Virus record (IMG/VR): IMGVR_UViG_3300023174_000167
Coordinates: 1-63,938 of that record
From: a virus
Taxonomy: Duplodnaviria > Caudoviricetes
Length of the DNA: 63,938 nt
Strand: one strand, 5' to 3'
Shown here: positions 1-63,938 of the stretch, one piece after another
Numbering within the stretch: position 1 is the stretch's first letter
How the letters are laid out: every line of letters begins with the position of its first letter
Notes under the pieces: generated by a model
Told to the model about the DNA's origin: nothing
The model's database searches: none
What the model saw: only the letters and a program-made list of their open reading frames with translations
Program-made: the position numbers and the translations under genes

Positions 1-1
1 T

Positions 2-157
2 AGACAAACTTTAGAATGTTATGGATACCAACCATTCCCATCTTGGACGGTAAATTTAGAAACTGCACAATATGAGCCACCTACCCCATATCCAACAGAT
101 GGTAAAATGTATATGTGGGTTGAAGATGATCTTAATTGGCAAGAAATAACTAATTAA
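2..157 (+). CDS. 3' end of hypothetical protein (partial), similar to C-terminus of 21159..21473
   Basis: Open frame from window edge ending ...QPFPSWTVNLETAQYEPPTPYPTDGKMYMWVEDDLNWQEITN*; compare YPSW...WEAPVPMPTEEGKGFEWNEETESW. Confidence 0.7.
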   Translation, partial: RQTLECYGYQPFPSWTVNLETAQYEPPTPYPTDGKMYMWVEDDLNWQEITN

Positions 158-212
158 AGTCAAGCCGAAAAATGGTTTTAAGTTCGGCGGCGACAGGAGG
201 TTCCAAACCTCA

Positions 213-404
213 CTATGAGCCTACAGGCTCACTATCGGTCTCCATACTCTTGTCCCACAATATTAGACACTTAATACACTGGATACCTGGATCTCTCATA
301 TACCAAGTATGCTTACATTCTTTTGCCACTGGCACACCAAATACTACCGTCTTGCATGGTTTGATGGGTTTCCCAAAATATGGGATCTTTGTGCGATAGC
401 TCAC
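213..404 (-). CDS. small Cys-containing hypothetical protein
   Basis: ORF track; lies downstream of a sigma70-like promoter at about 435-464 (-). Confidence 0.45.
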   Translation of the reverse strand: MSYRTKIPYFGKPIKPCKTVVFGVPVAKECKHTWYMRDPGIQCIKCLILWDKSMETDSEPVGS

Positions 405-740
405 ACTTTGGACATTCGTTCTTTTTCATATATCTATTGTCTCAAAAAGTTCGGGGCAAGTCAAATGGATGAATCTTCAACCTGATCTACTGCATCATCT
501 ATAGTCCTAGTAAGAACAACGATGTCTCGTAATATGCCACCTTGGTCCCAGGATGAAGGTTTGATAATTTCACACATTATTTAAGGTTTGTGGCTATGGC
601 GATGCAGTTTGAACATGGGGTTTGGTCAGGCGATCCATGTTGGCATCTTTCAATAATCTCTATAGCCTGTTGTTTGCTCATAAAACCATTATATCAAATT
701 TTGCGGGGGATTGCAAAGAAATGCATAACTACCAGTATAA

Positions 741-1076
741 CTAACTATGTTCCCTACATACAGGCATAGGTATAGTCTCAACAGGGGTAAAGGTATATCT
801 GATTTTACGACATATGTAGCATAGGTTCCATGCGTCTTTGTTGTTTGTTCTGATTTCCTGGAAATACTCTTTTTGGAGTATGCGCTTTTCATCCTTGGAT
901 AAAGACATATATCTTATATACGCCAGAGATATACGGTTAGAGCGGTTATGAGGATATATGGGATAGCGCAGAAAGCCAGAAAATCCATTATTTATCCCCT
1001 GGAATTTTACACCTAGGACATGCCTTTGTAGGGTTTGGAGTCTCATAGGATACATCAAAAATTGATCCACAATCAA
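741..1076 (-). CDS. hypothetical protein with C-terminal CxxC
   Basis: 111-aa ORF, no recognisable family. Confidence 0.5.
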   Translation of the reverse strand: MIVDQFLMYPMRLQTLQRHVLGVKFQGINNGFSGFLRYPIYPHNRSNRISLAYIRYMSLSKDEKRILQKEYFQEIRTNNKDAWNLCYICRKIRYTFTPVETIPMPVCREHS

Positions 1077-1118
1077 AGCATAATACTTTAGGCATAGGCT
1101 AATTGTAACATGAAATTA

Positions 1119-1167
1119 GGCCATATATGTAGGTTGAAATGTCTGGTTTGGTACTATATGTAGTGGT
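1119..1167. promoter_or_regulatory. tandem NrdR-box-like pair
   Basis: TATATGTAG cores at 1124 and 1155, 31 bp apart; second copy GTACTATATGTAGTGG resembles the NrdR consensus as recalled. Confidence 0.55.
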
Positions 1168-1172
1168 TTGAT

Positions 1173-1186
1173 AGCATAAAAATGCA
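1173..1186. promoter_or_regulatory. ArgR (ARG box)-like palindrome
   Basis: AGCATAAAAATGCA versus TGCATAWWWATGCA. Confidence 0.45.
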
Positions 1187-1223
1187 ATTTAAATGTTACT
1201 GATATTTTTTAGATTTACCTTGG

Positions 1224-1250
1224 AGTGGAGGAAAGTGGAGGATAGTGGGG
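1224..1250 (+). promoter_or_regulatory. MraZ-binding-like triple direct repeat
   Basis: GTGGAG-GAAA-GTGGAG-GATA-GTGGGG; GTGG at 1225, 1235, 1245 (10-bp period). Confidence 0.6.
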
Positions 1251-1289
1251 ATTTATGCACTTTAGACAGATGGGGCCGTAATGTCTAAC

Positions 1290-1810
1290 GGGCCAAACCT
1301 CCTATCACAAAACCTTTCTATTGTCAAACCTTCCAAACCTCATATCTCAATAGCGGATTATACCCCCAAACCTCCTATTTGTCAAACCTTTATAGCCCTA
1401 AAAACCCTATACAAAAACCTGCAAAATGTCCAATAAATATATAAAAAACCAGCAAAAAATATAAAAAGGTTTGGATATTTCTACAAAATCCAGCAAAAAG
1501 GTTTGAAGGTTTTATATGTACTTATACTGGGGGGATTTGGATACTCTTTCGTAATCCCCGCCTAGGAATGTATGCTTATCCTGGCAGTCACGCTGGGGCG
1601 GGGGATTTAAAATGATCTTCGTAATACCATTATAGCTATAGGTAATAGACAAACCATATAGTCTGGTTTGAAGGTTTGACGGATATAAGGTTTGGTGATA
1701 TACTTCCAGCGATTTTTTACAAACCATCGTAATGTTTTTTAGAAAAAATAGTTCAGGGGTTTCATATATGTCCTCGTAATGTCATTTGGGGAAAATAAGG
1801 TTTGTACGAT
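1290..1810. repeat. non-coding region of convergently arranged CAAACCT/AGGTTTG repeats
   Basis: CAAACCT at 1294, 1325, 1334, 1367, 1383; AGGTTTG at 1467, 1499, 1672, 1688, 1798; A-rich centre at about 1430-1466. Confidence 0.7.
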
Positions 1811-1875
1811 ATGTCCGATTTGTCTGAATGCCCGGCCCCACCCCCGCCGCAGCTTTGCGGCAAGGGGCAGAGTAA

Positions 1876-2145
1876 TTATTCTAGGCTAGATGAAGCGGCA
1901 AAAATATCATCAAGTGTTTCAAACCCTGTATCCTCAATACCCAATGACTCAATAAATAGCAACCAAGTTTCCTCAATGTAACCTTCGCCCTCAGTTGTTA
2001 TAGAAGCCATACCTTCGCTGGCTAAATGTGCAAGTGGCAAACCTAAATCGTTATACTCAATGAAATCTACAAACTCTGGGTCGCTACCATAGTTTACAAA
2101 TAGATCAGCAAGTATTTCTACCTTATTTAAAAATGTCGTTTCCAT
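1876..2145 (-). CDS. acidic hypothetical protein
   Basis: 89-aa ORF, overlaps upstream gene in operon. Confidence 0.75.
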   Translation of the reverse strand: METTFLNKVEILADLFVNYGSDPEFVDFIEYNDLGLPLAHLASEGMASITTEGEGYIEETWLLFIESLGIEDTGFETLDDIFAASSSLE

Positions 2146-2362
2146 AGTATTTTCCGATCTCTCTGTATTCTGCTACTTGTTTATTATACTCTGTTGCTTC
2201 TAATACTTCCAATGCCCTCGCATAAACGACATACGAGTTGCTGGTGGCTAGATATTTCCCAACTGCCTCTAGGTCAAGGCTATAGTCAGAAAGTAATTTG
2301 CCAATGGTTAGGGCAACCTTTTCTTCCTTGCTTGCTCGTAGGTGAAAGCCTCTAGTCATCAT
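2123..2362 (-). CDS. hypothetical protein
   Basis: ORF with GGAGAG SD and TTGCCC-N17-TAGAAT promoter just upstream. Confidence 0.75.
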   Translation of the reverse strand: MMTRGFHLRASKEEKVALTIGKLLSDYSLDLEAVGKYLATSNSYVVYARALEVLEATEYNKQVAEYREIGKYYGNDIFK

Positions 2363-2444
2363 CTCTCCATTCTATCAAAAAGTATGAGCGGGGGCAAGTC
2401 CCACCACAAGCCTGCCCCCGTCTCATTATGTGGACAAGGTGACC

Positions 2445-2795
2445 CTACCCCATCACACGCTCAGCCAAAAACGCTTGCTCAATAAATTCTGGGAATGGTG
2501 TGCTATCTACCTTTTTGTCAACTAGATCAATAATCACAGTCTCATCGTATAGTTCAGGGTTTGCTGGATTGATAGCAAATAGGCCATAACTATACTCATC
2601 CAAGATACTCTCAGACATAAGATAACTAATCATCATACGGGTACCGTAGGACGTATCATTAATATTAAGCCTTGGCGCAGCATGATTAATAGCATTAGCA
2701 ATGTCATACTGCCAAGTGGTGGCCCCCCAGTGAGAGTACAAAACCACGGCGTGGTCTGTTCCGTCCTTGAATACAAAGTTAATACGTGCTCCCAT
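2445..2795 (-). CDS. conserved phage hypothetical protein (LYSHWG motif)
   Basis: 116-aa ORF with AAGGAG SD. Confidence 0.8.
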   Translation of the reverse strand: MGARINFVFKDGTDHAVVLYSHWGATTWQYDIANAINHAAPRLNINDTSYGTRMMISYLMSESILDEYSYGLFAINPANPELYDETVIIDLVDKKVDSTPFPEFIEQAFLAERVMG

Positions 2796-2861
2796 TATTC
2801 TTGCTCCTTTAGGTCGTAGGTGTTTTCTTCAATTGTATCAAATAAAGAGGGCTGGGTCCAA

Positions 2862-3035
2862 TTACTCATCGCAGCCACAGCATTCAACGCAGATCTGCTC
2901 ATCGTCCTTGTAGCAGTTAGGACACATGTACTCTGACATATTCATCTCAGGGTCAAGGCACCATTCACAGATAGCAACTGATAGTTCGGCAAACGTATAT
3001 TCGCTTAGATGTTTCTCTAATCTATTAGTTTTCAT
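2862..3035 (-). CDS. small Cys-rich (Zn-binding-like) protein
   Basis: CEWC, CPNC, CVECC motifs; start moved to MKTNRLE. Confidence 0.65.
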   Translation of the reverse strand: MKTNRLEKHLSEYTFAELSVAICEWCLDPEMNMSEYMCPNCYKDDEQICVECCGCDE

Positions 3036-3366
3036 CTTCGTCCACCTCATAGATAATTTCCTTATCTGTCATCCAATCACGGATGTGGTCATATAGGCCC
3101 TCTGCCCCATACTCTAAAGAGAATCCATTCTTATCTGCATCTGTCCAGAACATCTCCCATACGTCCTCAATATCTTCGGTTACGCAGTACTCTTCTTCCT
3201 GCCCCTCCTGAATGCTTTTGTATAGATCCCTAGCAACATCCCAAGCATATACCCAAACCAAGGGTAGACCTACAGGAAGTTTACTAATCTTCTCAATGAT
3301 ATCTTCAATCTCAGTGTAGGTGTCAAGCATACGTGTACGTTCTTGTAGATCCATATCACTCTTCAT
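3025..3366 (-). CDS. acidic hypothetical protein
   Basis: ORF; start moved to MKSDMD, preceded by GGAG. Confidence 0.75.
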   Translation of the reverse strand: MKSDMDLQERTRMLDTYTEIEDIIEKISKLPVGLPLVWVYAWDVARDLYKSIQEGQEEEYCVTEDIEDVWEMFWTDADKNGFSLEYGAEGLYDHIRDWMTDKEIIYEVDEDEN

Positions 3367-3691
3367 TGAGTTCTCCCTCAAAGTCAATAACAACCATACC
3401 AACACGGCCATCATCATTTAACTTAACATACACAGGATAAACACCGTCTCCGTATCCTGTAGAGAAAGCAACTGCTTGGGCATAGCCAAGTTCTCCGTAG
3501 CCTTCCTTAAGGGTTACACCGCATGCACCAAGATAACTATACTTGCCTGCGTTTTCCTCGTGGTCAAATGGTGTACCTTCGGGCCAATTCTCAAACTCGT
3601 TTAGATAGCAGGGGTCGCCTACCATTGCTTGCCCAGAGTCAACTGAAAAAGACCCTGCGTAAGTTAATCCTGAGAGTAATGTGGTGGTCAT
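3356..3691 (-). CDS. DUF4241-like protein
   Basis: Motifs VDSGQAMVGDPCY and FSTGYGDGVYPVY. Confidence 0.75.
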   Translation of the reverse strand: MTTTLLSGLTYAGSFSVDSGQAMVGDPCYLNEFENWPEGTPFDHEENAGKYSYLGACGVTLKEGYGELGYAQAVAFSTGYGDGVYPVYVKLNDDGRVGMVVIDFEGELNEE

Positions 3692-4119
3692 TGCTTTGCT
3701 CCTTCGTTATTGTCTAGTTCCTCAAGTGTAGCGCAAGCGGCGCATTTTTGCAACTCCTGATATAAATCACTCATTAATTCAGCAGACTCATCTTTCCATA
3801 CAGCCTCACAGTTCGGGCATTCAAAGCCACCCTCACTGACTGTTACTTGAACATCAACGCCATTTGAAAAGGGGACCTCAGTAATAAAATAACCAATCCT
3901 ATTTACAAAGCCCCAACCATTCCAAATATAAGTACCATCATCATCGCCATCACCGTACATCCAGATATGATTATCATGAGCCTTCTTGACAAACTCATAC
4001 TCCTCTCCATATGTCTCAAACATATATCCATTAAATGATGAATCAGGGTTTATATTATTAGGGATTGGTTTGTAGGTATCAAACCATGTATCAAAGTCTA
4101 GTTCAAGGAAAGCGCTCAT
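3688..4119 (-). CDS. hypothetical protein (FETYGEE...VNRIGYFITE), C-terminal CxxC pairs
   Basis: 143-aa ORF coupled to neighbours. Confidence 0.8.
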   Translation of the reverse strand: MSAFLELDFDTWFDTYKPIPNNINPDSSFNGYMFETYGEEYEFVKKAHDNHIWMYGDGDDDGTYIWNGWGFVNRIGYFITEVPFSNGVDVQVTVSEGGFECPNCEAVWKDESAELMSDLYQELQKCAACATLEELDNNEGAKQ

Positions 4120-4287
4120 AGTTTGCCCTCAATATTCTTAGAGCCACAAGGTTCGCACTCACCTTCTGTAACATCTTCCCATTGGTCAGTCTCTACATCT
4201 TCTAGAGTACCGTCAGCATTGTAGATACCAAGTTTGTATCCAGTCTCGGTATACCAGAAGCGCTCTGTCTGGCCACAGTCTAAACAT

Positions 4288-4542
4288 TTAGGCATTTTGG
4301 GTCTCCTCTATACGTTTGCGGTCTATAGATAAATTATAGGTCATGGTGTATATATTTGTCAATGCCTGCATATATCCTTCTAATCTATCAGTCTCGTCCT
4401 GCTCGTGAGTCTCGTGTATAAGTTCTTCTGTTTCCAACATCTCAACTTTTAGGTATCCGTGGAGCACATCAATAAGCGGTATAGATGTGTCCTCTAATGG
4501 TTTAGTTAGATAGTCGGGGATGAAAGGATACTTCTCACTCAC
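4288..4542 (-). CDS. hypothetical protein
   Basis: 84-aa ORF in operon. Confidence 0.7.
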   Translation of the reverse strand: MSEKYPFIPDYLTKPLEDTSIPLIDVLHGYLKVEMLETEELIHETHEQDETDRLEGYMQALTNIYTMTYNLSIDRKRIEETQNA

Positions 4543-4780
4543 TGATTGCCCACTCTCCTTGTTCGCTTTGTTCCATTATATCTAGAGCCACTGACAAGAT
4601 GTGCTGGGTTGCCTTAAGTTCCCCAAGATTAATAATGTCCTCTATCTCCATTTGGCGGTATTCATCTGTATCAAAATCACCCTCATATGTATTAAAGAAA
4701 TTCTTAATCTCTTCTTTATCTTGTTCAAGACTAATTAGGTGTAACTTCATATATTCAATAAATCTACTTGATCTAGTCAT
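4535..4780 (-). CDS. hypothetical protein
   Basis: 81-aa ORF in operon. Confidence 0.7.
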   Translation of the reverse strand: MTRSSRFIEYMKLHLISLEQDKEEIKNFFNTYEGDFDTDEYRQMEIEDIINLGELKATQHILSVALDIMEQSEQGEWAISE

Positions 4781-5177
4781 TTAATGTTTCCATATCTTGT
4801 TCTTGATAGCATTTTTTACAAATCAGGGTAGACTCAAAGAAAGTTACATATACATTACAACATATACTCATTAGTCAAAATACCCTTCTGCCCATAAACC
4901 GTCAAGAAAGTCTAATGCTTTATTAATTGCGGCTACATCTTCACCACTTGCCTCAATACCACAAAGACCGCTAATGATATCTTGAAACTGTTCTTTAGTA
5001 TAACCTAGCATTACTCACCTTCCTCAAATTCGTATCCAATAATATCAATGTGGTCAGGTTCTGTACCCTGAATTTCTTCAAGCATTAGGGTTTGGGCTTC
5101 AACCAAGGTATCAGCCTCAATCTCCCTATTCCAATAGTTATTTACTCTCTCATAGTAATCAATACTAAACTTAGGCA

Positions 5178-5339
5178 TTATTCCCCCCAATATCTAATGA
5201 TAGTATTCATAGTCATGCATAGGTGGCAGTCACAGTCTCCATTGTTCATATTTTCTATGAAATCAAAGTGTGAATAGTTGTCCTCATAGATAGCCTCTAC
5301 GAGTTCTGAAATTGTGTAGGGTTTATATTGTGTGTTCAT
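5178..5339 (-). CDS. small hypothetical protein (CDCHLC), probably leaderless
   Basis: ATG 6 nt after a TACAAT -10 element. Confidence 0.65.
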   Translation of the reverse strand: MNTQYKPYTISELVEAIYEDNYSHFDFIENMNNGDCDCHLCMTMNTIIRYWGE

Positions 5340-5761
5340 AATGCTATTGTAGCGGGAGCCACTGACATTTTGGACTGCCATAGGGAACAGTTATTATCTA
5401 GTCTGTCACCAAATACACGAATATAGTCAGCGATATCTGCCACGGTATCAGTCAAGCATTCCTTAACAGTATCTATAGATATAAACACACGTCCATTCCA
5501 TAGGCCCATTTGACCAATGTTTGTAGGTACTTCTAAACATCCATAGGTGTCTTGCTCCCAGCCAACACCTTCTGAGCATACAAGAGCATACTTAGGATCT
5601 CCGTAAACGTTCTTTTCTTCTAGTTCAATGAATAGTAGGTTATCTACTGTGCATTTAGAGAAATCATTGCTATATTGCAATGCATAAATACCGTTTGCAA
5701 TTTCTGCAAGTTTCTTGCCATCAACAATTTTTCCTTCATAGCCTTTTATTCTATCTCGCAT
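5336..5761 (-). CDS. hypothetical protein
   Basis: ORF; start moved to MRDRIKG (AAAGGA SD, promoter at about 5793-5821). Confidence 0.75.
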   Translation of the reverse strand: MRDRIKGYEGKIVDGKKLAEIANGIYALQYSNDFSKCTVDNLLFIELEEKNVYGDPKYALVCSEGVGWEQDTYGCLEVPTNIGQMGLWNGRVFISIDTVKECLTDTVADIADYIRVFGDRLDNNCSLWQSKMSVAPATIAL

Positions 5762-5880
5762 GGTGTATCCTTTGGTTAGTAGGTATATATTAATTTTACA
5801 CGGTTTCGGGAAAAATAGCAAGTCCTCTTAATAAGGTTTTTATGATTAATAGAATAATTAAAACCCCCGGCCCCGCCTTG

Positions 5881-5954
5881 CGATCCGTACGAGACTTGAA
5901 CTCGTGACCTCTACCGTGACAGGGTAGCGCTCTAACCAACTGAGCTAACGGACC
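5881..5954 (-). tRNA. trnD: tRNA-Asp(GTC)
   Basis: GGTCCGTTAGCTCAGTTGGTTAGAGCGCTACCCTGTCACGGTAGAGGTCACGAGTTCAAGTCTCGTACGGATCG forms a full cloverleaf with GTC anticodon; followed by CAA, not CCA. Confidence 0.95.
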
Positions 5955-5960
5955 AAGTGG

Positions 5961-5990
5961 TGAGCAGTTTTGATTCATGCTCAGGAATTT
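5961..5990 (-). ncRNA. pseudoknot motif copy A
   Basis: ATTC-C-TGAGCA-T-GAAT-CAAAAC-TGCTCA between the DUF932 stop and the tRNA. Confidence 0.7.
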
Positions 5991-6002
5991 TCTTTTGTTT
6001 GC

Positions 6003-7019
6003 TTATGCGATCTGCATAACGTCTTGTACAACTTTTAGCAAACGATTTTTTTCTGCGTTAATAGCAGGATCAAATCCGCTTGCACTTGCGAGAATAGACT
6101 CGTTATTAGAACCACGAGCAGAACGGTACCAATCAAGGCGCTCAGTTAGTGCATTGAAAGCACCCCAAGCATTGCCAGCGATCATACCATTAAATTCTCC
6201 AGTATAAATGTCGTTGATAACATCTACCTTGTTTTCCCACTTCTTGATTGAACCCTTAGCATCTTTTTCTGGCTTAGGATAAGCAGCGAGAATGATATCG
6301 TTAAATGACTTAGCGCTAACTTCTTTTTCAATCATAGCCTTAGCCATGATATCAAACTGATCCATGTAAGCATTAGCAAGACCAAGAGTCTCACGAGCAA
6401 TTTGGACTTTGCCATTAGCGGTCTGAGTGTGGCGAATTTTGAAAGATTGTTTTACGCCGTTCTTCTTTTTGATACGTCCTAACGCAAGGTTAAGAGTATT
6501 AGCGCAGACAACACGAACTGGGGTTATGCTTGCTTGAATAGCAATAGATCCATCGTGCGATGTGTTGATAAGCAAATAAGTTTTAACCTTATCTGCAACA
6601 CCGCTAGGGTCTAGGATTGTTTCACGCTCAAGAGCAAGAGCGCCAAATACTACACGCCCACCTTTAATTGAGCCAGCGGTTTCCCAACGACCCCCGCCGT
6701 CAAGAATGTTATCGCCAAATGAGAATAAATCTTCATTTTGCAATACATGATAGCGTTCACCAACTACACCAAGAACATCTGTCTGAGTGTTGTCGGTAGG
6801 ATTAGTACGTACGACATATTGGTATTCTTTGTCGCTTGTTAAGTGTGCAGGGATTGGCATATCTTCAAGACGAACGTTCCAACTATTAAGGCTTGCAGCC
6901 TCTAGCATTTCTGCAGTTGTTTTTTCTTCTGTGAATACGGTACCCAATCCATGCCAAGCAGGTTCACGAAAAGACGCAAAAGACGTTTTCCCGTTTTGTA
7001 TTTCTAGGTCATGTGCCAT
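6003..7019 (-). CDS. DUF932 / TIGR03299-like phage protein
   Basis: Motifs REPAWHGLG, WETAGSIKGG, SHDGS, TPVRVVCANTL, AWGAFNALTE. Confidence 0.9.
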   Translation of the reverse strand: MAHDLEIQNGKTSFASFREPAWHGLGTVFTEEKTTAEMLEAASLNSWNVRLEDMPIPAHLTSDKEYQYVVRTNPTDNTQTDVLGVVGERYHVLQNEDLFSFGDNILDGGGRWETAGSIKGGRVVFGALALERETILDPSGVADKVKTYLLINTSHDGSIAIQASITPVRVVCANTLNLALGRIKKKNGVKQSFKIRHTQTANGKVQIARETLGLANAYMDQFDIMAKAMIEKEVSAKSFNDIILAAYPKPEKDAKGSIKKWENKVDVINDIYTGEFNGMIAGNAWGAFNALTERLDWYRSARGSNNESILASASGFDPAINAEKNRLLKVVQDVMQIA

Positions 7020-7200
7020 GAGTTTTTCCTTTTCTGTTTTGTTGTTAATCTAATCATACACCCATCTAGCCAAAAAAGTCAAATAGGCTACGTAAACATG
7101 GGGCAAATCGGACATTTTTTCAGGTGATCTTAAACACACATCTTAAACTTGACAAGCATGGTAGGATGTGCCCGGCCCCCAAAACCTGCGGGAATTAAAA

Positions 7201-7231
7201 GTGATCAGTTTCAGTTCATGATCAGGAACTC
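7201..7231 (-). ncRNA. pseudoknot motif copy B
   Basis: AGTTC-C-TGATCA-T-GAACT-GAAAC-TGATCA. Confidence 0.7.
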
Positions 7232-7286
7232 TCACTACCATGTATATGGAACCAATATCCATGTGTATGGTTCTTGTGAAACTTGT

Positions 7287-7315
7287 TGAGCAGTTTTGCG
7301 ACTTACTCAGGTCGT
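7287..7315 (-). ncRNA. pseudoknot motif copy C
   Basis: CGAC-C-TGAGTA-A-GTCG-CAAAAC-TGCTCA. Confidence 0.7.
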
Positions 7316-7352
7316 TAGGGTTCAGGACTTTAAGTTGCCCCCCTAAGTTTAG

Positions 7353-7772
7353 TTAGAGATACTGTGCGATTTGTCGCATAGTTGAGGCATTTACTGTTTC
7401 CTCATCTGTCATCTTTAAGATGTTGAGGGCATTTTTGATTTCCTCTTTCATAGTGCGATATTCGTGGTTATGTAGAACCTCAAAATCACGCTCTGGCTCT
7501 GTTGGCAGTTCTTTTTCATTGGCTACTACAATATCATAGTCAATGTTTAATTTGTTATTGTATGCACGATATGAGGTACGGAAGTTTTCAGCCTTCTTGA
7601 TATTTGCAATAGCAAAATCCTGAAGTGCCTTGTTGTACTTTTCTCTTGCCTTATCATACTTTGCTTCGTTGGCTTCTTGGCTTGACCAATCTTTTTCTAG
7701 TTTTTCTAGACGGGCTTCTAGTGCCTTGATTACCTTTGGTGTTGCTACTTTTACTGTAATTGCTCTTGACAT
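7353..7772 (-). CDS. coiled-coil hypothetical protein
   Basis: 139-aa ORF with AAAAGGA SD and own promoter. Confidence 0.85.
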   Translation of the reverse strand: MSRAITVKVATPKVIKALEARLEKLEKDWSSQEANEAKYDKAREKYNKALQDFAIANIKKAENFRTSYRAYNNKLNIDYDIVVANEKELPTEPERDFEVLHNHEYRTMKEEIKNALNILKMTDEETVNASTMRQIAQYL

Positions 7773-7830
7773 ATATTTCCTTTTCTTTGATGGTTTATTT
7801 ATATTGTAGTGGTTGGGTCTGACATTTAAG

Positions 7831-7860
7831 TGAGCAGTTTTATATCATGCTCAGGATATT
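7831..7860 (-). ncRNA. pseudoknot motif copy D
   Basis: ATATC-C-TGAGCA-T-GATAT-AAAAC-TGCTCA. Confidence 0.7.
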
Positions 7861-7871
7861 TTATTAGGCTA

Positions 7872-8033
7872 TTATGCCTTCCAAGTTGTCCAGCGTGTGT
7901 TGCCATTTACATCTAACTTAACACGAACTGTGTTCTTGTCTGTTGGCTTGATTTCCAAGATTTGACCTGTGACCTTTGACTTCTGTGTTGTAAAGAGATC
8001 GCCGACCTTGTATGTTGCTGTTGCTACTGTCAT
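7872..8033 (-). CDS. small basic SH3/KOW-like hypothetical protein
   Basis: Start moved to MTVATATYKVGD (AAAAGGA SD). Confidence 0.75.
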   Translation of the reverse strand: MTVATATYKVGDLFTTQKSKVTGQILEIKPTDKNTVRVKLDVNGNTRWTTWKA

Positions 8034-8232
8034 TTTTTTTCCTTTTCTATTAGGTGTTGTTTTCTTTATATTTCTAGTATATCTGAGATTTCCCAGAAAT
8101 ACAATTCCATTTCCTAAAAATCTCACTATTTGAGACATTTTCCTTGTGATATAGGTCACTCATGCCCCAGCCCTGAGATTATGAACACGAGCAGGATTAT
8201 AGTTAGTATAGTTAGTGATAGCATTATTCCCC

Positions 8233-8955
8233 CTACTTTTTGGTTGCACTAAATACTATATCAGACTTCTCATAAATACACAACTTGCAGGTAGCGCAGG
8301 CAGACCCATTGCTTGAGATAAGTGGGATAGCCTTTTTATTCTCAGGACACTTAGCCCCTACCTTACCTGTTAATTCTTTCATGTCTGCTTGCCCTATAGC
8401 AAAATTTTTGGCAAGGTATGCAAGGGATATCCCATGTTCATTCTTAAGGTTAATCCCAATAGACTTATTCTCGCTATCTGTAGAATAGTATAGTGAGAGA
8501 TTAGGGATATCCTTTAGGATTACCGCTGCAGACTTGACTCTGGTATATACCCAGAATTGAATGGTAGGATTGTTTTTGATTACTTGCTTCCAAGCATGAG
8601 CATATTGATCGCTAAAAAAATCTCCGTCCCAGTGAATGCGGAATAGTAAAGGTGCTTCCTTCTTCTCGCAATCTTCAACAAACTCATCTATCATTTCAGA
8701 CAATAGCATGAGCATGGTTAGACCGTCTGCATTGCGTAGTAATTCCCAGTTATGGAGTAAATTCTTTTTTACTGTTGGGAATATCTTTTCCAATTTGCCA
8801 GCGTAGCAAACAGTTTCGCAGATAGACGTAGCGCCAGGGCATGAATAGGCTTTTCCTGCAGGTAGTCCGAATGTGTTGGCGATACTTGCTTGTTTTCCAT
8901 TAGGTGTGACGGCATTAGTTACTTTCCGATCTTTGCTTCTGAGTAATTTAGTCAT
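8233..8955 (-). CDS. GP88-like protein (mycobacteriophage gene 88 family, Cys-rich)
   Basis: FGLPAG...CPGATSICETVCYA, FRIHWDGDF, FWVYTR, C-terminal CxxCxxC. Confidence 0.8.
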   Translation of the reverse strand: MTKLLRSKDRKVTNAVTPNGKQASIANTFGLPAGKAYSCPGATSICETVCYAGKLEKIFPTVKKNLLHNWELLRNADGLTMLMLLSEMIDEFVEDCEKKEAPLLFRIHWDGDFFSDQYAHAWKQVIKNNPTIQFWVYTRVKSAAVILKDIPNLSLYYSTDSENKSIGINLKNEHGISLAYLAKNFAIGQADMKELTGKVGAKCPENKKAIPLISSNGSACATCKLCIYEKSDIVFSATKK

Positions 8956-9562
8956 GGTGGTTTACTCGCTTTCTTTCTTTAATTGTAGCAGCAGGGACTG
9001 ACTTTTCTTTCTGTTGTATTTCTTTTTGCTAGGCACCGATGAGGCAGCATTACTTCGGCGCAGCTCTAAGAGTCGCCTTAATTCCTCTGGTGTTTTTTTC
9101 ATATAATAATCTTAGCAAACTTTGGGCAAAAATACAACTCATCTTAATTAGTACAATTCGGACAATTTGCCCGGCCTTGCTAATCAGTATTAAACATTTT
9201 TAACAACTCATCAATTTGTTCATTAGTTAAATGATCAAGTTGAATTGCTTTTTCAAAACCAAATAAATCTTTTTCCATTTTACAAATCTCCCATCTCAGC
9301 ATCAGCCATGCGTGACCACATATAAAATTCAACGGGATCATGATTAGAATAAAAAACGGGATCAGCAGATGAATATCCTTTAGCACAAATAGTGCAGATA
9401 GAATAGTTAGTGCAGTAGCAGGAGTTAATATCGTTCATTAGACGACCTTTCGTTTTGGATTATTCTAATCCTAGCAGACTCAACTGACAAATGCAAGATT
9501 TGGGGGGGTTTTAATAGGGTACGTAATTGTGATCTTAGTCACACAGCCCGGCCCCGCTCCAG

Positions 9563-9802
9563 CTATTCTGTTTCTATATAAACATATAGATCAACATATG
9601 TATCGTGACTTATTGTTGCTACGTCCCGCTCACCATATGCATCGGCATATTCAATAAAATAGTTATCGCCTGTCGCATCAGAGTCAATAGATATTACCTG
9701 AATGATATCTCCATCATATCCAATTAAATCATCAACCATTAAAGAACCAGGTGTTAACTTATCTGCCCAAACTAGATCCATGCTGTTTATTGTAGCAGTC
9801 AT
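9563..9802 (-). CDS. acidic hypothetical protein
   Basis: 79-aa ORF with GGAGG SD. Confidence 0.7.
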   Translation of the reverse strand: MTATINSMDLVWADKLTPGSLMVDDLIGYDGDIIQVISIDSDATGDNYFIEYADAYGERDVATISHDTYVDLYVYIETE

Positions 9803-9926
9803 TTTATAGCCTCCACAATTACATCATCATAGCCCATTTCAATCCATTCCTGCGCCCAGTACTCTGCATCTCGTCTAGTTAGATAGTTAGAATTAATTTC
9901 ACTACCGCCAACCCAAAGTGTATACA

Positions 9927-10211
9927 TTAGTACTCTTCCTCTGGAAGCCAGAAAGATAGGTGGTGTTGTTCTACAATAGCCCAAGCAGGTGCAGTAGTTT
10001 TATTTTTATACAATATCTGAAAGTCGCCAACCATAGGCATAGCAATTTCACGATCATAGTCCTCTTCATAGTAAGCGTCAATCGCTTCTATGCAAGGCGT
10101 TACCATTTCTGCGGGGACAGGTGGATAGTGATTACCCTTAAGGTGATAAAGTATCTGAGTCTCTAAGTCTAATACTGTTTCCTGTATTCCTAACGCTGTT
10201 ACTGATCCCAT
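9927..10211 (-). CDS. hypothetical protein (HLKGNHYPPVP)
   Basis: 94-aa ORF with SD. Confidence 0.8.
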   Translation of the reverse strand: MGSVTALGIQETVLDLETQILYHLKGNHYPPVPAEMVTPCIEAIDAYYEEDYDREIAMPMVGDFQILYKNKTTAPAWAIVEQHHLSFWLPEEEY

Positions 10212-10686
10212 TACATTTTCCCTTCAATAAAGTCTAGTATTTCATTATAGGTGGTAATTTCTTCTTCTTCATCTGCTACTGAGCGCATGTCTATGATTAC
10301 ATCTATTAGATTATTTAGGTAGTGGTAGTTCATTGTCCCCGTCCAATCCCATTAGTTCCATTTCTTCAGCGTAGTCTAACGCTTCCGATACTTCGGTATT
10401 TATGAATAGCATTTAGTATTCCCCTTCTTCTATGTCTGGAGTCAAGTCTAGTGCAATAACGCACTCTTGGCAAACTGGTCGTTCAAAGCGATAGTCAAAC
10501 TTATCTTCATCTAAGTTTTCTAGGCAGTTCTCACAATAAGTTAATGTATCCATTACTTAACTTCCCAATCTTCTATTACTCCGTCAATAGCGTCCTGTAT
10601 GTCTGTATTAAACACATCTAACTCATCTGCGTTTAGTTCTCTAATAAAATCATTAGTGGGGTTAGAATACCAAGTGATAGGGTTTT

Positions 10687-10908
10687 TCATTTAACAGCCA
10701 CCTCTCCGTTACGATAGAAAGTCTTAGTGTACATCTTACCAATAGGGTCAGACAAGTTATAGGTAGCGTATTCTTTAGCATCTCCATAGTCCTTGCACAA
10801 TTCCCAAACTCTTACGGCTTCTAGCATATCGCTAAAACGGTAAGTATCGTGTAGTTTTCCGTCATAGGAAATAGTTAGTGAGTAAAAGTATTCCATTAGT
10901 CGTTCCAA
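10687..10908 (-). CDS. hypothetical protein
   Basis: ORF in operon of tiny genes. Confidence 0.7.
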   Translation of the reverse strand: MERLMEYFYSLTISYDGKLHDTYRFSDMLEAVRVWELCKDYGDAKEYATYNLSDPIGKMYTKTFYRNGEVAVK

Positions 10909-11305
10909 TCTAAGGTAAGGTTTAGTTCTGAGTCTAACACATCTGCAAAGTCATGGTCAAGTTGGCAAGACCAGCAACGCAATTCATTTACATCTACTTC
11001 ATTTTCGTTACAATCTAAGCAAGTATAAATATCCATTAGTAGTTTTCCCCCATATTCTTTTCTGCTTCCCACTCTTGACGGTGTTCTGCACACATAGTCG
11101 CAGGGCGAGATGATATTAAGTCTATCCCATATTCCTGAGCATAGCAAATATTGCAAGCCAGCCCTTGATCTGCAAGTACTTCCATTAAATTACCCATTTA
11201 GGCATTTCCTTTCTGATTAACTAAGTTAATCCTATCGTACTCCACCGACATTTTTGGGATCTTGGGGGGGGTTTTGCGGTGTGATCTTAACCACACTTAA
11301 TAGCC

Positions 11306-11325
11306 TGTGGATAACCTGTGGACGA
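11306..11325. promoter_or_regulatory. DnaA box plus degenerate second box
   Basis: TGTGGATAA-CC-TGTGGACGA; the first is the reverse complement of TTATCCACA. Confidence 0.65.
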
Positions 11326-11355
11326 CACGCCCGGCTCAGCTTTTAGTTGAAACTT

Positions 11356-11385
11356 CAAGCAGTTTTAAAACTTGCTTAGGTTTTT
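11356..11385 (-). ncRNA. pseudoknot motif copy E
   Basis: AAAAC-C-TAAGCA-A-GTTTT-AAAAC-TGCTTG, 5 nt after the stop of 11390..11569. Confidence 0.65.
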
Positions 11386-11389
11386 TTAT

Positions 11390-11569
11390 TTAGTAAGTGC
11401 TTATCATGCAAGCCTCAAAAAATTTATCTGCTTTGAAGTTTACATTATCCTCTGCAAAAAAAGCAGAGAAGTCATCAACTAAATCGTGATAAGTAAATTC
11501 ATCACCGATTAAATCTTTATAAGATGAAAGAATTTCTGCAACTGCTACATAGTCTTTGCGAGTCATCAT
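11390..11569 (-). CDS. small hypothetical protein (MMTRKDYVAVAEIL...KFFEAC), not in ORF track
   Basis: 59-aa ORF translated by hand, coupled to upstream gene. Confidence 0.8.
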   Translation of the reverse strand: MMTRKDYVAVAEILSSYKDLIGDEFTYHDLVDDFSAFFAEDNVNFKADKFFEACMISTY

Positions 11570-11776
11570 TTATTCTGCCACCTTTAGAATTGCATAAGAA
11601 CCGTTTTCGTTAATTACATCTATTGCAGGCTGAATCATCGGCGCAAGCATTTCTTTTAGCATTGATTCAAGCATATCAATTTGATCAATTTCTGAAAGTG
11701 TAAAGAAGCGTTGCGCTACTGGGTGAGTCTCGTCAAACTCAGTTACGAATTTGAGCGTGTGTTCTACTTTTTTCAT
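11570..11776 (-). CDS. hypothetical protein
   Basis: 68-aa ORF in operon. Confidence 0.75.
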   Translation of the reverse strand: MKKVEHTLKFVTEFDETHPVAQRFFTLSEIDQIDMLESMLKEMLAPMIQPAIDVINENGSYAILKVAE

Positions 11777-11958
11777 TATAGTGTTACCTTTCCACGAAGT
11801 GTGCCTGAAACTCCCAATGAGTCACAGGAAATTTTTACTGATACGCCAACTGGCAGAGTGTTAGGGTAAGTTGAAATAAATTGTGCAACTGCACCCTTTG
11901 ACGGTAGTGAGATTACTTTAACAGTTCCGTTAAAGGTTTCTAGGTTTAATTTATACAT
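11776..11958 (-). CDS. hypothetical protein, paralogue of 14718..14891
   Basis: VKISCDSLGVSGTLRG versus VKITCDLLGIDGYLQG. Confidence 0.8.
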   Translation of the reverse strand: MYKLNLETFNGTVKVISLPSKGAVAQFISTYPNTLPVGVSVKISCDSLGVSGTLRGKVTL

Positions 11959-11979
11959 AAGTTAGTTTCCTACTTTCTT

Positions 11980-12204
11980 TTAGTTGTTTACTTTTACTGC
12001 TACGGTAGCATAAAAATCTGCTTTAGGTAAATCACCTTTTACAAAATCAGGGCGCACTTTGATAGTGTAAGCCTCATAGTTTTCACCGTACCAAATCTCA
12101 GGGCGAGACTCTGCCCATACGATATTGCCCTCAGTATTACGAGAATCAGAGCGATAGCGTTTTCCGTCAAGCAGATCAACGATAGAGTATTTTTTAGTTG
12201 CCAT
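11980..12204 (-). CDS. hypothetical protein
   Basis: Start MATKKYS with AAAGGA SD and promoter. Confidence 0.75.
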   Translation of the reverse strand: MATKKYSIVDLLDGKRYRSDSRNTEGNIVWAESRPEIWYGENYEAYTIKVRPDFVKGDLPKADFYATVAVKVNN

Positions 12205-12547
12205 TAGTAGCACTTCCTTTTCTTTTCTTTATATAACTATTTTACCAAACATACCTGATAAATACAAATCCAAATTCGGACATATCAGACAATTTAAATG
12301 TGAATTGCGTCACATCTTTTTGCTATTTATTTAATTGTATAGTAGCAATACTAGCAAACATAAACCAAAAAGTCAACACGACACGCCGTAAATCAGGGGA
12401 ATTTTTTATGTGATCTTAACCACACGACACGCCCGACAGCGCCGGGCCGCCTTTCACTCTTTTGAAAATAAATAAATAGAAAATAAAAAACTAATTAGTG
12501 AAAAAAATAAAAGTGCATTACCACTTACAAAAAAAGTTTGATAAAAG

Positions 12548-12748
12548 TTATTCATTCTCATCCTCCATTTTCATTAGACCATCTTCATAGTCCAGCAACC
12601 CTTGCTGATACATTACGGGATCGCAATTAAAAAGAATTTCTGAAGCGGTAAAAGTAGAGTAACCAATTTTAACGCTAGGGTAACACTCATCAAGTAGAGC
12701 GTCATAGCCTTCCTTCATTTCTATTTCTTTTTCTAATTCTGTTTTCAT
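12548..12748 (-). CDS. hypothetical protein (LDECYP...EILFNCDP)
   Basis: 66-aa ORF with SD. Confidence 0.75.
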   Translation of the reverse strand: MKTELEKEIEMKEGYDALLDECYPSVKIGYSTFTASEILFNCDPVMYQQGLLDYEDGLMKMEDENE

Positions 12749-12905
12749 TAGTTAGTTTCCTTTTCCTGAAAAATTTTATAGATTTCATTTTGTTTTTTAT
12801 CTGAGAGATTAGCCCAGATGTAGCCTAGCAAATAGTGTGAGCCAGTAATTTCGTTATTACCTTTTACATTATTTGATAGTGCAACTAGTTTTGATAGATC
12901 AGCCA

Positions 12906-13061
12906 TTATTTAAACTCCTTTTTTAGTTTTTTTGCAACGATAGCATCTGGAGCGCAATACAATTTGCATTGGCAATTCTTTACTCCATTACGATTATTTA
13001 ACATTAAGTGGCGATTATATTGCTGAATATAACCTAAGTTATGAGTAAGCATATTAGTCAT
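12906..13061 (-). CDS. small protein, paralogue of 13469..13615
   Basis: MTNMLTHNLGYIQQYNRHLMLNNRNGVKNCQCKLYC...; hand-translated. Confidence 0.75.
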   Translation of the reverse strand: MTNMLTHNLGYIQQYNRHLMLNNRNGVKNCQCKLYCAPDAIVAKKLKKEFK

Positions 13062-13220
13062 TTATTTAACCTCTACTTCTAGGATAGTCCAACCGCTAGT
13101 AACGGCTGAGTCTAGCATATCATTTATTGCTAACTCACTTTTCATTGGAACTTTAGTAGTGATAGTCTCTACATTTCCGTAGCGACCAATTCTAGTCATT
13201 TTATATTTTAGTGAAAACAT
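13062..13220 (-). CDS. small protein, paralogue of 14267..14452
   Basis: Start MFSLKYK after AGAAAGG; SELAINDMLDSAVTSGWTILE. Confidence 0.75.
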   Translation of the reverse strand: MFSLKYKMTRIGRYGNVETITTKVPMKSELAINDMLDSAVTSGWTILEVEVK

Positions 13221-13420
13221 TTTGTTTTCCTTTCTTTGTTGATAACCTTTATCAACTTTCCTTATACTAGAAAGTATAACAGGGGGGTACGACATCTTGA
13301 GGGGTATAAAACGGTCAATTCGGACATTTGGTACTGTGATCTAGCCCACATTTTTTAGAATAGGGGAATTAAGGCTCTGAGCAGGGCTTTTGTAGAGGGG
13401 GGTAAATGTGATACGTATCA

Positions 13421-13440
13421 TGTGGATAACCTGTGGATAA
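13421..13440. promoter_or_regulatory. two perfect tandem DnaA boxes
   Basis: TGTGGATAA-CC-TGTGGATAA. Confidence 0.75.
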
Positions 13441-13468
13441 ACCCGGAAAAAGTTAGTTGAAAGATCAA

Positions 13469-13615
13469 CTACTTTTTTATTTTATCTATATATTTTGCAT
13501 CACTTGCACAATACAACTTGCATTGGCAATTAGTTAAACCGATACGGTTATTCCATAAGATATGGCGGTTATACTGTTGTATATAGCCTAAGTTATCAGT
13601 GAGTATGTTAGTCAT
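13469..13615 (-). CDS. small protein, paralogue of 12906..13061
   Basis: MTNILTDNLGYIQQYNRHILWNNRIGLTNCQCKLYC...; AGAAAGG SD. Confidence 0.75.
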   Translation of the reverse strand: MTNILTDNLGYIQQYNRHILWNNRIGLTNCQCKLYCASDAKYIDKIKK

Positions 13616-13630
13616 TTATTATCCTTTCTA

Positions 13631-13753
13631 TTACTTACACATTACGCAGATATCGCCTGCGATTAAACCTTGTTTGCAGATATCGCAAGGCTTGTAGCCC
13701 ATTAACTCTGCAAAGACTTTGCTTATTTCTTGTTCAAATATTCTGTTTGTCAT
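13631..13753 (-). CDS. 40-aa CxxC-x9-CxxC protein, first gene of leftward arm
   Basis: MTNRIFEQEISKVFAELMGYKPCDICKQGLIAGDICVMCK; AGAAAGG SD. Confidence 0.8.
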   Translation of the reverse strand: MTNRIFEQEISKVFAELMGYKPCDICKQGLIAGDICVMCK

Positions 13754-14029
13754 TTTATTAACCTTTCTAGTTTAAGGACTTTCCTTAACTTTCTAATACT
13801 GTAAGGATACATGACCAAGCCCCAAAAGTCAAGCCCAAACACGGCGTGTCTAGTGTGATTTACCCCACATGGCCCGGGTGCTCTCAGGAAACTCTCAGGA
13901 TAGATGTGGCAAGGATCACAAAAATAAATTCCGACACGCCCGAGAATAGGGGTCAAAATGTCAGTGGGGGGTGTTATACTTTCCATATAGAAAGTTAGAG
14001 AAGGTCTCTAAATAAGAAAGGGTCAAAAA

Positions 14030-14152
14030 ATGACTAACAGAATATACGAACAAGAAGTCTCTCCAGTATTTGCAGAGCATATGGGATATGTCTCATGTGA
14101 GAAGTGTGGGGGATACCCTATCGCTTCTAGCCCATGCGTTATGTGTAAGTGA
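14030..14152 (+). CDS. 40-aa CxxC-x9-CxxC protein, first gene of rightward arm
   Basis: MTNRIYEQEVSPVFAEHMGYVSCEKCGGYPIASSPCVMCK; AGAAAGG SD. Confidence 0.8.
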   Translation: MTNRIYEQEVSPVFAEHMGYVSCEKCGGYPIASSPCVMCK

Positions 14153-14266
14153 TCTAAATCACACACAGCCTACGGCGTGTCGCCTTGTATTTTAGCGGGG
14201 GATCTGCTAAGATTACATCTATAAAATTAAATAAGAATTAAAACTACTAAAGAAAGGTGGTCTAAA

Positions 14267-14452
14267 ATGACTACACTAAATAAAACACAATATCAACTAA
14301 CTTGGGCAGGAGAAATGCCTAAGTATAACTACACTTCAGGATCTTTCCTAGGTGGTCTATTCAATTCCGAAAAGGCTGCTAACGATTACCTTGACGAAAT
14401 GGTTTCTAAAGGTTGGATAGTGCTAGAGGCTAGCATTAAGGAGATTAACTAA
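14267..14452 (+). CDS. small protein, paralogue of 13062..13220
   Basis: SEKAANDYLDEMVSKGWIVLE; AGAAAGG SD. Confidence 0.8.
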   Translation: MTTLNKTQYQLTWAGEMPKYNYTSGSFLGGLFNSEKAANDYLDEMVSKGWIVLEASIKEIN

Positions 14453-14570
14453 GATGATACACCATGAACTTTTTCTATGCGATAACTGCGATACTCTCGC
14501 CATGATAACCTATACAGGTACAACAATTACAGTTAACCAATGTCTATGCGTTTCTAAGGAGAATAACTAA

Positions 14571-14714
14571 ATGACGATACACTACTCAATCTGGCAAGGC
14601 TCATCGCTAATAGGTGTTCGCACCGCTACTAGTGTTAAAGAAATACTAGACACTATGAAAGAACTAAAGCAACTTGGTATGTTCACACACAACATCTTTA
14701 AAATTGAGGGGTAA
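14571..14714 (+). CDS. small hypothetical protein
   Basis: MTIHYSIWQGSS...; AAGGAG SD; hand-translated. Confidence 0.7.
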   Translation: MTIHYSIWQGSSLIGVRTATSVKEILDTMKELKQLGMFTHNIFKIEG

Positions 14715-14717
14715 CAA

Positions 14718-14891
14718 ATGAAAGTAACACTAACATCTATGCAAGGTAACACAAAAGACATTAACCTCATGAGCAAGAAAGAGGTTTATGATTTCATTAA
14801 GTTGTATAAATTAACATTACTAAAAAACCAGAGAGTTAAGATTACTTGTGATCTGCTTGGCATTGACGGATACTTGCAGGGTGTCTCCTAG
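14718..14891 (+). CDS. small protein, paralogue of 11776..11958
   Basis: MKVTLTSMQGNTKDINL...VKITCDLLGIDGYLQGVS; GAGG SD. Confidence 0.75.
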   Translation: MKVTLTSMQGNTKDINLMSKKEVYDFIKLYKLTLLKNQRVKITCDLLGIDGYLQGVS

Positions 14892-15045
14892 AAATAGGAG
14901 ATCCCCCTAGATACGTGCACACTATTTTTTATGGTTATTTTATTTTAAATCACGTATCATACATCTGATAAAAATATTCAGATTTTGTGAAAAGTGAATT
15001 TTTATAATTTTTCAGATTTGTGCTATACTGAATTAAAGGGGTATC

Positions 15046-15780
15046 ATGATAAATCAAGGTAAAAATGTTCCAGATAACACAATAGCTGTATTCTGTGAAA
15101 ACCAAAACATTGATAAAGACAGACTATCCAACATAGTCTTAAAACCTAAAAAACAAAGAGCATGGTTTACCCCACACTTCTATAACTGCCTTCCACTAAC
15201 AATTGGCAACCAATATGGTTTTATAATAAAAAGCGAATTTACATTTTCTGCAATTTGGAACGGTGGAGACAATCCTGAAGATACTGTATTTAAATTTGAT
15301 CAAGATGTCTCTGATTTCTATCCAAGAGTAGATAGTCATTTTGGCAAGGGAATAATAACAATAAACCCACCATACATATTCAGAACTCCTCCTGGGGTTA
15401 ACCTTATGACCATAAATCCACCTAATGTAGTTTTACCTAATATAACAGTAATGACAGGTGTTGTAGAGTCTGATCACCTAAGACGTAATTTTACCTTTAA
15501 CCTAAAGATACAGCAACCAAATATAGAAATAGTTTTTCCAGCAGGCATACCAATTGCAGCCTTTATACCTATTCCTAAGAACTTTGGGGATGGTTTTAAT
15601 ATGGTTTGGGCAGATGAAATTTTTGATGAAGAAACGGTACTTGAAGAATTACAAGCAAGTATAGATCATGATATTTATAGAGAACACATAGAGCCAACCC
15701 TACCAAATAACATAGGAAGACTTTACTTTAAAGGTTTAGACGTATATGGAAACAAACTTCCAGATCATCAAAAACCATAA
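15046..15780 (+). CDS. DUF6065-like protein
   Basis: YNCLPLTIGNQYG, FRTPPGVNL, TGVVESD motifs. Confidence 0.7.
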   Translation: MINQGKNVPDNTIAVFCENQNIDKDRLSNIVLKPKKQRAWFTPHFYNCLPLTIGNQYGFIIKSEFTFSAIWNGGDNPEDTVFKFDQDVSDFYPRVDSHFGKGIITINPPYIFRTPPGVNLMTINPPNVVLPNITVMTGVVESDHLRRNFTFNLKIQQPNIEIVFPAGIPIAAFIPIPKNFGDGFNMVWADEIFDEETVLEELQASIDHDIYREHIEPTLPNNIGRLYFKGLDVYGNKLPDHQKP

Positions 15781-15781
15781 A

Positions 15782-16534
15782 CTACATATTAAGATATTCT
15801 TCTTCGTATACGTTTTTATTAATTTCGTGTAAAACCTTTTCACGTAATCCAACAGACTTAAATCGTTCATATCTAGATTTTAAGGTTTTGCTAAGTTTAA
15901 AGATATCCGAAGTGGCCATACTTGCATGAGAGTATTTTGTCAATAGCTCTGTTTGTCTATATCTTTTTACTATGATTGGTCTATCTGTCTTAAACTCAGC
16001 ATAGAATAGTGGCTCACCTTCAACAAAGTTTATCTTTCCTTTATCTGACCATGCTTGAATCTCAAAACTATACGGTCTATACCAAGATCCTATGTTAAAA
16101 TTTCCAGGAATAGTGGAACAAGACTCCATATATTTTACTTTATGAAAAAATGGGGAAGTAAAAGAAACTTCTAAACTCTCATCAGCAAAGAAACTATATC
16201 CTAATCCAAGCTTAAAGTTTGGTCCAATAGTAAGCATACGATCTCTGGCGTTATACATCATAATTCCATCACTGTCTTTTAATATTAACTCTTTATTATC
16301 ACCAGAATAGTCATAAGAATATTCAAAACTCATAGGGCAATTAAACACTAAGGTTTTTCTAAATTTTGATAAAGAGGCAGGGCATTGAAAGAGATGATTC
16401 TTACTTTCTTTATCTTTATATTGAAAATAATCGCTAAACAAAGTAGTTGGTTTTGGGTATAAAAAAGACCAGTCTGGAGCAGAGTGATCATCTATATAAG
16501 GAGACCAATATACTGTTATAGGATTTTTATTCAT
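15782..16534 (-). CDS. hypothetical protein (CPA...PGNFNIGSWYRP), possibly related fold to DUF6065
   Basis: 250-aa ORF. Confidence 0.75.
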   Translation of the reverse strand: MNKNPITVYWSPYIDDHSAPDWSFLYPKPTTLFSDYFQYKDKESKNHLFQCPASLSKFRKTLVFNCPMSFEYSYDYSGDNKELILKDSDGIMMYNARDRMLTIGPNFKLGLGYSFFADESLEVSFTSPFFHKVKYMESCSTIPGNFNIGSWYRPYSFEIQAWSDKGKINFVEGEPLFYAEFKTDRPIIVKRYRQTELLTKYSHASMATSDIFKLSKTLKSRYERFKSVGLREKVLHEINKNVYEEEYLNM

Positions 16535-16537
16535 GTT

Positions 16538-16732
16538 TCACCATTTCTGTATCGGACATCTAGCATGTTCTAATTCGGTTTTAAGCTTCATAAAGCAACT
16601 ACATTTCTTACAGCGTTTTGTTTTAGAAAAGAACTCACAACCTTGACATATTTTCAAACGGTATTGAGCCAATTCCTCACTGGCTCTGGGCGAAGAAGGA
16701 TTAAGCCAATCACCAATAGTTACATCCTTCAT
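16538..16732 (-). CDS. DUF6171-like Cys-rich protein
   Basis: RLKICQGC...RCKKCSCFMKLK...CPIQKW. Confidence 0.75.
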   Translation of the reverse strand: MKDVTIGDWLNPSSPRASEELAQYRLKICQGCEFFSKTKRCKKCSCFMKLKTELEHARCPIQKW

Positions 16733-17325
16733 ACAATCAACTTCTCTGGATCGCCAATAATAGCGGTATCCACAGTAGTCCAGAGTTGATATGACATTGA
16801 CGGACTTATCTTTGCATGAAAACCAGGTTTGTCAATCACGTATTTAAATCCACCCTTCTTAGACTCTTTTACACCCCATGTTCCATTATAGTCCAATTTG
16901 GAGGCTTCAAAGACAAATAAGTAGTAGGTCTTAGGATCAACCTTTTCTGGGATGCTAGACCAGTCTTCTGAGGCTTTTGCAAGGCATATGTAGAAATCTG
17001 CATGAGTATCTCCTATTGCTTCTACCATAGCTTCTATTGTGTCGTGCTTGCCTAATCTACTCCCCGAAAATTTTAGGGTTTTCTTTTTTGGATCATAAAT
17101 ACCCGATTTAATTGAGAATGAGTATCCTTCTTCCAGCGACAAGTCTTTTGATACCGTATGTGAGCGATTTGGCTTCCAGTCATTGGGATAACCATTTTCC
17201 TGCAAGGCTTCGGCTATAAGTTCTTCCAAAAATTCAGAAATCGCAGGTAGACGGTATATCATATGATGAAGCCGTAGCTTGCTCAAAAGAAAAAGCCTGA
17301 GCGTGTCTTTGATCTTTTCTACCAT
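16729..17325 (-). CDS. hypothetical protein, possible PD-(D/E)xK nuclease fold
   Basis: E...SKD...SIKS arrangement; weak. Confidence 0.55.
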   Translation of the reverse strand: MVEKIKDTLRLFLLSKLRLHHMIYRLPAISEFLEELIAEALQENGYPNDWKPNRSHTVSKDLSLEEGYSFSIKSGIYDPKKKTLKFSGSRLGKHDTIEAMVEAIGDTHADFYICLAKASEDWSSIPEKVDPKTYYLFVFEASKLDYNGTWGVKESKKGGFKYVIDKPGFHAKISPSMSYQLWTTVDTAIIGDPEKLIV

Positions 17326-17374
17326 ACATCAATTCTAGCGCATCAGGCTAAATCTGTCAAACTATAACGTTTTG

Positions 17375-17611
17375 TTATTCAGATATTGCTGCTTCAACTA
17401 CAGGTTCTTCTTTAGGAATTTCAACATATAAACCAACAAAGAATACTGCAAGGGTTTGTGCTTCCTTTTCAATTCTTCGTCTATTTAATGTTACAGTTGC
17501 TTCAACTTCATCAGCAGGTAACTTTTGTGCCATTGCATTTTCTGCAATATTTTTTAGCATCTGTACTTTAATTTTTTCCAGAATTGTATCTGTATCTACT
17601 TCAAATTTCAT
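17375..17611 (-). CDS. hypothetical protein
   Basis: Start moved to MKFEVDT (AAAGGTGG SD). Confidence 0.7.
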   Translation of the reverse strand: MKFEVDTDTILEKIKVQMLKNIAENAMAQKLPADEVEATVTLNRRRIEKEAQTLAVFFVGLYVEIPKEEPVVEAAISE

Positions 17612-17800
17612 ATTTCCACCTTTGATTGTTTTCCCATTTGGGTATACTTCATTATACACCAATACCCCGACATAGGGCTTCGTAAGAAGCATGGTTTGTC
17701 GTTATGTGGTTTGATAGCCTCTATTTCGGCGGACTTTTAGGCGGCGACTTATATCGGGCGAACTTTAATTATTTAAGTAGAATGATGATATAATCTAAGC

Positions 17801-18082
17801 ATGACTCAACATTCCCTTACCACGCTTAGCAGTTCTTCTGCTACCCGCTTGACTCCAATCGGACTTCACAGCGGATTAGATATTACTATTCAAAATACTG
17901 ATGGATCTGCTTATGTTTATATTGGTGGAGAAGGAGTTACTACCACTAATTATGGATACCGACTTGCCCCAGGTGCTGCTTGGTCAATTGAGCTTTCAGG
18001 GCATGATGCACTTTATGCTATTACAGACACTAATGGATCAAAAGTAGCAGTTCTCAAGACAAGCCTAGAGTCAGGAAACTAA
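17801..18082 (+). CDS. small beta-rich virion-associated protein, probably leaderless
   Basis: TGATATAAT 6 nt before ATG. Confidence 0.75.
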   Translation: MTQHSLTTLSSSSATRLTPIGLHSGLDITIQNTDGSAYVYIGGEGVTTTNYGYRLAPGAAWSIELSGHDALYAITDTNGSKVAVLKTSLESGN

Positions 18083-18084
18083 TA

Positions 18085-19368
18085 ATGGCACGGTTTACTA
18101 CCGCAGGTGGAGAAGGTTCTGGAGCACCTGGACCACAGGGACCAGCAGGATCTAATGGTGCAAACGGAGCGGATGCTCTTTGGAATTATACTGGAGAATA
18201 CAACGGTGGTTCATCATATGCCGTTGGAGATCTTGCAACATACGATGGACAACTTTGGTACCGTGCTAATGCAAACGGTGGAAATGTTGGAGATACACCA
18301 TCACAAGGATTTATTTGGAATTTGATTGCAGCAAAAGGTGCAGATGGTGCACAGGGAGATCCTGGAACACAAGGTTCTCCAGGACTTGTTTATTTAGGTG
18401 ATTTTATTGCAGGTAATGGATATGTTTCAAACCTTGCTGTTGTAAAAGGAAGCGATAACAATCTTTACATTGCAACATCAAGTGGTGGATTAGGAGATCC
18501 AGTTGGAAATAGTGCAGAGTGGAGCATATTCCTTCCAAAGGGTGTTGATGGAGAAGATGCAGTTCTTCCACAGGATTTAGGAACAACAGACAGCCCAACA
18601 TTTAGCAAGATTACACTTACAAGTAACGGGGCAATAGATAACATCACAATTGGTGATGATGTACTTATTGGTGATGGAAATATTGCAAACCACTTAGTAA
18701 TTGTTGGAAATCAAGATTCAACACAAGGTGGAATTGTTCTTGGTGACAATAAAACTGAACAAGTTTCATCAGATGGATCAAATCTTTCTTTAGATGCAAA
18801 CAATGACATTATTCTTAATCCAGGAAGCACATATGCCTATATTGGTACACCAACTATCGGTGGAGAAACAAGAATTGCTACTTGGGACTATGTGACAACA
18901 TCTGTTGGAACTGGTAGCAATGGAGAAGTCACAAGATGGACTCCAAACTTTACAGCAACTGGTTTAACATTTACTGGATCAGGTGCTACACATCCAACAT
19001 ATAATTCACATTATGTTAAGAATGGTCGTATGGTAAGTTTCTGGATTGCAATTGATCTTGCTACCGTTACAAATTTTGGTACTGGACAATATAAAACAGA
19101 ACTTCCATTTTCTCCACTAACTGGAACAATGAATCACTTCCAAGCATGGGCAAATGTTGATCCAGCAATTAATCCAGATATCGCAGGACACGTTGTTTTG
19201 CAAGCAGATCATTTAGCAGATACAGATGTTCTTGATTTACATTACTTAAAGCAAGCAGGTGGAGCAAATTCTCCATTAATGGAAGCACTTTTTGTTCAGG
19301 GTACTCCAGCAACTTTAACTACATCAAGCAAGATTTATATCAACGGTACTTACATAACTGCTGAGTAG
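18085..19368 (+). CDS. tail fibre/decoration protein with short collagen repeats and CBM-like repeats
   Basis: GPQGPAG repeats; YAVGDLATYDGQLWY. Confidence 0.75.
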   Translation: MARFTTAGGEGSGAPGPQGPAGSNGANGADALWNYTGEYNGGSSYAVGDLATYDGQLWYRANANGGNVGDTPSQGFIWNLIAAKGADGAQGDPGTQGSPGLVYLGDFIAGNGYVSNLAVVKGSDNNLYIATSSGGLGDPVGNSAEWSIFLPKGVDGEDAVLPQDLGTTDSPTFSKITLTSNGAIDNITIGDDVLIGDGNIANHLVIVGNQDSTQGGIVLGDNKTEQVSSDGSNLSLDANNDIILNPGSTYAYIGTPTIGGETRIATWDYVTTSVGTGSNGEVTRWTPNFTATGLTFTGSGATHPTYNSHYVKNGRMVSFWIAIDLATVTNFGTGQYKTELPFSPLTGTMNHFQAWANVDPAINPDIAGHVVLQADHLADTDVLDLHYLKQAGGANSPLMEALFVQGTPATLTTSSKIYINGTYITAE

Positions 19369-19394
19369 TCTCAAATAATGGTATAATAAATCTT

Positions 19395-19607
19395 ATGACT
19401 CCACAAGACTGGGCTGCATTTATTCTTACAGTACTCACCATAGGTGGAGTTCTAGTAGGCGTTATTAAATTTCTTATTAAACACTACCTTAGCGAACTTA
19501 AGCCAAATTCTGGATCATCGCTAAAAGACTCTGTTAATCGCTTAGAAGAAAAAACTGACAAGATGTTTGATCTTTTGATTGAACATATCAAAGATCATAA
19601 TAAATAA
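19395..19607 (+). CDS. single-TM membrane protein (holin-like/lysis accessory)
   Basis: N-terminal TM helix, then ELKPNSGSSLKDSVNRLE coiled coil. Confidence 0.65.
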   Translation: MTPQDWAAFILTVLTIGGVLVGVIKFLIKHYLSELKPNSGSSLKDSVNRLEEKTDKMFDLLIEHIKDHNK

Positions 19608-19899
19608 CTACTATATATAATATATAAGATATCTTAAAAACCTTATTAGTTAGTTATTCTTTTCTTTATATATTTTAAGTATACACTATCAATACCCTGG
19701 CCTATTAGGATAAATCGGACATTTAGGAATATTACTACTATAACAATTTTGTAACAATTAAATATATAACAAAAGTTTATATACTCTGGGTATTTTTAAT
19801 AATATAATGTATAATCATACTGATTGGCCTCTAGGTTGCTCTCTACCCACCCCACTGCCCCTAGAGGTCAATCCCATTTATTATGGTATAATCAATCAT

Positions 19900-20295
19900 A
19901 TGTGCTCACCTACAATAGAAAAATTTGGGGCCACCCCAGCAAATATACAATGGACTGTTGTTCGTGGTGATTCTGCTTCATTCACCGTATCTCTTCTTGA
20001 AAATGATGAAGTTACAGAGTTTGATACAGAAGGATGGACATACTCTGCAACAGCCTATGATCCAACCTCAGACGTTTTAGATGACCTTCCAGTAACAATA
20101 GATGGAAGTGTTATTACTGTTACAGCTCCCGCAGAAGTTACAGCAAACTGGGGAACAAAATACAAGTCAGTAGTTGCAGAACTTTCATTTGACTTACAAG
20201 CAAAAGTTCCAGATGGTGGTTCAACAATAACCTGGACTCCAGTAATCGGAACCATATGTGTTCTTGGAGACATTACTCCAGTAGGTAGTTTATGA
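19900..20295 (+). CDS. BppU-N-like virion protein, paralogue of 25463..25867
   Basis: WTVVRGD motif shared; start moved to MCSPTIE, 7 nt after TGGTATAAT. Confidence 0.7.
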   Translation: MCSPTIEKFGATPANIQWTVVRGDSASFTVSLLENDEVTEFDTEGWTYSATAYDPTSDVLDDLPVTIDGSVITVTAPAEVTANWGTKYKSVVAELSFDLQAKVPDGGSTITWTPVIGTICVLGDITPVGSL

Positions 20296-20382
20296 TAATT
20301 AAAATTAAAGACACTAACCCTAAACTGCCTCCAATTATTAAAATAAATGGTACAGTATTTAAAGTAAAGAAGTAGCAATCTA

Positions 20383-21096
20383 ATGGCTGTGTCTAAAAAC
20401 ATGGATTCGCCAATCAAAAAATCTAATTATGCTTCTAAAGTAGAACAATCACAAGAATCAACTTTATCTTTTCTTCCAGTTCCTGGGCCACAAGGTGAAA
20501 AAGGACCTAAAGGAGAAACTGGACCACAAGGATTGCAAGGTATCCAAGGTGAAAAAGGTGACAAAGGAGATCCTGGCAAAAATGGAAAAAATGGTTTAGA
20601 TGGAAAAAGTATTTTATCTCCTTCAGAACAGATGATTGGTTGGGGGTATTATGAAAATGATAATTTTAAAGAACAAAGAACTGGAATAGATAAAGGCGAA
20701 GACGGATGGGTAAATCTTGTGCTAAGGGGTATTTCTAATAATTCCAATGAAAAATATTTACCAAAAGGAAATGTATCTTTATGGAATAAAACAACCCAAA
20801 AATTAAATCTTAAAACTCTTAACACTGGTTCTATTGTAACAATTTGTTATAATATATCTTTAACAACTTATATGACAAATACTGAGGTTTGGTTTAAAAC
20901 ATTTTTAAATGATGACAATATTTCTCCGATATCTTATGTTGGTAATTTAAAATACCAGTATGATTATGATTTTTCTGTTCAGCAAACTATTTTTGTCGGG
21001 GATGAAAAAATACAATATTTTGGAGCAATACCCCAAATAAGAACAGATAATCCTTGTGAGGCAATACTTAAATCCCTATATGTTTATGTATCTTAA
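20383..21096 (+). CDS. collagen triple-helix repeat protein
   Basis: About 13 Gly-X-Y triplets. Confidence 0.8.
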   Translation: MAVSKNMDSPIKKSNYASKVEQSQESTLSFLPVPGPQGEKGPKGETGPQGLQGIQGEKGDKGDPGKNGKNGLDGKSILSPSEQMIGWGYYENDNFKEQRTGIDKGEDGWVNLVLRGISNNSNEKYLPKGNVSLWNKTTQKLNLKTLNTGSIVTICYNISLTTYMTNTEVWFKTFLNDDNISPISYVGNLKYQYDYDFSVQQTIFVGDEKIQYFGAIPQIRTDNPCEAILKSLYVYVS

Positions 21097-21158
21097 TATA
21101 TGCTATAATACATTAATAGGGCTAACCACCCTTAATATTACCAAACAAGGAGTAATTT

Positions 21159-21473
21159 ATGGCAAATTATGCGGTAATTGATAACGGAACAGTTATTAAT
21201 GCAATTGTGGCAGACTCAAAAGAGATCGCCGAAGAAATTACAGGCAAGACCTGTCTTGAATATACAGAAAAAAATCCAATGGGTATTAATTGGTTTTGGC
21301 ACAATGAAGCAAATGCTTATATCCCACCAGCTAACTACCCGTCATGGATATATAATGTAACAGTAAAAGCTTGGGAAGCTCCAGTACCTATGCCAACAGA
21401 AGAAGGCAAGGGTTTTGAATGGAATGAAGAAACCGAATCTTGGGACTCATTTAATCTACCTCTAGAAGAGTAA
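21159..21473 (+). CDS. tail-fibre-associated hypothetical protein
   Basis: MANYAVI...VINAIVAD, YPSW...WEAPVPMP; AAGGAG SD. Confidence 0.75.
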   Translation: MANYAVIDNGTVINAIVADSKEIAEEITGKTCLEYTEKNPMGINWFWHNEANAYIPPANYPSWIYNVTVKAWEAPVPMPTEEGKGFEWNEETESWDSFNLPLEE

Positions 21474-21477
21474 TTAA

Positions 21478-22440
21478 ATGGCAACCACAATATTTCCAGA
21501 AGTAACTACTAGTTCACAAAGTACTGTAGCAAATTCAATTACAGCAGCAGCTGCAAATACAATATACGTTGGAACAGTTTCTTTATCTGCGGGTATATAC
21601 ACAATAACCTGTATTAGTTCAACAATTGCAGTATTATCATTTTTTGACTCAAGTGATAATTATATTGGCCAAACTAAAACATCATCTGGAACTGTAACAT
21701 ATAATCTTGCTACTGCTGCATCAAAAATTAGATATTCTATAGATACTGGAACAAATATTATTATTTCAGTTCAGCTAACAGGAAACTCTGTTGTTTCAAA
21801 TAGCACAAGCGGAACACTTGACACAATTACTTCATCGCAAACATATAATCAAACAGGAAGGTTTTATGTTGTTGCTATCGGCGGAGGTGGAGGAGGAGCT
21901 TCTGGGCGAGGTCCATCAGGAGCTAACTATGGTGGTGGCGGTGGATTTGCGGGAACAATAACTGAAAAATGGACAAATACAAATACAGCAACATCCATAA
22001 CAATTGGTGCAGCAGGAAATGGTGGAGGACCAAGTTTAACAAATAACTCTGGTGGTTTTGTTGGTAATGCTGGAGGACAAACATCTTTTGGGAATGCAGT
22101 AGTTGCTTCTGGTGGTGCTGGAGGTTTAATTGCACAAACTACACCATCAAATCCTGGAGCAGATGGAAATGCTGTAAGTTTATATTCTAATATTGTAATT
22201 AATCAGGGAAGTACTGGAAATGGCGGGGCTGGACACGCAGGAAACTTTGCTGGAGCAGGAGGCGGAAGTGGAACTCCTGGAAAAGGCGGAGGTGGTGGTA
22301 GCCCTAATACTCATAATGGCTCTGCTGCTACAGGATACGGTTCTGGCGGTGGTGGCGGTGGTGGAAATGTTAATGGTATTTCTGTAACTGGCGGTGCAGG
22401 ATCTGCTGGAATAGTTTATGTATTAAGAGGAGCATCATAA
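21478..22440 (+). CDS. glycine-rich virion protein
   Basis: IGGGGGG...GGAGSAGIVYV. Confidence 0.8.
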   Translation: MATTIFPEVTTSSQSTVANSITAAAANTIYVGTVSLSAGIYTITCISSTIAVLSFFDSSDNYIGQTKTSSGTVTYNLATAASKIRYSIDTGTNIIISVQLTGNSVVSNSTSGTLDTITSSQTYNQTGRFYVVAIGGGGGGASGRGPSGANYGGGGGFAGTITEKWTNTNTATSITIGAAGNGGGPSLTNNSGGFVGNAGGQTSFGNAVVASGGAGGLIAQTTPSNPGADGNAVSLYSNIVINQGSTGNGGAGHAGNFAGAGGGSGTPGKGGGGGSPNTHNGSAATGYGSGGGGGGGNVNGISVTGGAGSAGIVYVLRGAS

Positions 22441-22441
22441 A

Positions 22442-23167
22442 ATGGCCACAACAGTTTTTCCAGTAGCGGGATCATCATCAATTCCACAACTTAGACATAC
22501 AGTAACTAATAGCCAAACCATAACAACAAATAATAGTGGTGGTTTTACTGGGTATGCAGTTGTTATTGGCGCAGGTGGCGGCGGTGCAGGTGGAGGTGGA
22601 AATACAGGTGGCGGCGGCGGAGGCGGCGGTCAAGGGTATATGTATCCTATAGCAAGTCTTGATGCAAATATTGTTGTAGTTATTGGAGCAGGTGGCGCTG
22701 CTGGAACTTATAATGGAAGTAATGGAAATGCGGGCAGTGCAGGAGGATTTTCAAGTGCTGCAGGAATGATTTCAAACGGTGGTAATGGTGGTAATGGAGG
22801 TGGCAATACTGCAGGTAATACAACAGGTGGAAATGGTGGATCTGGCGGTTCAGGAGGAGGCTCTGGAGGTGGTAGCAATAATAGTGGCTATGCAGGTGGA
22901 AATTCTGGACGTGATGGATATCCTATAGCAGGTGGTGGTGGTAGCGGAACAGTAGGAGCACATCTTTCAGGTGGCGGCGGTGGTGGTGGAAGAGGATACT
23001 CTGGCGCTGGTGGTGGTACTGCAGGAGCAGCAAATACTTTTGGTGGAGCAGGTGGTAATGGTGGTGGAGTAGGCGCAGCAGGAACTTTAGGTGGCGGTGG
23101 CGGTGGCGGCGAACGTGCTGCCGCTGGCGGCGCTGGCGCATCAGGAATTGTTTATATTTATTATTAA
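22442..23167 (+). CDS. glycine-rich virion protein
   Basis: IGAGGGG...GGAGASGIVYIYY. Confidence 0.8.
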   Translation: MATTVFPVAGSSSIPQLRHTVTNSQTITTNNSGGFTGYAVVIGAGGGGAGGGGNTGGGGGGGGQGYMYPIASLDANIVVVIGAGGAAGTYNGSNGNAGSAGGFSSAAGMISNGGNGGNGGGNTAGNTTGGNGGSGGSGGGSGGGSNNSGYAGGNSGRDGYPIAGGGGSGTVGAHLSGGGGGGGRGYSGAGGGTAGAANTFGGAGGNGGGVGAAGTLGGGGGGGERAAAGGAGASGIVYIYY

Positions 23168-23170
23168 AAA

Positions 23171-23338
23171 ATGAAATTATTTGCAATTATAAAAGATGAC
23201 ATTGTAACGGATGGTTGGTTTGCAGAATCTTATGAAGAAGCTGTAAGTGATAATCCAGAATCAACGGTAGTTGAAGTTACACTAGAAAGTGGAACTTGGA
23301 CTATTGGGGATAAGTATAATAAAAAAATTAGTGTATAA
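23171..23338 (+). CDS. small hypothetical protein
   Basis: MKLFAIIKDDIVTDGWFAES...; hand-translated. Confidence 0.6.
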   Translation: MKLFAIIKDDIVTDGWFAESYEEAVSDNPESTVVEVTLESGTWTIGDKYNKKISV

Positions 23339-23399
23339 TAGCACTATAAGTGATCCACGATAAAAGCGGGGACACGACTAATAGAAAAGGTAGAAATAA

Positions 23400-23702
23400 A
23401 TGGCTACAACAACTAAGGCGCTTGCTCGTGCAGCAGCAGCAACAACCTCAACAACACTTTATACAGTTCCAGCTTCAACAACTGCGGTAGTTACAAATAT
23501 CGTAGTTACAAATACAGCAGCCTCATCAGCAACATTTACAATTAAGCTTGATGGAGTAGACCTAGTTTCAGGTTCAACTCTTGCTGCTAACTCATCAGCA
23601 TTTTTTGACCTAAAACAGGTACTTGCTACAACTAAAATTATTGCGGGATTCGCATCAGCTACAACTGTAAACTTTCATATTTCAGGCGTAGAAATAGCAT
23701 AA
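23400..23702 (+). CDS. small beta-sandwich virion protein (LYTVPASTTAVV)
   Basis: 100-aa ORF with SD. Confidence 0.8.
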   Translation: MATTTKALARAAAATTSTTLYTVPASTTAVVTNIVVTNTAASSATFTIKLDGVDLVSGSTLAANSSAFFDLKQVLATTKIIAGFASATTVNFHISGVEIA

Positions 23703-23724
23703 TAGTAAGATAAAGGAGTAAATA

Positions 23725-24699
23725 ATGGCTCTAAATGTGTTTCCAGTAGCAAGCTCATCTTCATCATCAAGCACAATTGCTAAAACTGTTATTGCCGCAA
23801 GCGCAAATACAATATATGGCGCTAGTGCATCTCTTGCTGCTGGAACTTATACAGTTACATGTGTAAGTTCTACTAATACAGAAATTACATTTTGGTCAGG
23901 TTCCTCAAAAATAACTACAGCAACTACCGTTTCAGGATCAGTATCAGTTAATCTTGCAAGCGCTGCAACTAGAGTTACTTATTGGACAAATACAGGTTCT
24001 TCTATTGTTATCAATATTCAGTTAACTGGAGAGCCATTGACTTATGCTGCAAGTGGAACACTTGATACAATTACAACATCAAGATCTCCGTATACAAGAA
24101 CAGGTACTGCATATGTTGTGGTAGTTGGAGGTGGAGGTGGAGGTGGTCCATCTTGGGCTAACGCAAGAGGACCTGGCGGTGGTGGTTCAGGTGGAGTGGC
24201 ATCTGGTGTAGTTTATCTTAATGGCACAGACAATATTGTTATTGGCGCAGGTGGTAATGGTGGAATTTTTAATGCTAGCAACACTCAGGGAGCTACCCAA
24301 GGAAATTCTGGTGGAACTTCTTCAATAGGAAATATTTCTGCTACTGGCGGAGGTGCTGGAGGAGGTTCTTGGAATACTTCAGCAGGTGGTGGTGGTGGAG
24401 GTGGAACACCTGGTGGTGGAGCAGGAGGAAATGGTTCAGCAAATACAGGTGGTGCATATAGCGCAGGTGGAAATGCTGGCACAGCAAGTAGTGCTCCAAC
24501 ATATACATTTGTTAAAAGTGGAACTACTGGCGGTGGCGGCGGTGGCGGAACTGGTGCAGGTGGAGGTTCAGGTATAGGAACTGGCGGTTCTGGCTCTGGA
24601 GGAGGAACAGGTTATGGATCTGGTGGAGGTGCTCACGGATGGGATACCTATAGTGGTGCAGGAGCACAAGGCGTAGTTTATGTTTTATATGATGTTTGA
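23725..24699 (+). CDS. glycine-rich virion protein, paralogue of 21478..22440
   Basis: Shared ANTIY...YTVTC..ST and SGTLDTIT segments. Confidence 0.8.
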   Translation: MALNVFPVASSSSSSSTIAKTVIAASANTIYGASASLAAGTYTVTCVSSTNTEITFWSGSSKITTATTVSGSVSVNLASAATRVTYWTNTGSSIVINIQLTGEPLTYAASGTLDTITTSRSPYTRTGTAYVVVVGGGGGGGPSWANARGPGGGGSGGVASGVVYLNGTDNIVIGAGGNGGIFNASNTQGATQGNSGGTSSIGNISATGGGAGGGSWNTSAGGGGGGGTPGGGAGGNGSANTGGAYSAGGNAGTASSAPTYTFVKSGTTGGGGGGGTGAGGGSGIGTGGSGSGGGTGYGSGGGAHGWDTYSGAGAQGVVYVLYDV

Positions 24700-24705
24700 T
24701 TAATA

Positions 24706-24750
24706 AAAAAAATACCCCCAAGGCATATAGCCAAGGGGGATTTTTTATTT
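24706..24750. terminator. bidirectional intrinsic terminator
   Basis: A-tract, CCCCCAAGGC/GCCAAGGGGG imperfect stem, T-tract, between convergent genes. Confidence 0.7.
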
Positions 24751-24754
24751 GTAT

Positions 24755-25300
24755 TTAAATGTTATGTGGGAACTTCTTCATCCACATCTTGGTTTTGGCT
24801 GTTATGCCGTGCCAAGCAGACCAGTTCTTACCACCGTTGCTCATATGGTATGCAATTTTTGCATTAATGACTGGATTCAATAGATCAGAATTTGTTCTAA
24901 GGTTAAACTTATCACGACGTTCTGGACCTAGATCACTAATCATATTAATCTGAAATAACCCATAAGAGTTATCTCCTGTTTTTTTGTTTCCATTAAATCT
25001 AATTGGTTGTCCATTAGATTCTTTTTTTGCTACTGCCCAGGCCTCTTGCAAGTCCCGTCCTTTAAACCCTACTGCCTTTAGAACTAACACCAAATCCTTG
25101 TCTGAAAGAGTTGCTGCATTTTCATACTTTTTTAGTATTTTTGCCTTAGAAACCAAAAAAACCGCTTTAGGGGCGGTAGATTCTTTTAAGACAGACTTAC
25201 TTAGTAAATTATTCTTGGTAGATGCATTTGCATTATTTGCAAAAATAGCAGATGTAACCACCAACAACATTACCCCAAACCACACTTTTGTTTCTCTCAT
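24755..25300 (-). CDS. secreted lysozyme-like / SLT lytic transglycosylase
   Basis: Signal peptide; KESNG...DNSYGLFQIN...NAKIA...WSAW. Confidence 0.85.
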   Translation of the reverse strand: MRETKVWFGVMLLVVTSAIFANNANASTKNNLLSKSVLKESTAPKAVFLVSKAKILKKYENAATLSDKDLVLVLKAVGFKGRDLQEAWAVAKKESNGQPIRFNGNKKTGDNSYGLFQINMISDLGPERRDKFNLRTNSDLLNPVINAKIAYHMSNGGKNWSAWHGITAKTKMWMKKFPHNI

Positions 25301-25462
25301 AGTTTTTACCTCCTAAGAAACGAATGAGACCTTTTTGGTCTCATAATCTAGTATAACACAATCTACTACCCAGTACAACTTTAATGTCCGAATTGTCCGT
25401 TATAATTATAACTTTTTTATAACAAAATATATTATTACTTATTATGATATAATAAAAGAACT

Positions 25463-25867
25463 ATGGCTACATATAGAGGGCAAGAAATCAAAGATGCTTA
25501 TGATGTTGGTTTAAGACCACCAATCGTTAGTTGGACTGTTGTTAGAGGCGATACCGCTGCATTTAGAGTTTATACAACAGATGATAATAAAGATCCATTA
25601 ACTATTGCTGACTGGAATATTCTTTGTGAATTCCGCCGTCCAGATAAAGCAGGAGATTTTACACAAGATTCAGCAGGAACTATTTTTACTATTGTTCCTG
25701 CTCCAACAGTAAATGACGGTGTAGGAGAATTTACAGTTTCTTTAACTGCTGCACAAACAGTTCAACTTCAAACAGGAGATGTTTTTGATGTTGAATTAAG
25801 TGATGCAGATAGAGTCTGGACAGTTTGCCAGGGTAAAATGATAATTATTGAGGATGTAACTGACTAA
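25463..25867 (+). CDS. BppU-N-like virion protein
   Basis: WTVVRGD, VSLTAAQT, FDVEL...WTVCQG. Confidence 0.75.
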   Translation: MATYRGQEIKDAYDVGLRPPIVSWTVVRGDTAAFRVYTTDDNKDPLTIADWNILCEFRRPDKAGDFTQDSAGTIFTIVPAPTVNDGVGEFTVSLTAAQTVQLQTGDVFDVELSDADRVWTVCQGKMIIIEDVTD

Positions 25868-26091
25868 TGGCAACTGCTGTAATTATTGATGATTACAGAA
25901 ATAGAACTACAATACCAACTGCCGTAAATCATCCAATAACACAAATAAAATATTCTGCACCTTTAACGGTAATTAACTCAATACTTCCGTTTAGAGTCAG
26001 ATTTACTACTATTGGGATTGAAGGATATTCTCCTAATAATCCCCCAGGAATTGGTATCCAGGTTATTGGATATTCTAACTGGATTATCTAA
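25867..26091 (+). CDS. hypothetical protein (PPGIGIQVIG)
   Basis: 74-aa ORF coupled to upstream gene. Confidence 0.7.
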   Translation: MATAVIIDDYRNRTTIPTAVNHPITQIKYSAPLTVINSILPFRVRFTTIGIEGYSPNNPPGIGIQVIGYSNWII

Positions 26092-26136
26092 TAATCTGAT
26101 ATAATTCATTTATAAACCCGAAAAGGAGCAAATCAA

Positions 26137-27639
26137 ATGGGCGTAAATATATCTGGAAAAGGTGTCCTATCGGGACTTGCATCTCTGGTAGCAGGAGCAT
26201 TTAATTTATTAGCAACAAAGATAATTGGATATACAAAAGTTGGTGGTGGTGGAAGTTCTTATTATACAACACGGGTAGAGTCAACCGTAGATGCTGTAGT
26301 TGGCTCAGCAGATTATGCTTTATGGAGATCTTTAGATAAAGGGAAAAACTGGGAAGTTCTTCCAAGCAATACATATTTTAGCAGATTTGCGTATTTTAAG
26401 GGTAAATATTATGCAATACAGCCTTATAATTCACCTGGATTTGCATTTACTAGTAACCTTTCTGGAATAAGTTCTGATTGGTCAAGTGTAATTCTTCCAA
26501 ATGATGAAGGATATTTATCTACATCAGTTGATCTAGATAACATGTTTACCTATTTTGATCAAGGATTAGAAACATTGGCAATTCATAAATCTAAGAATTT
26601 AGGAAACAACGTTTATGAGACTAAGTTATGGACAACTACAAACGGATCTTCTTGGACTGAAGAAATAATTCCAACAGCGTCAAGTGTAGCTGTTATAGCA
26701 AAAAATGATCGTATATTTTACATAGATTCATTTTCTAAAACTATTCATAGTAAGTATAATGGCACATGGTATTCTGAAACATATTCTCCAAACTTCGGCC
26801 CATATGATATTAGTCCAGATAATGTATTTGGATCTAACCTTTATCTTTTGGCAGAATCTGGTGGACAATATTCAATTGTAAAATATGGTCCAAATTGTGA
26901 ACTAGTTGGTACAGACTCTATTCAACTTGTAAGTGAGTATGGACAGCAAGGAAATATAGCAACATTCTTAATAGATCCTATTTCTGGTCAATTAGTTATT
27001 ATAAGTATAATTTCAGAGGGATCAAATAATCATTTTTATAGAACAACAAACTATGGACAAAATTGGACAAAAACAGCAACCATTGCATATAATAATCAAT
27101 TTGGACAACTTTCTATTGATGGCTATTTTGAATATATTGATTCACTTAACACAATTATTGTAACAAGATCTGGTAATGGTAATAATATATGTGCTTCTTC
27201 ATCAGATTCTGGGCAGACTTGGACAGTTGGAAATGTTAACAGTAACTTTTCCTTTTATTCAGCACCACAAGATTTTAGAGTTGTACCAATTAAAACTCTT
27301 GTTGAAACACAAATATCTATTGGCGACCAAGGATCAGACGGAGCAGAAATTCTTGCTCCAATAGATGTATATACTGTTCCACCAACTAAGACAACTAATA
27401 TTGATCAGATAACAATTAAAAATAATTCTGCTAATACAATTACTTATGACCTTGCAGTTCTTGATGCGGGTATTCAATTAACTGATCAAAATTCTATTAT
27501 AAACGATCAAGTAATTCTTGCTGGAGAAACAGCAACTATTACAAGCATAACAACACCGATGACTCTTGGACAAAGAATTGTTGTTTTTCCTTCAGCAGTT
27601 GATGTTGTTGAAGTTAAAGTTTACGGCACTGAGTCATAA
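26137..27639 (+). CDS. BNR/Asp-box beta-propeller protein with C-terminal YTVP domain
   Basis: RSLDKGKNW, TTNGSSW, TTNYGQNW, SSDSGQTW; C-terminus resembles 23400..23702. Confidence 0.75.
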   Translation: MGVNISGKGVLSGLASLVAGAFNLLATKIIGYTKVGGGGSSYYTTRVESTVDAVVGSADYALWRSLDKGKNWEVLPSNTYFSRFAYFKGKYYAIQPYNSPGFAFTSNLSGISSDWSSVILPNDEGYLSTSVDLDNMFTYFDQGLETLAIHKSKNLGNNVYETKLWTTTNGSSWTEEIIPTASSVAVIAKNDRIFYIDSFSKTIHSKYNGTWYSETYSPNFGPYDISPDNVFGSNLYLLAESGGQYSIVKYGPNCELVGTDSIQLVSEYGQQGNIATFLIDPISGQLVIISIISEGSNNHFYRTTNYGQNWTKTATIAYNNQFGQLSIDGYFEYIDSLNTIIVTRSGNGNNICASSSDSGQTWTVGNVNSNFSFYSAPQDFRVVPIKTLVETQISIGDQGSDGAEILAPIDVYTVPPTKTTNIDQITIKNNSANTITYDLAVLDAGIQLTDQNSIINDQVILAGETATITSITTPMTLGQRIVVFPSAVDVVEVKVYGTES

Positions 27640-27670
27640 ACACAATCTATAATTTAAATTTAGGATATAT

Positions 27671-28726
27671 ATGTTTAGAATGTCGCTATATGCTCATCCG
27701 CATGTAAGGCGGTCAGAATCTTATTTTGGGTATGCATACGCATACAATGAAATAAATAAACACTTAAGAAAATATGAACATGACGGAAAAACACTTAATA
27801 TTGACATAAACTCTCCAAAATCAAAAACACAACTATATTTTGGATCGCCTGATGGATTTTTTTATGAGCATCAATACAAAATACAAATGACTCAATGGGA
27901 ATCAACTCTTGTTCCTCCACATTGGGTAGATCACGCAAAGCATTATGACGAGTGGTGGACCGCTAATAAATTTGGTGCAGATGCTTTTATTAATGCTGGA
28001 ATTCCTGCGGAAAAAATACATGTATTTGAACATGGAGTAGATTCATCGCTATGGACCCCTAAAAAAAGGGGCACAAGAGATACAATAAGATTCCTACATA
28101 TAGACTCAGGATCACCTAGAAAACGTGGCAGCTTGGCTGTAGAAGCCTTTAAAAAGGCATTTGGGGATAATCCAGACTATGAAATTACCTTAAAATATAG
28201 TCATCATGCAGCATCAGAGCAAGACTGGTTTGACGAAAAAATATTAGCTAATTACGGAGAATGGCAAGACATTAATGTTCGCCATATTAAAGAAAATTTA
28301 ACTTTAGAACATCTAATAAGTTTATTTCATTTTCACGATGTTTTAATTTATCCATCAGAAGGAGAAGGTTTTGGACTTATTCCTCTTCAAGCCCTTGCTA
28401 CTGGTATGCCAGTGATATCCACCTCTGATTGGTGTTCATATGACAAATATTTTCAAGGGAATATAATTGAGTCACACAGAGGAATATCTGATGTAGTAGA
28501 GACATACACAAGATATGGAGATGTGATCCTTCCGCATTTAGATTCTATGGTTGATTTAATGAAACATGCAGTCAATAATTTTGAAAACCAAGCCAATATG
28601 TTTTATAATCAGATATCAACCGTAGCAAAAGATTATGACTGGCAACATAGAACAAATATGGCTATTGACTCTTTAGTAGATAGAATAGGTATAGATATGT
28701 TTGAAAATTCAGGACGTTTTCAATGA
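27671..28726 (+). CDS. GT4 family glycosyltransferase
   Basis: RKRG, YPSEGEGFGLIPLQALATGMPVI. Confidence 0.9.
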   Translation: MFRMSLYAHPHVRRSESYFGYAYAYNEINKHLRKYEHDGKTLNIDINSPKSKTQLYFGSPDGFFYEHQYKIQMTQWESTLVPPHWVDHAKHYDEWWTANKFGADAFINAGIPAEKIHVFEHGVDSSLWTPKKRGTRDTIRFLHIDSGSPRKRGSLAVEAFKKAFGDNPDYEITLKYSHHAASEQDWFDEKILANYGEWQDINVRHIKENLTLEHLISLFHFHDVLIYPSEGEGFGLIPLQALATGMPVISTSDWCSYDKYFQGNIIESHRGISDVVETYTRYGDVILPHLDSMVDLMKHAVNNFENQANMFYNQISTVAKDYDWQHRTNMAIDSLVDRIGIDMFENSGRFQ

Positions 28727-29412
28727 AATATACAATCATGCATGTAGATAATCGTGCACAAAAAAATATGGATCACAATAAAAAAATACTTAAAGATTTT
28801 GAATATCTTGATGGTATAGATTTTGTGAATGGTAATAAGGTTGATGCTTGGAAAATTCTTGAAGATAATGATGTAAATGTTTATGCATGGAACCCTTATG
28901 ATGGCAGAACTTCCGAAGCTCTACCAGGTGAGTATGGCGTTATGGCTAGTACACTTAATTTGTGGAAGTATATAGTTAACAACAAAATAGATAGGATACT
29001 AGTCCTAGAAGATGACATTATCTTACAAAGCGATTTTATTGAAAAATTTAATAAATGTTTAAATGATTTACCAGAAAACTTTGATCTACTTTCTTTGTAT
29101 TATTTTTCAAATCAAAACTGGGTAGACAAAGATACAGAAATTGGTTCTGGATATATACATAAATCTAACAATCAATACTCTGCAGCTCAAGCAATGGTTT
29201 ACTCTTATGCAGGTGCAAAAAAACTAATAAAGATTTTAAAAAGAAAAGGCTATGAATATACAAATGATTGTTTTATATACAGGCAAGCTCATGAAGGATT
29301 AATTAATTCTTATTCAATTAAAAAAGAAAATGATTATTTTTTAAAGCATGACCATAAAAATATTAAATCTTTAATTGATCCAGATAACTTCAGAAACACA
29401 GAGAGTATGTAA
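28723..29412 (+). CDS. GT25 family glycosyltransferase
   Basis: GEYG..ST..LW, LVLEDD, YSYAGAKKL. Confidence 0.85.
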   Translation: MKYTIMHVDNRAQKNMDHNKKILKDFEYLDGIDFVNGNKVDAWKILEDNDVNVYAWNPYDGRTSEALPGEYGVMASTLNLWKYIVNNKIDRILVLEDDIILQSDFIEKFNKCLNDLPENFDLLSLYYFSNQNWVDKDTEIGSGYIHKSNNQYSAAQAMVYSYAGAKKLIKILKRKGYEYTNDCFIYRQAHEGLINSYSIKKENDYFLKHDHKNIKSLIDPDNFRNTESM

Positions 29413-29414
29413 TA

Positions 29415-30095
29415 ATGAAAATAGCCTACGACTTTGGAGCAAATAACGGAAGCAATATTCCATACTATTTATTAAAATTTGATAAGGTTGTTGCTGTTGA
29501 AGCAAATCCCAAATTAACAGAACACATTAGTAAAGAGTATTCTAAATACATTCAAGAAGGAAGGCTATTTGTAGAAAACTGTGCTGTTTCTAATAAAAAT
29601 GAGATAATTAATTTTTATATCCATAAATATAACAATGTTTTAAGTCAGCTTCCAAAGCCAGATAGTATTGATGATTTTAATGTAGTCAGCATTACCTCTG
29701 TAAAACCTTCGGAAATAATAAAAAAATATGGAAATCCAGAATATGTTAAAATAGACCTGGAGCACTCAGATGCAGAAATTCTTTCAGAGATTTTTAATTC
29801 AGGAATTTTTCCAAATTATATTTCAGCAGAAGTTCATGATATATCTGTATTTAGTTTATTAACTTATACAGACACATACGGTTCTTTTAAAATACTTGAT
29901 GGACAAAGCGTTTCAGATATATATAAAAACGTAGATATAAATGGAGTTTTGTACAGCTTTCCGTTCCACTCCGCTGGACCAATGTTTGAAGACATTAATC
30001 AAAAATCTTTAAATAAAATAGAACTTTTTAATGAGCTATCAAGGGTAGGCTTAGGATGGAAAGATATTCATGCAAAAAGGAACATATTTATATGA
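29415..30095 (+). CDS. FkbM family methyltransferase
   Basis: DFGANNG, VAVEANP, VKIDLE. Confidence 0.85.
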   Translation: MKIAYDFGANNGSNIPYYLLKFDKVVAVEANPKLTEHISKEYSKYIQEGRLFVENCAVSNKNEIINFYIHKYNNVLSQLPKPDSIDDFNVVSITSVKPSEIIKKYGNPEYVKIDLEHSDAEILSEIFNSGIFPNYISAEVHDISVFSLLTYTDTYGSFKILDGQSVSDIYKNVDINGVLYSFPFHSAGPMFEDINQKSLNKIELFNELSRVGLGWKDIHAKRNIFI

Positions 30096-31000
30096 AATCA
30101 ATAGTAACTGGTGGAGCTGGTTTTATAGGGTCAAACCTTGTAGATCAACTTTTAGATCTAGGCCATGATGTAGTAGTTATAGATAACGAATACTCTGAGG
30201 CTCATGATCATTTTTATTGGAACAGTAAAGCAAAAAACTATAAACTAGACATCAGAGACTATAAAAATACAAGATCACTGTATGATGGAGTGGACTATGT
30301 TTTTCACATTGCTGCAGAATCAAGAATTCAACCAGCCATATTAAATCCAATTGAAGCAGTAAGCATTAACTCTGTTGGAACGGCTACCGTTTTGCAGTGT
30401 GCTCGTGAAGCGGGAGTTAAAAAAGTTATATATTCATCTACATCTTCGGCCTACGGGCGTAACCCTATTCCAAACATAGAAACGCAGGCAGATGATTGCC
30501 TTAATCCATACTCTGTTTCTAAGGTAAACGGAGAAAAACTTTGTTTAATGTATACAGAATTATTTGATCTTAAAACTGTTATTTTTAGATATTTTAATGT
30601 GTACGGAGAAAGACAACCAACAAAAGGTCAATATGCACCAGTAATTGGGTTATTTTTAAAACAAGCAAAAAATAACGAGCCGCTAACAATTGTTGGAGAC
30701 GGAGAACAAAAAAGAGACTTTACCCATGTATCTGACGTAGTTAATGCAAACATTATAGCAGCAACAACTGAGGCAGATGGTTCTGTTTTTGGTCAGGTAT
30801 ACAATATTGGAAATGGCATTAACTACTCTGTTAACGAGATAGCCAGTATGATATCTGCCAACCAAGTTAATATACCACCAAGACTTGGTGAAGCAAGAGA
30901 AACACTTTCAGATACTACCAAATTTAGATCCATTTTTGGCTGGAGTCCAAACATTAATCTTGCTGATTGGATTAAAATCAATAATAGTTTAAATTCATGA
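30092..31000 (+). CDS. NAD-dependent nucleotide-sugar epimerase/dehydratase
   Basis: VTGGAGFIG, YSVSK, RYFNVYG, RDFTHV; start moved to MKSIVTG. Confidence 0.92.
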   Translation: MKSIVTGGAGFIGSNLVDQLLDLGHDVVVIDNEYSEAHDHFYWNSKAKNYKLDIRDYKNTRSLYDGVDYVFHIAAESRIQPAILNPIEAVSINSVGTATVLQCAREAGVKKVIYSSTSSAYGRNPIPNIETQADDCLNPYSVSKVNGEKLCLMYTELFDLKTVIFRYFNVYGERQPTKGQYAPVIGLFLKQAKNNEPLTIVGDGEQKRDFTHVSDVVNANIIAATTEADGSVFGQVYNIGNGINYSVNEIASMISANQVNIPPRLGEARETLSDTTKFRSIFGWSPNINLADWIKINNSLNS

Positions 31001-31012
31001 TATAATTCAGAT

Positions 31013-31459
31013 ATGACCCAAGTATCCCTATCTACGGTAAAAACCAAGTTTGAGACTGGGGATCGTCCATCCCAGCAGGACTATGAAGACTTAATTGACA
31101 CTACCGCTGGGCAGGCCACAAACCTTGGATCTTTCGGTAATAACGAAAATACAATCAACGGTATTGAGAGCATTACTGTAATAGATAATTTTGATGCCAC
31201 ACAATGGAGAATGGTAAAATATCTAGTATCCATAAAGAAGACTTCTGGTGGCGATAATAAATTTTACGCCACAGAAATGACCATATTAGTTGACGGTACA
31301 AATGTATCTGTTAGTGAATATGGAACTATAGACACCGATGGGAATATTGGCACCATTAGCGTCTCCAGGGTTAGTAACACAGTTGCCCTCAGTGTTACTC
31401 CAACCCCAGGAATCACCCCTATAACCGTACGTTATGCACGTATTGGTTTGAAGGCTTAA
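31013..31459 (+). CDS. virion structural protein (FETGDRP; SEYG domain)
   Basis: C-terminal domain resembles C-terminus of 31476..33869. Confidence 0.75.
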   Translation: MTQVSLSTVKTKFETGDRPSQQDYEDLIDTTAGQATNLGSFGNNENTINGIESITVIDNFDATQWRMVKYLVSIKKTSGGDNKFYATEMTILVDGTNVSVSEYGTIDTDGNIGTISVSRVSNTVALSVTPTPGITPITVRYARIGLKA

Positions 31460-31475
31460 TTTAAGGAGATAAAAA

Positions 31476-33869
31476 ATGGCAACAATTAATAAAGATTTTA
31501 AAATTAAAAATGGCTTGGTAGTTGGAGGCTCAACAGCAACTGTAAATGGAAACCAAATCCTTACAGAAAATGCAAGTGATCAATACATTATTAACCTTAT
31601 TGGCGGAGAAGCCTTTATCAAATCAGTAGATACAAATACTTTTGATGTAGATGGTGCAGGCAATCTTACAGTTAAGGCAAATGTATTTGATGCATACGGA
31701 TCAGCTTCAACAGCAGAAACAAATGCAAATACATATACTGATACAGCTCTAAACTACTATACTCCAACAGCAAGCCTTGATACAGCAATCACTGGCTATG
31801 GATATCTTAAGTCAGCAGACCTTATGGGATATGCTACAGAGTCATTCGTTACATCTCAAGGCTATTTGGTTTCATCAGATCTGACTGGTTATGCAACAGA
31901 GACTTATGTTGGAAACCAAGGATTTATTACTTCTGCAGCTCTTACAGGTTATGCAACAGAATCATACGTAGGTTCACAAGGTTTTGCAACAGAGTCATTT
32001 GTAACAAGCCAAGGATACTTAATTTCATCTGATCTTATAGGGTATGCAACAGAAACATATGTTGGAACAGAAATTTCTACTCATGCAGGATTAACATCAA
32101 CACACGGTGTAAGTGGAAATATTGTTGGAACAACAGATACTCAAGATCTTTCAAATAAGAGAATCATTGATACACTTTACTTTACAGATGGTGTAACGGT
32201 TGCCAATGAAGGTGAAATTGCTGTTCGTGCAGTCAGCCATGACTTTAATATTCAGGCTAACTACGGAGACCTTCACCTTAAAACAGTAGCAACAGGTTCA
32301 GATGTTCAAATTACATCACAAGATGGAGACATTCTGCTTAATGCGGATGGAAAAGCATATTACGGTACTGCTTCAGCAGAAAACGAAATTGCTACCCATG
32401 GATATGTTGATAACGCAATATCTGGTCTTGATTGGAAGCAATCAGTAAATGTTCTTGCAAATGCAAACGTAGCACTAACTGGCTCTATACCGCTATCAAT
32501 TGATTCACACGAACTTACTGATGGCTACCGTGTTCTTTTAACAGCACAATCAAATACTTCACAAAATGGTATTTATGATTTCTCAGTTTCTGGTAGCTCA
32601 TATACACTTTCTCGTTCAACAGATGCAGATGCATATTCTGAACTTGTTGGTGCAGCAGTTTATGTTATGGAAGGAACTCAGTATGGGTCAACTTCTTGGG
32701 TACAAGGAAACCATTACCTATCTGACTTCACAGGACAAACATGGACACAGTTCTCAGGTCAAGGTTCTGTAACAGCAGGCTCAGGTATTATAGTAAACGG
32801 TCTTGAAGTTTCAATTGATCGTACAACTGTTGATGACTGGTATGATGCTTATGGTTCAGCAGCAGCAATTACCCCAGCATCACTTGGTCTTGGAAATGTT
32901 GATAACACATCAGATGCTAATAAGCCAGTTTCAACTGCTACACAAACAGCACTTAATCTAAAAGCAAACGCAGCAAATCCAACACTTACTGGCTCACTAA
33001 CTCTTGACGGTACTGGTGATTTTACGGTAAATGCTGATGCTGGTATTATTCTTCAGCCAGGGACATTTGCATACCTTACTTCTGCAACTGCAGCTAATAA
33101 AATTGCAACAGAAGGATATGTTGATGATGCAATCGCTGGAGTAACAGTTGACTATGCAGCAATGGCTGGAACATACCTTGATTGGTCTGGAACTCAGTTT
33201 GATGTAAATGCAACAGATCTTATATCTGGTGCTGGAATTGCAACTGAAACATTCGTTACTACTCAAGGATATCTATTACCAGTAGATCTTACAGGATATG
33301 CTACAGAGTCATTTGTTACAACTCAGGGATACCTGACATCAGCAGATCTTACAGGATACGCTACAGAAACATACGTTTCAACAAATTATGTTGCATCGGT
33401 AGATCTTGATACAAACGTAGCAGCACTTGGTTATGCTAAGACTGTAGATCTTCCTACACAGTATACTGATCAAGATGCACTAAATGCAATTAATGGATCA
33501 ACAATTACACCACTTAGTGTTGAGATTAATGGATGGCGTAAAGAAGAAGCAGCACGTATTACTATTGCAAATGCTTCAACTGCAAACCTTCATTCATTCT
33601 CATATCCATACGAGTCAGCAAAATACCTTGTTCGTGTAGTTGGCTGGGATGCTGGAGTTAAGCACTCACAAATCACAGAAATCCTTATGACAGTTGATGG
33701 AAATAACAATATTGCTATCACAGAATATGGAAATGTTTATACATCAACAGATCCACTTGCATCATTCTCAGCAACGTATGATTTAGGTAACTATATTCTA
33801 ACTACAACAACTGCAGTAGCAGGCTGTGAAGTAATTGCAGCAGCAACAATGCTCTCTTGGGCAGACTAA
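31476..33869 (+). CDS. long tail fibre with GYATE repeats
   Basis: About 9 GYATE(S/T)(F/Y)V repeats; RVLLTAQ...NGIY domain. Confidence 0.8.
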   Translation: MATINKDFKIKNGLVVGGSTATVNGNQILTENASDQYIINLIGGEAFIKSVDTNTFDVDGAGNLTVKANVFDAYGSASTAETNANTYTDTALNYYTPTASLDTAITGYGYLKSADLMGYATESFVTSQGYLVSSDLTGYATETYVGNQGFITSAALTGYATESYVGSQGFATESFVTSQGYLISSDLIGYATETYVGTEISTHAGLTSTHGVSGNIVGTTDTQDLSNKRIIDTLYFTDGVTVANEGEIAVRAVSHDFNIQANYGDLHLKTVATGSDVQITSQDGDILLNADGKAYYGTASAENEIATHGYVDNAISGLDWKQSVNVLANANVALTGSIPLSIDSHELTDGYRVLLTAQSNTSQNGIYDFSVSGSSYTLSRSTDADAYSELVGAAVYVMEGTQYGSTSWVQGNHYLSDFTGQTWTQFSGQGSVTAGSGIIVNGLEVSIDRTTVDDWYDAYGSAAAITPASLGLGNVDNTSDANKPVSTATQTALNLKANAANPTLTGSLTLDGTGDFTVNADAGIILQPGTFAYLTSATAANKIATEGYVDDAIAGVTVDYAAMAGTYLDWSGTQFDVNATDLISGAGIATETFVTTQGYLLPVDLTGYATESFVTTQGYLTSADLTGYATETYVSTNYVASVDLDTNVAALGYAKTVDLPTQYTDQDALNAINGSTITPLSVEINGWRKEEAARITIANASTANLHSFSYPYESAKYLVRVVGWDAGVKHSQITEILMTVDGNNNIAITEYGNVYTSTDPLASFSATYDLGNYILTTTTAVAGCEVIAAATMLSWAD

Positions 33870-33888
33870 TTAATTAAGGGGACACTAA

Positions 33889-34356
33889 GTGGCAACGATT
33901 GACAAAGACTTTAAAGTAAAAAATGGGTTGGTCGTTGCCCTTGGTGGATCTTTTGGCGGTACTGTAACAGTAGGGACTCCTACCCTTGGAACTCATGCAG
34001 CAACAAAAGAATACGTAGATGGTAAATTTACCAGTGTAGTAATACCTACAGAGTCAGAAGCTCCTGCAAATCCAGTTGATGGACAGTTCTATTTTAATAT
34101 AACTACTCGCCACTTATCCGTATATTCTACAGATGCTGATGAGTGGATAATGATCGCTACTTTTGATGACACATATAATCTTAGACAGCATATTCACGAT
34201 ACCGCAATTGACGGCACTGGACTTATTGTTACAGTATTCCAAGATGCAGGGTTTTATGATGCTATTTTTTCTGCCACAGTAGATGGTGGATCTTACAATA
34301 CAGAGGTCTTTGATCAGACTTTTGATGGCGGAACACCAATAGATAACTTTAACTAA
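33889..34356 (+). CDS. tail fibre-associated protein
   Basis: N-terminus ATIDKDFKVKNGL shared with 31476; HAATKEYVD. Confidence 0.75.
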   Translation: MATIDKDFKVKNGLVVALGGSFGGTVTVGTPTLGTHAATKEYVDGKFTSVVIPTESEAPANPVDGQFYFNITTRHLSVYSTDADEWIMIATFDDTYNLRQHIHDTAIDGTGLIVTVFQDAGFYDAIFSATVDGGSYNTEVFDQTFDGGTPIDNFN

Positions 34357-34397
34357 TTATCTGATATAATACTATAAGACACCACTGGAGGATATAA

Positions 34398-37166
34398 ATG
34401 GCAACAAGAATGCAACAGCGTAGAGGTACCGCTAATCAGTGGATATCTACAAATTCAGGAAATGGCCCTATCCTTTCCGCTGGAGAAATTGGCTTTGAAT
34501 CAGATACAAATAAGTTTAAAATTGGCGATGGTGTAAATCACTGGGTAGACCTTACATACTTTACCGATGCTGCAGAACTTGCAAATATTATTGATGGTGC
34601 ACCAGCACTTCTTGATACACTTAATGAATTAGCAGCAGCAATTGGTGATGATCCAGCCTTTATGACAACTGTTGCAACAAATCTTTCTAACCACCAATCA
34701 GACACCACAAATATTCACGGTATTACAGATACAGCAGAACTAGCAACTAAGACATTTGCAGCAGAACTCCTCACAAATGCTACAAAGTCTAATATTACAA
34801 TTACAGGCGATAAAAATGGTCTTACCATTACCGCTGAAAATGGAGTTGCAGACTCTACAACTGATAACCTTACAGAAGGCTCAACAAATAAATATTTCAC
34901 TGACGAAAGAGCACAAGATGCAGTTGGAAATGCTGTAGGAACTGGTCTTACTTACACAGATTTAACTGGTGAGATTAAGGTTGATACAACTACAATTGCA
35001 ACACAAGAATATGTTGATAGTGCGGTAAGTGGAGCAGAAGTAGATCAGTCAACTCTTGCTGGAGCAGGTATTGATTGGACTGGAACCCAGTTTGCAGTAG
35101 ATACAACAACAATTCAGGCGGTTGTTACTGGTGTTTCAAACACAGAAATTGGATACCTTGATGGAGTTACATCAGCAATCCAAACTCAGATTGATGGAAA
35201 ATCTGCAACTGGTCATGGACATACAGCATCAGATGTTTCAGATTTTAATGAAGCAGCACAAGATGCAGTTGGTAATAGTTTAGGTAATGGTCTTTCTTAT
35301 AATGATTCAACAGGTGCAATTTCTGTTAATACAACTACAATTCAAGAAAGAGTTTCTGGAGTTTCAGATACTGAAATCGGATACCTTGATGGTGTAACAT
35401 CTGCAATTCAAACCCAATTAGATGCTAAATTGCCAAAATCTGGCGGAACTATGACTGGCGCTATTGCTATGGGTTCAAGCAAAATTACTGGCCTTGGAAC
35501 ACCAACTGCAGATACAGATGCAGCAACTAAACTTTATGTTGATAACGTAACTGCTGGAATTAACTTCCACCAAGCAGTACATGTTGCAACAACTGCTAAC
35601 CTTTCAGCAAACTATAATAATGGAACAGACGGAGTAGGAGCAACACTTACTGCATCAGCAAATGCTGCTTGGCCAACAATTGATGGACATAGTTCATTTA
35701 CTCAATATGACAGAATTCTTGTTAAGGATCAAACAGATGCCAAACAAAATGGTATTTATATTCTTTCAGATCTTGGAAGCGGATCATCTAAGTGGATCTT
35801 GACTCGTGCAACAGATGCAGATAATAATCCATCAGGAGAAATGAAAAATGGAGATTTTGTCTTTGTTTTAAATGGTACAACAAATGCATCATATGGATTT
35901 GTTAATAATTCAGCAACAAACCCAATTGTAATTGGCACAGATAATATTACCTATACAACATTTAATGCTGCAAAAACAATTGTTGCTGGAAATGGTTTAC
36001 AAGAAGCAACACCAGGAACATTATCAATTGATACTGCTATAACCGCAGATATTTCAACAGCACAAACTCTTACAAATAAAACAATTTCAGGTGCAAGCAA
36101 TACTCTTACAGTTCGCCTTGCAAATGATGTTACAGGAACTCTTCCAGTAGCAAATGGTGGTACAGGAATTACAGCATTAGGAACAGGCGTTGCAACATTC
36201 CTTGGTACTCCTTCAGCAGCTAATCTTGCAGCAGCAGTTACTGATGAGACAGGCTCTGGAGCACTTGTATTTGCTACTTCTCCAACACTCGTAACTCCAA
36301 TTCTTGGAACACCACAATCTATAACTCTTACAAATGCAACTGGCCTTCCTCTTACAACTGGTGTAACTGGAACTCTTCCAATAGCAAATGGTGGTACAGG
36401 TGCTACAACTGCTATGACCGCAGCAACTGCATTACTTCCTTCACAAACATCTAATTCAGGGAAATACCTTACAAATGATGGTGCAGGAACTCTTTCTTGG
36501 GCTGCTGTATCAGGTTATTCAGCCCCAACACTTGGTTCAACATCCATTGCATCAGGTGCAACTGTTACAACAATTGCGGGACTAACACTTTCAGGTGCAA
36601 CTCTTACTGGAACTTCTACAATTACTGGAACTGGTGATTTTCTTATCAGTGGTGATACAAATGTTAGAATTGTTCCAGCATCAGGAAGCAATGCTTATGT
36701 TGGAGCAGCATCATCAGCTAACATAATTACAACTGCTGGAAATACTCAAACCCTTACAAATAAAACACTTACAAGTCCAACACTGACTACTCCAGCTCTT
36801 GGAACACCAGCATCTGGTGTTATGACAAATGTAACTGGATTGCCATTAACATCTGGTGTAACTGGAACTCTTCCAATTGCTAACGGTGGTACTGGAGCAA
36901 CAACACAGGCAGGAGCAGCAAATGCAGTTCTTCCTTCACAGACTTCAGCAAGTGGTAAGTACCTAACATCTGATGGAACTAACGTATCATGGGCAACAGT
37001 ATCTTCATACTCAGCCCCAACACTTGGTTCAACATCAATTGCATCAGGTTCAACTGTCACAACAATTGCGGGACTTACAAAACTAACATCTGCAGCATAT
37101 ACATCACTTGATGCAAGTGGATATGAACAAGATGTAACGCTAATGAATATAATGGGAGCTTGGTAA
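34398..37166 (+). CDS. tail fibre with Mtd-N-like N-terminal domain
   Basis: RMQQRRGT..W...[17 protein letters not shown]; [13 protein letters not shown] repeats. Confidence 0.85.
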
Positions 37167-37365
37167 TCTGCCATGGCACCAAATTCATTTAGTGGGGTAG
37201 GGTTCTTAGCAGGCTATTAAAAGTGACTGAAAACGGTATTGAAGCAATTGAGTAACCTGTTACAAAAACAGAAATAGAAAACTCTTTACCAACAGATATA
37301 CTAAAATAAAGGTTTTCAAGTAAACAATGGTATAATTACCTTAGTTTACATATCTAGGAGGATAA

Positions 37366-37950
37366 ATGGGTCAGTCAATATTTCCAGAAGTATTTTCGGT
37401 ATCTAGTCCTTCATTAAAGCATACAGTAACATCCACTACTGCTTCTATAGGAATTTCAAGTTCAGCAAGTTTTGTTTATGCATTGGTTTATGGTGCAGGC
37501 GGCGGTGGAGGTGGTGGTGGCGGTACTGGTGGTGGTACTGCTGGTACAGGCGGTGGCGGCGGCGCAGGCGGAGTAAGTTTTGGTTATGTTCCAGCAGTTC
37601 AAGCAGCAACAATTGGAGCAGGTGGAAATGGTGGAGCAGGTGGTTCTGGCGCAAATGGTGGTCAAGGTGGCACTGGTGGAACAACTCAATATGGTTCTTT
37701 AGTTTCAACTGGTGGTGGAGGAGGAACTGGTGGTATAGTGCCTACTGGTGGTTCAGGAACTGGTGGAACTGCAGGAACTCCTTCAGGTGTTGCTGGATCA
37801 GGAACTACTCCTGGAACAGCATATAAAGCTTTAGAAAATTTTTCAGCAGCAAGTTATGCTTCAGGTTCAGCAGGTGGCGCAGGATCAGTAGGTGGTACTG
37901 GTGGCGCAGGAACTGCAGGAAAGCCTGGAATTGTTTATATTTTTTATTAA
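37366..37950 (+). CDS. glycine-rich virion protein
   Basis: YGAGGGG...GKPGIVYIFY; AGGAGG SD. Confidence 0.8.
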   Translation: MGQSIFPEVFSVSSPSLKHTVTSTTASIGISSSASFVYALVYGAGGGGGGGGGTGGGTAGTGGGGGAGGVSFGYVPAVQAATIGAGGNGGAGGSGANGGQGGTGGTTQYGSLVSTGGGGGTGGIVPTGGSGTGGTAGTPSGVAGSGTTPGTAYKALENFSAASYASGSAGGAGSVGGTGGAGTAGKPGIVYIFY

Positions 37951-37988
37951 AATAGACAAAACAAAACAGTAGATGCTATACTGTAACT

Positions 37989-38675
37989 ATGGTAAATATA
38001 GTCTTTACAAATACTAGTAATTTTGATGATATTGAAAAACCACAACCTGCAAGTAAATTTGTACCAGAGTGGTATAAAAATGCAGATTCATATATAGGTG
38101 GAAAGAAAAGACCAGATGGACAAGGTGGAGCAACTTCTACCATTAAACGCTGTATGCCAGTATTTGATGCAATAAATGCAGGATATATTATAGTATCCCC
38201 TGCAGATATTTATGTTTCAATTAAAGAAGGAATTCAATTCTTTGAATGGTCATCTCTTGATTTAATTAAATTTCATCCTATTGAGCAAGCCTCAAACCAT
38301 CCATTACGTAAACCACACGCCTATCCTAAATGGACAAATCCTTGGGCCATTAAGACACCTAAAGGATATTCAACAATGTTTGTTCAACCAATGCATAGAG
38401 ATTCAGTTTTTACTATTCTGCCTGGAATTGTGGATACTGATGAATACTATGCCCCAGTGAATTTTCCATTTGTTATTAATGACCCAGAATTTGAAGGGCT
38501 TATTCCAAAAGGAACTCCTATTGCACAGGTAATCCCATTCAAAAGAGACTCCTGGAAAATTGAATATGGCAAAGAAAAAGATTTAATAGAGCAAAATAAA
38601 ATATCTACAAAACTTCAAACAAGATTTTTTGATAGATATAAAACTATGTTTAGACAAAATAAAGAATATAAATAA
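37989..38675 (+). CDS. DUF6065-related hypothetical protein
   Basis: PEWYK, TIKRCMPVFDA, IKTPKGYS, PGIVDTD, KGTPIAQVIPFKR. Confidence 0.75.
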   Translation: MVNIVFTNTSNFDDIEKPQPASKFVPEWYKNADSYIGGKKRPDGQGGATSTIKRCMPVFDAINAGYIIVSPADIYVSIKEGIQFFEWSSLDLIKFHPIEQASNHPLRKPHAYPKWTNPWAIKTPKGYSTMFVQPMHRDSVFTILPGIVDTDEYYAPVNFPFVINDPEFEGLIPKGTPIAQVIPFKRDSWKIEYGKEKDLIEQNKISTKLQTRFFDRYKTMFRQNKEYK

Positions 38676-38833
38676 AGTTTATGCGGTACTTTTGTTTGTA
38701 TAAAGTACTAACTATAAAGTAAAGATTTACACGTTCTTATTGAGCGTGTTTTTCTTTTTAAAGTGTGTTATACTTAGGTACTACTTCAGAAATCATGAAG
38801 TACTCAATTAATTTTACTTTGAAAGGTACATAA

Positions 38834-40867
38834 ATGTCAGAAAGCGTTTTTTCATTCCGTCTATCAGAAGATTTTGTAAATAAATATTCTACAGTTCCAG
38901 CTCCATTTGGTTTTTCAGATGCAGGCTCCAACTCGTTAGGAGAGATTACATTTATTCGCACATATTCTCGTGTTAAAGAAGACGGAACAAAGGAACGCTG
39001 GCATGAAGTATGCCGTCGTGTAATTGAGGGTATGTACTCAGTTCAGAAGAATCATGCTAAAGATAATCGTCTACCATGGAATGATAATAAAGCTCAAAAG
39101 TCTGCTCAGGAAGCTTTTCAAAGAATGTTTGAATTAAAGTGGACTCCACCAGGCCGTGGTCTATGGGCATTTGGAACACCTATGACTATGGAAAAGCGCA
39201 ACTCTGCTTCCCTTCAAAACTGTGCAATGGTTTCTACCCGTGATATTGATCGTAATGATCCAGGTGCATTATTTGCTTGGGTAATGGATGCATTAATGTT
39301 GGGCATTGGTGTTGGTTTTGATACCCTTGGACAAGATAAACAAATGCCTATTTATGCTCCAACCGAACCAGCATCTATTTATGAAATTCCAGATACTCGT
39401 GAAGGATGGGTGGAATCGGTTCGTCTTTTGATTAATTCTTTCCTTCGCCAGAACCAACCTATCCAAGAGTTTAACTATGATCTGATCCGTCCTCTAGGAG
39501 CACCTATTAAAGGCTTTGGTGGGGTAGCCAGCGGTCCAGCACCACTTATTGATCTACACACACGCATCCGCAATGTAATCGGTTCTAGAGCGGGAGAAAC
39601 ACTTGATAGTCGTGCAATTGTAGATATTGTAAATCTTATTGGTACTTGTGTAGTTTCAGGAAATGTTCGCCGTTCTGCTACCCTTGCACTTGGCGTTCCA
39701 CAGGATGAAGATTTTATTAATCTTAAAAATCCAGAGGTATTTGCAGAAAGAAATTCATATGATCCTAAGAAACCAGGTTGGGCATGGATGAGTAATAACT
39801 CTATTGCTGCTGAAGTAGGAACAAAGTATGAAGACTATGTTGATTTAATTGCAGATAATGGAGAGCCAGGTTTTATATGGCTTGACGTTGCTCGTAATTA
39901 TGGTCGCCTTGCTGATGCACCAGATTATAAAGATTCTAGAATTATGGGATTTAATCCATGTGCAGAACAACCACTTGAGTCATATGAACTATGTACTCTT
40001 GTAGAAGTTCATCTTAATCGTCATGAGTCTAAAGAAGATTTCTTAAAGACATTAAAGTTTGCATATTTGTATGGTAAGACTGTTACTCTTATGCCAACAC
40101 ATTGGCAACAGACAAACGGTATTATGCAACGTAATCGCCGTATTGGTACATCACTTACAGGTATTGCTGCATTTGCTGATGAACATGGTCTTCCAACTAC
40201 CCGTGAATGGATGGATGAAGGATATAACACAATCCGTAAATATGATCACCAGTATTCAGAATGGCTATGTGTTCGTGAATCAGTTCGTGTAACAACAGTT
40301 AAGCCATCAGGATCTGTGTCGCTTCTTTCTGGGGCTACTCCTGGAGTTCACTGGGGACCTGGTGGAGAATTCTATCTCCGTGCTATTCGCTTTGGCGATC
40401 AAGATCCAATGCTTCATTTGTTTAAAGCAGCGGGATATAAAGTTGAACCAGATCTAGTATCAGCAAATACACAGGTAGTATATTTCCCAGTAGCATCAGG
40501 ACACAAGCGTTCTGAAAAGCAGGTAAGCCTATTTGAAAAGATTGGTTTGGCAGCAACTGCTCAGAAGTATTGGTCAGATAATGGTGTTTCTGTAACACTC
40601 TCATTTGATAAGGAAGAAGAAAAGAAATTCGTTGCTCCAGCACTAAATATGTATGAGGGTCAGCTAAAGGCAGTTTCATTCCTTCCAATGGGAAATAAAA
40701 CCTACCCACAACAGCCATATACAGAAATCACAAGAGAAGAATATAACGCATATGTTGGAACAATTGGCAAAATTGACTGGTCTGCTATCTATGATGGCAA
40801 AGATAATCTTGATGCTGAGTCTGAGAAATATTGTTCAACCGATGCCTGTGAAATCAAGTTGTACTAA
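38834..40867 (+). CDS. nrdJ: class II (B12-dependent) monomeric ribonucleotide reductase
   Basis: PPGRG, NC, GFNPCAEQPL, TTVKPSG, C-terminal CSTDAC. Confidence 0.93.
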   Translation: MSESVFSFRLSEDFVNKYSTVPAPFGFSDAGSNSLGEITFIRTYSRVKEDGTKERWHEVCRRVIEGMYSVQKNHAKDNRLPWNDNKAQKSAQEAFQRMFELKWTPPGRGLWAFGTPMTMEKRNSASLQNCAMVSTRDIDRNDPGALFAWVMDALMLGIGVGFDTLGQDKQMPIYAPTEPASIYEIPDTREGWVESVRLLINSFLRQNQPIQEFNYDLIRPLGAPIKGFGGVASGPAPLIDLHTRIRNVIGSRAGETLDSRAIVDIVNLIGTCVVSGNVRRSATLALGVPQDEDFINLKNPEVFAERNSYDPKKPGWAWMSNNSIAAEVGTKYEDYVDLIADNGEPGFIWLDVARNYGRLADAPDYKDSRIMGFNPCAEQPLESYELCTLVEVHLNRHESKEDFLKTLKFAYLYGKTVTLMPTHWQQTNGIMQRNRRIGTSLTGIAAFADEHGLPTTREWMDEGYNTIRKYDHQYSEWLCVRESVRVTTVKPSGSVSLLSGATPGVHWGPGGEFYLRAIRFGDQDPMLHLFKAAGYKVEPDLVSANTQVVYFPVASGHKRSEKQVSLFEKIGLAATAQKYWSDNGVSVTLSFDKEEEKKFVAPALNMYEGQLKAVSFLPMGNKTYPQQPYTEITREEYNAYVGTIGKIDWSAIYDGKDNLDAESEKYCSTDACEIKLY

Positions 40868-40919
40868 AATACTGGTTATTTAAGTACTTATATAATAGGA
40901 ATATGGTATACTGATGGTT

Positions 40920-41315
40920 ATGGATTCTTTAATCAACCCCGAAACTGGCGAACCAATTGTCAAAAATGTACGTAGACAGGTTATAGAAAAGAAGTATAAC
41001 TGGGGTCTTTATGTATATAAGAAGGCAAATGGAAAATGGTTTACAGATGGAAATGGCAATGTGCTGAACATAGAGTCAGTACGCAATGATCTTTCAAAAA
41101 TAACAGAACTTAAAAATGCAGCAAAGCATTATGGGGATGAAGGCGATGGAGAAGCAGTATTTGTTCCAGGCCTAACCAGAATTACTGAAGAAGAGCATTC
41201 TGAGCAAATGGATCGTATGAAGCAGGGTCTTATTCCTTCAATGAACGATCTTGGTGCATGGCATGCAGCACAACAAACCCTTAACAAGGCAGGCAAGGAC
41301 GCATTTAATGAGTAA
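40920..41315 (+). CDS. conserved hypothetical protein upstream of portal
   Basis: ATG 7 nt after TGGTATACT. Confidence 0.8.
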   Translation: MDSLINPETGEPIVKNVRRQVIEKKYNWGLYVYKKANGKWFTDGNGNVLNIESVRNDLSKITELKNAAKHYGDEGDGEAVFVPGLTRITEEEHSEQMDRMKQGLIPSMNDLGAWHAAQQTLNKAGKDAFNE

Positions 41316-42942
41316 TAGTGATTACATAGAGGCCAGACTTGGCACTACAGAAAAACCAGATAGCCAATTTAAAAATAGCGATCCATTTAATAAGTCATGG
41401 GATGAACTAAAATCTTTGGGCGGTATTGAAGAAAACTTTAAACGTCGTATGACAAGACAAGTAAACAAAGCAATGACACAAGAAGGCTACCTTGCTACTA
41501 ATGCAAACATTAATCTTCTTAGTCCGCAATATCTTGATTCAGCAAACGCAGATCCAAAAGGTCTTAAGGATTCTGGGTCTAAAGCAATCAATCCTGGTTT
41601 GGTTTACCGAAATGGCTATGGTCTTTTTGATGTAATTACCCCGCCGTACAATATGTACGAACTTGCTAATTTTTATGATACATCTTTTGCTAACCATGCT
41701 GCCATTGATGCAAAGGTAGAAAACGTTGTTGGTCTTGGATATCGTTTTGATGTAACAGATAGAACAATGATGAGTCTTGAAAATAATGCAGACCAAGCAG
41801 CAACTGCTCGTGCTCGTAATCGTATTGAAAGAGCAAAACTTGAAATTCGTGATTGGCTTGAATCGTTAAATGATGATGATAGCTTTACACGCACAATGGA
41901 AAAAATTTATACAGACCTTCAGGCAACTGGAAATGGTTACATGGAAATTGGTAGAACTGTAAGTGGAGAGATTGGATATGTTGGCCATATTCCATCAACA
42001 ACAGTTCGTGTTCGCCGTATTCGTGATGGCTTTGTTCAAATCATTGGACCAAAAGTTGTTTACTTCCGTAACTTTGGTGCTAAAAATCAAAACCCATTAA
42101 CAGCAGATAATCGTCCAAATGAAATTATTCATTTTAAAGATTATTCACCTTTAAATACTTATTACGGTGTTCCTGATATTATTGCAGCATTGCCATCATT
42201 AATTGGCGATCAACTTGCTTCACAATACAACATTGATTATTTTGAAAATAAAGCGGTACCAAGATATGTTATTACTCTTAAGGGTGCAAAGCTATCTGCA
42301 GACGCTGAAGATAAGATGTTCCGATTCTTGCAGACAGGCCTAAAGTCTCAGTCTCATAGAACCCTTTACATTCCACTTCCTGGAGATAACGATCATTCTA
42401 AGGTTGAGTTTGACATGAAGCCAATTGAAAACGGTATTCAAGATGGATCATTTAAAGAGTACCGCAAACAAAATCGTGATGATATTTTAATTGCTCATCA
42501 GGTTCCAATATCTAAACTTGGTGGTTCAGACTCTGGCGCTATTGCAGCAGCACTTGCCCAAGATCGTACTTTTAAAGAGCAGGTTTCTCGCCCAGAGCAA
42601 CAGCACCTTGAAAAGGTAATCAGCAAGATTATCAAGGAAAGAACAGATATTCTTCAGTTCAAGTTTAATGAACTTACCCTTACAGATGAAATTGCACAAT
42701 CACAAATTCTTGAGCGTTATGTTAAGAATCAGATCATGCTTCCTAACGAAGCCCGTGAAATTCTAGATCTTCCTCAAGCAGATCATGGCGATTCACCGCT
42801 TGAACTTAGCCCAAGACAGGCTGCAGATTCAAGAGCAAATGGAAATCGTTCTAGAGATGCTGAACGAACAAATAACCAATCCGATGGCTCTGCAACCATA
42901 TCTGGACGTAATCCGAAGGGTGAAGGTAGAGCATCTCAATAA
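41308..42942 (+). CDS. portal protein
   Basis: GNGY, EIIHF, YYGVP, YFENKAVP, PNEAR; start moved to MSNSDY. Confidence 0.92.
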   Translation: MSNSDYIEARLGTTEKPDSQFKNSDPFNKSWDELKSLGGIEENFKRRMTRQVNKAMTQEGYLATNANINLLSPQYLDSANADPKGLKDSGSKAINPGLVYRNGYGLFDVITPPYNMYELANFYDTSFANHAAIDAKVENVVGLGYRFDVTDRTMMSLENNADQAATARARNRIERAKLEIRDWLESLNDDDSFTRTMEKIYTDLQATGNGYMEIGRTVSGEIGYVGHIPSTTVRVRRIRDGFVQIIGPKVVYFRNFGAKNQNPLTADNRPNEIIHFKDYSPLNTYYGVPDIIAALPSLIGDQLASQYNIDYFENKAVPRYVITLKGAKLSADAEDKMFRFLQTGLKSQSHRTLYIPLPGDNDHSKVEFDMKPIENGIQDGSFKEYRKQNRDDILIAHQVPISKLGGSDSGAIAAALAQDRTFKEQVSRPEQQHLEKVISKIIKERTDILQFKFNELTLTDEIAQSQILERYVKNQIMLPNEAREILDLPQADHGDSPLELSPRQAADSRANGNRSRDAERTNNQSDGSATISGRNPKGEGRASQ

Positions 42943-42983
42943 TTGAGAAAACTCTATAAATATTTGGTATAATGGATTACGAT

Positions 42984-44297
42984 ATGAACATAAATAAGGC
43001 TTTTTGGACCACTGAAGGCGACAACGTTCGTCTTTCAATGCCCTTTGGCAAGGTAGATGTTGAAAAGAGAATTGTCTCTGGTTTTGCATCTCTTGACAAT
43101 GTTGACAAGCAATATGACATCGTTACAACAGAAGCATCAATGAGTGCTTTTGCAAAGTTCCGTGGAAACATTCGTGAAATGCATCAGCCATCAGCAGTTG
43201 GCAAAATGCTTAATTTTAAAGAAGAAAAATATTTTGATCCAGAGACAAAGAAATTCTATAAAGGAGTTTATGTCTCTACATACATTTCCAAGGGTGCACA
43301 AGATGCATGGGAAAAAGTTCTTGATGGAACATACACTGGTTTTTCAATCGGGGGACGAATGAACAAGTGGGACGATGCATATAATGAAGAACTTGATAAA
43401 ACAATTAGAATTATTAAAGACTATGATCTAGTAGAACTATCTCTAGTAGATTCACCAGCAAATCAATTTGCAAGCATCATGTCAGTTGAAAAAGTTGACG
43501 GCGTAGATGTTATTAAAGGTGAATTTGCTGATGTAGTTGTAGAAAATGTTTTTTATGATGAAGAAACAGGAATTGTTCTAACTTCTGATGAAGAAACATA
43601 CGTTAGCCCAGTAAGCGGTAACGAAATGAAAAACATTGGTTTTGTAGAAAAGAATGACTCAGAAAAAGCAAACATGATAAAGTTCTTAGTTGATAGTGCT
43701 AAAGGCATTAATACATCTAAGATTACAAAGGAGGTAAGTCCTATGACAGAAGATACAACCGCAGTTGTTGATGCACCAGTTGCAGAAGCAGAAGCAGTAT
43801 CAGCAGAGGTCACTCCAGAGGCACAACCAACAGAAGCAGTAGAACCAGCCGCAGAAGCAGAAGCACCAGTTGCTGATGCAGAAAAGTCTGATTCAATTGC
43901 TGATGATAGTGCTACATCTTCAACAGAAGATGCAATTCAGGCTCCAGAAGCTCCAGCAGCAGATGATGTTGCAAAGGCTGATGACGTAATTGCAGAAGCA
44001 ATTACAGAAATCAAGGAATCTGTTACTAATGCCTTTGGCGATCTAGCAGCAACAATTAAATCACTTAGTGATGAAGTTGCTAATATGAAGAAGTCTCTTG
44101 ATGCCACAACAACTGATGTAAATCAGATCAAGGGTACTTTTAACGAAATTGGAAAGCGAGTTGATTCCGTAGAAAAGGACACAGCTTTCCGCAAGTCTGG
44201 CGATCTAGGCGAGATCGTGCAGGAAATGGATGAAAGTCCAGTTCAAAAATCCCTATGGGGCGGACGTTTCCTCAAATTCTCCGACCTATATAACTAA
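42984..44297 (+). CDS. prohead protease fused to scaffold
   Basis: IREMH, GFSIGG, ELSLVDSPAN; acidic Ala/Glu-rich coiled-coil C-terminal half. Confidence 0.9.
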   Translation: MNINKAFWTTEGDNVRLSMPFGKVDVEKRIVSGFASLDNVDKQYDIVTTEASMSAFAKFRGNIREMHQPSAVGKMLNFKEEKYFDPETKKFYKGVYVSTYISKGAQDAWEKVLDGTYTGFSIGGRMNKWDDAYNEELDKTIRIIKDYDLVELSLVDSPANQFASIMSVEKVDGVDVIKGEFADVVVENVFYDEETGIVLTSDEETYVSPVSGNEMKNIGFVEKNDSEKANMIKFLVDSAKGINTSKITKEVSPMTEDTTAVVDAPVAEAEAVSAEVTPEAQPTEAVEPAAEAEAPVADAEKSDSIADDSATSSTEDAIQAPEAPAADDVAKADDVIAEAITEIKESVTNAFGDLAATIKSLSDEVANMKKSLDATTTDVNQIKGTFNEIGKRVDSVEKDTAFRKSGDLGEIVQEMDESPVQKSLWGGRFLKFSDLYN

Positions 44298-44324
44298 CAT
44301 AAAAATCACTAGGAGGTGAACAAT

Positions 44325-45437
44325 ATGTCAGAAGATATCGTAAAAAACTATCCAGGTACTAGCGAAGGCCACACCCATACAGGTGAAGGTTCAGTAGCAT
44401 CTGGTTCTACCGCAGACGCAGCAGCCATTGTTAATGGTCGTGTTGGCGTTATGGGTAACATTGATGGTGCAAATTACGGAACATCAGGTGCTAATGGAGT
44501 AAATCCAGTAGGTACACCTGGCGGTATCCTATTGCCTGAACAAGCTCGTCGCTTCATTGATTATGTGTGGGATGCTACAGTTCTCGCTAAGGATGGACGT
44601 AGAGTTACTATGAGAGCCAACACAATGGAACTTGAAAAAGTTAACGTTGGTGAGCGTGTAATTCGTGCAGCAGCACAAGCAGACCCTACATTCACAAATG
44701 CAGGCGCAACTTTCTCAAAGGTTGAATTGACTACAAAGAAGATTCGTCTTGACTGGGAAGTATCAACAGAAGCACTAGAAGATAACGTAGAAGGTGGCGC
44801 TCTTGAAGACCATCTCGTTCGTTTGATGACAACTGCTTTTGCAAACGACATTGAAGATCTTGCGATCAACGGTGACGGTTCAACAGGAAACTTCCTTTCA
44901 ATCATGGAAGGCTTCGTTTCAAAGGCACAGGGCGGAGACTCACACGAGTCACTCGTAACTGTTGCTGATAACAACTGGACAACTCCAGTTCTTCAGGATA
45001 TCATCCTTGCAATGCCACGTAAGTACCGTGCAATCAAGAACAATCTTAAGTTCTATGCTGGTACAGACGCATTCCAAGGTATTGTCAAGAACAACGGTAC
45101 ACTTGCTGATGCAATTGCAGAAGCATTTACACCACGTCTTGGTGGTACTGAGGCTAACCGTCAAGCATACTACGATGGTGGCGCACAGACATTTGGTGGA
45201 GCACGTACAACTCGTGTTCTCGGTGTTGAAGTTCAGGAAGTTCCTTACTACCCTGCAGGTTATGTAGATCTTACATTCCCTCAGAACCGTGTATGGGGAT
45301 TCCAGCGTGATATCACTGTAAACCGTTTCTACCAGCCAAAGAAGGACACAATTGAATACACAGTATTCGTCCGCTTTGGTATCCAGTGGGAAGAACTTGA
45401 CGCAGTTGCATTTGCAACAGCAGCAAACAATTCATAA
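44325..45437 (+). CDS. major capsid protein (HK97 fold)
   Basis: GGILLPEQ, EDLAINGD; position after protease; AGGAGG SD. Confidence 0.92.
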   Translation: MSEDIVKNYPGTSEGHTHTGEGSVASGSTADAAAIVNGRVGVMGNIDGANYGTSGANGVNPVGTPGGILLPEQARRFIDYVWDATVLAKDGRRVTMRANTMELEKVNVGERVIRAAAQADPTFTNAGATFSKVELTTKKIRLDWEVSTEALEDNVEGGALEDHLVRLMTTAFANDIEDLAINGDGSTGNFLSIMEGFVSKAQGGDSHESLVTVADNNWTTPVLQDIILAMPRKYRAIKNNLKFYAGTDAFQGIVKNNGTLADAIAEAFTPRLGGTEANRQAYYDGGAQTFGGARTTRVLGVEVQEVPYYPAGYVDLTFPQNRVWGFQRDITVNRFYQPKKDTIEYTVFVRFGIQWEELDAVAFATAANNS

Positions 45438-45454
45438 TCACTGAAATACTTAAT

Positions 45455-45486
45455 AGGGAGGGTAGCGTAAAAACTACCCTCCTTAT
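45455..45486 (+). terminator. hairpin after major capsid gene
   Basis: AGGGAGGGTAG-CGTAAAAA-CTACCCTCCTT. Confidence 0.7.
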
Positions 45487-45503
45487 TCTATTATAGGAGT
45501 AAT

Positions 45504-45743
45504 ATGTCATATCCAGGATCAGAGCAAGGACACACACACGTTTCTGAAGGTGCAATTGTTACACTCGGAAACCCAGGAGTAATTATTATGGGTCCAGGAG
45601 GATTACAAGTTAATACTATGGGCACTCTTGGAGAAGCAAATATGGGTGATACATCAGGCCCAAATGCAGTTAATCCATCTGGAACACCAAACGGAATTCG
45701 TCTACCAATGCAAAATAATTTTGGCATAAGAAGACGACGCTAA
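45504..45743 (+). CDS. small protein homologous to capsid N-terminal arm
   Basis: YPG..GHTH..EG...MG....ANxG.(T)SG.N.VNP.GTP.GI.LP.Q shared with MCP; AGGAG SD. Confidence 0.8.
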   Translation: MSYPGSEQGHTHVSEGAIVTLGNPGVIIMGPGGLQVNTMGTLGEANMGDTSGPNAVNPSGTPNGIRLPMQNNFGIRRRR

Positions 45744-45771
45744 TTCTGGTATAATGACATAGGAGGAATTA

Positions 45772-46113
45772 ATGTCTATTATTGAAGATTTATCTAAAAA
45801 GACTGTTATGGAAATAAAGTCTTATGCAAAGAAAAATAACATTGATTTATTTGGGGTAAAAACAAAGATTCACATGCTTGAAGTAATTGCTAGCTGGACT
45901 CCAAAAGAAGAATCAGTAGCAGAGCCAAAAGTAGAAAAACCAGTTAGTGAAAAAGTAGCACTTTTTTCAGAGCGTAATATTTTCTGGAATGGTGTTGGAG
46001 AAGTCGTAAAAGGCTATAACATTGTAACCAAGGAGGTTTCCGAAAAGTGGCTTACCCACAGCAAGGTTCGCATAGCGACACCTCAAGAGGTAGCAAAACA
46101 CTACGGTAAATAA
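45772..46113 (+). CDS. hypothetical protein with HeH/LEM-like N-terminus
   Basis: TVMEIKSYAKKNNIDL; AGGAGG SD. Confidence 0.75.
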   Translation: MSIIEDLSKKTVMEIKSYAKKNNIDLFGVKTKIHMLEVIASWTPKEESVAEPKVEKPVSEKVALFSERNIFWNGVGEVVKGYNIVTKEVSEKWLTHSKVRIATPQEVAKHYGK

Positions 46114-46115
46114 TC

Positions 46116-47096
46116 ATGATAATTCTAAGACTCCCACCATACCCTATTGACGTAAAATATGATGTTCCAGAACCTAATACAGAATATCTGTTTACTATTG
46201 AGAATGCCCCCAAAACTATTGAGGCATCTGAAGTTTTGACATCTGATGCAAATTCACAAATTACTTTTACTCTAACAGGAGATTTTGTAACCTATGATCA
46301 TGACTATGCTGTAGCTATTTATGAGATAATTGATGGGGTTGCAGAACATATTTTTGTTGAAGATATCCTTAGTATTGTTCGTCCTTATGTTGATCCTAGA
46401 ACTCTTGGGACAACAGCAACAGAAATTGCAGAAGCACAATATAATGAACGTATTGCTAGAGCAATTATTGATTCTTTAATTAGTCGTGGTTTTACATTTG
46501 AAAAGAAAGTTCTTGAGGTTGTTGGCCAAGGAAATGACTATATGCCAGTATGGGAAACAATTTACAAGATTGATAAAGTATACGAGAATGGTGTTTTAGT
46601 TTATGATTATCAAGCAGAAACACCAGCACTTGCAGGATTTAACTATGTAATTACTCAAGATAGAACAGCAATAGTAAAAGTTCCAACTGATTCAAGTCAA
46701 TATGAGCCACAAAATCGTAATGAGAGAAAGCCTTTAAAATATAGAGACGCAGGATCTGACTCATTCTATACTTATGCTCCTTATGAAAATTTTGATAACA
46801 TGTGGACAAATACTAGAAATCCTGCTGTTTCATTTCCTGAAGGGTTTGACTATATCTTTATTTATGAAGCGGGATATAAAGTTATTCCAAATGATGTACG
46901 TGATGCTGTAAATATGCTTATTAATGATATTAAGTGTGGAAAAATAGATCATTATAAATCATATATAAGCGAATACGAGACAGATCAGTTTAAACTTAAA
47001 TATGATCCATCAAAGTTTTTTGGTACTGGAAATATTTTAGTTGATATTATTCTTGACAAATATGTAACAGACTTGCGTACTCCAGGGATATTATAA
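46116..47096 (+). CDS. head-tail adaptor
   Basis: Position; YEAGY..IPNDVRDA. Confidence 0.75.
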   Translation: MIILRLPPYPIDVKYDVPEPNTEYLFTIENAPKTIEASEVLTSDANSQITFTLTGDFVTYDHDYAVAIYEIIDGVAEHIFVEDILSIVRPYVDPRTLGTTATEIAEAQYNERIARAIIDSLISRGFTFEKKVLEVVGQGNDYMPVWETIYKIDKVYENGVLVYDYQAETPALAGFNYVITQDRTAIVKVPTDSSQYEPQNRNERKPLKYRDAGSDSFYTYAPYENFDNMWTNTRNPAVSFPEGFDYIFIYEAGYKVIPNDVRDAVNMLINDIKCGKIDHYKSYISEYETDQFKLKYDPSKFFGTGNILVDIILDKYVTDLRTPGIL

Positions 47097-47560
47097 TGCA
47101 TGGCGTATCATCAAGTTCATGCGATACAACGGATTTTTTGTATCCAATGCTTGCTGATGTCTACTATGCAATAATCAAACAAAATGAATACGGCAAGGCA
47201 GTAAAAGACTGGGTATTTGATAAAACAATTACATGCAATGCACAGCCAATTACAAGAAGAACACAAGAAGAAATGACTCCTGCTGTATTCCTTCAAACAG
47301 ATGGCAAACTAATAGCAAGATCTAGAACTGATATAAGAACTTCTTCTAACTATGAAAATAATGCAATAACAAACATATTAATTACAAACATAAGACTTCC
47401 AGGAGATAACCTTGTTTACAGAGAAACTGCTGGCCCAAGAAGTGGTAGAGGAACAATTTATGAACTTGCTACAATTGAGCCTTTTGTTGGAGGCCTTCAA
47501 AGTGTTGAATATTATTACATGATGTGGCGTAGATCCGAAAATCAGACAGTTGGTGACTAA
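47096..47560 (+). CDS. head closure/stopper protein
   Basis: Synteny and size. Confidence 0.6.
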   Translation: MHGVSSSSCDTTDFLYPMLADVYYAIIKQNEYGKAVKDWVFDKTITCNAQPITRRTQEEMTPAVFLQTDGKLIARSRTDIRTSSNYENNAITNILITNIRLPGDNLVYRETAGPRSGRGTIYELATIEPFVGGLQSVEYYYMMWRRSENQTVGD

Positions 47561-48237
47561 TGAGAGTTTCTCTTGACGCTAAAGAGTTTGAAAAGTCTAT
47601 CATGAATGTAGCAAAATATTCTATTGGATTTTTAGACGGTGCACAAAAAGGTAAGAATGTTTTTTTAAGAAATCTTGGTAAGGGAACAATATTGGCACTA
47701 AAACAATATGTTGACGCTGAAGCAAGATCAAACCCAAAAGCTTTACATCATATTTATGAATGGCAAAAAACTGGAAGTCCAAGCGCTAGACTATTTGATT
47801 TTGACTATACTGTAAGCAATTTAGGTCTATCAATTAAGTCAACATTTAGACAATCAAAATCACTTTCTCAAGGTTCATCAACACCATTTTATAATAAAGC
47901 AAAAATAATGGAAGAAGGAATACCAGTAAAAATTTCTCCCAAGAAATCAAAAGTTTTAGTTTTTGAAGTTAATGGCGATACAGTATTTACAAGTAATGAT
48001 GTCACAGTTAATAATCCAGGTGGTGACTATGTTGCGGGATCTTTTGAAAAAGTAGTTGATGAATTCTTTAATATTTATTTTAGACAGTCATTCTTATCAT
48101 CATCTGGATTAAAGTCTTACATAAATAATCCAACCCTCTATAAGAAAAATATTCAAAAGGGGTCAAAGTCTGGCAGGTCTGCTGGAATTGATACTGGATT
48201 TAAATGGATAGCAAATGCATACATTGGAGTAGAATAA
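47560..48237 (+). CDS. neck/tail completion protein
   Basis: Synteny; basic; KAKIMEEG. Confidence 0.6.
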   Translation: MRVSLDAKEFEKSIMNVAKYSIGFLDGAQKGKNVFLRNLGKGTILALKQYVDAEARSNPKALHHIYEWQKTGSPSARLFDFDYTVSNLGLSIKSTFRQSKSLSQGSSTPFYNKAKIMEEGIPVKISPKKSKVLVFEVNGDTVFTSNDVTVNNPGGDYVAGSFEKVVDEFFNIYFRQSFLSSSGLKSYINNPTLYKKNIQKGSKSGRSAGIDTGFKWIANAYIGVE

Positions 48238-48241
48238 AACT

Positions 48242-48775
48242 ATGACTTATAACGCAGCCAACGAAACAGGGTTTCCACCTCTTTTCATTAATAAATATAT
48301 TATTGCCCAGTTAAAAGATTTTGGGATAGTTACGGGTATTGAAGGAATAGATCCAATAGTCCCAGTACAGTCAACAAACCTAGATGATCTATTTGGGGAA
48401 ATCACAGTCACTGGCGATGCATTTTTAATAGCATATGATAGATTAGCTAGATATAGACAAGATACCATGTACAGACATAAAAGAGAGCAATTGGTTTATA
48501 CCATTCACTCTTCGGATGACGCTCAGGGATTTAATATAGCAAGAATAATTGCAGAAGCCCTAGATAGAGAAGATGCCGCTGCAGAAGATGTTAATCTGTG
48601 GCTTATTCAAAATCCAGATAAGATACCTCCTCTAAATGTATTTTTTCACCGTTTTAAGGTTTTCCAAGTGGATGAGACCAGGGACCTAGTTGAGCTAGGA
48701 TCTGTCAAGTTTAACTGGCGGGGCAAGTTGATTATTGAGTATGACTACCATACAAAAGACTCCCTGTATACTTAA
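48242..48775 (+). CDS. tail terminator-like protein
   Basis: Synteny immediately before major tail protein. Confidence 0.6.
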   Translation: MTYNAANETGFPPLFINKYIIAQLKDFGIVTGIEGIDPIVPVQSTNLDDLFGEITVTGDAFLIAYDRLARYRQDTMYRHKREQLVYTIHSSDDAQGFNIARIIAEALDREDAAAEDVNLWLIQNPDKIPPLNVFFHRFKVFQVDETRDLVELGSVKFNWRGKLIIEYDYHTKDSLYT

Positions 48776-48853
48776 AAATGCTGTTATAATTAATTTTGAG
48801 GAAACAAGCGCCAAACAACTTAATAAACCTATTTAGAAAAAGAGGTGAAAAAT

Positions 48854-49495
48854 ATGGCATATAGTCGTGGCACATCCACCAATATTATCGTTGGTGCAGC
48901 AGCACTTTTTGTTGCAGACACAACTCTTGATGCAGACGTATTTACCGATTATGCACTTGTAGGATCTGAATCATATAAGACAACTTTGTCAGCTGATACA
49001 GACTTTACAAATGTTGGCTACACAATGAATGGTCTTGAACTACAGTTCCAGCCAGACTTTGGTGAAGTACAGGTAGATCAAATTCTTGACGTTGCAAAAC
49101 TTTACAAGCAGGGAATGCAAGTTAATCTAGCTACTGCTTTCGCTGAAGCTACATTAGAAAATCTTCTTTTGGCTTTGGCATATTCAGACTCTAAGCTTTC
49201 AGGCACAAAGTCAACTTCAAATGGTCGTACACTTGACCTTTCTGCAGGAGACATTGGCGAATGCCCAGTAGAGCGTGGAATCGTTGCAGTTGGTCCTGGT
49301 ACAGGTAACTGTGCTACATCTGCTTACGTAGAGCGTGTTTACACTGCATACCGTGCACTTTCAATTGAAAATGTAACAGTATCTGCAAAGCGTGATGAGG
49401 CTTCTATGTTTGAAGTATCATTCCGTCTTCTACCAGAAGACGTATCAGGTTCATATGGTAAGATCGTAGATCGCACTTGGGCACCTGCTTCATAA
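48854..49495 (+). CDS. major tail (tube) protein
   Basis: NIIVGAA, VGYTMNGL, VDQ, EATLENL; followed by terminator. Confidence 0.88.
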   Translation: MAYSRGTSTNIIVGAAALFVADTTLDADVFTDYALVGSESYKTTLSADTDFTNVGYTMNGLELQFQPDFGEVQVDQILDVAKLYKQGMQVNLATAFAEATLENLLLALAYSDSKLSGTKSTSNGRTLDLSAGDIGECPVERGIVAVGPGTGNCATSAYVERVYTAYRALSIENVTVSAKRDEASMFEVSFRLLPEDVSGSYGKIVDRTWAPAS

Positions 49496-49517
49496 TTTAA
49501 TATAAATTATACGACTT

Positions 49518-49549
49518 AGCCCACTATGAAAATAGTGGGTTTTGTTGTT
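49518..49549 (+). terminator. intrinsic terminator
   Basis: AGCCCACTAT-GAAA-ATAGTGGGTT followed by T-rich tail. Confidence 0.8.
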
Positions 49550-49572
49550 TCTGTATGATAAAATTGAAGTAT

Positions 49573-50277
49573 ATGGCTACAAAAATATATAATAATAAAA
49601 TAATTAAGCTTATTGACGGTACAGAAATTGAGGCAATGCCTTTAAAGATAAAATACCTTCGTGAGTTTATGGATGCTTTTCAAGTAGTCCACACTGCTAA
49701 AAATGATGATGAGGCAATTGGTCTATTGGCAGAATGTGCAAGAATAGCCATGAAACAATATTATCCTCCTATATCTAAAAGTATTGAAGATCTTGAAGAC
49801 AATCTTGATTTGCCAAATATATATGCAGTGCTGGATATTGCTGGCGGTATAAAAATAAATAATAAATCAGAAGAAACCGTAAAAGATCAAGCAGTAGAAA
49901 GTAATATAACCTGGGATACCCTAGATCTTGCCAGTTTAGAATCAGAAGTTTTTTTGCTGGGTATATGGAAAGACTATTACGAACTAGAGATATCCCTATC
50001 AATGCCAGAATTGCTGGCAACCATAGAAAGCAAAAGAGAACTAGACTATGAAGAAAAGAAATTTTTAGCAGCAATTCAAGGAGTTGATCTTGAAGGTGAA
50101 CAAGATAGAGGACAAAAGGAATGGGAAGACATGAAGGCTAGAGTATTTAGCCAAGGTGCAACTTCTGATAGTAACGATATACTTTCTTTTCAAGGTCCTA
50201 AAGCAACCGCTGCAGGGTTTGGAATTAATATGGGTCTTGATTATGAAGACGCTAGAGACCCCTCCGTTATGCTATAA
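49573..50277 (+). CDS. tail assembly chaperone, long (GT-like) form
   Basis: Between major tail and tape measure; N-half paralogous to 50305..50625. Confidence 0.75.
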   Translation: MATKIYNNKIIKLIDGTEIEAMPLKIKYLREFMDAFQVVHTAKNDDEAIGLLAECARIAMKQYYPPISKSIEDLEDNLDLPNIYAVLDIAGGIKINNKSEETVKDQAVESNITWDTLDLASLESEVFLLGIWKDYYELEISLSMPELLATIESKRELDYEEKKFLAAIQGVDLEGEQDRGQKEWEDMKARVFSQGATSDSNDILSFQGPKATAAGFGINMGLDYEDARDPSVML

Positions 50278-50304
50278 TTAACTAAGCCTATATAGGAGGA
50301 ATTA

Positions 50305-50625
50305 ATGGCAACAAAAGTACACGAGGGGAACGAACTTACTCTCATTGATGGGACAAAGATTGAGGTTAGACCTCTTAAAATTTCTTTGCTTCGCCCATTT
50401 ATGAAGAAGTTTGAAGGAGTAGCAGCGGTGGCAGATAACAATGAAAAGTCAATGACTCTTCTTGTTGAGTGTGTTCAGATTGCTATGCAGCAGTATAAGC
50501 CAGAATTGGCAAAAGACTTAGAAGCACTTGAAGAAATTCTTGATCTTCCTACTGTCTATAAGATTGTTGAAGCAGCATCAGGAATTGAACTTGGCTCTGT
50601 ATCAAACACTCTTGCATTTGAATAA
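50305..50625 (+). CDS. tail assembly chaperone, short (G-like) form
   Basis: Immediately before tape measure; own promoter and AGGAGG SD. Confidence 0.75.
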   Translation: MATKVHEGNELTLIDGTKIEVRPLKISLLRPFMKKFEGVAAVADNNEKSMTLLVECVQIAMQQYKPELAKDLEALEEILDLPTVYKIVEAASGIELGSVSNTLAFE

Positions 50626-50647
50626 CAAAACTTAAAAGAGGTGATGC

Positions 50648-53600
50648 ATGGCTGATGTAAATGCTAATATTGGCGTAAATATTGATACGTCTGCAGCATT
50701 GGCCCAACTTAAGGACCTACAACGTCAGATATCGCAGTTTCACTCTTCAATCGCTAAATCAAGCGAAACAGCTTCACTTGCACAAAGGGATCTGCAGAGA
50801 AATTTTCTTAATAGCGTAAATGCTATTGGGTCTTTCTCTGCAGAACTCCGCAATGTAAAAACAACTTCAGAGTCATTTACTGATTCACTTGAAAAGAACA
50901 AGTTCTCAATGCGAGAATACTTCCGTTATGCGGGAGCATCTACAAAAACATTTGGTAAGTTATTTAAATCAGAATATGACACAATTGGCAAGGTAGCCGA
51001 AGATCGGGTAAAGAAACTTCAAACCCAATATATTAAGATGGGCAGAGATGCTTCTGGAGCAATGAAAGCCATTGCTATTATTCCTAATGAATTGGACATG
51101 GGTAATTTTGCAACACAAACCCAAATGGCTGCCCAGAAACAAGCGCTATTTAATCAATTAATGAAACAAGGTTCAACAAATCTTTTGAACTTTGGTAAAA
51201 ATACACAATGGGCTGGTCGTCAGTTGATGGTTGGTTTTACATTGCCACTTATGGCTGCGGGATCTGCAGCATCTCAGTCTTTCATGAAAATGGAAGCCCA
51301 AGCACTTAAATTTAAAAAGGTATATGGAGATTTATTTACTCCACAAGAAGAAACACAGCAGGCCTTAAAGGATATACAGGCCCTTGCAGGCGAATTTACT
51401 AAATATGGTATAGCAGTTGCAGATACTGTTGGTTTGGCTGCTGATGCGGCTGCTGCTGGCTTTAAAGGCCTAGATCTGCAGCGTCAAACAACAGAAGCAA
51501 CAAGACTTTCTGTTCTGGGACAAATTGATAGCCAGCAAGCACTTCAAACTACAATTTCTTTGCAAAATGCATTTGGAATATCTAGTGCAGATCTTGCTGA
51601 TAATATTAACTTCCTTAACGCAGTAGAAAACCAAACAGTATTATCTCTTGATGACGTAACAACTGCTATTCCAAAGGTTGCACCAGTTATTCAGCAACTT
51701 GGTGGAAATGTTAAAGACTTAGCATTCTTCCTTACTGCCATGAAAGAAGGCGGAGTAAATGCATCTGAAGGTGCTAACGCACTCAAGTCTGGTCTTGCAT
51801 CATTAATTAATCCAAGCACAAAAGCAAGGGCAATGTTGCAAGGATTAGGTATTGATATTAATGGAATTGTAGAAAAAAATAAAGGTGATCTAAAAGCAAC
51901 TGTTGTTGGTTTTGCACAAGCACTTGATACTCTTGCACCATTGCAAAGAGCAAGAGCTATTGAGCAAATGTTTGGCAAATTCCAGTTTGCTCGTTTGTCT
52001 GCTCTTTTCCAGAATGTAACTAAAGATGGTACACAGGCTGCCAGAGTTCTTGATTTAGCGGGATCATCTGTACAAGAACTTTCTTCTCTATCAGAAAAAG
52101 AATTAGGTATTACTTCTAGTTCTGCAATGAATAAATTTAAAAAATCTGTTGAAGATCTTAAGGCTGCAATAGTCCCAGTAGGACAAGCATTTTTAGAAGC
52201 AGTAACTCCTGTTCTTGAATTTGTTTCAAAGATTGCAAATAAATTTGCAGGCCTTTCTGACGGAACCAAAAAAGCAATAACATTAATGATTACAGTTATT
52301 GGTGGATTAGGTCCAGTATTACTAATGACTTTTGGTTTGCTTGCTAACGGTGTTGCAAATATAATTAAATTATTTTTAACACTGCGTACTGGATATCAAA
52401 AATTAACTGGGCAGTCACAAAACCTTGGTGAACAAACCCAGTACATGACAAGTGAACAGCTTGATGCAGCAGCAGCAGCACATTCGCTTAATCAATCACA
52501 CGCAAGACTTACTCAACAATTTACAGTTGAGACAACAGAATTAAATAAACTTATTACTGCATATAATGCTGCAGCAGCAGCAGGTTCAAGGTTTGCAGCA
52601 ATCAACCCTGGGATGATGAGAATTCCAAGAAAGTTTGCAGATGGAGGAATAATCGCTGGTCCTGGAAGCGGTACTTCAGATTCTATTCCAGTTATGGCTT
52701 CAAATGGTGAAGCAATTATTCCAGCAAAAAATGTAGAAAAATATCCAGCTTTAACTGCAGGCCTTGTTGCTGGAAATATCCCAGGATTTGCAAATGGAAC
52801 TTCAAGAATAAGAGCAAGACAAAGCTCACAAAATATTCCAATTTATCAAGATTTTGCTGTAAGAATGCAAAATGCATTACAGAATCAATCACAACAGTCA
52901 GGTGCAGAATCACCAGTTAATATTCTTGCTCCACTTATTGCACGTATTGGAGAAGCAAGGGGAATTGCCCCTTCAAAGAAATCTGCAGAAAGTGGACAAT
53001 ATACTTCTATTATTGGAGAATATCAAGGTTTAGTAGAAAAGTTTACAGCAGAACTTAATGCTCAATTTGAAAAAACAACATCTCAAATTTCTGATGAAAG
53101 TGAAAGATTTGCTAAAGCTTGGCAACATGCAGGAAAAACTGTAGAATCAGAAGTTAACTCAATAAGTTCAGATGCTGAAAAAGGTGCAATAAGAAAAACA
53201 TTTGGACTAGATCCAGATCAATATGGAACAGTTGCAACAGATTTATCCCTTAAGCATGGATTTAGAGGAAGAAAAGCAAGATTTGCTGGTGGAGCAAAAT
53301 CATATACTGATCCAGGTTTTAAAGCTGCAACACGAGGAATTTTTAAAGAAATAAGTGGTCAATCAGCAGAAGGAATGGATATTGGTCACGTATTTGATGT
53401 TAAGACTCGTAAAAAAATGGGTATGCCAACATCAATTACAATGCAACAACTTGCAAAAGATAATGCAACATCTCAAGCATCTTTAAATGCACTAAAAACT
53501 TCTATTGGAAAATATCATAAAGAATATAATGCATATCTTGCAGACATTCAAAATAAAGTAAAGGCTGGATCTGCAAAAACACAAAGATCTGCAGCACAAG

Positions 53601-55867
53601 TTGCTAAGTCAGCAATTGATGCAACAGCAAGAGCAGCAGGTACAGCATCTCCTTCTAAGAAAACAATTTCAATTGGTGAAGATGTTGCTCGTGGTCTTGA
53701 AGTTGGAATGAATAAGCGTACAAGGAATGTTAGATCGCAAGCAGAAAAACTTGGATCAACAGCAGTAAGTGGAACTAGAGCTGGAGTAAGAAGAGCAGCA
53801 AAGCGTCCACAAGGACCAGCAAATATTGGTCCAGTAATTCCTGCGGGAGCACAAGAACTACCTTTAGTTTCTAGACCAGCAGCACCAAGACAAACTGTAG
53901 CAGGAAGACTGCGTGGTGGAGTAGGTAAAGTCGGCAGACTTGGTGGAGGAGTAGGAGTTCTTGGTGCTAGCATGGCGCTTGGAGCAGTACCAGATTTTGC
54001 AGGTAAAGGAATTATTCAGTCAACTATGACTGGAGCAAGTATGGGTATGTTGTTTGGCCCATGGGGAGCTGCAGCGGGATCAGCAATAGGATTAGTTACA
54101 GCAGCACTTACAACTCTTATGTCAAAAGAAAGAGAACATGAGGCAACTGTAAAGGCAACATTTACTGCAAGTTCTGATCTCATTAAAATGTTTGGTGATA
54201 CCGCTTTAGATACCAGTCTAAAAATAACAAATATTACTGACTCATCAACAAATCTTAAACAAGCATTTGGCAATCTTTCTCCAGAAATTCAGGGCATGGT
54301 TGATTCAATTAAAGCACTTCCAGAAGATAACCCAATAGCTAAGTTTGTTAAAAATATATCATCAAGTAAGTCTGACCTAAAAAGTGTAACTGGATCAATT
54401 AGATCACAAGTTACTTCTGCCATTGCTACTGGCGGATTAGATCCTAAAAATGCTGAAAAATATGTTCAGGTATTGTTAGCTGCTGCAGGTAGAACAAAAG
54501 ACTTTGGAGCAGTATGGGGTGCAGTTTCTAAAGATGTTGTTGATGCACAAACCGCAACTACTGCAAGTCTAAATAAACTTGATTCCATGGTAAAACAAAG
54601 TGGTGCATCGTGGCATGAAAATACAAATGCTGCTGCTATTGCTGCACATAAATATAAAGATTTTACAACAATACAAAAAGCTTTTGCAGATCAAATGTTA
54701 AATGTTTTCAGTATAACAAGCAATGGATCATTAAACTTTGATCAAATGAAGCAAAGAATAGATGGCGTTGCTGCTTCATCAGTGAGCGCAAAGGTTGGAG
54801 TCATTGCCCTTACTGCTGCTATTAATAATAGTGGAAATGCTGATGCAATAGCAAGAATTAACAAAATTAAAGAAATGTATAAAGCAACAGGAATGCAAGC
54901 AGAGCTTAGTGCTGGACAAATATTGTTGGCCAATGCAGTAATGCAATTTGCAAGTCCTGAAGATGTTTCAAACTATGCAAAGAAAAAGGGTAGTATGGCA
55001 TCAAAGGTGCCATCCAACCTAACAGGCCTGGGGGCAACCTATTTTGATAAAGTATTAGACTATGCAAATTCACCTGAATTTAAAAAACAATATTCTGAAA
55101 TTCAAAAAGCAATTGCTGCAGCATCAGGAAAAATTACAGGTCCTGGTGCTGGAACTGGTACAGATGTTCTTACTAAAGAATCAAAACTTGCAATTGCTAG
55201 ACTACAAAAAGAACTTGACGCACTAAAAACAAAAAGAGATACTATTAATGAAACAAACGATGCACTTAAGAGACAATATGACTACCAGCAAAAATTAATG
55301 CAATTGCAGCAAGAAGCAACTCAAGCAAAAATTTCTGGAAACTATATTGGTGCTGCTATTATTGAACAGCAAAAATCATTCCAAGTATCTGAATTTAACA
55401 AAGAAACAGAATCAATTGCATTAAATAAAAAAATAACAGATTTAGAAAATAGAATTTCCGCTATGACGGCTGATGTTAAGATTACTAATGCACAAACAGC
55501 ACTAGATAAAGCCAAAGCAAAAGGTAAAGCAATGGGAGGACTTATTAAAGGTCCAGGCACAGGAACATCTGACTCTATTGCTGCTAGGTTTGAACAGGGT
55601 GGACTTCCACAACTTAAAGTATCTAATGGTGAATATATAGTAAAGGCAGCATCAGTAAAAACTTACGGTGTTGGATTTATGGATGCAATTAATAATCAAA
55701 AGATAGGAACTTCAAGTTCTAGCACTTCTACAGGCGGTACAGTGTATAATATTGATATGACTATAAATGGTGGTAATTCAAACCCAAGTGAAATAGCAAA
55801 CCAAGTAATTAAAAGGCTTAAACTTGAAACTTCAAAAAATAATAAATCAAATGCGGTGATGATGTAA
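50648..55867 (+). CDS. tape measure protein
   Basis: 1739 aa, Ala-rich helical, TP901-like core, two GPG(S/T)GTSDSI...SNGE motifs. Confidence 0.95.
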   Translation: MADVNANIGVNIDTSAALAQLKDLQRQISQFHSSIAKSSETASLAQRDLQRNFLNSVNAIGSFSAELRNVKTTSESFTDSLEKNKFSMREYFRYAGASTKTFGKLFKSEYDTIGKVAEDRVKKLQTQYIKMGRDASGAMKAIAIIPNELDMGNFATQTQMAAQKQALFNQLMKQGSTNLLNFGKNTQWAGRQLMVGFTLPLMAAGSAASQSFMKMEAQALKFKKVYGDLFTPQEETQQALKDIQALAGEFTKYGIAVADTVGLAADAAAAGFKGLDLQRQTTEATRLSVLGQIDSQQALQTTISLQNAFGISSADLADNINFLNAVENQTVLSLDDVTTAIPKVAPVIQQLGGNVKDLAFFLTAMKEGGVNASEGANALKSGLASLINPSTKARAMLQGLGIDINGIVEKNKGDLKATVVGFAQALDTLAPLQRARAIEQMFGKFQFARLSALFQNVTKDGTQAARVLDLAGSSVQELSSLSEKELGITSSSAMNKFKKSVEDLKAAIVPVGQAFLEAVTPVLEFVSKIANKFAGLSDGTKKAITLMITVIGGLGPVLLMTFGLLANGVANIIKLFLTLRTGYQKLTGQSQNLGEQTQYMTSEQLDAAAAAHSLNQSHARLTQQFTVETTELNKLITAYNAAAAAGSRFAAINPGMMRIPRKFADGGIIAGPGSGTSDSIPVMASNGEAIIPAKNVEKYPALTAGLVAGNIPGFANGTSRIRARQSSQNIPIYQDFAVRMQNALQNQSQQSGAESPVNILAPLIARIGEARGIAPSKKSAESGQYTSIIGEYQGLVEKFTAELNAQFEKTTSQISDESERFAKAWQHAGKTVESEVNSISSDAEKGAIRKTFGLDPDQYGTVATDLSLKHGFRGRKARFAGGAKSYTDPGFKAATRGIFKEISGQSAEGMDIGHVFDVKTRKKMGMPTSITMQQLAKDNATSQASLNALKTSIGKYHKEYNAYLADIQNKVKAGSAKTQRSAAQVAKSAIDATARAAGTASPSKKTISIGEDVARGLEVGMNKRTRNVRSQAEKLGSTAVSGTRAGVRRAAKRPQGPANIGPVIPAGAQELPLVSRPAAPRQTVAGRLRGGVGKVGRLGGGVGVLGASMALGAVPDFAGKGIIQSTMTGASMGMLFGPWGAAAGSAIGLVTAALTTLMSKEREHEATVKATFTASSDLIKMFGDTALDTSLKITNITDSSTNLKQAFGNLSPEIQGMVDSIKALPEDNPIAKFVKNISSSKSDLKSVTGSIRSQVTSAIATGGLDPKNAEKYVQVLLAAAGRTKDFGAVWGAVSKDVVDAQTATTASLNKLDSMVKQSGASWHENTNAAAIAAHKYKDFTTIQKAFADQMLNVFSITSNGSLNFDQMKQRIDGVAASSVSAKVGVIALTAAINNSGNADAIARINKIKEMYKATGMQAELSAGQILLANAVMQFASPEDVSNYAKKKGSMASKVPSNLTGLGATYFDKVLDYANSPEFKKQYSEIQKAIAAASGKITGPGAGTGTDVLTKESKLAIARLQKELDALKTKRDTINETNDALKRQYDYQQKLMQLQQEATQAKISGNYIGAAIIEQQKSFQVSEFNKETESIALNKKITDLENRISAMTADVKITNAQTALDKAKAKGKAMGGLIKGPGTGTSDSIAARFEQGGLPQLKVSNGEYIVKAASVKTYGVGFMDAINNQKIGTSSSSTSTGGTVYNIDMTINGGNSNPSEIANQVIKRLKLETSKNNKSNAVMM

Positions 55868-56595
55868 TGGCATATTTATTAGGTGCAGGAATTCAAGTAT
55901 CGCTTGATAACTCTACATGGTATAAACTAACAGATCACAATAGAGAACCTATTGAGATAAATCCAGAACTTATTGAAAACCAGTCCCGTATGGCTAATGG
56001 AAAAATGAGAAAATATGTAATTGCTAAAAAAAATACTATCTCAACGTCTTGGAGTTTTCTTCCATCTAATGATTCTAGCACAACTACTGCAACATTATTT
56101 AGTGGTGGCGCACAAGGTACAAGCCAAATAGTAATAACCCAACCTGGTAAATCTGTTGCATTTCCAAACTATAAGGTTGAAGTTGGACAAAGAATAACTG
56201 GTACAGGGTTTGATACGGATACATTTGTTACTGCAATATCTAAAGATTACCCTGGCGTAATTACTTTTAGCAAACCAACAGTATCCCAAGTTTCAGGCAC
56301 GATTACATTTACAATTTCTAATCTTTTAGTTGATGGAGAAAGTGGAACAAAGGGTGCATCTTGGCTGACAGCATTTTATAATGCTAATAATAATATTCCA
56401 ATTTATCTAAAAATTATTGAGTCAAAACATACAACCCCAGCATCTGGGCAGGTTCCATCAGATTCTACCTTTGTGTCTGCAAAATCTGGAGAAAATGTTT
56501 ATCAAGTATTTATGACTAATTTTTCTAAAACAATACTTAAGAGAACGCAGACTACCGATTTTGTAGATATGAATATTGAGTTTACGGAGATCTAA
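55867..56595 (+). CDS. distal tail-like protein
   Basis: Follows TMP; RMANGKMRKY. Confidence 0.7.
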   Translation: MAYLLGAGIQVSLDNSTWYKLTDHNREPIEINPELIENQSRMANGKMRKYVIAKKNTISTSWSFLPSNDSSTTTATLFSGGAQGTSQIVITQPGKSVAFPNYKVEVGQRITGTGFDTDTFVTAISKDYPGVITFSKPTVSQVSGTITFTISNLLVDGESGTKGASWLTAFYNANNNIPIYLKIIESKHTTPASGQVPSDSTFVSAKSGENVYQVFMTNFSKTILKRTQTTDFVDMNIEFTEI

Positions 56596-59500
56596 TGCTT
56601 AGCAATGTAAGCTCATCTATTTTCTCTAATTCTGAATCAGTTACAATGTCTCCAGTTGTTTCTGCAGAGTGGAATCATAATTTATTTAACCCACCATATT
56701 TAACAGTTGCTGGAACTGGAACTGGACTTTCAAAAACTTTAACTTCTGGAACAGTATCTGATGTTACAGTTGGAGCAAAGACTAATTTTACAACAAAAAG
56801 TTTTGCAATGTTTGGCGGTAAAGGATCAGTAAAATATACAGCAGCATCAGCAAATAGTCCAGCATATAAAATAATAACATACGTAAAAACAAATGATCCC
56901 ACCCCAATAACAATAACTGCATCTGGTAAAGGAACAGGCCTTCAGTACGGCTCAGAGACGGTAGAGGCAGACTCTCTTGGCTGGACCAAGGTAATCACCT
57001 ACGTAGGATCTAATAGTACCGCAAATCCTATTACGTCCCTTGTTTATACCCTTTCTGCAAACTCATTAAGTTTTGATGAAATAAATGCTACAGTGTATTT
57101 TACTGAGCCAGAAATATATCCAACAACATTTTTTGATTATCAGAATCATTCTTTATTTCCTACAGAATCTATTTTTACATATTTTAGATCAGGCGAGTCA
57201 TACGTACAATCTGGAGATAGTAAATTTTCTTTTCCATCTTCATATAGAAAAATTAATTCATCACTTTTAAATGGATACTCTGCTGCAACTTATTCTCCAA
57301 TAAATCCAATTATTCAAAATCCAAAATTCTTTTTAGCATCTCCACCAATACCAGTATTAAAAAATGCACTTCCAACAGATATAGCACCATATAAATATTT
57401 TGTTTCTGATGAAACTAGCAAAAGCGTAACAGCTATTTATGAAAAAAGTATAACAACAAACAAGATTGTTATTAAATTTAATACATTAATGACTATTCCT
57501 TCTGTTAATATATCTTTGAATGGTTCTATGTTAACGGTTGATGGATCTCAAACAATAACTCCACCAAGCAATGTTGATGGAAAGTGTGTAGGAATTCTTA
57601 CACTATATTGGAATGGTTCTGCTTGGACTAAAACTAAATGGTCAACAATGCCTAAATTTAATGATGCAGGAGCACTATCTTTAACAACGTCATTTTCTAA
57701 AATAACAGTAACTCAAGTCTCCAAAACTATAAATCAAGAATTTTCTTCATATACAAGTGATGACGTATTGTCAGATTTAGGAAGAATGCATGTCATAGAA
57801 ATTTCTCCTAGACTTGAAATTGACTTAACTGATTTTGTTGAAGATGTATCTATTAATAAATCTTTAGACGGAAATAATACCGTATTGCCCATATCCTCAT
57901 TAAACACAAACGATGCTAATATAACATTGTCTGGTATTCCAGCAATGAGTGGTTCTACTATTGTGCCAATTTTTTCTAGTCAAAGTGATCAAGCATCAAC
58001 AGTTCTTGCAAATATGCTAAGAAAAAATATTAAATTTTATATTAATTTTAATGTTATTAATTATACTTCTATAGGATCTGCCCCTGTAACATCAAATACC
58101 TATGTGCCTGGAGGAGTTTTTTATTCTGACTCTTGGAATGAAAATGATATACAGAGTATCTCAGTTCAATGTTTTGATGTTTCTAGATATTTACAATCAA
58201 CTCCAGTACCAGATTATGTTGCAAATCTAAAAAGTGTTTTTGAGATTATTACAAATATTCTTGATCTATCTGGATTTACAGATTACGATTATGATTCTTT
58301 ATACTCAATATGCAATAATAAAAATGCCCCATTAGATTTTTCCTATTATTATTGTAACTCAAAAGACTCTACAATTGTTGATTCATTAAATCAAATTTTT
58401 GTTGCTTATCAAATTGGAGCATATATTAATGAATATGGAGTTATGAAATTTTTAAGTTTACAAAATATTTTATCTTCTTCAACATCTAATATTTCTATAT
58501 CAGATTCTAATATTGTTCAGGGTGGATTATCGGTATCAAATAACGCTAAACCAGGCAAAATATCTTTAAGATATCAATCTCCAAAAATAAAACAATCTCC
58601 ATCATTGCAAAATATCACAGATTTAGAAATAAAAAATTCTCCATCTTTTATTTATACAACAGCAAACTCTGTTGTCTGGTCTCAAGAGTCAGTTGATTCT
58701 GTTGGATTTAATTATTTAGATATTGATATGGGCAGTGATGATAATTCATTTACCATTAATGTTAATGATCTTTTAGATATTTTCCATACTTTTAATTTAA
58801 ATAATTCAGGTTATGCTTTTATTGATAATGAAATAGTTTCTTTTGTATATAAAGAATATTTACTTTCTAAAGTAGATGACTCATCCCCTATTTTGGTTTC
58901 TGTAAAAAATAACATTGAGCTTGCATCAGAAATTAATAAGTATATAAAGAAATATAGTGTTGGGTTAAAAACCTCTGATGGAACTACTAAAGAAGATTAT
59001 GACTATGATGTAAAGATAGAGCCAACAGGATCTATTACAAATGTTGAACGTGGACTATTTGGTACTGCTCCAATAGAACATAAAAAAATATCTACATTAG
59101 AAAGTAAAAATCTTACAAATTTAACACTTACTTCATCATTTGAAATAATTCAAAATCCTGGAAACTATAGTGTTGTTGATAATAATGATGTTGACTCTTC
59201 TCTTCCATCACTTAAAAAAATTGCTTTAGGTTCAGTTGGTTCAGATAAAACAATAATAGTTCCATCAACAGAAATAGACACAGGATATAAAACATATTCT
59301 GTAAAATTTGATATGATAGATCAAGATGTTTGTGCTGCAGGTTTATTTTTTAATATGGAAAGTACTTTATCTTCTGCAGGAACACATTTTATTGAGCTTG
59401 TTAGATATAATAAAACAGATCCACAAACTACTTTGCCTTATAGCCCTGCACGATACAAATATTTACTTATAATCCATGATGTAGATCAAAATTGCCATGC

Positions 59501-60722
59501 CTGGGCAGATGTTACTGGGCAATGTCAAAATATTGTTAATAATTTCTCTAAAATTATTAAAAAAACAATAGTAAATGATAAGCCTGAATATTCTTACGTT
59601 ACAGACAATGCATTTAATCTAAAGATGGTGCATTGGACATCAGATGGTACAGATGGAGAAAATGCAACAGAGATTCTTCCTAGAACAGTTATTTCTGTTT
59701 TCCTTAATAATGTAGAGGTAACTGGTTGGCAAGTTCCTGGAGAATTTTATGATGAGCAAACAAATCCTTCAGGATCTGGGTGGAAGGCAACTGAAACAAA
59801 CCCAACAACTGGTATGAGACAAAAACCAACAATCGTTGATATTGATCCTACAGGTACAAAATTTGGTTTTTATGCAACTTTATCTCCTGCTACAATCTTA
59901 GGACTTCATCCACAAATAATTTATCCAACAACAACATCAGATTATCCAGCATCATTAAGAGAAATTCATGCAACCAAAAAACCACTAAAGGATAGAAGCG
60001 TAAATTATTTTTATCAGGATACAGAATTTTTAAATGGCATTATTCAGTCTCAACCACTGTATACTAATTCACCAACCTACTTAATGCAAACAACACCAGA
60101 AGTTTCGGGAATTAATTATTATGATGTTCAGTATTCAACTCCAGCAGCAGTATCAGTTGATGTTTTTCCAATTGAATATATGATGCGATATTTTCCAGGC
60201 AATGAAAAAGAAGACCAAGAAAACTATCAAAAGAAATTAGTAGACGAATACTCTTTGTCATACTCAACCCCAATTAATACAGGATTTAGGGCTAGAATGG
60301 CTATAGCTAATAACTCACCACATATGGTATTTTTAACAAGAGAAGCAGATGAACTAAACAACACAACCGTTAGTCTTAATCTCTGGACACACGAAATTAT
60401 TGCCCCATCAGAGCCAGAAATTATTGAAAGGATCATAGATCCAGCAAACTCATCTGAGGTAGTACAATTAGACTCAGAGTGGATACAGTCAAAACAAGCT
60501 GCTCAAAAAATGCTAAAAGTCATTCAGACGGGGCTTGAAGGTTTTTCTAAGAGTATCTCTTTAAATATTTTTGGCAACCCATTAATTCAAATTGGAGACA
60601 TAGTATCTCTCTCCTATTCTTTAAATGGGATTAGCCAACAAAAATACCTTGTTCACTCTGTTGCCCATAATTTTAAAGATGGCCTAGAAACATCTTTACA
60701 GCTTAAAAGAATACAAGAGTAA
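56595..60722 (+). CDS. large tail-tip/baseplate hub protein
   Basis: 1375 aa; C-terminal SEWIQS...FGNPLIQIGDIV. Confidence 0.8.
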   Translation: MLSNVSSSIFSNSESVTMSPVVSAEWNHNLFNPPYLTVAGTGTGLSKTLTSGTVSDVTVGAKTNFTTKSFAMFGGKGSVKYTAASANSPAYKIITYVKTNDPTPITITASGKGTGLQYGSETVEADSLGWTKVITYVGSNSTANPITSLVYTLSANSLSFDEINATVYFTEPEIYPTTFFDYQNHSLFPTESIFTYFRSGESYVQSGDSKFSFPSSYRKINSSLLNGYSAATYSPINPIIQNPKFFLASPPIPVLKNALPTDIAPYKYFVSDETSKSVTAIYEKSITTNKIVIKFNTLMTIPSVNISLNGSMLTVDGSQTITPPSNVDGKCVGILTLYWNGSAWTKTKWSTMPKFNDAGALSLTTSFSKITVTQVSKTINQEFSSYTSDDVLSDLGRMHVIEISPRLEIDLTDFVEDVSINKSLDGNNTVLPISSLNTNDANITLSGIPAMSGSTIVPIFSSQSDQASTVLANMLRKNIKFYINFNVINYTSIGSAPVTSNTYVPGGVFYSDSWNENDIQSISVQCFDVSRYLQSTPVPDYVANLKSVFEIITNILDLSGFTDYDYDSLYSICNNKNAPLDFSYYYCNSKDSTIVDSLNQIFVAYQIGAYINEYGVMKFLSLQNILSSSTSNISISDSNIVQGGLSVSNNAKPGKISLRYQSPKIKQSPSLQNITDLEIKNSPSFIYTTANSVVWSQESVDSVGFNYLDIDMGSDDNSFTINVNDLLDIFHTFNLNNSGYAFIDNEIVSFVYKEYLLSKVDDSSPILVSVKNNIELASEINKYIKKYSVGLKTSDGTTKEDYDYDVKIEPTGSITNVERGLFGTAPIEHKKISTLESKNLTNLTLTSSFEIIQNPGNYSVVDNNDVDSSLPSLKKIALGSVGSDKTIIVPSTEIDTGYKTYSVKFDMIDQDVCAAGLFFNMESTLSSAGTHFIELVRYNKTDPQTTLPYSPARYKYLLIIHDVDQNCHAWADVTGQCQNIVNNFSKIIKKTIVNDKPEYSYVTDNAFNLKMVHWTSDGTDGENATEILPRTVISVFLNNVEVTGWQVPGEFYDEQTNPSGSGWKATETNPTTGMRQKPTIVDIDPTGTKFGFYATLSPATILGLHPQIIYPTTTSDYPASLREIHATKKPLKDRSVNYFYQDTEFLNGIIQSQPLYTNSPTYLMQTTPEVSGINYYDVQYSTPAAVSVDVFPIEYMMRYFPGNEKEDQENYQKKLVDEYSLSYSTPINTGFRARMAIANNSPHMVFLTREADELNNTTVSLNLWTHEIIAPSEPEIIERIIDPANSSEVVQLDSEWIQSKQAAQKMLKVIQTGLEGFSKSISLNIFGNPLIQIGDIVSLSYSLNGISQQKYLVHSVAHNFKDGLETSLQLKRIQE

Positions 60723-60766
60723 AAGATTTAGCCAGCATGGTATAATTAACAGACGGGAGAACATAA

Positions 60767-61279
60767 ATGCCATATATCAAGATATCAGATCCAAACATTA
60801 TAGACCTAGCTGCATGGCATCAGGTTATCAATGTTGTAAACCAACATAGTGACAGCATCACGTCAATAACAAATAATTTTGGAGCACAAGGATTAACATT
60901 AACTGACTGGAATGGCTCAAGTGATATTGCTCACGAGTATAACCCAGGATCACAAAAGATTATTTATGGAAAAACCAAAATTGATACTACTAATGCTTCC
61001 AGCACTGCTGGCGATCACATGTATTATCTGACCATTGATTTAACAGAAAATGGAGCAACTGCTTTTAGTGCAAAGCCAATAATTACAGCAACAGCTACAT
61101 TTGGAAGCCAAGATGAAAATCCACCATCAACTACTAATGCAAATGTTGTTTGTACAATAATTGCAGTAAATGAAGATAGATTTACAGTTAGATTAGTAAA
61201 TGCAAGAAGTACAACCTCAAGTCCAGTTCCTCTTACAGGATATTTTTATATAAGCTGGACGGCTATAGGGCCTAAGTAA
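60767..61279 (+). CDS. minor tail protein (lectin-like C-terminus)
   Basis: FSAKPII...ISWTAIG. Confidence 0.65.
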   Translation: MPYIKISDPNIIDLAAWHQVINVVNQHSDSITSITNNFGAQGLTLTDWNGSSDIAHEYNPGSQKIIYGKTKIDTTNASSTAGDHMYYLTIDLTENGATAFSAKPIITATATFGSQDENPPSTTNANVVCTIIAVNEDRFTVRLVNARSTTSSPVPLTGYFYISWTAIGPK

Positions 61280-61293
61280 TTCTGGGCATACCC

Positions 61294-63938
61294 ATGAAAT
61301 CAAAATATAAAAGTGCTAAATCGGTTGCTAAAAATCAAACAGTACCAATAAGTGCTGATGATCCAAGAGTAGCATGGGATAAAATAGGAAGAACAAAGGC
61401 ACGTATTGGTGCAGAAATTGACATTGTTGGCATTGATGGAAAATCATTAATTTCTGGAGGAAAAACACCAAACAATCCAACAGGTGGAACAGACCCTAAT
61501 ACAAATACAAATGAAAAACCATTAACAACTGTTAAAACAGATGGAACAGTTCAATATGTAGATCTGTATAATATTAATCCTACAGAGCCAACAAACGTTG
61601 AAGCAGTTTGGTCTGGGGATGACTTAATTATTTCTTTTGACTGGGATTATTCTAATGCACAAAATTCTTTAGTCTCAGAGTTTATTATTAAATTAACTAG
61701 TAATGGAGTAACAAAACAAAATCAATACGGATTATTTAAACCTAATAAGACACAAACAGCCCAAACAATAACAATTACAAAAGCCATAAATACTCAGATG
61801 TTTAATATTTTTACTCCACAAATTAGTGCAATTTGTGTATTTTCTATTGATCCATTCTATAATGTTAGTGATTCGGTTTGTGCAGCCACCGTTCCAACTT
61901 ATGTTTTAGATTTGCCAGTTCCAACAATTACAGTTACTGCAATAACAAATGGTTATAGTGTTGCATATACAACACCAACAAGTACATCATATGATGCAAT
62001 CCAGATTGTTGAGTATGAATCAACATCTTCAACAGAGCCAACTGGAGTAACCTATAGTGCTACATACTTTGATACAATAAATCCTGCTACTGTTATTACT
62101 TCAAATACAAATGCTAGATGGGTTAAAGCAAGATTTTCTTCAGGCGGTGGAATTTTTACGGATTATTCTGCTGCTCAAAAGGTCACACCAACAAGCCCAG
62201 TTTCTGTTGACCTAACTCCTCCAAATGAAGTAACGCAAACCTCAGCAGTTTGGTCGGGGGATAATATTATAGTAAGTTATAAATTACCAGCACAGGATCA
62301 AGGTGTAAGAGTTCAGATACAATTAACTGCACCTAATAACCTTGTAGGATATTTTTATAGATTCCCTGATGGTAGCGGAAGAGATCAAACAACAACAATT
62401 ACTAAAAAAGATTTATTTGATCAATTTGGAGAACATTATAGTTCATTCTCTGGAATATTAAGAAGCATAGATGCAAATGATAATAGAAGTTCTGGAGTGT
62501 CATTTTCTGTACCAACAAGAACAAATCCATTATCAGGGATAACCCCAACTTTTACAACTGTAGCTTTATCTAATGCTTACTCAATTACTTTTACTTTGCC
62601 AACAGGAGCCGTTGCTGCACAAATTTATGCTAAGCACACTACCTGGTCTGGAAATCCTACAGATGATACATATCTTGTTTATTCAGGAATAAGTCCAGCG
62701 GTTATTTTAGATACAAACTATACAACTGTATACATTAAAGTTCGTTATTATGACGATTTTGGAAATACATCTAATTTTTCTGCACAAGCAACAGTTACAC
62801 CACTAAACCCTGGAGAAATAACTTCATTTGAAAATCCAATTTCATTTGGTACAAATGCTGTAATATATGCTGGAAATAGTGCAACTTCAGGAACAAGAAC
62901 TTTATTTAAGACTGGAGGCATTTTTGCATATGATGCAACTAATACTTCTCCATCAACACAAATAGTATCCAATGCATCTGCTGGAACTCCAACCTTTATA
63001 ACTACACAAGCACAGATAGCTGACTGGCAAATAACAAGTACAAAAATTGAAAATACTTTATCGGGAACTCCAACAAAATATACAGGATTATCTGCAACAG
63101 GAACATATTCATTTTGGGCGGGTAGTGATACATCAGGTGGAGACTCATCAGCAAACTTTACAGTAACTCCATTAGGAGCAGTAACAGCAAGAAATATTTC
63201 TATTGTAGGAAATGGTAGTGGCTCAAGCAATCTTATTAGTGCAGGTGGAGTATTTACAGTAAAAAATGATGGAACTGTAACGGCGACTTCGGCAACAATA
63301 ACAGGAGCAATTACAGCATCTTCTGGATCATTTACTGGAAATGTATCAATAGGATCTTCAGGTTCTTTATATTCTGGAACCTTATCGGGGGGTAATTTAT
63401 CTGGAGCTGGTTATATTTTAAATACCACTGGATTAACCTTTAATTCTTCTACAACAAATGGAATTACAACAATTAATGGTTCAACAGGTATTTTTACCAC
63501 AAAATCTGCTTCTATAGGTGGCTGGAATGTAGATACTTCAAAAATTTCAAAAGTAAATACTGGTCAAGGAAAAATTGTACTTGATTCAACAGCAGGTCAA
63601 ATATATATAACTGGAGATTCAGTTGAAAACTATTATGCTGGAATAAATGCAGGATCAGGAACAACAGATACGGTTTTTTGGGCGGGAACCAATTCAACAC
63701 CAAGCAATACTGCTAATGCATTTAGAGTTACAATGGGTGGAAAACTTTATGCATCAGATGTAGATATAACTGGAAAAGTAAGTGCAACAGATGGATACAT
63801 AGGAACATCTACAAATGGTTGGACAATTAGTTCTGAAAGAATTGTAGCAACTGGTACTGGAAGCATTCAAGTTGGTAATTTTAAAATACAAAGCCAATCA
63901 ACAACAGACTTTGCCATTGTTGATGTCACAGATACACA
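61294..63938 (+). CDS. large tail fibre/host-specificity protein, truncated at window end (not in ORF track)
   Basis: Frame from MKSKYKS appears open to the end; Ser/Thr-rich, Ig/FN3-like segments, then FWAG...FTVT fibre repeats. Confidence 0.85.
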   Translation, partial: MKSKYKSAKSVAKNQTVPISADDPRVAWDKIGRTKARIGAEIDIVGIDGKSLISGGKTPNNPTGGTDPNTNTNEKPLTTVKTDGTVQYVDLYNINPTEPTNVEAVWSGDDLIISFDWDYSNAQNSLVSEFIIKLTSNGVTKQNQYGLFKPNKTQTAQTITITKAINTQMFNIFTPQISAICVFSIDPFYNVSDSVCAATVPTYVLDLPVPTITVTAITNGYSVAYTTPTSTSYDAIQIVEYESTSSTEPTGVTYSATYFDTINPATVITSNTNARWVKARFSSGGGIFTDYSAAQKVTPTSPVSVDLTPPNEVTQTSAVWSGDNIIVSYKLPAQDQGVRVQIQLTAPNNLVGYFYRFPDGSGRDQTTTITKKDLFDQFGEHYSSFSGILRSIDANDNRSSGVSFSVPTRTNPLSGITPTFTTVALSNAYSITFTLPTGAVAAQIYAKHTTWSGNPTDDTYLVYSGISPAVILDTNYTTVYIKVRYYDDFGNTSNFSAQATVTPLNPGEITSFENPISFGTNAVIYAGNSATSGTRTLFKTGGIFAYDATNTSPSTQIVSNASAGTPTFITTQAQIADWQITSTKIENTLSGTPTKYTGLSATGTYSFWAGSDTSGGDSSANFTVTPLGAVTARNISIVGNGSGSSNLISAGGVFTVKNDGTVTATSATITGAITASSGSFTGNVSIGSSGSLYSGTLSGGNLSGAGYILNTTGLTFNSSTTNGITTINGSTGIFTTKSASIGGWNVDTSKISKVNTGQGKIVLDSTAGQIYITGDSVENYYAGINAGSGTTDTVFWAGTNSTPSNTANAFRVTMGGKLYASDVDITGKVSATDGYIGTSTNGWTISSERIVATGTGSIQVGNFKIQSQSTTDFAIVDVTDT

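Follow-up and report, generated by a model that had tools for sequence, protein, structure and literature searches.

Does the DNA between the small genes at positions 1085-14190 of the analysed stretch (63,938 nucleotides, hereafter the window) form an array of operators for many different host regulators, as the initial annotation proposed, or do its motifs belong together? Our results showed that the spacers are repeated copies of a single modular promoter cassette, of which the various motifs are pieces. The region is a leftward block of small genes and control DNA in an uncultured actinobacterial lake phage, and its layout suggests early expression. Most proteins of this block are shorter than 100 aa and have no annotation.

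As an incomplete contig, the window covers part of a phage genome of ~110 kb; the phage is distantly related to Streptomyces BE1 phage Samisti12 (Stanwilliamsviridae). Its portal and DUF932 proteins displayed 45-54% identity to Streptomyces phage counterparts. WhiB was present in 4/4 complete relatives, and Wbl proteins are reported as exclusive to Actinobacteria in PMC6282962. Since complete relatives carry WhiB and Samisti12 is kin to the window phage, the predicted host is an actinobacterium. Among candidate stretches from IMG/VR, 317/325 encoded a relative of a 240-aa protein, and 80 loci were retained; conservation word counts were taken over 68 non-duplicate related loci, in which four motif classes were conserved.

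The CRP/GlxR-like palindrome and its promoters

The features of the block are given below from right to left (palindromes without strand; centres relative to the assumed transcription start).

14185-14190 and 14208-14213, rightward promoter (-35 TTGTAT, -10 TAAGAT) downstream of the 14148 palindrome
14148-14163, CRP/GlxR-like palindrome with one mismatch (matrix score 19.2; centre ~-64.5)
13631-13753 (-) and 14030-14152 (+), divergent 40-aa Cys-rich paralogues, 25/40 residues identical (63%), inverted repeat I1
13905-13920, distal CRP/GlxR-like palindrome of the divergent control region (score 14.3, just under the shuffle maximum of 15.25)
13854-13869, CRP/GlxR-like palindrome (score 20.4; centre ~-64.5 from the leftward promoter)
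13804-13832 (-), first leftward promoter, sigma-70-type TTGACT-N17-TATCCT, upstream of the 40-aa gene 13631-13753
13448-13478 (-), terminator-like hairpin with AGTTGAAAGATCAACT, A-run before and U-run after, 3' of the stop of gene 13469-13615
13421-13440 (-), tandem DnaA-box-like words (TTATCCACAGGTTATCCACA in gene direction), 11-bp period, directly upstream of the weak palindrome 13407
13335-13350, CRP/GlxR-like palindrome (score 19.4), no strict -35/-10 pair downstream
12409-12424, CRP/GlxR-like palindrome (TGTGGTTAAGATCACA in gene direction; score 18.8; centre ~-75.5), with a GC box (12426-12433) adjoining on its upstream side
12348-12387 (-), GC box GGCGTGTCG, 2 nt, promoter TTGACT-N17-TAGTAT
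12299-12314, exact CRP/GlxR-like palindrome (score 17.3; ~-74.5 from TTGTAT, 12262-12267, and TAAAAT, 12239-12244)
11280-11331 (-), cassette with GC box (11324-11331), TCCACAGG and TTATCCACAGG (11306-11314), palindrome TGTGGTTAAGATCACA (11280-11295; score 20.7) and C-run
9528-9543, exact CRP/GlxR-like palindrome (score 20.4; ~-74.5 from TTGCAT, 9491-9496, and TAGGAT, 9468-9473)
8121-8160 (-), palindrome AGTGACCTATATCACA (8145-8160), then TCTCA-N5-TGAGA (8121-8135), upstream of TTGTAT (8099-8104) and TATACT (8076-8081)
7123-7138, degenerate CRP-like palindrome with two mismatches (score 12.2), upstream of TTGACT-N18-TATGAT (7053-7082)
6003-7019, DUF932 gene downstream of the latter promoter
5369-9005 (-), three second-class promoter-like sites, AA(A/T)GTCAG-N10-TAnAAT without -35 (first bases ~9005, 7826 and 5369)
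5960-5991 (-), strand-specific hairpin CC-TGAGCA-N7-AAAC-TGCTCA (family D2), one of five copies (others at 7201-7232, 7286-7317, 7830-7861 and 11355-11386)
5880-5954 (-), tRNA-Asp (GTC) inside the leftward block
1085-1880 (-), conserved 0.8-kb block with short repeats and AT-rich DNA

All motifs of the initial annotation were recovered in place, although the genes lie on the minus strand, so that reading along the genes gives the reverse complements of the motifs as listed there. Its description of the DNA as spacers between tiny genes likewise held, except for the first control region (13754-14029), which is flanked by the two divergent paralogues and is not an intra-operon spacer. The consensus of the second-class sites (family D3) was derived from 262 contexts in relatives.

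The "about 11" TGTGA-N6-TCACA-like sites noted earlier correspond to nine with at most one mismatch (starts 8145, 9528, 11280, 12299, 12409, 13335, 13854, 13905 and 14148; exact at 9528 and 12299) and two with two mismatches (7123 and 13407). Ten sites with at most one mismatch occurred in the window. The nine within 1085-14190 compare with 0.52 +/- 0.66 expected (largest value 3 in 200 dinucleotide shuffles), and none was found in the 49.7 kb of 14191-63938. A weight matrix derived from the relatives placed its ten top scores for the entire window within 7123-14163, eight of them above the best of 20 shuffles (15.25). A clear clustering was also observed in complete relatives, where a single ~10-kb stretch held 8/8 sites (G002) or 15/18 (G004). 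Palindromes occurred in 80/80 loci, 3-15 in each and 768 in total over 1.32 Mb. The logo of 646 distinct contexts was symmetric, aTGTGAT-n-TA-n-ATCACA, and equals the GlxR consensus quoted as TGTGANNTANNTCACA (PMC4254451), so that the CRP/GlxR resemblance proposed earlier is exact at the consensus level. The CRP of the actinobacterial host, if there is one, may prefer another site.

A strict TTG-N3-N16-18-TAnnnT pair was present downstream of the palindrome in 458/651 contexts and absent from the other 193. Counted from the assumed start, palindrome centres piled up at -53.5 (57), -64.5 (32), -74.5 (62), -83.5 to -85.5 (123) and -102.5 (17). In relatives, the palindromes were thus 10-bp-phased upstream of sigma-70-type promoters: with one value per sequence cluster (115/189 clusters), Rayleigh R was 0.61 at 10 bp, 0.60 at 10.5 bp and 0.10 at 13 bp, these clusters not being independent lineages, so that nominal significance overstates the phasing. 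Orthologous clusters shifted between -64.5 and -74.5 (16 vs 10), or between -83.5 and -102.5, and the helical phase with -35/-10 was kept even across 10-bp indels. This fixed geometry argues that the palindromes act in cis. Class I CRP sites of E. coli are centred at -61.5, -71.5 and -82.5; phage positions are offset from these by ~3-4 bp, and one of them, -53.5, falls outside the classical activating positions.

Organization of the cassette and its other motifs

In gene direction, the cassette comprises the terminator or hairpin of the previous unit, optional GTTATCCACAGG repeats, a ACGGCGTGTCG box and the 16-bp palindrome TGTGAT-nTAn-ATCACA, often followed by another GC box directly adjoining the -35, then a sigma-70/sigma-A-type -35/-10 pair. 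Three motifs were far above chance in the window: the palindrome, GACACGCC (six copies, all within 11324-14181, versus 0.41 expected; 0/100 shuffles reached six) and a GTGGRG triple of exact 10-bp period (1225-1250; one observed versus 0.00 expected in shuffles). The conserved 11-nt GC box abuts the -35 and was centred at -42 in 38/150 contexts. Preferred offsets within 60 bp of a palindrome were observed for 193/234 GC boxes and 172/319 DnaA-like boxes. TCTCA-N5-TGAGA occurred in 63/68 loci, with its centre at -58 to -60 in 67/79 contexts.

DnaA-box-like GTTATCCACAGG repeats occur both upstream of palindromes and in block 1085-1880. The word TGTGGATAA (11306, 13421 and 13432) was borderline in the window alone (3 versus 0.99 expected; 5/100 shuffles reached 3), but was accepted as real since TGTGGATAA / TTATCCACA displayed 319 copies in related loci (66/68), which bears out the DnaA-box resemblance noted initially.

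Other proposed operators fared less well. NrdR had been suggested by TATATGTAG (1124 and 1155, 31 bp apart), yet the 16-nt NrdR consensus, allowed up to three mismatches over the whole window, matched neither copy and gave one site versus 2.27 expected. The ArgR candidate AGCATAAAAATGCA (1173) is a lone imperfect palindrome, and the IclR/MarR candidate AGTTGAAAGATCAACT (13455) lies in the terminator-like hairpin directly 3' of a stop codon (-10.9 kcal/mol, z -6.24, 0/200 shuffles as stable). As words these were not conserved, with 18, 0 and 0 copies, respectively, in the 68 loci. The MraZ look-alike belongs to the conserved repeat block and is itself a conserved direct repeat in 10-bp phase, and the GACAC of the WhiA look-alike is contained in the conserved 11-nt box. 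The motifs, their CRP/GlxR and DnaA resemblances and a probable coupling to host state are thus retained from the initial annotation; the multi-regulator array is not.

Block 1085-1880

In this 0.8-kb block, AT-rich DNA is surrounded by inverted CAAACCT / AGGTTTG repeats. It also displayed five ATTACG(A/G) words and a perfect TTGACA-N17-TATAAT (1357-1385), without a convincing gene (a 71-aa ORF at 1512-1727 is not trusted). TATATGTAG and AGCATAAAAATGCA fall in a non-conserved stretch of it. The block as a whole, with its strong promoter, forms a conserved element separate from the cassettes, and resembles an iteron-type origin or the DnaA-box-rich injection-stop region of T5. DnaA boxes were present in most relatives' blocks, many of them adjoining short repeats and AT-rich DNA, contrary to the earlier statement that no oriC lies nearby.

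Candidate binders of the palindrome

CRP domains PF00027 and PF13545 were not found in the window or in four relatives rated 100% complete by CheckV; both were detected in Corynebacterium and E. coli controls. Since the phages carry no CRP-family gene, the binder is most likely the host cAMP receptor protein, of GlxR/Crp type. The best reading (probability about 0.55) is that CRP-like operators couple early promoters to host state, an alternative already offered by the initial annotation, which fits the stereotyped, helically phased placement. The palindrome would be the operator of a dimeric CRP-family regulator, and host CRP, bound one helical turn apart (~-53.5, -64.5, -74.5, -84.5), would modulate RNA polymerase at about ten promoters, so that the earliest phage transcription would follow the host's cAMP and metabolic state. 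In described precedents, host CRP acts on promoters of phage T1 (PMC6737242), and phi29/Nf carry sites for host Spo0A (PMC2731898). Many promoters of the block have near-consensus -35 hexamers (TTGACT) and need no activator, so the binder could repress or merely fine-tune. Samisti12 counts against a host CRP: it has the same layout, but no palindrome with at most one mismatch in 14 kb, although Streptomyces has a Crp.

At the corresponding place Samisti12 has another palindrome, rich in GC, which would be expected of lineages that each have a protein of their own. A tentative second explanation, clearly less probable, is that a phage-encoded dimeric regulator (a small early or virion-carried protein) turns early promoters off, or on, in the course of infection, with the similarity to CRP sites due to convergence on the common TGTGA/TCACA half-site. 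Protein p4 of phi29 and the stoperator repressors of cluster A mycobacteriophages are models. It would agree with sites lying almost only in the phage's own early block, with core promoters independent of a host activator, and with the lineage-specific motifs common to both phages (ATGTCCGAATTG, ATTACGA/TTTACGA and the GTCGGGC core of the GC box), which suggest that the cassette evolves with the phage. Pfam searches of 30 window proteins returned neither an HTH nor any other DNA-binding family, and no CRP-type domain was detected in the four complete relatives; a small protein without Pfam family could still be the binder, tiny novel ones escaping such a search. Yet repressors usually overlap the core promoter, whereas these sites lie 40-90 bp upstream in helical phase, and the GlxR match exceeds the half-site (central TA, T/A at positions 6 and 11).

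It appears improbable that the arrays act as decoys, which once replicated to hundreds of copies would titrate regulators of the host, CRP and DnaA among them, and thereby derepress or derail its programmes. Replication would indeed multiply the roughly ten CRP-like sites close to consensus and the several DnaA-like boxes of each genome, titration is compatible with promoter control, and for T5 Davison proposes binding of host DnaA to its DnaA boxes (bioRxiv 10.1101/866236). But decoys need no phase maintained across indels, each site forms part of a cassette in which the other boxes keep fixed distances, and NrdR, ArgR and IclR/MarR have no credible site here. That the repeats are functionless leftovers of spacers duplicated along with the paralogous genes, or chance words in AT-rich DNA, is very improbable: a generic sigma-70 scan stayed at shuffle level (41 vs 40.3) and some earlier-noted motifs are single unconserved words, but the reading is already contradicted by the phase, by enrichments of 10-fold to >300-fold over Markov or shuffle expectation, and by 12 informative palindrome positions 57-100% conserved between unconserved flanks (646 contexts).

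If coupling through a host CRP is true, the phage ties its first transcription to the metabolic state of its host.

Phage lineage, proposed host and gene layout

The 63,938 bp of the phage make up an entire IMG/VR virus record, with a GC content of about 38% and a CheckV completeness of 59%. Nucleotide searches with positions 1000-14200 and 30000-50000 gave no match to cultured phages, relatives among these being recognized at the protein level only. The portal protein was 45% identical to its counterpart in Streptomyces phages of about 130 kb, and a 338-aa DUF932 protein displayed 54% identity to proteins of such phages. In the latter, the DUF932 gene matched two places per record, at 1.2-2.4 kb, the second of which we take to be the other terminal-repeat copy; terminal repeats of about 11 kb are described for BE1 Streptomyces phages in the part of PMC5764925 drawn on here. 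Samisti12, a distant cultured BE1 phage, is assigned to Stanwilliamsviridae in its record.

A WhiB gene was present in all four relatives of 109-114 kb that were rated complete by CheckV. Since Wbl proteins are presented as exclusive to Actinobacteria in the extract of PMC6282962 used here, this gene content indicates that the host is an actinobacterium. A scan of genome contigs with the phage reductase uncovered eight loci (L103-L110), all of which are related to the reductase gene of the phage, at 81-95% identity except for one at 46%. Their MAG titles referred to Chitinophagaceae, Flavobacterium, Bifidobacterium, Gammaproteobacteria, Luteolibacter, Bacteroidota, Roseivirgaceae and Beijerinckiaceae. 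These are many unrelated groups; the titles gave no host, and the loci resemble phage contigs placed in the wrong bins.

Main features of the region 1085-14190
About 13,753 down to about 1,900, all minus strand: leftward block of small genes, in short groups with spacers of 80-330 bp
13,754-14,029: divergent control region between two 40-aa Cys-rich paralogues, 63% identical
5880-5954, inside the leftward block: tRNA-Asp
1357-1385, inside the block 1085-1880: perfect TTGACA-N17-TATAAT, overlapped by AGGTTTG repeats

The leftward block is considered early on the basis of its layout, which was also found in the first 10 kb or so of Samisti12 (leftward small genes with spacers of 100-190 bp). Tail-fibre-like genes lie rightward of the divergent control region. 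The two Cys-rich paralogues, 13631-13753 (minus) and 14030-14152 (plus), both displayed a CxxC...CxxC arrangement and point apart across this first control region, a 101-nt inverted repeat spanning the starts of both. A direct repeat of 154 nt and 74% identity (family D1; 12913-13066 and 13467-13620) covers the paralogous genes of about 50 aa at 12906-13061 and 13469-13615, and gene-plus-spacer units of the block were therefore duplicated. Rfam searches over 1-15000 returned the tRNA only.

A recurrent promoter cassette in the presumed early spacers

The initial annotation described the early spacers as an array of look-alikes of many host regulator operators, and every motif that it listed was found in its place. 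The TGTGA-N6-TCACA palindrome was strongly enriched, with nine sites at up to one mismatch (two exact and seven one-mismatch) against 0.52 +/- 0.66 in 200 shuffles, and the other 49.7 kb displayed none. The core of the GC box, GACACGCC, occurred six times for 0.41 expected, and the GTGGRG triple repeat was unique in the window for 0.00 expected. The excess of TGTGGATAA was borderline in the window alone (3 versus 0.99), but this word was conserved in relatives. Generic scans gave no enrichment of sigma-70 promoters (41 versus 40.3) or terminators (6 versus 8.8) and were used solely for cross-checking individual hexamers.

Conservation was examined with the 240-aa GP88-family protein (8233-8955) as query, which retrieved at least 317 IMG/VR relatives; 80 loci with 10-kb flanks and 75-85% protein identity were kept, 68 of them non-duplicates. 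Each of the 80 loci displayed 3-15 palindromes, 768 in 1.32 Mb. The logo of 646 distinct contexts was symmetric, aTGTGAT-n-TA-n-ATCACA, with uninformative flanks. In two complete relative genomes, G002 and G004, the palindromes were gathered in a single stretch of about 10 kb (8 of 8 and 15 of 18, respectively). Several window sites contain GATC, and a relation to Dam methylation was considered; it was dropped because position 6 is not conserved in relatives. An unbiased 9-mer enrichment in relatives placed the GC box first, with 154 copies for 0.4 expected, and added the classes GACATTACGA and AATGTCAG.

Occurrence of spacer motifs in the 68 non-duplicate relative loci
AGGTTTG: 840 copies
TTATCCACA: 319 copies in 66 of 68 loci, both orientations
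GGCGTGTC: 262 copies in 65 of 68 loci
ATGTCCGA: 147 copies
TCTCA-N5-TGAGA: 80 copies in 63 of 68 loci
AAACTGCTCA (hairpin word): 167 forward and 3 reverse copies, strand-specific
TATATGTAG: 18 copies, never as a conserved pair; not conserved
GGCCGGGC: 14 copies; not conserved
AGCATAAAAATGCA: 0 copies; not conserved
AGTTGAAAGATCAACT: 0 copies; not conserved

Instead of forming a multi-regulator array, the spacers repeat one architecture, in which the boxes occupy preferred offsets in relatives. In the direction of the genes, the cassette starts with a terminator or hairpin, sometimes followed by GTTATCCACAGG, single or tandem, and then by the full GC box ACGGCGTGTCG. The palindrome follows, then runs of A and of C; a further GC box often precedes the final element, a promoter, TTGACT/TTGTAT-N17-TAnnnT. 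The commonest centre of ACGGCGTGTCG was -42, 2 nt from the -35 element (38 of 150 contexts), and 193 of 234 GC boxes were located within 60 bp of a palindrome, at few preferred offsets. TCTCA-N5-TGAGA belonged to one orthologous promoter, at -58 to -60 in 67 of 79 contexts. Samisti12 and the window lineage have in common the word ATGTCCGAATTG and the GC box core GTCGGGC, and these cassette parts are therefore old in the lineage. In positions 1-10016 of Samisti12 (L102), each spacer of the leftward block displayed a GC-rich terminator, a near-palindrome GTGTCGGGCCCGGACA, a AAATCGGACAT word and a promoter with a TAGACT -10 hexamer. A run of GGTACAT/GGGCATA repeats was further observed at 9635-10016, upstream of the first leftward gene. 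Literature searches on these phages gave no description of either the spacer motifs or this run.

The position of the palindrome relative to the promoter was assessed in 651 contexts by calling the first downstream TTG-N3-N16-18-TAnnnT and setting its -10 hexamer to -12 to -7. A downstream promoter was found for 458 contexts and not for the remaining 193. Relative to the start sites thus assumed, site centres piled up at -53.5 (57), -64.5 (32), -74.5 (62), -83.5 to -85.5 (123) and -102.5 (17), with a minor peak at -69.5 (24). When every sequence cluster was represented by its modal value alone (115 of 189 clusters), Rayleigh R reached 0.61 and 0.60 for periods of 10 and 10.5 bp but 0.10 for 13 bp; the p-values of this phasing are nominal since clusters are not independent lineages. 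Within orthologous clusters, the distance switched between -64.5 and -74.5 (16 versus 10) or between -83.5 and -102.5. Despite the nominal p-values, such 10-bp steps between orthologues are as expected under selection for helical phase. Window sites were centred at -64.5 (13854 and 14148), -74.5 (12299 and 9528), -75.5 (12409) and -83.5 (8145). The class I positions of E. coli lie about 3-4 bp out of this phase.

Two further elements were encountered in the same spacers.

Hairpin family and second promoter-like class
5960-5991, 7201-7232, 7286-7317, 7830-7861 and 11355-11386, minus strand: strand-specific hairpin CC-TGAGCA-(7 nt)-AAAC-TGCTCA
About 9005, 7826 and 5369, minus strand: second class of promoter-like sites, AAATGTCAG-N10-TAnAAT, A-rich at the place of the -35 element

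The hairpin paired at 6 of 6 positions on the gene strand in 152 distinct contexts of relatives, against 2 on the opposite strand. G-U variants were frequent (TGAGTA/TGCTCA, 35) and double compensatory changes were recorded (TAAGCA/TGCTTA, 7; TGAACA/TGTTCA, 4). One copy directly precedes tRNA-Asp and another a promoter of the second class. No Rfam match was found for this element, which looks like an RNA element, either a processing site or a protein-binding hairpin. The consensus of the second promoter-like class was derived from 262 contexts in relatives, and its members in the window all lie in the leftward block, in the downstream half. Its layout recalls that of T4 middle promoters, in which an activator box replaces the -35 element. 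A role of AATGTCAG-N10-TAnAAT as genome-wide middle or late signal was rejected, as the window has the motif in this block only, and it is rare in both G002 and G004.

The block 1085-1880 and other regulator look-alikes

The word TTATCCACA, the consensus 9-mer of DnaA boxes, occurred in three copies in the window, all promoter-associated, and was extended to GTTATCCACAGG in the consensus of relatives. Two populations were distinguished in the latter: 172 of 319 copies lay within 60 bp of a palindrome, mostly 16-32 bp upstream, and 147 were more than 60 bp from any palindrome. Many of these 147 are, we take it, the ones beside the non-coding block. The core of this block (about 1189-1702) was conserved at 70-81% nucleotide identity among the 40 matches listed to relatives. 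In gene direction, the block contained CAAACCT repeats, AT-rich DNA and the perfect promoter overlapped by AGGTTTG repeats; then came five more AGGTTTG, ATTACG(A/G) words, CTCCAC repeats and a conserved A-rich stretch. In 24 of the 38 relatives reaching this spot, a tandem DnaA box pair followed beside the repeats and AT-rich DNA, with a further box in the spacer of the next promoter. The window displayed another sequence at the spot of this pair and no perfect DnaA box inside the block. A doubtful 71-aa ORF (1512-1727, minus), whose sequence is largely made of CAAACC repeats, lies within the repeat block; relatives displayed a small ORF at a similar place.

Such content resembles that of an iteron-type origin, in which short direct and inverted repeats (here AGGTTTG/CAAACCT) surround AT-rich DNA with adjacent DnaA boxes and a strong promoter that reads through it. 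No initiator gene was identified next to the block. The content is also comparable to that of the T5-like injection-stop region iss described by Davison (bioRxiv 10.1101/866236), a large untranslated region in the terminal repeat with repeats, inverted repeats, palindromes and a conserved set of eight DnaA boxes according to the portion of that preprint considered. Such a region lies where the DNA transferred first comes to its end. Like iss, the block and its counterparts in relatives are repeat-rich, apparently untranslated and close to the presumed first-expressed genes. Unlike iss, the window block is devoid of perfect DnaA boxes, and the T5 mechanism is itself put forward as a proposal in that portion. 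The left-terminal 900 bp of Samisti12 displayed four (C)ATTTACGA words together with ATGTCCGAATTGA, and we read it as the counterpart of the block. In the assembled contigs G002 and G004, the ends showed overlaps of about 120 bp only.

Of the operator look-alikes proposed initially, those of NrdR, ArgR and IclR/MarR did not withstand comparison. NrdR sites are pairs of 16-bp palindromes that precede nrd genes at a spacing of about 31-32 bp. The 31-bp spacing of the TATATGTAG pair fits, but neither copy matched the NrdR 16-mer used here at up to three mismatches; with the same 16-mer and threshold, the window contained one site, elsewhere, for 2.27 expected. Nor did the DNA upstream of the ribonucleotide reductase gene that the phage itself carries show an NrdR-like box. 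ARG boxes of ArgR are tandem 18-bp palindromes, and the candidate at 1173 turned out to be a single imperfect 14-nt palindrome with no copy in the 68 loci. Both look-alikes fall in 1124-1186, the one part of the block without nucleotide conservation, in place of which most relatives displayed a tandem TGTGGATAA pair. Operators of the IclR/MarR type are palindromes at promoters to which a dimer binds. The supposed one at 13455 is a terminator-like hairpin (-10.9 kcal/mol, z -6.2) that is bordered by an A-run and a U-run and directly follows a stop codon, again with no copy in the 68 loci; the palindrome at 8121 (TCTCA-N5-TGAGA) was well conserved but displayed no link to IclR/MarR families. MraZ operators consist of at least three direct GTGG(G/T)-type repeats with a 10-11 bp period upstream of mraZ/dcw. 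The GTGGRG triple repeat (1225-1250) was kept in 27 of the 38 relative loci reaching the spot and sits inside the origin-like block, not at a dcw promoter; because of this location, replication-initiator sites would explain it as well as an MraZ operator.

Candidate binders of the palindrome and significance

The palindrome consensus is the same as that of E. coli CRP. It also equals the GlxR consensus TGTGANNTANNTCACA in the part of PMC4254451 used for comparison. The window and four complete relatives encode neither cNMP_binding nor HTH_Crp_2 domains (control genomes were positive), and no DNA-binding Pfam family was found among 30 window proteins. CRP-type binding, by a dimer with these two domains, would thus need a host protein, and the consensus match together with the lack of a phage CRP or DNA-binding family makes host CRP the simplest reading, to which we attribute a probability of roughly 0.55. 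A host CRP-family protein would bind the palindromes and act on RNA polymerase from the phased upstream positions, thereby coupling early transcription to host cAMP. In a sample of 401 genomes of uncertain phylum, not treated as Actinomycetota because some loci had 21-25% GC, the strict palindrome TGTGATNTANATCACA hit 34 genomes (up to five times per genome) and its reversed control 12. HTH_Crp_2 was detected in three of five small genomes of this same sample of uncertain phylum, and neither result is taken as evidence on the host.

Some observations count against host CRP: the phase is shifted from that of class I sites, -53.5 is also occupied and the core promoters are already near consensus. 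Moreover, 14 kb of Samisti12 contained no palindrome at up to one mismatch and displayed the GC-rich GTGTCGGGCCCGGACA at the same place. They leave some room for a protein of the phage itself, possibly a tiny unannotated one, as the binder; this is the less probable reading, given that the 30 window proteins yielded no DNA-binding family and the complete relatives no CRP domains.

A broader scheme concerns the GC box. WhiA sites are described, in the part of PMC10243135 available here, as asymmetric GACAC words upstream of the -35 element, on either strand and with variable spacing. The conserved 11-mer ACGGCGTGTCG and its core GACACGCC both include GACAC, and the lineage encodes WhiB, as in WhiA/WhiB promoters of Streptomyces. 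Unlike in these, the unit is 11 nt long, thus longer than the WhiA word, and ends 2 nt from the -35 element, where the published complex has WhiB; the GC box may be too close to -35 for a WhiA site. Conceivably, the early cassette would act as a three-input sensor of host state on about 100 bp, reading metabolism through CRP, replication status through DnaA and the cell-division programme through a WhiA/WhiB complex at the GC box. The phage would supply its own WhiB, start strength would be set by three host master regulators, and all three would also be drained at high copy; we consider this scheme unlikely. Titration of host regulators as the main purpose of the spacers, the central proposal of the initial annotation, is very unlikely, and the decoy interpretation is not supported. 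Its alternative, promoters coupled to host state, survived in part: CRP-like sites were supported and DnaA-like boxes are plausible, but NrdR, ArgR and IclR/MarR were rejected.

The preferred host-CRP reading has known parallels. As in CRP/GlxR-regulated promoters (e.g. GlxR of C. glutamicum), the sites are 16-bp two-fold symmetric TGTGA-N2-TA-N2-TCACA sequences. Like class I/II promoters, they lie upstream of sigma-70-type promoters, on one helix face and in one-turn steps. They differ in that a phage genome carries them, some ten within 7 kb, as putative operators with a deduced binder, and by the extra conserved GC box between palindrome and -35 element. Host global-regulator sites in a lytic phage are also found in Bacillus phages phi29 and Nf, where Spo0A boxes tie early transcription and replication to host physiology, as reported in the part of PMC2731898 consulted. 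There, regulator and host phylum are different and binding is experimental, whereas it is deduced from sequence here. In T1, cAMP-CRP acts directly on the pir, dam and recE promoters and couples the phage decision to sugar supply (PMC6737242), which is similar to the direct action of host CRP on several phage promoters proposed here. In T1, by contrast, CRP represses and governs the lysogeny-lysis switch, and the part of PMC6737242 considered describes no consensus-site array. As far as these parts of PMC2731898 and PMC6737242 go, host global-regulator sites in early control DNA of lytic phages are of a kind already known. What sets the present case apart as a variant is its scale, its phasing and the composite cassette, shared by a large group of actinophages from lakes; literature searches found no description of it.

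If true, this would be a large lytic phage with its whole early regulon wired to one host global regulator, a wiring documented in phi29 (Spo0A) and partly in T1 (CRP). None of this kind was found for actinophages in literature searches, although promoter tables for BE-cluster phages may exist in supplementary material. The cassette provides strongly conserved promoter and operator parts ready for actinobacterial genetics, and the conserved non-coding block is a candidate origin or injection-stop element in a family of phages that have long terminal repeats. Judged by their IMG/VR relatives and by the lake and freshwater runs that contain their DNA, such phages are frequent in metagenomes from lakes, and their proposed hosts are actinobacteria difficult to grow in culture. 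If the first transcription is gated by host cAMP-CRP, infection success would hang on the nutritional state of the host, which would provide a testable link between phage lysis and the carbon supply of lakes.

Follow-up and report, generated by a model that had tools for sequence, protein, structure and literature searches.

Predicted Operators for the Host Repressors NrdR and MraZ in a Conserved Early-Region Hub of Uncultured Lake Phages

Two predicted operators for host repressors, one of NrdR type and one of MraZ type, are built into a control hub in the early region of an uncultured lake phage whose family encodes neither NrdR nor MraZ. We favor the explanation that host regulators would control phage promoters through these predicted operators, and give it about an even chance. 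NrdR is a repressor that senses DNA building blocks, and MraZ is a repressor that controls cell division. To our knowledge, both are nearly universal in bacteria and their known regulons are very small, comprising only the RNR genes and the division operon, respectively.

The analyzed sequence (hereafter the window) is the whole 63,938-nt viral record IMGVR_UViG_3300023174_000167. The stretch under study (1085–1260) forms the downstream, left edge of the ~780-bp hub, which lies in a leftward early gene block. A first-pass annotation had read this stretch as a 170-bp cassette of stacked regulator sites. All of the strings it named are present where it placed them, and its reading is partly supported by our comparisons: two of its five site calls (NrdR-like and MraZ-like) appear to hold, and the other three (ArgR, DtxR/MntR, and TGTTAC) fail. 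The coordinates of the features discussed below are collected in table 1.

Table 1. Features of the Control Hub and Related Elements in the Window
Feature	Position	Strand	Description
First ORF downstream of hub	988..1095	-	35 aa, weak zinc-ribbon match, ATG at 1095
Control hub	1096..1875	-	780 bp without ORF of at least 90 aa, between ORF 1876-2145 and ORF 988-1095
NrdR-like box, variant	1120..1135		A6, A8, T9, T11 kept; C-G distance 9 bp; A/T 8/9
Linker between NrdR-like boxes	1136..1150		15 bp; 14/15 bases the same in relative L029
NrdR-like box, full	1151..1166		6/6 conserved positions; A/T 7/8 between C and G
Spacer ("ARG-like" palindrome)	1171..1189	-	homologous to ACATTTTTATGCTAnCAAACC, which trails the DnaA boxes in relatives
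ATCAGTAACAT element	1193..1203	-	includes -10-like TAAnAT hexamer (TAACAT, 1198-1193)
-10-like TAGATT	1210..1215	+	9 nt upstream of first GTGGAG box
MraZ-binding-repeat-like array	1225..1250	+	GTGGAG-GAAA-GTGGAG-GATA-GTGGGG; 4-nt spacers, 10-bp period
Promoter-like TAGACA-17-TAAAGT	1259..1287	-	includes conserved GACATTACG motif
Sigma-70-type consensus promoter TTGACA-17-TATAAT	1357..1385	-	faces small genes; nearly invariant in 48 relatives
Class II RNR gene	38834..40867		

A Conserved Control Hub in the Early Region

Via two neighboring proteins, 136 related loci were gathered from viral contigs; 54 nonredundant relatives were compared, and 48 sequences were aligned. From window 1190 to ~1880, DNA identity was 68–83% in 69 related loci, whereas the proteins next to the hub are only 42–75% identical in relatives. 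Most alignments of the 69 loci end at window 1189–1193, indicating that 1190–1260 lies within the conserved block and that 1096–1189 is variable. The supposed 170-bp cassette is thus not one unit, as it joins part of the conserved block to a variable slot.

On the minus strand, the block carries the following elements: the consensus promoter, many AGGTTTG repeats, GACATTACG, a CTCCAC array (the MraZ-like array read on this strand), an A-rich tract, and ATCAGTAA. The last element is invariant in the 48-sequence alignment and is present in 51 of the 54 relatives. The ATTACG of the GACATTACG motif is found in all 54 relatives, and the -10 hexamer of the promoter-like site that includes this motif is poorly conserved (10/48).

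The hub is also rich in other repeats. ATTACGR occurs five times on the minus strand within 505 nt (1276–1780), and the copy beside the MraZ-like array is kept in 54/54 relatives; small GC stems seem, by eye, to flank ATTACGA. Of the 24 CAAACCT/AGGTTTG heptamers in the window, 13 fall within 150–1900, and these reverse orientation about an A/T-rich segment near 1440. The segments 1359–1390 and 1671–1702 form a 32-nt inverted repeat with 81% complementarity, whose arms carry outward promoter-like sites, TTGACA-17-TATAAT leftward and TTGACG-17-TATACT rightward; in both, AGGTTTG repeats cover the -35 and spacer. A structured-RNA reading of the hub was dropped after RNAalifold predicted 0 pairs on the 48 aligned hubs. 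Rfam gave no match on window 1–3000 at E up to 1, blastn of window 1–2400 against a phage collection gave no match, and no HTH, AbrB, MraZ, or WhiB domain was detected among the window ORFs scanned with Pfam.

One complete relative, a 124,540-bp contig (L127 + L129), ends in an exact direct terminal repeat of 8,517 bp. Its hub (L127 5310–6100) lies inside this repeat and is therefore present in two copies per genome. In the L127 hub, CCAAAT-type repeats replace CCAAACC. The apparent terminal repeat of another relative proved to be merely a 127-bp assembly overlap.

The closest described case is the untranslated repeat region, with DnaA-box pairs, in the first-step-transfer DNA of phage T5 (Davison, bioRxiv 10.1101/866236). 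Like that region, the hub is gene-free, repeat-rich, and located among small early genes; it is more conserved than the flanking genes and, in one complete relative, lies in a long terminal repeat. DnaA boxes are paired 3 bp apart in T5 as in the relatives of the window phage. Unlike T5, the window lacks DnaA boxes at this place, and the accessible part of that preprint reports no NrdR or MraZ sites for T5.

The MraZ-like Array

MraZ-binding repeats of Bacillus subtilis are described as three GTGG[A/T]G boxes placed 4 nt apart, and this triple occurs just once in the B. subtilis genome (bioRxiv 10.1101/2022.02.09.479790). The window array fits this formula (at least three direct GTGG[A/T]G or GTG[G/T] boxes with a 10-bp period); it comprises two exact boxes and GTGGGG, and AGTGG recurs at 1224, 1234, and 1244. 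It is the sole array of GTGG-type triple boxes in the whole window. At the homologous site, the exact published triple was found in 19 of the 54 relatives and the form with two exact boxes and a GTGG in 40 of 54, and no further copy was detected off-site in these relatives (547 kb, both strands). The GTGG cores of the array are conserved while the spacers vary among relatives, a pattern for which the first-pass annotation had proposed to look. The exact NrdR-like 9-mer TATATGTAG occurs in none of the 54 relatives.

A search of bacterial genomes with the exact triple yielded at least 121 loci, of which 80 had flanks; the first downstream ORF could be picked in 77. Among the bacterial matches listed, this ORF encodes a Pfam MraZ protein in 44 of 77 cases. 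Several of the non-MraZ picks share the repeat with a true match and are probably wrong-frame ORF picks, and the remaining non-MraZ cases among the matches listed are mostly intragenic tandem repeats. The phage-type pattern with the GATA spacer was present in 15 genomic loci: eight mraZ promoters, five phage-like contigs, and two Prevotella/Segatella loci. The eight mraZ promoters, all with a Pfam MraZ protein (8/8), come from six or more phyla. The mraZ operator of a member of Lachnospiraceae equals the window array over 25 nt, spacers included.

The exact triple is likewise common among viral contigs, with at least 120 loci. Among the 80 with flanks, 33 carry both hub signatures and 26 more carry one. 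In six more distant low-GC viral contigs (L284, L304, L280, L283, L295, and L341), the exact triple follows directly after a terminator-like hairpin that ends a same-strand gene.

The array also resembles bacterial mraZ promoters in its position 9 nt downstream of a same-strand -10-like hexamer. A plus-strand TAnnnT hexamer lies 7–11 nt upstream in 22 of 48 arrays, against a background of 14%, and several different hexamers occupy this position. Inspection by eye found a -10-like hexamer 7–11 nt upstream of the repeats in seven of the eight bacterial mraZ promoters. We rejected a minus-strand promoter directly upstream of the array, the -10 of which is kept in just 10 of 48 arrays.

The three direct boxes of GTGG[A/T]G type with a 10-bp period are shared with the repeats of mra/dcw promoters (10.1101/2022.02.09.479790), including those of Mycoplasma genitalium (PMC12957436). 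In contrast to these repeats, the window array has GTGGGG as its third box and is followed by no mraZ or dcw gene; it does not lie at or just downstream of an mraZ/dcw promoter, as no mraZ was found in the window or in five relatives. It is also inverted with respect to the neighboring genes, between facing promoter-like elements, and its orientation is opposite to the direction of the early genes in all relatives. A literature search found no paper joining MraZ, MraZ binding, and bacteriophage.

The NrdR-like Box Pair

In a published analysis of NrdR operators in RNR promoters, including those of Streptomyces coelicolor and Escherichia coli, the operator consists of two partially palindromic 16-bp boxes, 15–16 bp apart, with six conserved positions (C4, A6, A8, T9, T11, and G13), of which C4 and G13 are critical. 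A C–G distance of 9 bp instead of 8 is tolerated in one box only, and at least 63% A/T is required between C and G (PMC13584703). The window sequence resembles these operators in all of these respects, including the 15-bp linker, the A/T-rich centers, and a single box with the tolerated 9-bp distance. The 9-mer TATATGTAG occurs at window 1124 and 1155, and the 31-bp spacing noted in the first-pass annotation corresponds to a box pair that agrees with the published sequence rules in positions, linker, and A/T content, one box being in the variant form. This variant box lacks C4 and keeps five of the six conserved positions. Nowhere in the window are two full boxes paired, so the candidate window operator rests on the tolerated variant.

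Two statistical tests were applied to the window. With a loose rule (6/6 positions in one box and at least 5/6 in its partner), two pairs were found against 0.51 expected, and at least one pair arose in 40% of simulations; this result is not significant. With the strict rule of the published analysis, two pairs were found against 0.05 expected, and at least one arose in 5% of 400 simulations; this strict test is post hoc, as the variant class was added after the window had been seen. The pairs of the strict rule start at 1120 and 13287, and both are intergenic. The one at 13287–13334 consists of one full and one variant box with a 16-bp linker and lies near a DnaA-box pair; A/T makes up 5/8 and 5/9 of the positions between C and G, a borderline value.

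Across the family, 24 NrdR pairs were found in 19 of the 136 loci, representing a minority feature, and every full-box pair is located in the hub. Counting start-to-start offsets in 100 nonredundant loci plus the window (1.107 Mb), six full-box pairs lie at offset 31 and five at offset 32; at the other 62 offsets, the average is 0.24 and the highest count 3. The full-box counts in relatives are free of the post hoc variant class, and they represent about five site classes in related sequences, which are not independent. In the relative L029, the homologous place is occupied by a full pair that shares the linker, and 11 of the 12 differences between its boxes and those of the window (counted by eye) fall at noncritical positions.

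In several lineages, NrdR boxes flank GACATTACG, which then includes a -35-like TGGACA spaced 17 nt from a -10-like TATAGT inside the second NrdR box; the motif thus serves as the linker of an NrdR box pair in some relatives. L065 is one example of this arrangement. An NrdR core downstream of the conserved block was present in only 3 of the 54 relatives, and no NrdR pair was found in the 80 further viral loci chosen for the exact MraZ triple (63.6 kb). Both window boxes resemble a local ATAT..GGTTTG repeat family and overlap CAAACC/GGTTTG repeats. A reading of the NrdR-like cores as mere degenerate iterons was revised in light of the variant rule and the scan of relatives.

Unlike bacterial NrdR operators, the window pair sits in a leader that precedes small phage genes, 37 kb from the phage class II RNR gene, in a phage family without an NrdR gene of its own. 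As the first-pass annotation had observed, there is no NrdR pair upstream of the RNR gene; the RNR promoter region searched (38300–38900) contains no box pair. A literature search on NrdR and phages found no report of such sites, as judged by titles and abstract openings.

An Exchangeable Slot for Regulator Sites

In 36 of the 54 relatives, two DnaA boxes, 3 bp apart, follow directly after the ATCAGTAA element. The junction 1189/1190 of the window corresponds to the place of this pair in relatives. No DnaA box of the TTATCCACA type (9-mer) was found in window 1085–1260, and the nearest one with a single mismatch (1063–1071) is inside an ORF. After the minus-strand TAAnAT hexamer, most relatives thus have DnaA boxes, and the window and L029 have the NrdR pair. 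As most relatives hold paired DnaA boxes at this place, we regard it as an exchangeable slot; 1096–1189 resembles an operator slot that lies downstream of a transcription start.

The remaining site calls in this part of the stretch were not upheld. The ARG-box-like palindrome has four mismatches to the consensus, a score equaled or bettered by 321 window sites, and is best attributed to chance; it is a single site, not a pair of 18-bp palindromes as in ARG boxes, and it is homologous to a nonpalindromic spacer in relatives. A DtxR/MntR-like string had been proposed near the left end, but its best ungapped match has 8 mismatches in 19 positions to the iron-box consensus, which points to chance as well. 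The string spans the ATG of ORF 988–1095 on the minus strand and was found, at two or fewer mismatches, in none of the 54 relatives. TGTTAC at 1194 also appears to be a chance or spacer sequence, given 19 copies of TGTTAC and 30 of GTAACA in the window. It is part of ATCAGTAAC, the completing C of which is present in only 12 of the 54 relatives.

Further regulator-like sites were noticed in spacers of the early block (11281–11325, 12408–12432, 13421–13440, 13850–13940, and 14145–14175). These include perfect DnaA boxes at 11306 and, as a pair, at 13421 and 13432, as well as TGTGA-N6-CCACA-type palindromes and repeated GACACGCC words.

The Phage and Its Host

The window record is linear and 59% complete according to CheckV. 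It contains a siphovirus-type structural module (portal, protease, capsid, and a 1,739-aa tape measure), and its capsid protein is closest to those of Streptomyces phages of 121–134 kb (~44% identity). The minus-strand gene run extends from ~17.7 kb down to position 213. ORF 61294–63936, which exits at the right end, shares its phase with ORF 2–157, which enters at the left end. In the region next to the hub, the nearest relative showed no homology to the right-end gene.

Five relatives are 92–100% complete. NrdR, MraZ, and AbrB/SpoVT were each found in none of these five, and the searches worked in control genomes. WhiB was found in all five and, among 14 control genomes, in Corynebacterium only. 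The presence of WhiB in the relatives indicates that, on gene content, the host of the window phage is an actinobacterium. The phage itself is a siphovirus of roughly 100–125 kb of freshwater Actinomycetota, uncultured and from a lake. Host assignment from MAG labels was rejected, as five phage-like contigs were binned with five different taxa: the hub-bearing contigs L262, L266, L268, L270, and L273 are labeled as Methylococcus, Chitinophagaceae, Beijerinckiaceae, Acidimicrobiaceae, and Bacteroidetes MAGs and probably represent phage contigs that ended up in bacterial bins.

Proposed Action of Host Repressors on Phage Promoters

The explanation we favor assigns each predicted operator to a promoter-like element. 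The three MraZ-like boxes and the plus-strand -10-like hexamer match bacterial mraZ promoters in both order and orientation. The predicted NrdR operator lies in the leader between TAACAT and the ATG of the first small gene. Host MraZ and dATP/ATP-loaded NrdR would bind the hub and stop transcription. Given the -10-to-array geometry on the plus strand, MraZ would most simply shut a rightward promoter, one that would fire against the strong leftward consensus promoter. With rising dATP, NrdR would halt the leftward transcription that enters the small genes, and expression of these genes would then track the division and nucleotide state of the host. The matches themselves, their conservation and spacing, and the lack of phage NrdR and MraZ are observed; that the repressors bind, that the promoters are active, and which way and with what sign they are controlled is inferred.

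A different use of the same sites had been preferred in the first-pass annotation, namely a decoy role. The operators might mainly sequester host NrdR and MraZ (and DnaA in relatives) while the phage DNA is replicating, which would de-repress host nrd genes and disturb the control of division and replication. The distance of the operators from the phage RNR gene, with no NrdR pair upstream of it, is consistent with such titration, as are the lack of phage-encoded NrdR and MraZ and the two hub copies per genome that the 8,517-bp terminal repeat provides in one complete relative. The T5 preprint likewise argues that the paired DnaA boxes of a comparable untranslated region have a nontranscriptional role (10.1101/866236). 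However, there are just one or two operators per regulator per genome, and the sites occupy fixed positions relative to promoter-like elements, as seen in the L065 -35/-10 arrangement with its -10 in box 2 and in the -10-to-array distance; the use of one slot by sites of different regulators also fits promoter wiring. We therefore consider titration as the main role unlikely, and control of the phage's own transcription is favored by the fixed relation of the sites to promoter-like elements. Titration and promoter control could act together.

Two further explanations dispense with one or both host repressors, and we hold each to be less likely again than titration. The repeats may be sites for a phage-encoded or other protein, either as origin iterons or as a T5-like injection or packaging signal, with the likeness to NrdR and MraZ sites being coincidental or historical. 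The density of other repeats in the hub (the AGGTTTG/CAAACCT heptamers, the five minus-strand ATTACGR copies, the inverted repeats, and the A-rich tract) would suit this idea. In the window, the array and the ATCAGTAA element each occur once, as for a unique cis site, and most early ORFs are without a family match and could hide a binder. It fits poorly with the identity to the Lachnospiraceae mraZ operator, which extends to the spacers, with the conservation of cores among variable spacers, and with a 31/32-bp spacing peak that is specific to the NrdR architecture. The same peak bears on the other explanation, in which the MraZ-like array alone is functional and the window NrdR-like pair arose by chance from the local repeat family. 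A chance origin would agree with the nonsignificant loose test, the box without C4, the lack of the 9-mer in all 54 relatives, and the overlap with CAAACC/GGTTTG repeats. Against it stand the strict test, which expects only 0.05 pairs per window, and the full pair of L029 at the same place and with the same linker, in addition to the family-wide peak.

Significance

Control of phage promoters by host regulators remains our preferred reading, and short DNA fragments together with purified repressors would provide a direct and cheap bench test of the predicted operators. From the sites found, the phage probably reads or soaks up host NrdR and MraZ. A broader proposal, which we put forward more tentatively than that of promoter control itself, is that, in this large family of lake actinophages, one conserved early hub combines exchangeable operators for host NrdR, MraZ, and DnaA, none of them phage-encoded, and that the sites could also titrate these regulators. 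Early genes would then be timed by the dNTP pool, division state, and replication state of the host, for example, by NrdR shut-off when dATP rises. If this is true, NrdR and MraZ operators are conserved and correctly spaced in the early region of abundant uncultured lake phages, and they would represent a new way for a phage to read or disturb the nucleotide and division state of its host.

What the first reader, a model, noticed from the sequence alone, without database searches (positions are those of the whole stretch)
5961..11385. Five copies of a ~30-nt H-type RNA pseudoknot with covariation in both stems, just downstream of early genes
Minus-strand consensus: S1-C-S2-W-S1'-(A-rich)AAAC-S2'. 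S1 pairs vary compensatorily: ATTC/GAAT (5961), AGTTC/GAACT (7201), CGAC/GTCG (7287), ATATC/GATAT (7831), AAAAC/GTTTT (11356). S2 pairs are TGAGCA/TGCTCA, TGATCA/TGATCA, TGAGTA/TGCTCA and TAAGCA/TGCTTG; the G-U wobbles work on the minus (mRNA) strand. Loop 1 C and loop 3 AAAC are invariant. Four copies lie 5-38 nt after a stop codon and the fifth follows another copy, so they are not frameshift signals. Possible roles (inference): 3'-exonuclease block or processing signal, non-canonical terminator, protein-binding tag, or mimic of pseudoknotted type III antitoxin RNAs.
Basis: partly seen in the sequence, partly recalled or inferred. Interest (0 to 1): 0.86.

Follow-up and report, generated by a model that had tools for sequence, protein, structure and literature searches.

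The report
Tiny conserved pseudoknot after phage genes
A 29-letter RNA knot that sits just behind the stop codons of five early phage genes turns out to be a very widespread, uncatalogued RNA element of phages and prophages, most likely a protective end-piece for messenger RNAs.

Summary
The window holds five minus-strand copies of S1(4-5 bp)-C-UGAGCA-W-S1'-(N)AAAC-UGCUCA. No Rfam 15 family matches. Both stems covary. The S1 pairs were 137/137 paired with four pair types. For S2, 112/114 and 96/101 variant copies keep the pair. C-G, loop-1 C and AAAC stay invariant where no pattern imposed them.

The element lies on the sense strand, anchored to the upstream stop codon. There is a sharp wall at 8 nt (d=8: 25, d=9: 24, d=7: 1, d=0-4: 0 of 221), while the distance to the next start is loose.

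It directly precedes first-in-array tRNAs (27/84 against 0/36 internal), type III hammerheads that cut 5 nt behind it, and DUF2800 RNA.

Best reading (about 0.4): a 3' boundary cap left on the upstream cistron after processing. The function is inferred, not shown. The antitoxin-mimic idea is not supported.

The parts
5961..5988 (-). Pseudoknot copy 1: ATTC-C-UGAGCA-U-GAAU-CAAAAC-UGCUCA. It lies 14 nt after the stop of the DUF932 gene and 6 nt before tRNA-Asp.
   Evidence: (47.0 bits)
7202..7230 (-). Pseudoknot copy 2: AGUUC-C-UGAUCA-U-GAACU-GAAAC-UGAUCA. S2 position 4 is changed on both sides (G:C to U:A). It lies 56 nt behind copy 3.
   Evidence: (31.4 bits)
7287..7314 (-). Pseudoknot copy 3: CGAC-C-UGAGUA-A-GUCG-CAAAAC-UGCUCA. 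It carries a U.G wobble in S2, possible only on the minus-strand RNA. It lies 38 nt after the stop of ORF 7353-7772.
   Evidence: (39.3 bits)
7831..7859 (-). Pseudoknot copy 4: AUAUC-C-UGAGCA-U-GAUAU-AAAAC-UGCUCA. It lies 12 nt after the stop of the 53-aa ORF 7872-8033.
   Evidence: (46.9 bits)
11356..11384 (-). Pseudoknot copy 5: AAAAC-C-UAAGCA-A-GUUUU-AAAAC-UGCUUG. It lies 5 nt after the stop of the 59-aa ORF 11390-11569.
   Evidence: (32.1 bits)
5880..5954 (-). tRNA-Asp (GUC), the RNase P substrate that starts 6 nt after copy 1.
6003..7019 (-). DUF932-family gene whose 3' end carries copy 1. The order gene - motif - tRNA-Asp recurs in related lake phages.
   Evidence: cluster of 35 upstream proteins
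7353..7772 (-). 139-aa gene followed by copies 3 and 2.
   Evidence: cluster of 16
7872..8033 (-). 53-aa gene followed by copy 4. Read from the ATG behind a purine-rich stretch; the ORF listing gives a longer GTG frame, 7872-8159.
   Evidence: cluster of 14
11390..11569 (-). 59-aa gene followed by copy 5.
   Evidence: cluster of 7

Best explanation
The five repeats are copies of a small, conserved H-type RNA pseudoknot that is transcribed as part of the phage mRNAs. This part is shown by covariation. Its layout is:
- S1: 4-5 bp of free sequence, closed by an invariant C-G.
- Loop 1: a single invariant C, crossing the deep groove of S2.
- S2: 6 bp, usually UGAGCA/UGCUCA.
- One junction nucleotide.
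- Loop 3: A-rich, ending in an invariant AAAC, running along S1.

Inferred function: it marks the 3' edge of a cistron. It is placed as close behind the stop codon as a terminating ribosome allows. When the transcript is cut just downstream, it stays on the upstream mRNA as a compact 3'-terminal structure that hinders 3'-to-5' exonucleases. The cut can come from RNase P at a following tRNA, from a following hammerhead, from other nucleases, or in some copies from termination at a U-run. The role would be the one hairpins at RNase III sites, REP elements and terminator stems play elsewhere. Because it needs no phage-specific partner, it can work in hosts of many phyla.
For: Structure:
- In 137 aligned copies the two central S1 pairs are paired 137/137 with four Watson-Crick types each. 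98.4% of cells pair against 83.2% in shuffles (0 of 500 reach it) and 23-39% when partners are slid.
- Scans that forbade the usual base at one S2 position returned 103 G:C, 9 G:U and 2 mismatches of 114. At the next position they returned 79 A:U, 9 U:A, 8 C:G and 5 mismatches of 101.
- In copies not selected by any scan pattern, 46 of 46 with CC..G have AAAC, and 46 of 47 with AAAC have CC..G.
- G is almost absent at +1 and +2 (2-3% against 20% background). A G there would pair with the two Cs and destroy loop 1.

Strand: wobbles occur only on the gene-sense strand. 116 of 259 copies lie between two same-strand genes.

Belongs to the upstream gene:
- 202 of 216 copies have a same-strand frame ending within 150 nt upstream.
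- With frames of 60 codons or more, the distance from stop to CC is 8 nt in 25, 9 nt in 24, 7 nt in 1 and 0-4 nt in none of 221. The same wall appears in the viral and the cellular sets.
- The distance to the next start is broad: median 64 nt, 5-95% range 18-260, n=147.
- Copies at convergent gene ends outnumber those at divergent starts, 13 to 5.

An end is made just behind it:
- 25 of 216 copies lie 3-12 nt before a tRNA and 0 of 216 lie just after one.
- The motif precedes 27 of 84 first or solitary tRNAs and 0 of 36 internal ones.
- In L133 two successive genes are each followed by the motif and then a type III hammerhead (50.5 and 41.2 bits) whose cleavage site is 5 nt after S2'.
- The same layouts are seen against deposited annotation in Arthrobacter phage Molivia (SSB gene, then motif, then tRNA-Gly) and Nostoc phage NMeng1.

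The window's early region has no ordinary terminator-like site near these gene ends. The scan found only one weak minus-strand site, at 5682-5665.
Against: - No RNA ends were seen; no RNA run holds the window.
- A mere mechanical block does not explain why S2, loop 1 and AAAC are held nearly constant across hosts of many phyla, when ordinary stabiliser hairpins drift freely.
- The S2 hairpin alone is weak, about -6 kcal/mol, with z from 0 to -3.
- In several cellular loci the motif is followed within 20-40 nt by a normal intrinsic terminator. That would make a cap redundant. In those loci a 20-codon ORF ends at the UGA inside the motif.
- In Saccharibacteria a 14-codon ORF reads through most of the motif, which there sits in a 5' leader.
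- In Firmicutes-type phages it lies between portal or minor-head genes and the scaffold and capsid genes. There a benefit to the downstream, highly expressed genes would make as much sense.
- 20 of the 27 tRNA cases are tRNA-Asp of related phages, so they are not independent.
Confidence: 0.4

Rival explanations
1. Termination-coupled switch or insulator. The element works with the terminating ribosome. With the stop codon in the A site, the ribosome's front edge reaches the S1 5' strand and abuts loop 1 and S2. Each termination therefore opens S1. The invariant G then has a second invariant partner, the C of AAAC, which extends S2. The RNA would report whether the upstream cistron is being translated. 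Alternatively it shields the folding of the next RNA (tRNA, ribozyme, DUF2800 RNA) from ribosomes.
For: - The wall at 8 nt is measured to CC, not to the start of S1. d=8 is the commonest value for S1 of 3, 4 and 5 bp alike: (8,3) 11, (8,4) 23, (8,5) 8.
- 8-9 nt is about the length of mRNA a bacterial ribosome covers beyond the A-site codon (recalled from toeprint and profiling literature, not from a call).
Both are invariant.
- Micro-ORFs that end inside the motif exist in cellular genomes.
- The ribosome is the one partner common to hosts of every phylum.
Against: - A wall at the ribosome's edge is also expected if the element merely has to stay out of the ribosome's way in a compact genome.
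- About a fifth to a third of copies lie more than 30-45 nt from the stop (40 of 202; 68 of 221).
- No output of such a switch can be named.
- There is no frame preference (mod 3: 61, 52, 35).
Confidence: 0.2
2. Barrier or 5' cap for the downstream RNA. The knot blocks 5'-to-3' decay (RNase J), or 5'-end-dependent entry of RNase E or Y, coming from the upstream cistron. It would stabilise what follows, in the manner of viral exoribonuclease-resistant RNAs.
For: - It sits directly in front of structured or highly expressed downstream units: scaffold and capsid genes in phiEF-1.1, D6E and B236/phiETA.
- It abuts the 5' end of DUF2800 RNA in 7 loci.
- A loop-3/S1 triplex would resist pulling from the 5' side (inference from known H-type pseudoknots).
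Against: - Where a tRNA or a hammerhead follows, cleavage separates the knot from the downstream RNA.
- Its position is tied to the upstream stop, not to the next start.
- Copies at unit ends outnumber copies at unit starts, 13 to 5.
Confidence: 0.1
3. Specific binding site for a small molecule or a conserved protein. In size and topology it resembles the preQ1-I riboswitch, with invariant unpaired C and A residues at the helical junction that could hold a ligand.
For: - The conservation pattern is that of an aptamer: a free-sequence stem, invariant loop residues and a near-invariant second stem.
- The same core is kept in chromosomal leaders with micro-ORFs.
Against: - No Rfam riboswitch model matches, even at E up to 10 on 61 nt.
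- The junction has one nucleotide, and it is variable (T18, A17, C8, G3).
- Upstream genes fall into 107 clusters of 210, and the downstream units are of several kinds: tRNAs, ribozymes, DUF2800 RNA and genes at widely varying distance. No regulon appears.
- There are up to five or more copies per phage early region, placed behind genes rather than before them.
Confidence: 0.1
4. Unusual transcription terminator. Formation of S2 in the RNA exit channel, followed by a U-run, releases RNA polymerase.
For: - T-runs of 5 or more within 15 nt are 3.7 times as frequent as after other gene ends (10.4% against 2.8%). Runs of 6 T occur in 6.6% against 1.1%.
- The upstream flank is A-rich.
- No ordinary terminators are seen near these gene ends in the window's early region.
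Against: - About 90% of copies have no U-run; only copy 2 in the window has TTTT.
- Most copies are followed by same-strand genes, or by tRNAs that must be co-transcribed.
- S2 has only three G-C pairs.
Confidence: 0.07
5. Decoy of a pseudoknotted type III antitoxin or another anti-defence RNA mimic.
For: It is a pseudoknot of antitoxin-like size, in several copies, in an early region. Three CRISPR arrays hold spacers containing the motif, so hosts do meet it.
Against: - The copies are dispersed (spacings 85-3525 nt), not tandem.
- The same sequence serves phages of many phyla, while antitoxin repeats are system-specific (recalled).
- It also occurs in chromosomal, non-phage settings.
- No toxin-like gene was seen among the 7 window neighbours scanned.
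Confidence: 0.03

Closest known systems
Compact H-type frameshifter pseudoknots of luteovirids (BWYV type); recalled from the literature, not from a call
   Same: Same architecture on the same scale. Short S1, a very short loop 1 carrying a conserved C, one extruded junction nucleotide, and an A-rich last loop lying in the S1 minor groove. It starts about 4-6 nt beyond the codon held in the A site.
   Different: Here the A-site codon is a stop codon. There is no slippery heptamer and no overlapping frame. S2 is 6 bp rather than 3. The carriers are DNA phages of bacteria (with hits also in two Methanobrevibacter MAG contigs), and there are several copies per genome.
preQ1-I riboswitch (RF00522)
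   Same: The smallest known natural aptamer: an H-type pseudoknot of about 34 nt with a free-sequence P1 and an A-rich tail ending ...AAAAC before the P2 3' strand.
   Different: No match to the Rfam model. The junction loop is 1 nt instead of 4-6 nt with the ligand-pairing C. S2 is 6 bp. The element is anchored behind genes, not in front of a defined regulon.
3' stabiliser structures of bacterial and phage mRNAs: T7 RNase III-site hairpins, REP elements, terminator stems (recalled)
   Same: They sit between or after cistrons, remain at the 3' end after processing, and block 3' exonucleases. This is the role proposed here. Multiple copies occur in a phage early region, as in T7.
   Different: Those are plain hairpins whose sequences are lineage-specific. 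This one is a pseudoknot with near-invariant loops, shared across many phyla. The cut behind it is made by RNase P substrates or hammerheads rather than by RNase III.
Exoribonuclease-resistant RNAs (xrRNAs) of flaviviruses and plant viruses (search listings only)
   Same: Small, protein-independent viral pseudoknots whose fold stops an exonuclease. Conserved nucleotides serve the fold rather than a partner.
   Different: xrRNAs stop 5'-to-3' enzymes with a ring around the 5' end and are larger. The direction and any resistance of the present element are untested.
ToxI and other type III antitoxin RNAs (recalled)
   Same: Pseudoknotted RNA units of about 34-36 nt. Phages are known to carry mimics.
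   Different: Antitoxins are tandem arrays next to a toxin gene and are processed by it. Here the copies are dispersed behind unrelated genes.
tRNA-associated small ribozymes of phages: theta (HDV-like) ribozymes (PMC10879173, passages read) and hammerheads
   Same: The same neighbourhood: small structured RNAs that flank phage tRNAs and define RNA ends without host proteins.
   Different: Theta ribozymes are proposed to cut tRNA 3' trailers. This element lies only 5' of the first tRNA, matches no ribozyme model, and in L133 relies on a separate hammerhead for the cut.

Membership tests
H-type pseudoknot (structural class) | Two helices in crossing topology, each supported by compensatory changes | tested here: met
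   S1: 137/137 paired at two columns, with 4 pair types each. S2: 112/114 and 96/101 variant copies keep the pair.
Any curated Rfam 15 family | Match to a covariance model at its gathering score, or at least a weak match | tested here: not met
   Only tRNA reaches threshold in the window. Nothing on the motifs at E up to 10 in 6 kb. Nothing at all on 61 nt around copy 4.
preQ1-I riboswitch | Match to RF00522 | tested here: not met
preQ1-I riboswitch | Lies in a 5' leader, with its 3' strand controlling the SD or terminator of a queuosine-related gene (feature recalled) | tested here: not met
   Anchored 8-12 nt behind upstream stops. Distance to the next start ranges from 14 to over 700 nt. 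Upstream genes fall into 107 clusters.
-1 frameshift stimulator | Slippery heptamer 5-9 nt upstream and an overlapping -1 frame (feature recalled) | tested here: not met
   A stop codon, not a slippery site, lies upstream. Loop 3 varies from 4 to 9 nt in steps of one. No frame preference.
Type III toxin-antitoxin antitoxin RNA | Tandem array of the repeat unit | tested here: not met
   Start-to-start spacings are 1241, 85, 544 and 3525 nt.
Type III toxin-antitoxin antitoxin RNA | Adjacent ToxN/AbiQ-type endoribonuclease gene | tested here: inconclusive
   Pfam on 7 neighbouring window proteins shows DUF932, GP88 and a weak phiKZ_IP match only. Small neighbours were not all scanned, and PADLOC was not run.
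Intrinsic terminator | G+C-rich stem directly followed by a U-run | tested here: not met
   A T-run of 5 or more within 15 nt occurs in 10.4% of 259 copies (controls 2.8%), so a minority only. The consensus scan calls none of the five window copies.
Self-cleaving ribozymes (hammerhead, twister, pistol, hatchet, HDV-like) | Match to the family model or core | tested here: not met
   No match on the motif itself. The hammerheads found are separate elements downstream. Cleavage activity cannot be tested here.
mRNA 3' stabiliser or exonuclease block | Stalls 3'-to-5' exonucleases and prolongs the half-life of the upstream RNA | not testable with these tools
   Only positional evidence is available. 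No RNA data exist for the window.

The most novel reading that the evidence does not exclude
The element is a new, self-contained class of functional RNA that works with the terminating ribosome itself, a partner shared by hosts of every phylum. Each termination would open S1 and flip the invariant G from one invariant C to the other. The fate of the message, or of the RNA that follows, would then depend on whether the upstream gene is being translated. Alternatively, its invariant junction residues hold a ligand, which would make it the smallest natural aptamer.
Probability: 0.2. Interest if true: 0.92.

Novelty: new variant of a known kind. Interest (0 to 1): 0.8.

Why it matters
If the reading is right, phages of very different hosts share one portable 29-nt module that sets the 3' edge of a message and needs no phage protein.

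- **An annotation gap.** Hundreds of copies at least, in uncultured and cultured phages, in prophages, and even in CRISPR spacers, have no Rfam family. Adding one would fill that gap.
- **Phage mRNA processing.** It would show how phage polycistronic RNAs are cut into stable pieces next to tRNAs and ribozymes.
- **A practical part.** It could serve as a tiny, host-independent stabiliser or insulator for synthetic operons.
- **Ribosome geometry.** The razor-sharp 8-nt spacing from the stop codon is an unusually clean natural read-out of ribosome geometry at termination. It makes the coupling between termination and downstream RNA structure directly testable.
- **Structural biology.** The near-perfect covariation in a 29-nt RNA makes it an attractive target for structure determination.

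Tried and rejected
**Rfam.** The whole window at gathering score, 6 kb at E up to 10, and 61 nt at E up to 10 gave nothing on the motif.

**Megablast.** The 5.8-kb region against the phage collection gave no match.

**Tools and data that gave nothing.**
- Sequencing runs: no RNA holder is listed for the window. Read laying was therefore not used, since DNA contigs cannot show RNA ends.

**Literature.** Six full-text searches returned no listed title or abstract describing this motif. I read passages only, by term search, in PMC5737381, two 2026 bioRxiv preprints, PMC10690425 and PMC10879173. None mentions it. In particular, PMC10690425 lists a candidate (DNAVirus_1850) found 27 times, once overlapping a tRNA-Asp prediction.

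**tRNA-acceptor mimic ending in CCA (RNase P or CCA-enzyme substrate).** CCA is the commonest trinucleotide after S2' (22 of 213). That is close to what the single-position frequencies predict (about 14), and most cases are related tRNA-Asp loci. Dropped.

**A shared partner protein.** Upstream genes fall into 107 clusters of 210. Of 20 representatives scanned, 3 had a PHROG with a named function (RNR, minor head protein, SSB). No common family was found.

**The 20-aa micro-ORF family.** No NCBIfam hit, and only a sub-threshold Pfam zinc-ribbon hit.

**The gene behind the Saccharibacteria copy.** No Pfam family.

**S. aureus phages.** B236 and phiETA carry only a weak variant (19.5 bits, S2 of 4 bp). 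80alpha has none in the 8 kb scanned. I do not count these as members.

**E. coli genomes.** No BLAST hit with one S1 variant. This is a weak search and no evidence of absence.

**Chance hits.** My loose sequence-free pseudoknot scan shows that pairing alone is common by chance. By eye, roughly ten of the genome-contig hits lie inside ORFs without S1 and are probably chance (about 13 expected by my own arithmetic).

Full report
**What is in the window.** On the minus strand, five stretches of 28-29 nt fit one scheme: S1 (4-5 nt, always ending in C), a C, a six-base S2 strand, one base (A or U), S1' (starting with G), a short A-rich loop ending AAAC, and S2'.
- The copies lie at 5988-5961, 7230-7202, 7314-7287, 7859-7831 and 11384-11356.
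- A joint pattern finds exactly these five on the reverse strand and nothing on the forward strand or with the reversed control.
- The repeat finder returns them as its largest family.
- The two halves taken singly are not enriched, and pairing alone is common by chance. The evidence in the window is therefore the joint pattern plus the compensatory differences among copies.
- The copies follow the stops of ORFs 6003-7019 (DUF932), 7353-7772 (two copies), 7872-8033 and 11390-11569, by 5-38 nt.
- Copy 1 ends 6 nt before tRNA-Asp at 5880-5954.

**Not catalogued.** Rfam 15 reports only the tRNA at gathering score. It reports nothing on the motifs at E up to 10 in 6 kb, and nothing on 61 nt around copy 4. 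Six literature searches and term searches in five papers found no description. I saw listings and passages only, and supplements are closed.

**It is a large family.**
That gave 139 copies, 132 of them distinct.
- Two scans that forbade the usual base at one S2 position also ran into the limit, at 120 and 119 stretches.
- A scan of one genome per prokaryotic species gave at least 118 stretches. They span many bacterial phyla, often Saccharibacteria, and include two Methanobrevibacter MAG contigs.
- Roughly ten of those hits lie inside ORFs without S1 and look like chance.
- The flanking genes I scanned there are phage-like or mobile-element-like: minor capsid protein 2, ArdC/IrrE, Toprim.
- BLAST plus my covariance model found the motif in cultured phages: Mycobacterium phage Labelle (42.9 bits), Paracoccus ParMal1, Nostoc NMeng1, Synechococcus S-EIVl, Arthrobacter Molivia, Lactobacillus phiEF-1.1, Microcystis Mwe-JY13, thermophilic phage D6E and Moorella MTATph1.
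- S. aureus phietaviruses have only a weak variant, and 80alpha has none in the stretch scanned.

**The pseudoknot is real.**
- In the 137-row alignment, S2 and the closing C-G were fixed by the search in 132 rows and so say nothing. The three free S1 pairs, however, are paired 137/137, 137/137 and 111/133, with four to six pair types.
- The whole structure has 98.4% of cells paired, against 83.2% in shuffles (0 of 500 reach it) and 23-39% with slid partners.
- 109 of 132 copies have S1 of 4 bp or more.
- For S2, a scan that required only CC, G, S1 and AAC gave a bimodal count of S2 pairs: 155 placements with 6 of 6, and a chance hump at 1-3.
- The two unbiased variant scans gave 103 G:C, 9 G:U and 2 mismatches of 114. 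At the neighbouring position they gave 79 A:U, 9 U:A, 8 C:G and 5 mismatches of 101.
- In copies not selected by any pattern, AAAC goes with CC..G in 46 of 46, and CC..G with AAAC in 46 of 47. The junction base is free (T18, A17, C8, G3).
- G is nearly excluded at +1 and +2 after S2' (2-3%). This fits the need to keep the two Cs from extending S2.
- Wobble pairs occur on the gene-sense strand only.
- The geometry follows the classical rules for H-type pseudoknots: one nucleotide across a 6-bp deep groove, and three or more A-rich nucleotides along a 4-5-bp shallow groove (recalled knowledge).

**Where it sits.**
- The element has the orientation of its neighbours. Of 259 copies with S1 of 4 bp or more, 116 lie between two same-strand genes. 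13 lie at convergent ends and 5 at divergent starts.
- 202 of 216 copies have a same-strand open frame ending within 150 nt upstream.
- The distance from that stop to the first C of CC has a wall. With frames of 60 codons or more it is 8 nt in 25 copies, 9 nt in 24, 7 nt in 1 and 0-4 nt in none of 221. Viral and cellular sets agree.
- Annotated records agree with my crude ORF calls. CDS ends lie 6-7 nt before the model match in Labelle, Molivia, S-EIVl and ParMal1.
- The next start codon is at a loose distance: median 64 nt, n=147.
- Upstream genes are diverse. They fall into 107 clusters of 210, including DUF932, RNR, SSB, minor head and Hsp20-like proteins.

**What follows it.**
- 25 of 216 copies lie 3-12 nt before a tRNA, and none lie just behind one.
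- Over all loci the motif precedes 27 of 84 first or solitary tRNAs and 0 of 36 internal ones. 20 of the 27 are tRNA-Asp of related phages.
- In L133 two consecutive small genes are each followed by the motif and then a type III hammerhead (50.5 and 41.2 bits). Stem III of the hammerhead begins at the last base of S2', and the cleavage site is 5 nt further on.
- L007 and one site in L191 look alike by eye. In all, 6 of 340 copies have a hammerhead-like core within 110 nt downstream and 0 of 340 have one upstream.
- In 7 of 20 loci chosen by eye, the motif abuts position 1 of DUF2800 RNA.
- U-runs follow in about 10% of copies, against 3% of controls.
- The window's early region shows no ordinary terminators near these gene ends.

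**Interpretation.** Shown: a conserved RNA pseudoknot, in the sense orientation, tied to the upstream stop codon, often directly followed by a site where the RNA is cut. Inferred: it stays on the upstream cistron as a protective 3' end.

I give this reading about 0.4, for four reasons.
- No ends were observed.
- Mechanical protection does not explain the near-invariant S2 and loops.
- Some settings argue otherwise. A 20-codon ORF with a strong SD ends at the UGA inside the motif and is followed by a normal terminator. A 14-codon ORF in Saccharibacteria reads through the motif in a chromosomal leader.
- In Firmicutes-type phages it sits just before the scaffold and capsid genes.

The wall at 8 nt is measured to CC whatever the S1 length, and the invariant G has two invariant possible partners. 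These two facts keep a ribosome-coupled switch alive as the main rival. A 5' barrier, a ligand or protein site, a terminator variant and an antitoxin mimic follow in that order.

**Novelty and score.** As far as my searches reach, the family is undescribed. In kind, it is a new and unusually conserved variant of intercistronic or 3' RNA structure. If the ribosome-coupled or ligand reading is right, it would be a new class. Interest 0.8.

Noticed in passing
window 7124-7140, 9529-9545, 11281-11297 (plus-strand coordinates), with flanking GGCCGGGC blocks near 5870, 7170, 9170, 9555 and 11335: A second repeated intergenic block lies in the same early region. Read on the minus strand it runs GGCCGGGC ... 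TGTGT.TTAAGATCAC ... C-run, followed by -35/-10-like hexamers (for example TTGACT-18-TATGAT at 7082-7053 and TTGTCA-17-TAGAAT at 9490-9462). These are probably early promoters with a shared upstream operator-like element. Two of the pseudoknot copies lie just upstream of such blocks.
   Followed up: partly
L146, L148, L172, L177, L206, L216, L139, L175, L208 (MAG contigs of Aminicenantes, Deltaproteobacteria and others): A conserved 20-codon micro-ORF, M-[KR]-x-x-x-x-P-[RH]-x-A-H-C-x-[ES]-G-C-x-x-x-S, has a strong SD. Its stop is the UGA inside the motif's CC-UGA-GCA. It is followed 20-40 nt later by a normal intrinsic terminator. There was no NCBIfam hit and only a sub-threshold Pfam hit. A sister form (L159, L189, L213, L180) stops at a UAG 1 nt before CC.
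   Followed up: partly
L143 3755-3830 (also L125, L151, L168, L205; Saccharibacteria MAGs): A 14-codon ORF (MSSDxEQWxGPEHD) reads through S1, loop 1, S2 and S1' and stops at the UAA in loop 3. An SD and the start of a 138-aa gene with no Pfam family follow 12-20 nt later. The setting is chromosomal, next to valS and a HIT-family gene.
   Followed up: partly
L164 about 6020-6044, L165 about 5082-5106, L242 about 211-235: The whole motif lies inside what look like CRISPR spacers, with identical repeats on both sides. The arrays are in a Leptolyngbyaceae cyanobacterium, a Cloacimonadota MAG and a third MAG.
   Followed up: no
L022 285-445, L149, L161, L195, L197, L215, L223: DUF2800 RNA (RF02960, 121-160 bits) begins at the base right after S2' of the motif. 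The motif may be an unrecognised 5' extension or a regular companion of that family.
   Followed up: partly
L133 7271-7325 and 7541-7595 (minus strand): Two type III hammerheads flank a 51-codon gene, each directly behind a pseudoknot copy. The RNA between the two cleavage sites would carry a 5'-OH and a 2',3'-cyclic phosphate. The upstream copy has the doubly compensated S2 UGAGUA/UACUCA.
   Followed up: partly
L170 6637-6691 (Nocardia nova contig): Two copies lie back to back. The end of the first copy's S2' (variant GAGAG/CUCUU) overlaps the second copy's S1. Compare window copies 3 and 2, which are 56 nt apart.
   Followed up: no
L247 1492-1530 (S. aureus phage B236) and L248 (phiETA): A degenerate motif-like sequence (CGAC-C-UUAGCA-U-GUCG-UUAAAC-UGCUUC followed by a U-run) lies 9 nt after the minor head protein gene. 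In B236 it is annotated as a BPROM-predicted promoter, P5R.
   Followed up: partly
window 41251-45437 and 38834-40867: The portal protein is 45% identical to those of large Streptomyces siphophages, although the window has low G+C. The window also encodes ribonucleotide reductase, a head maturation protease and a glycosyltransferase. The record is an IMG/VR contig estimated 59% complete, and its sequence is held by lake and freshwater metagenome runs.
   Followed up: no
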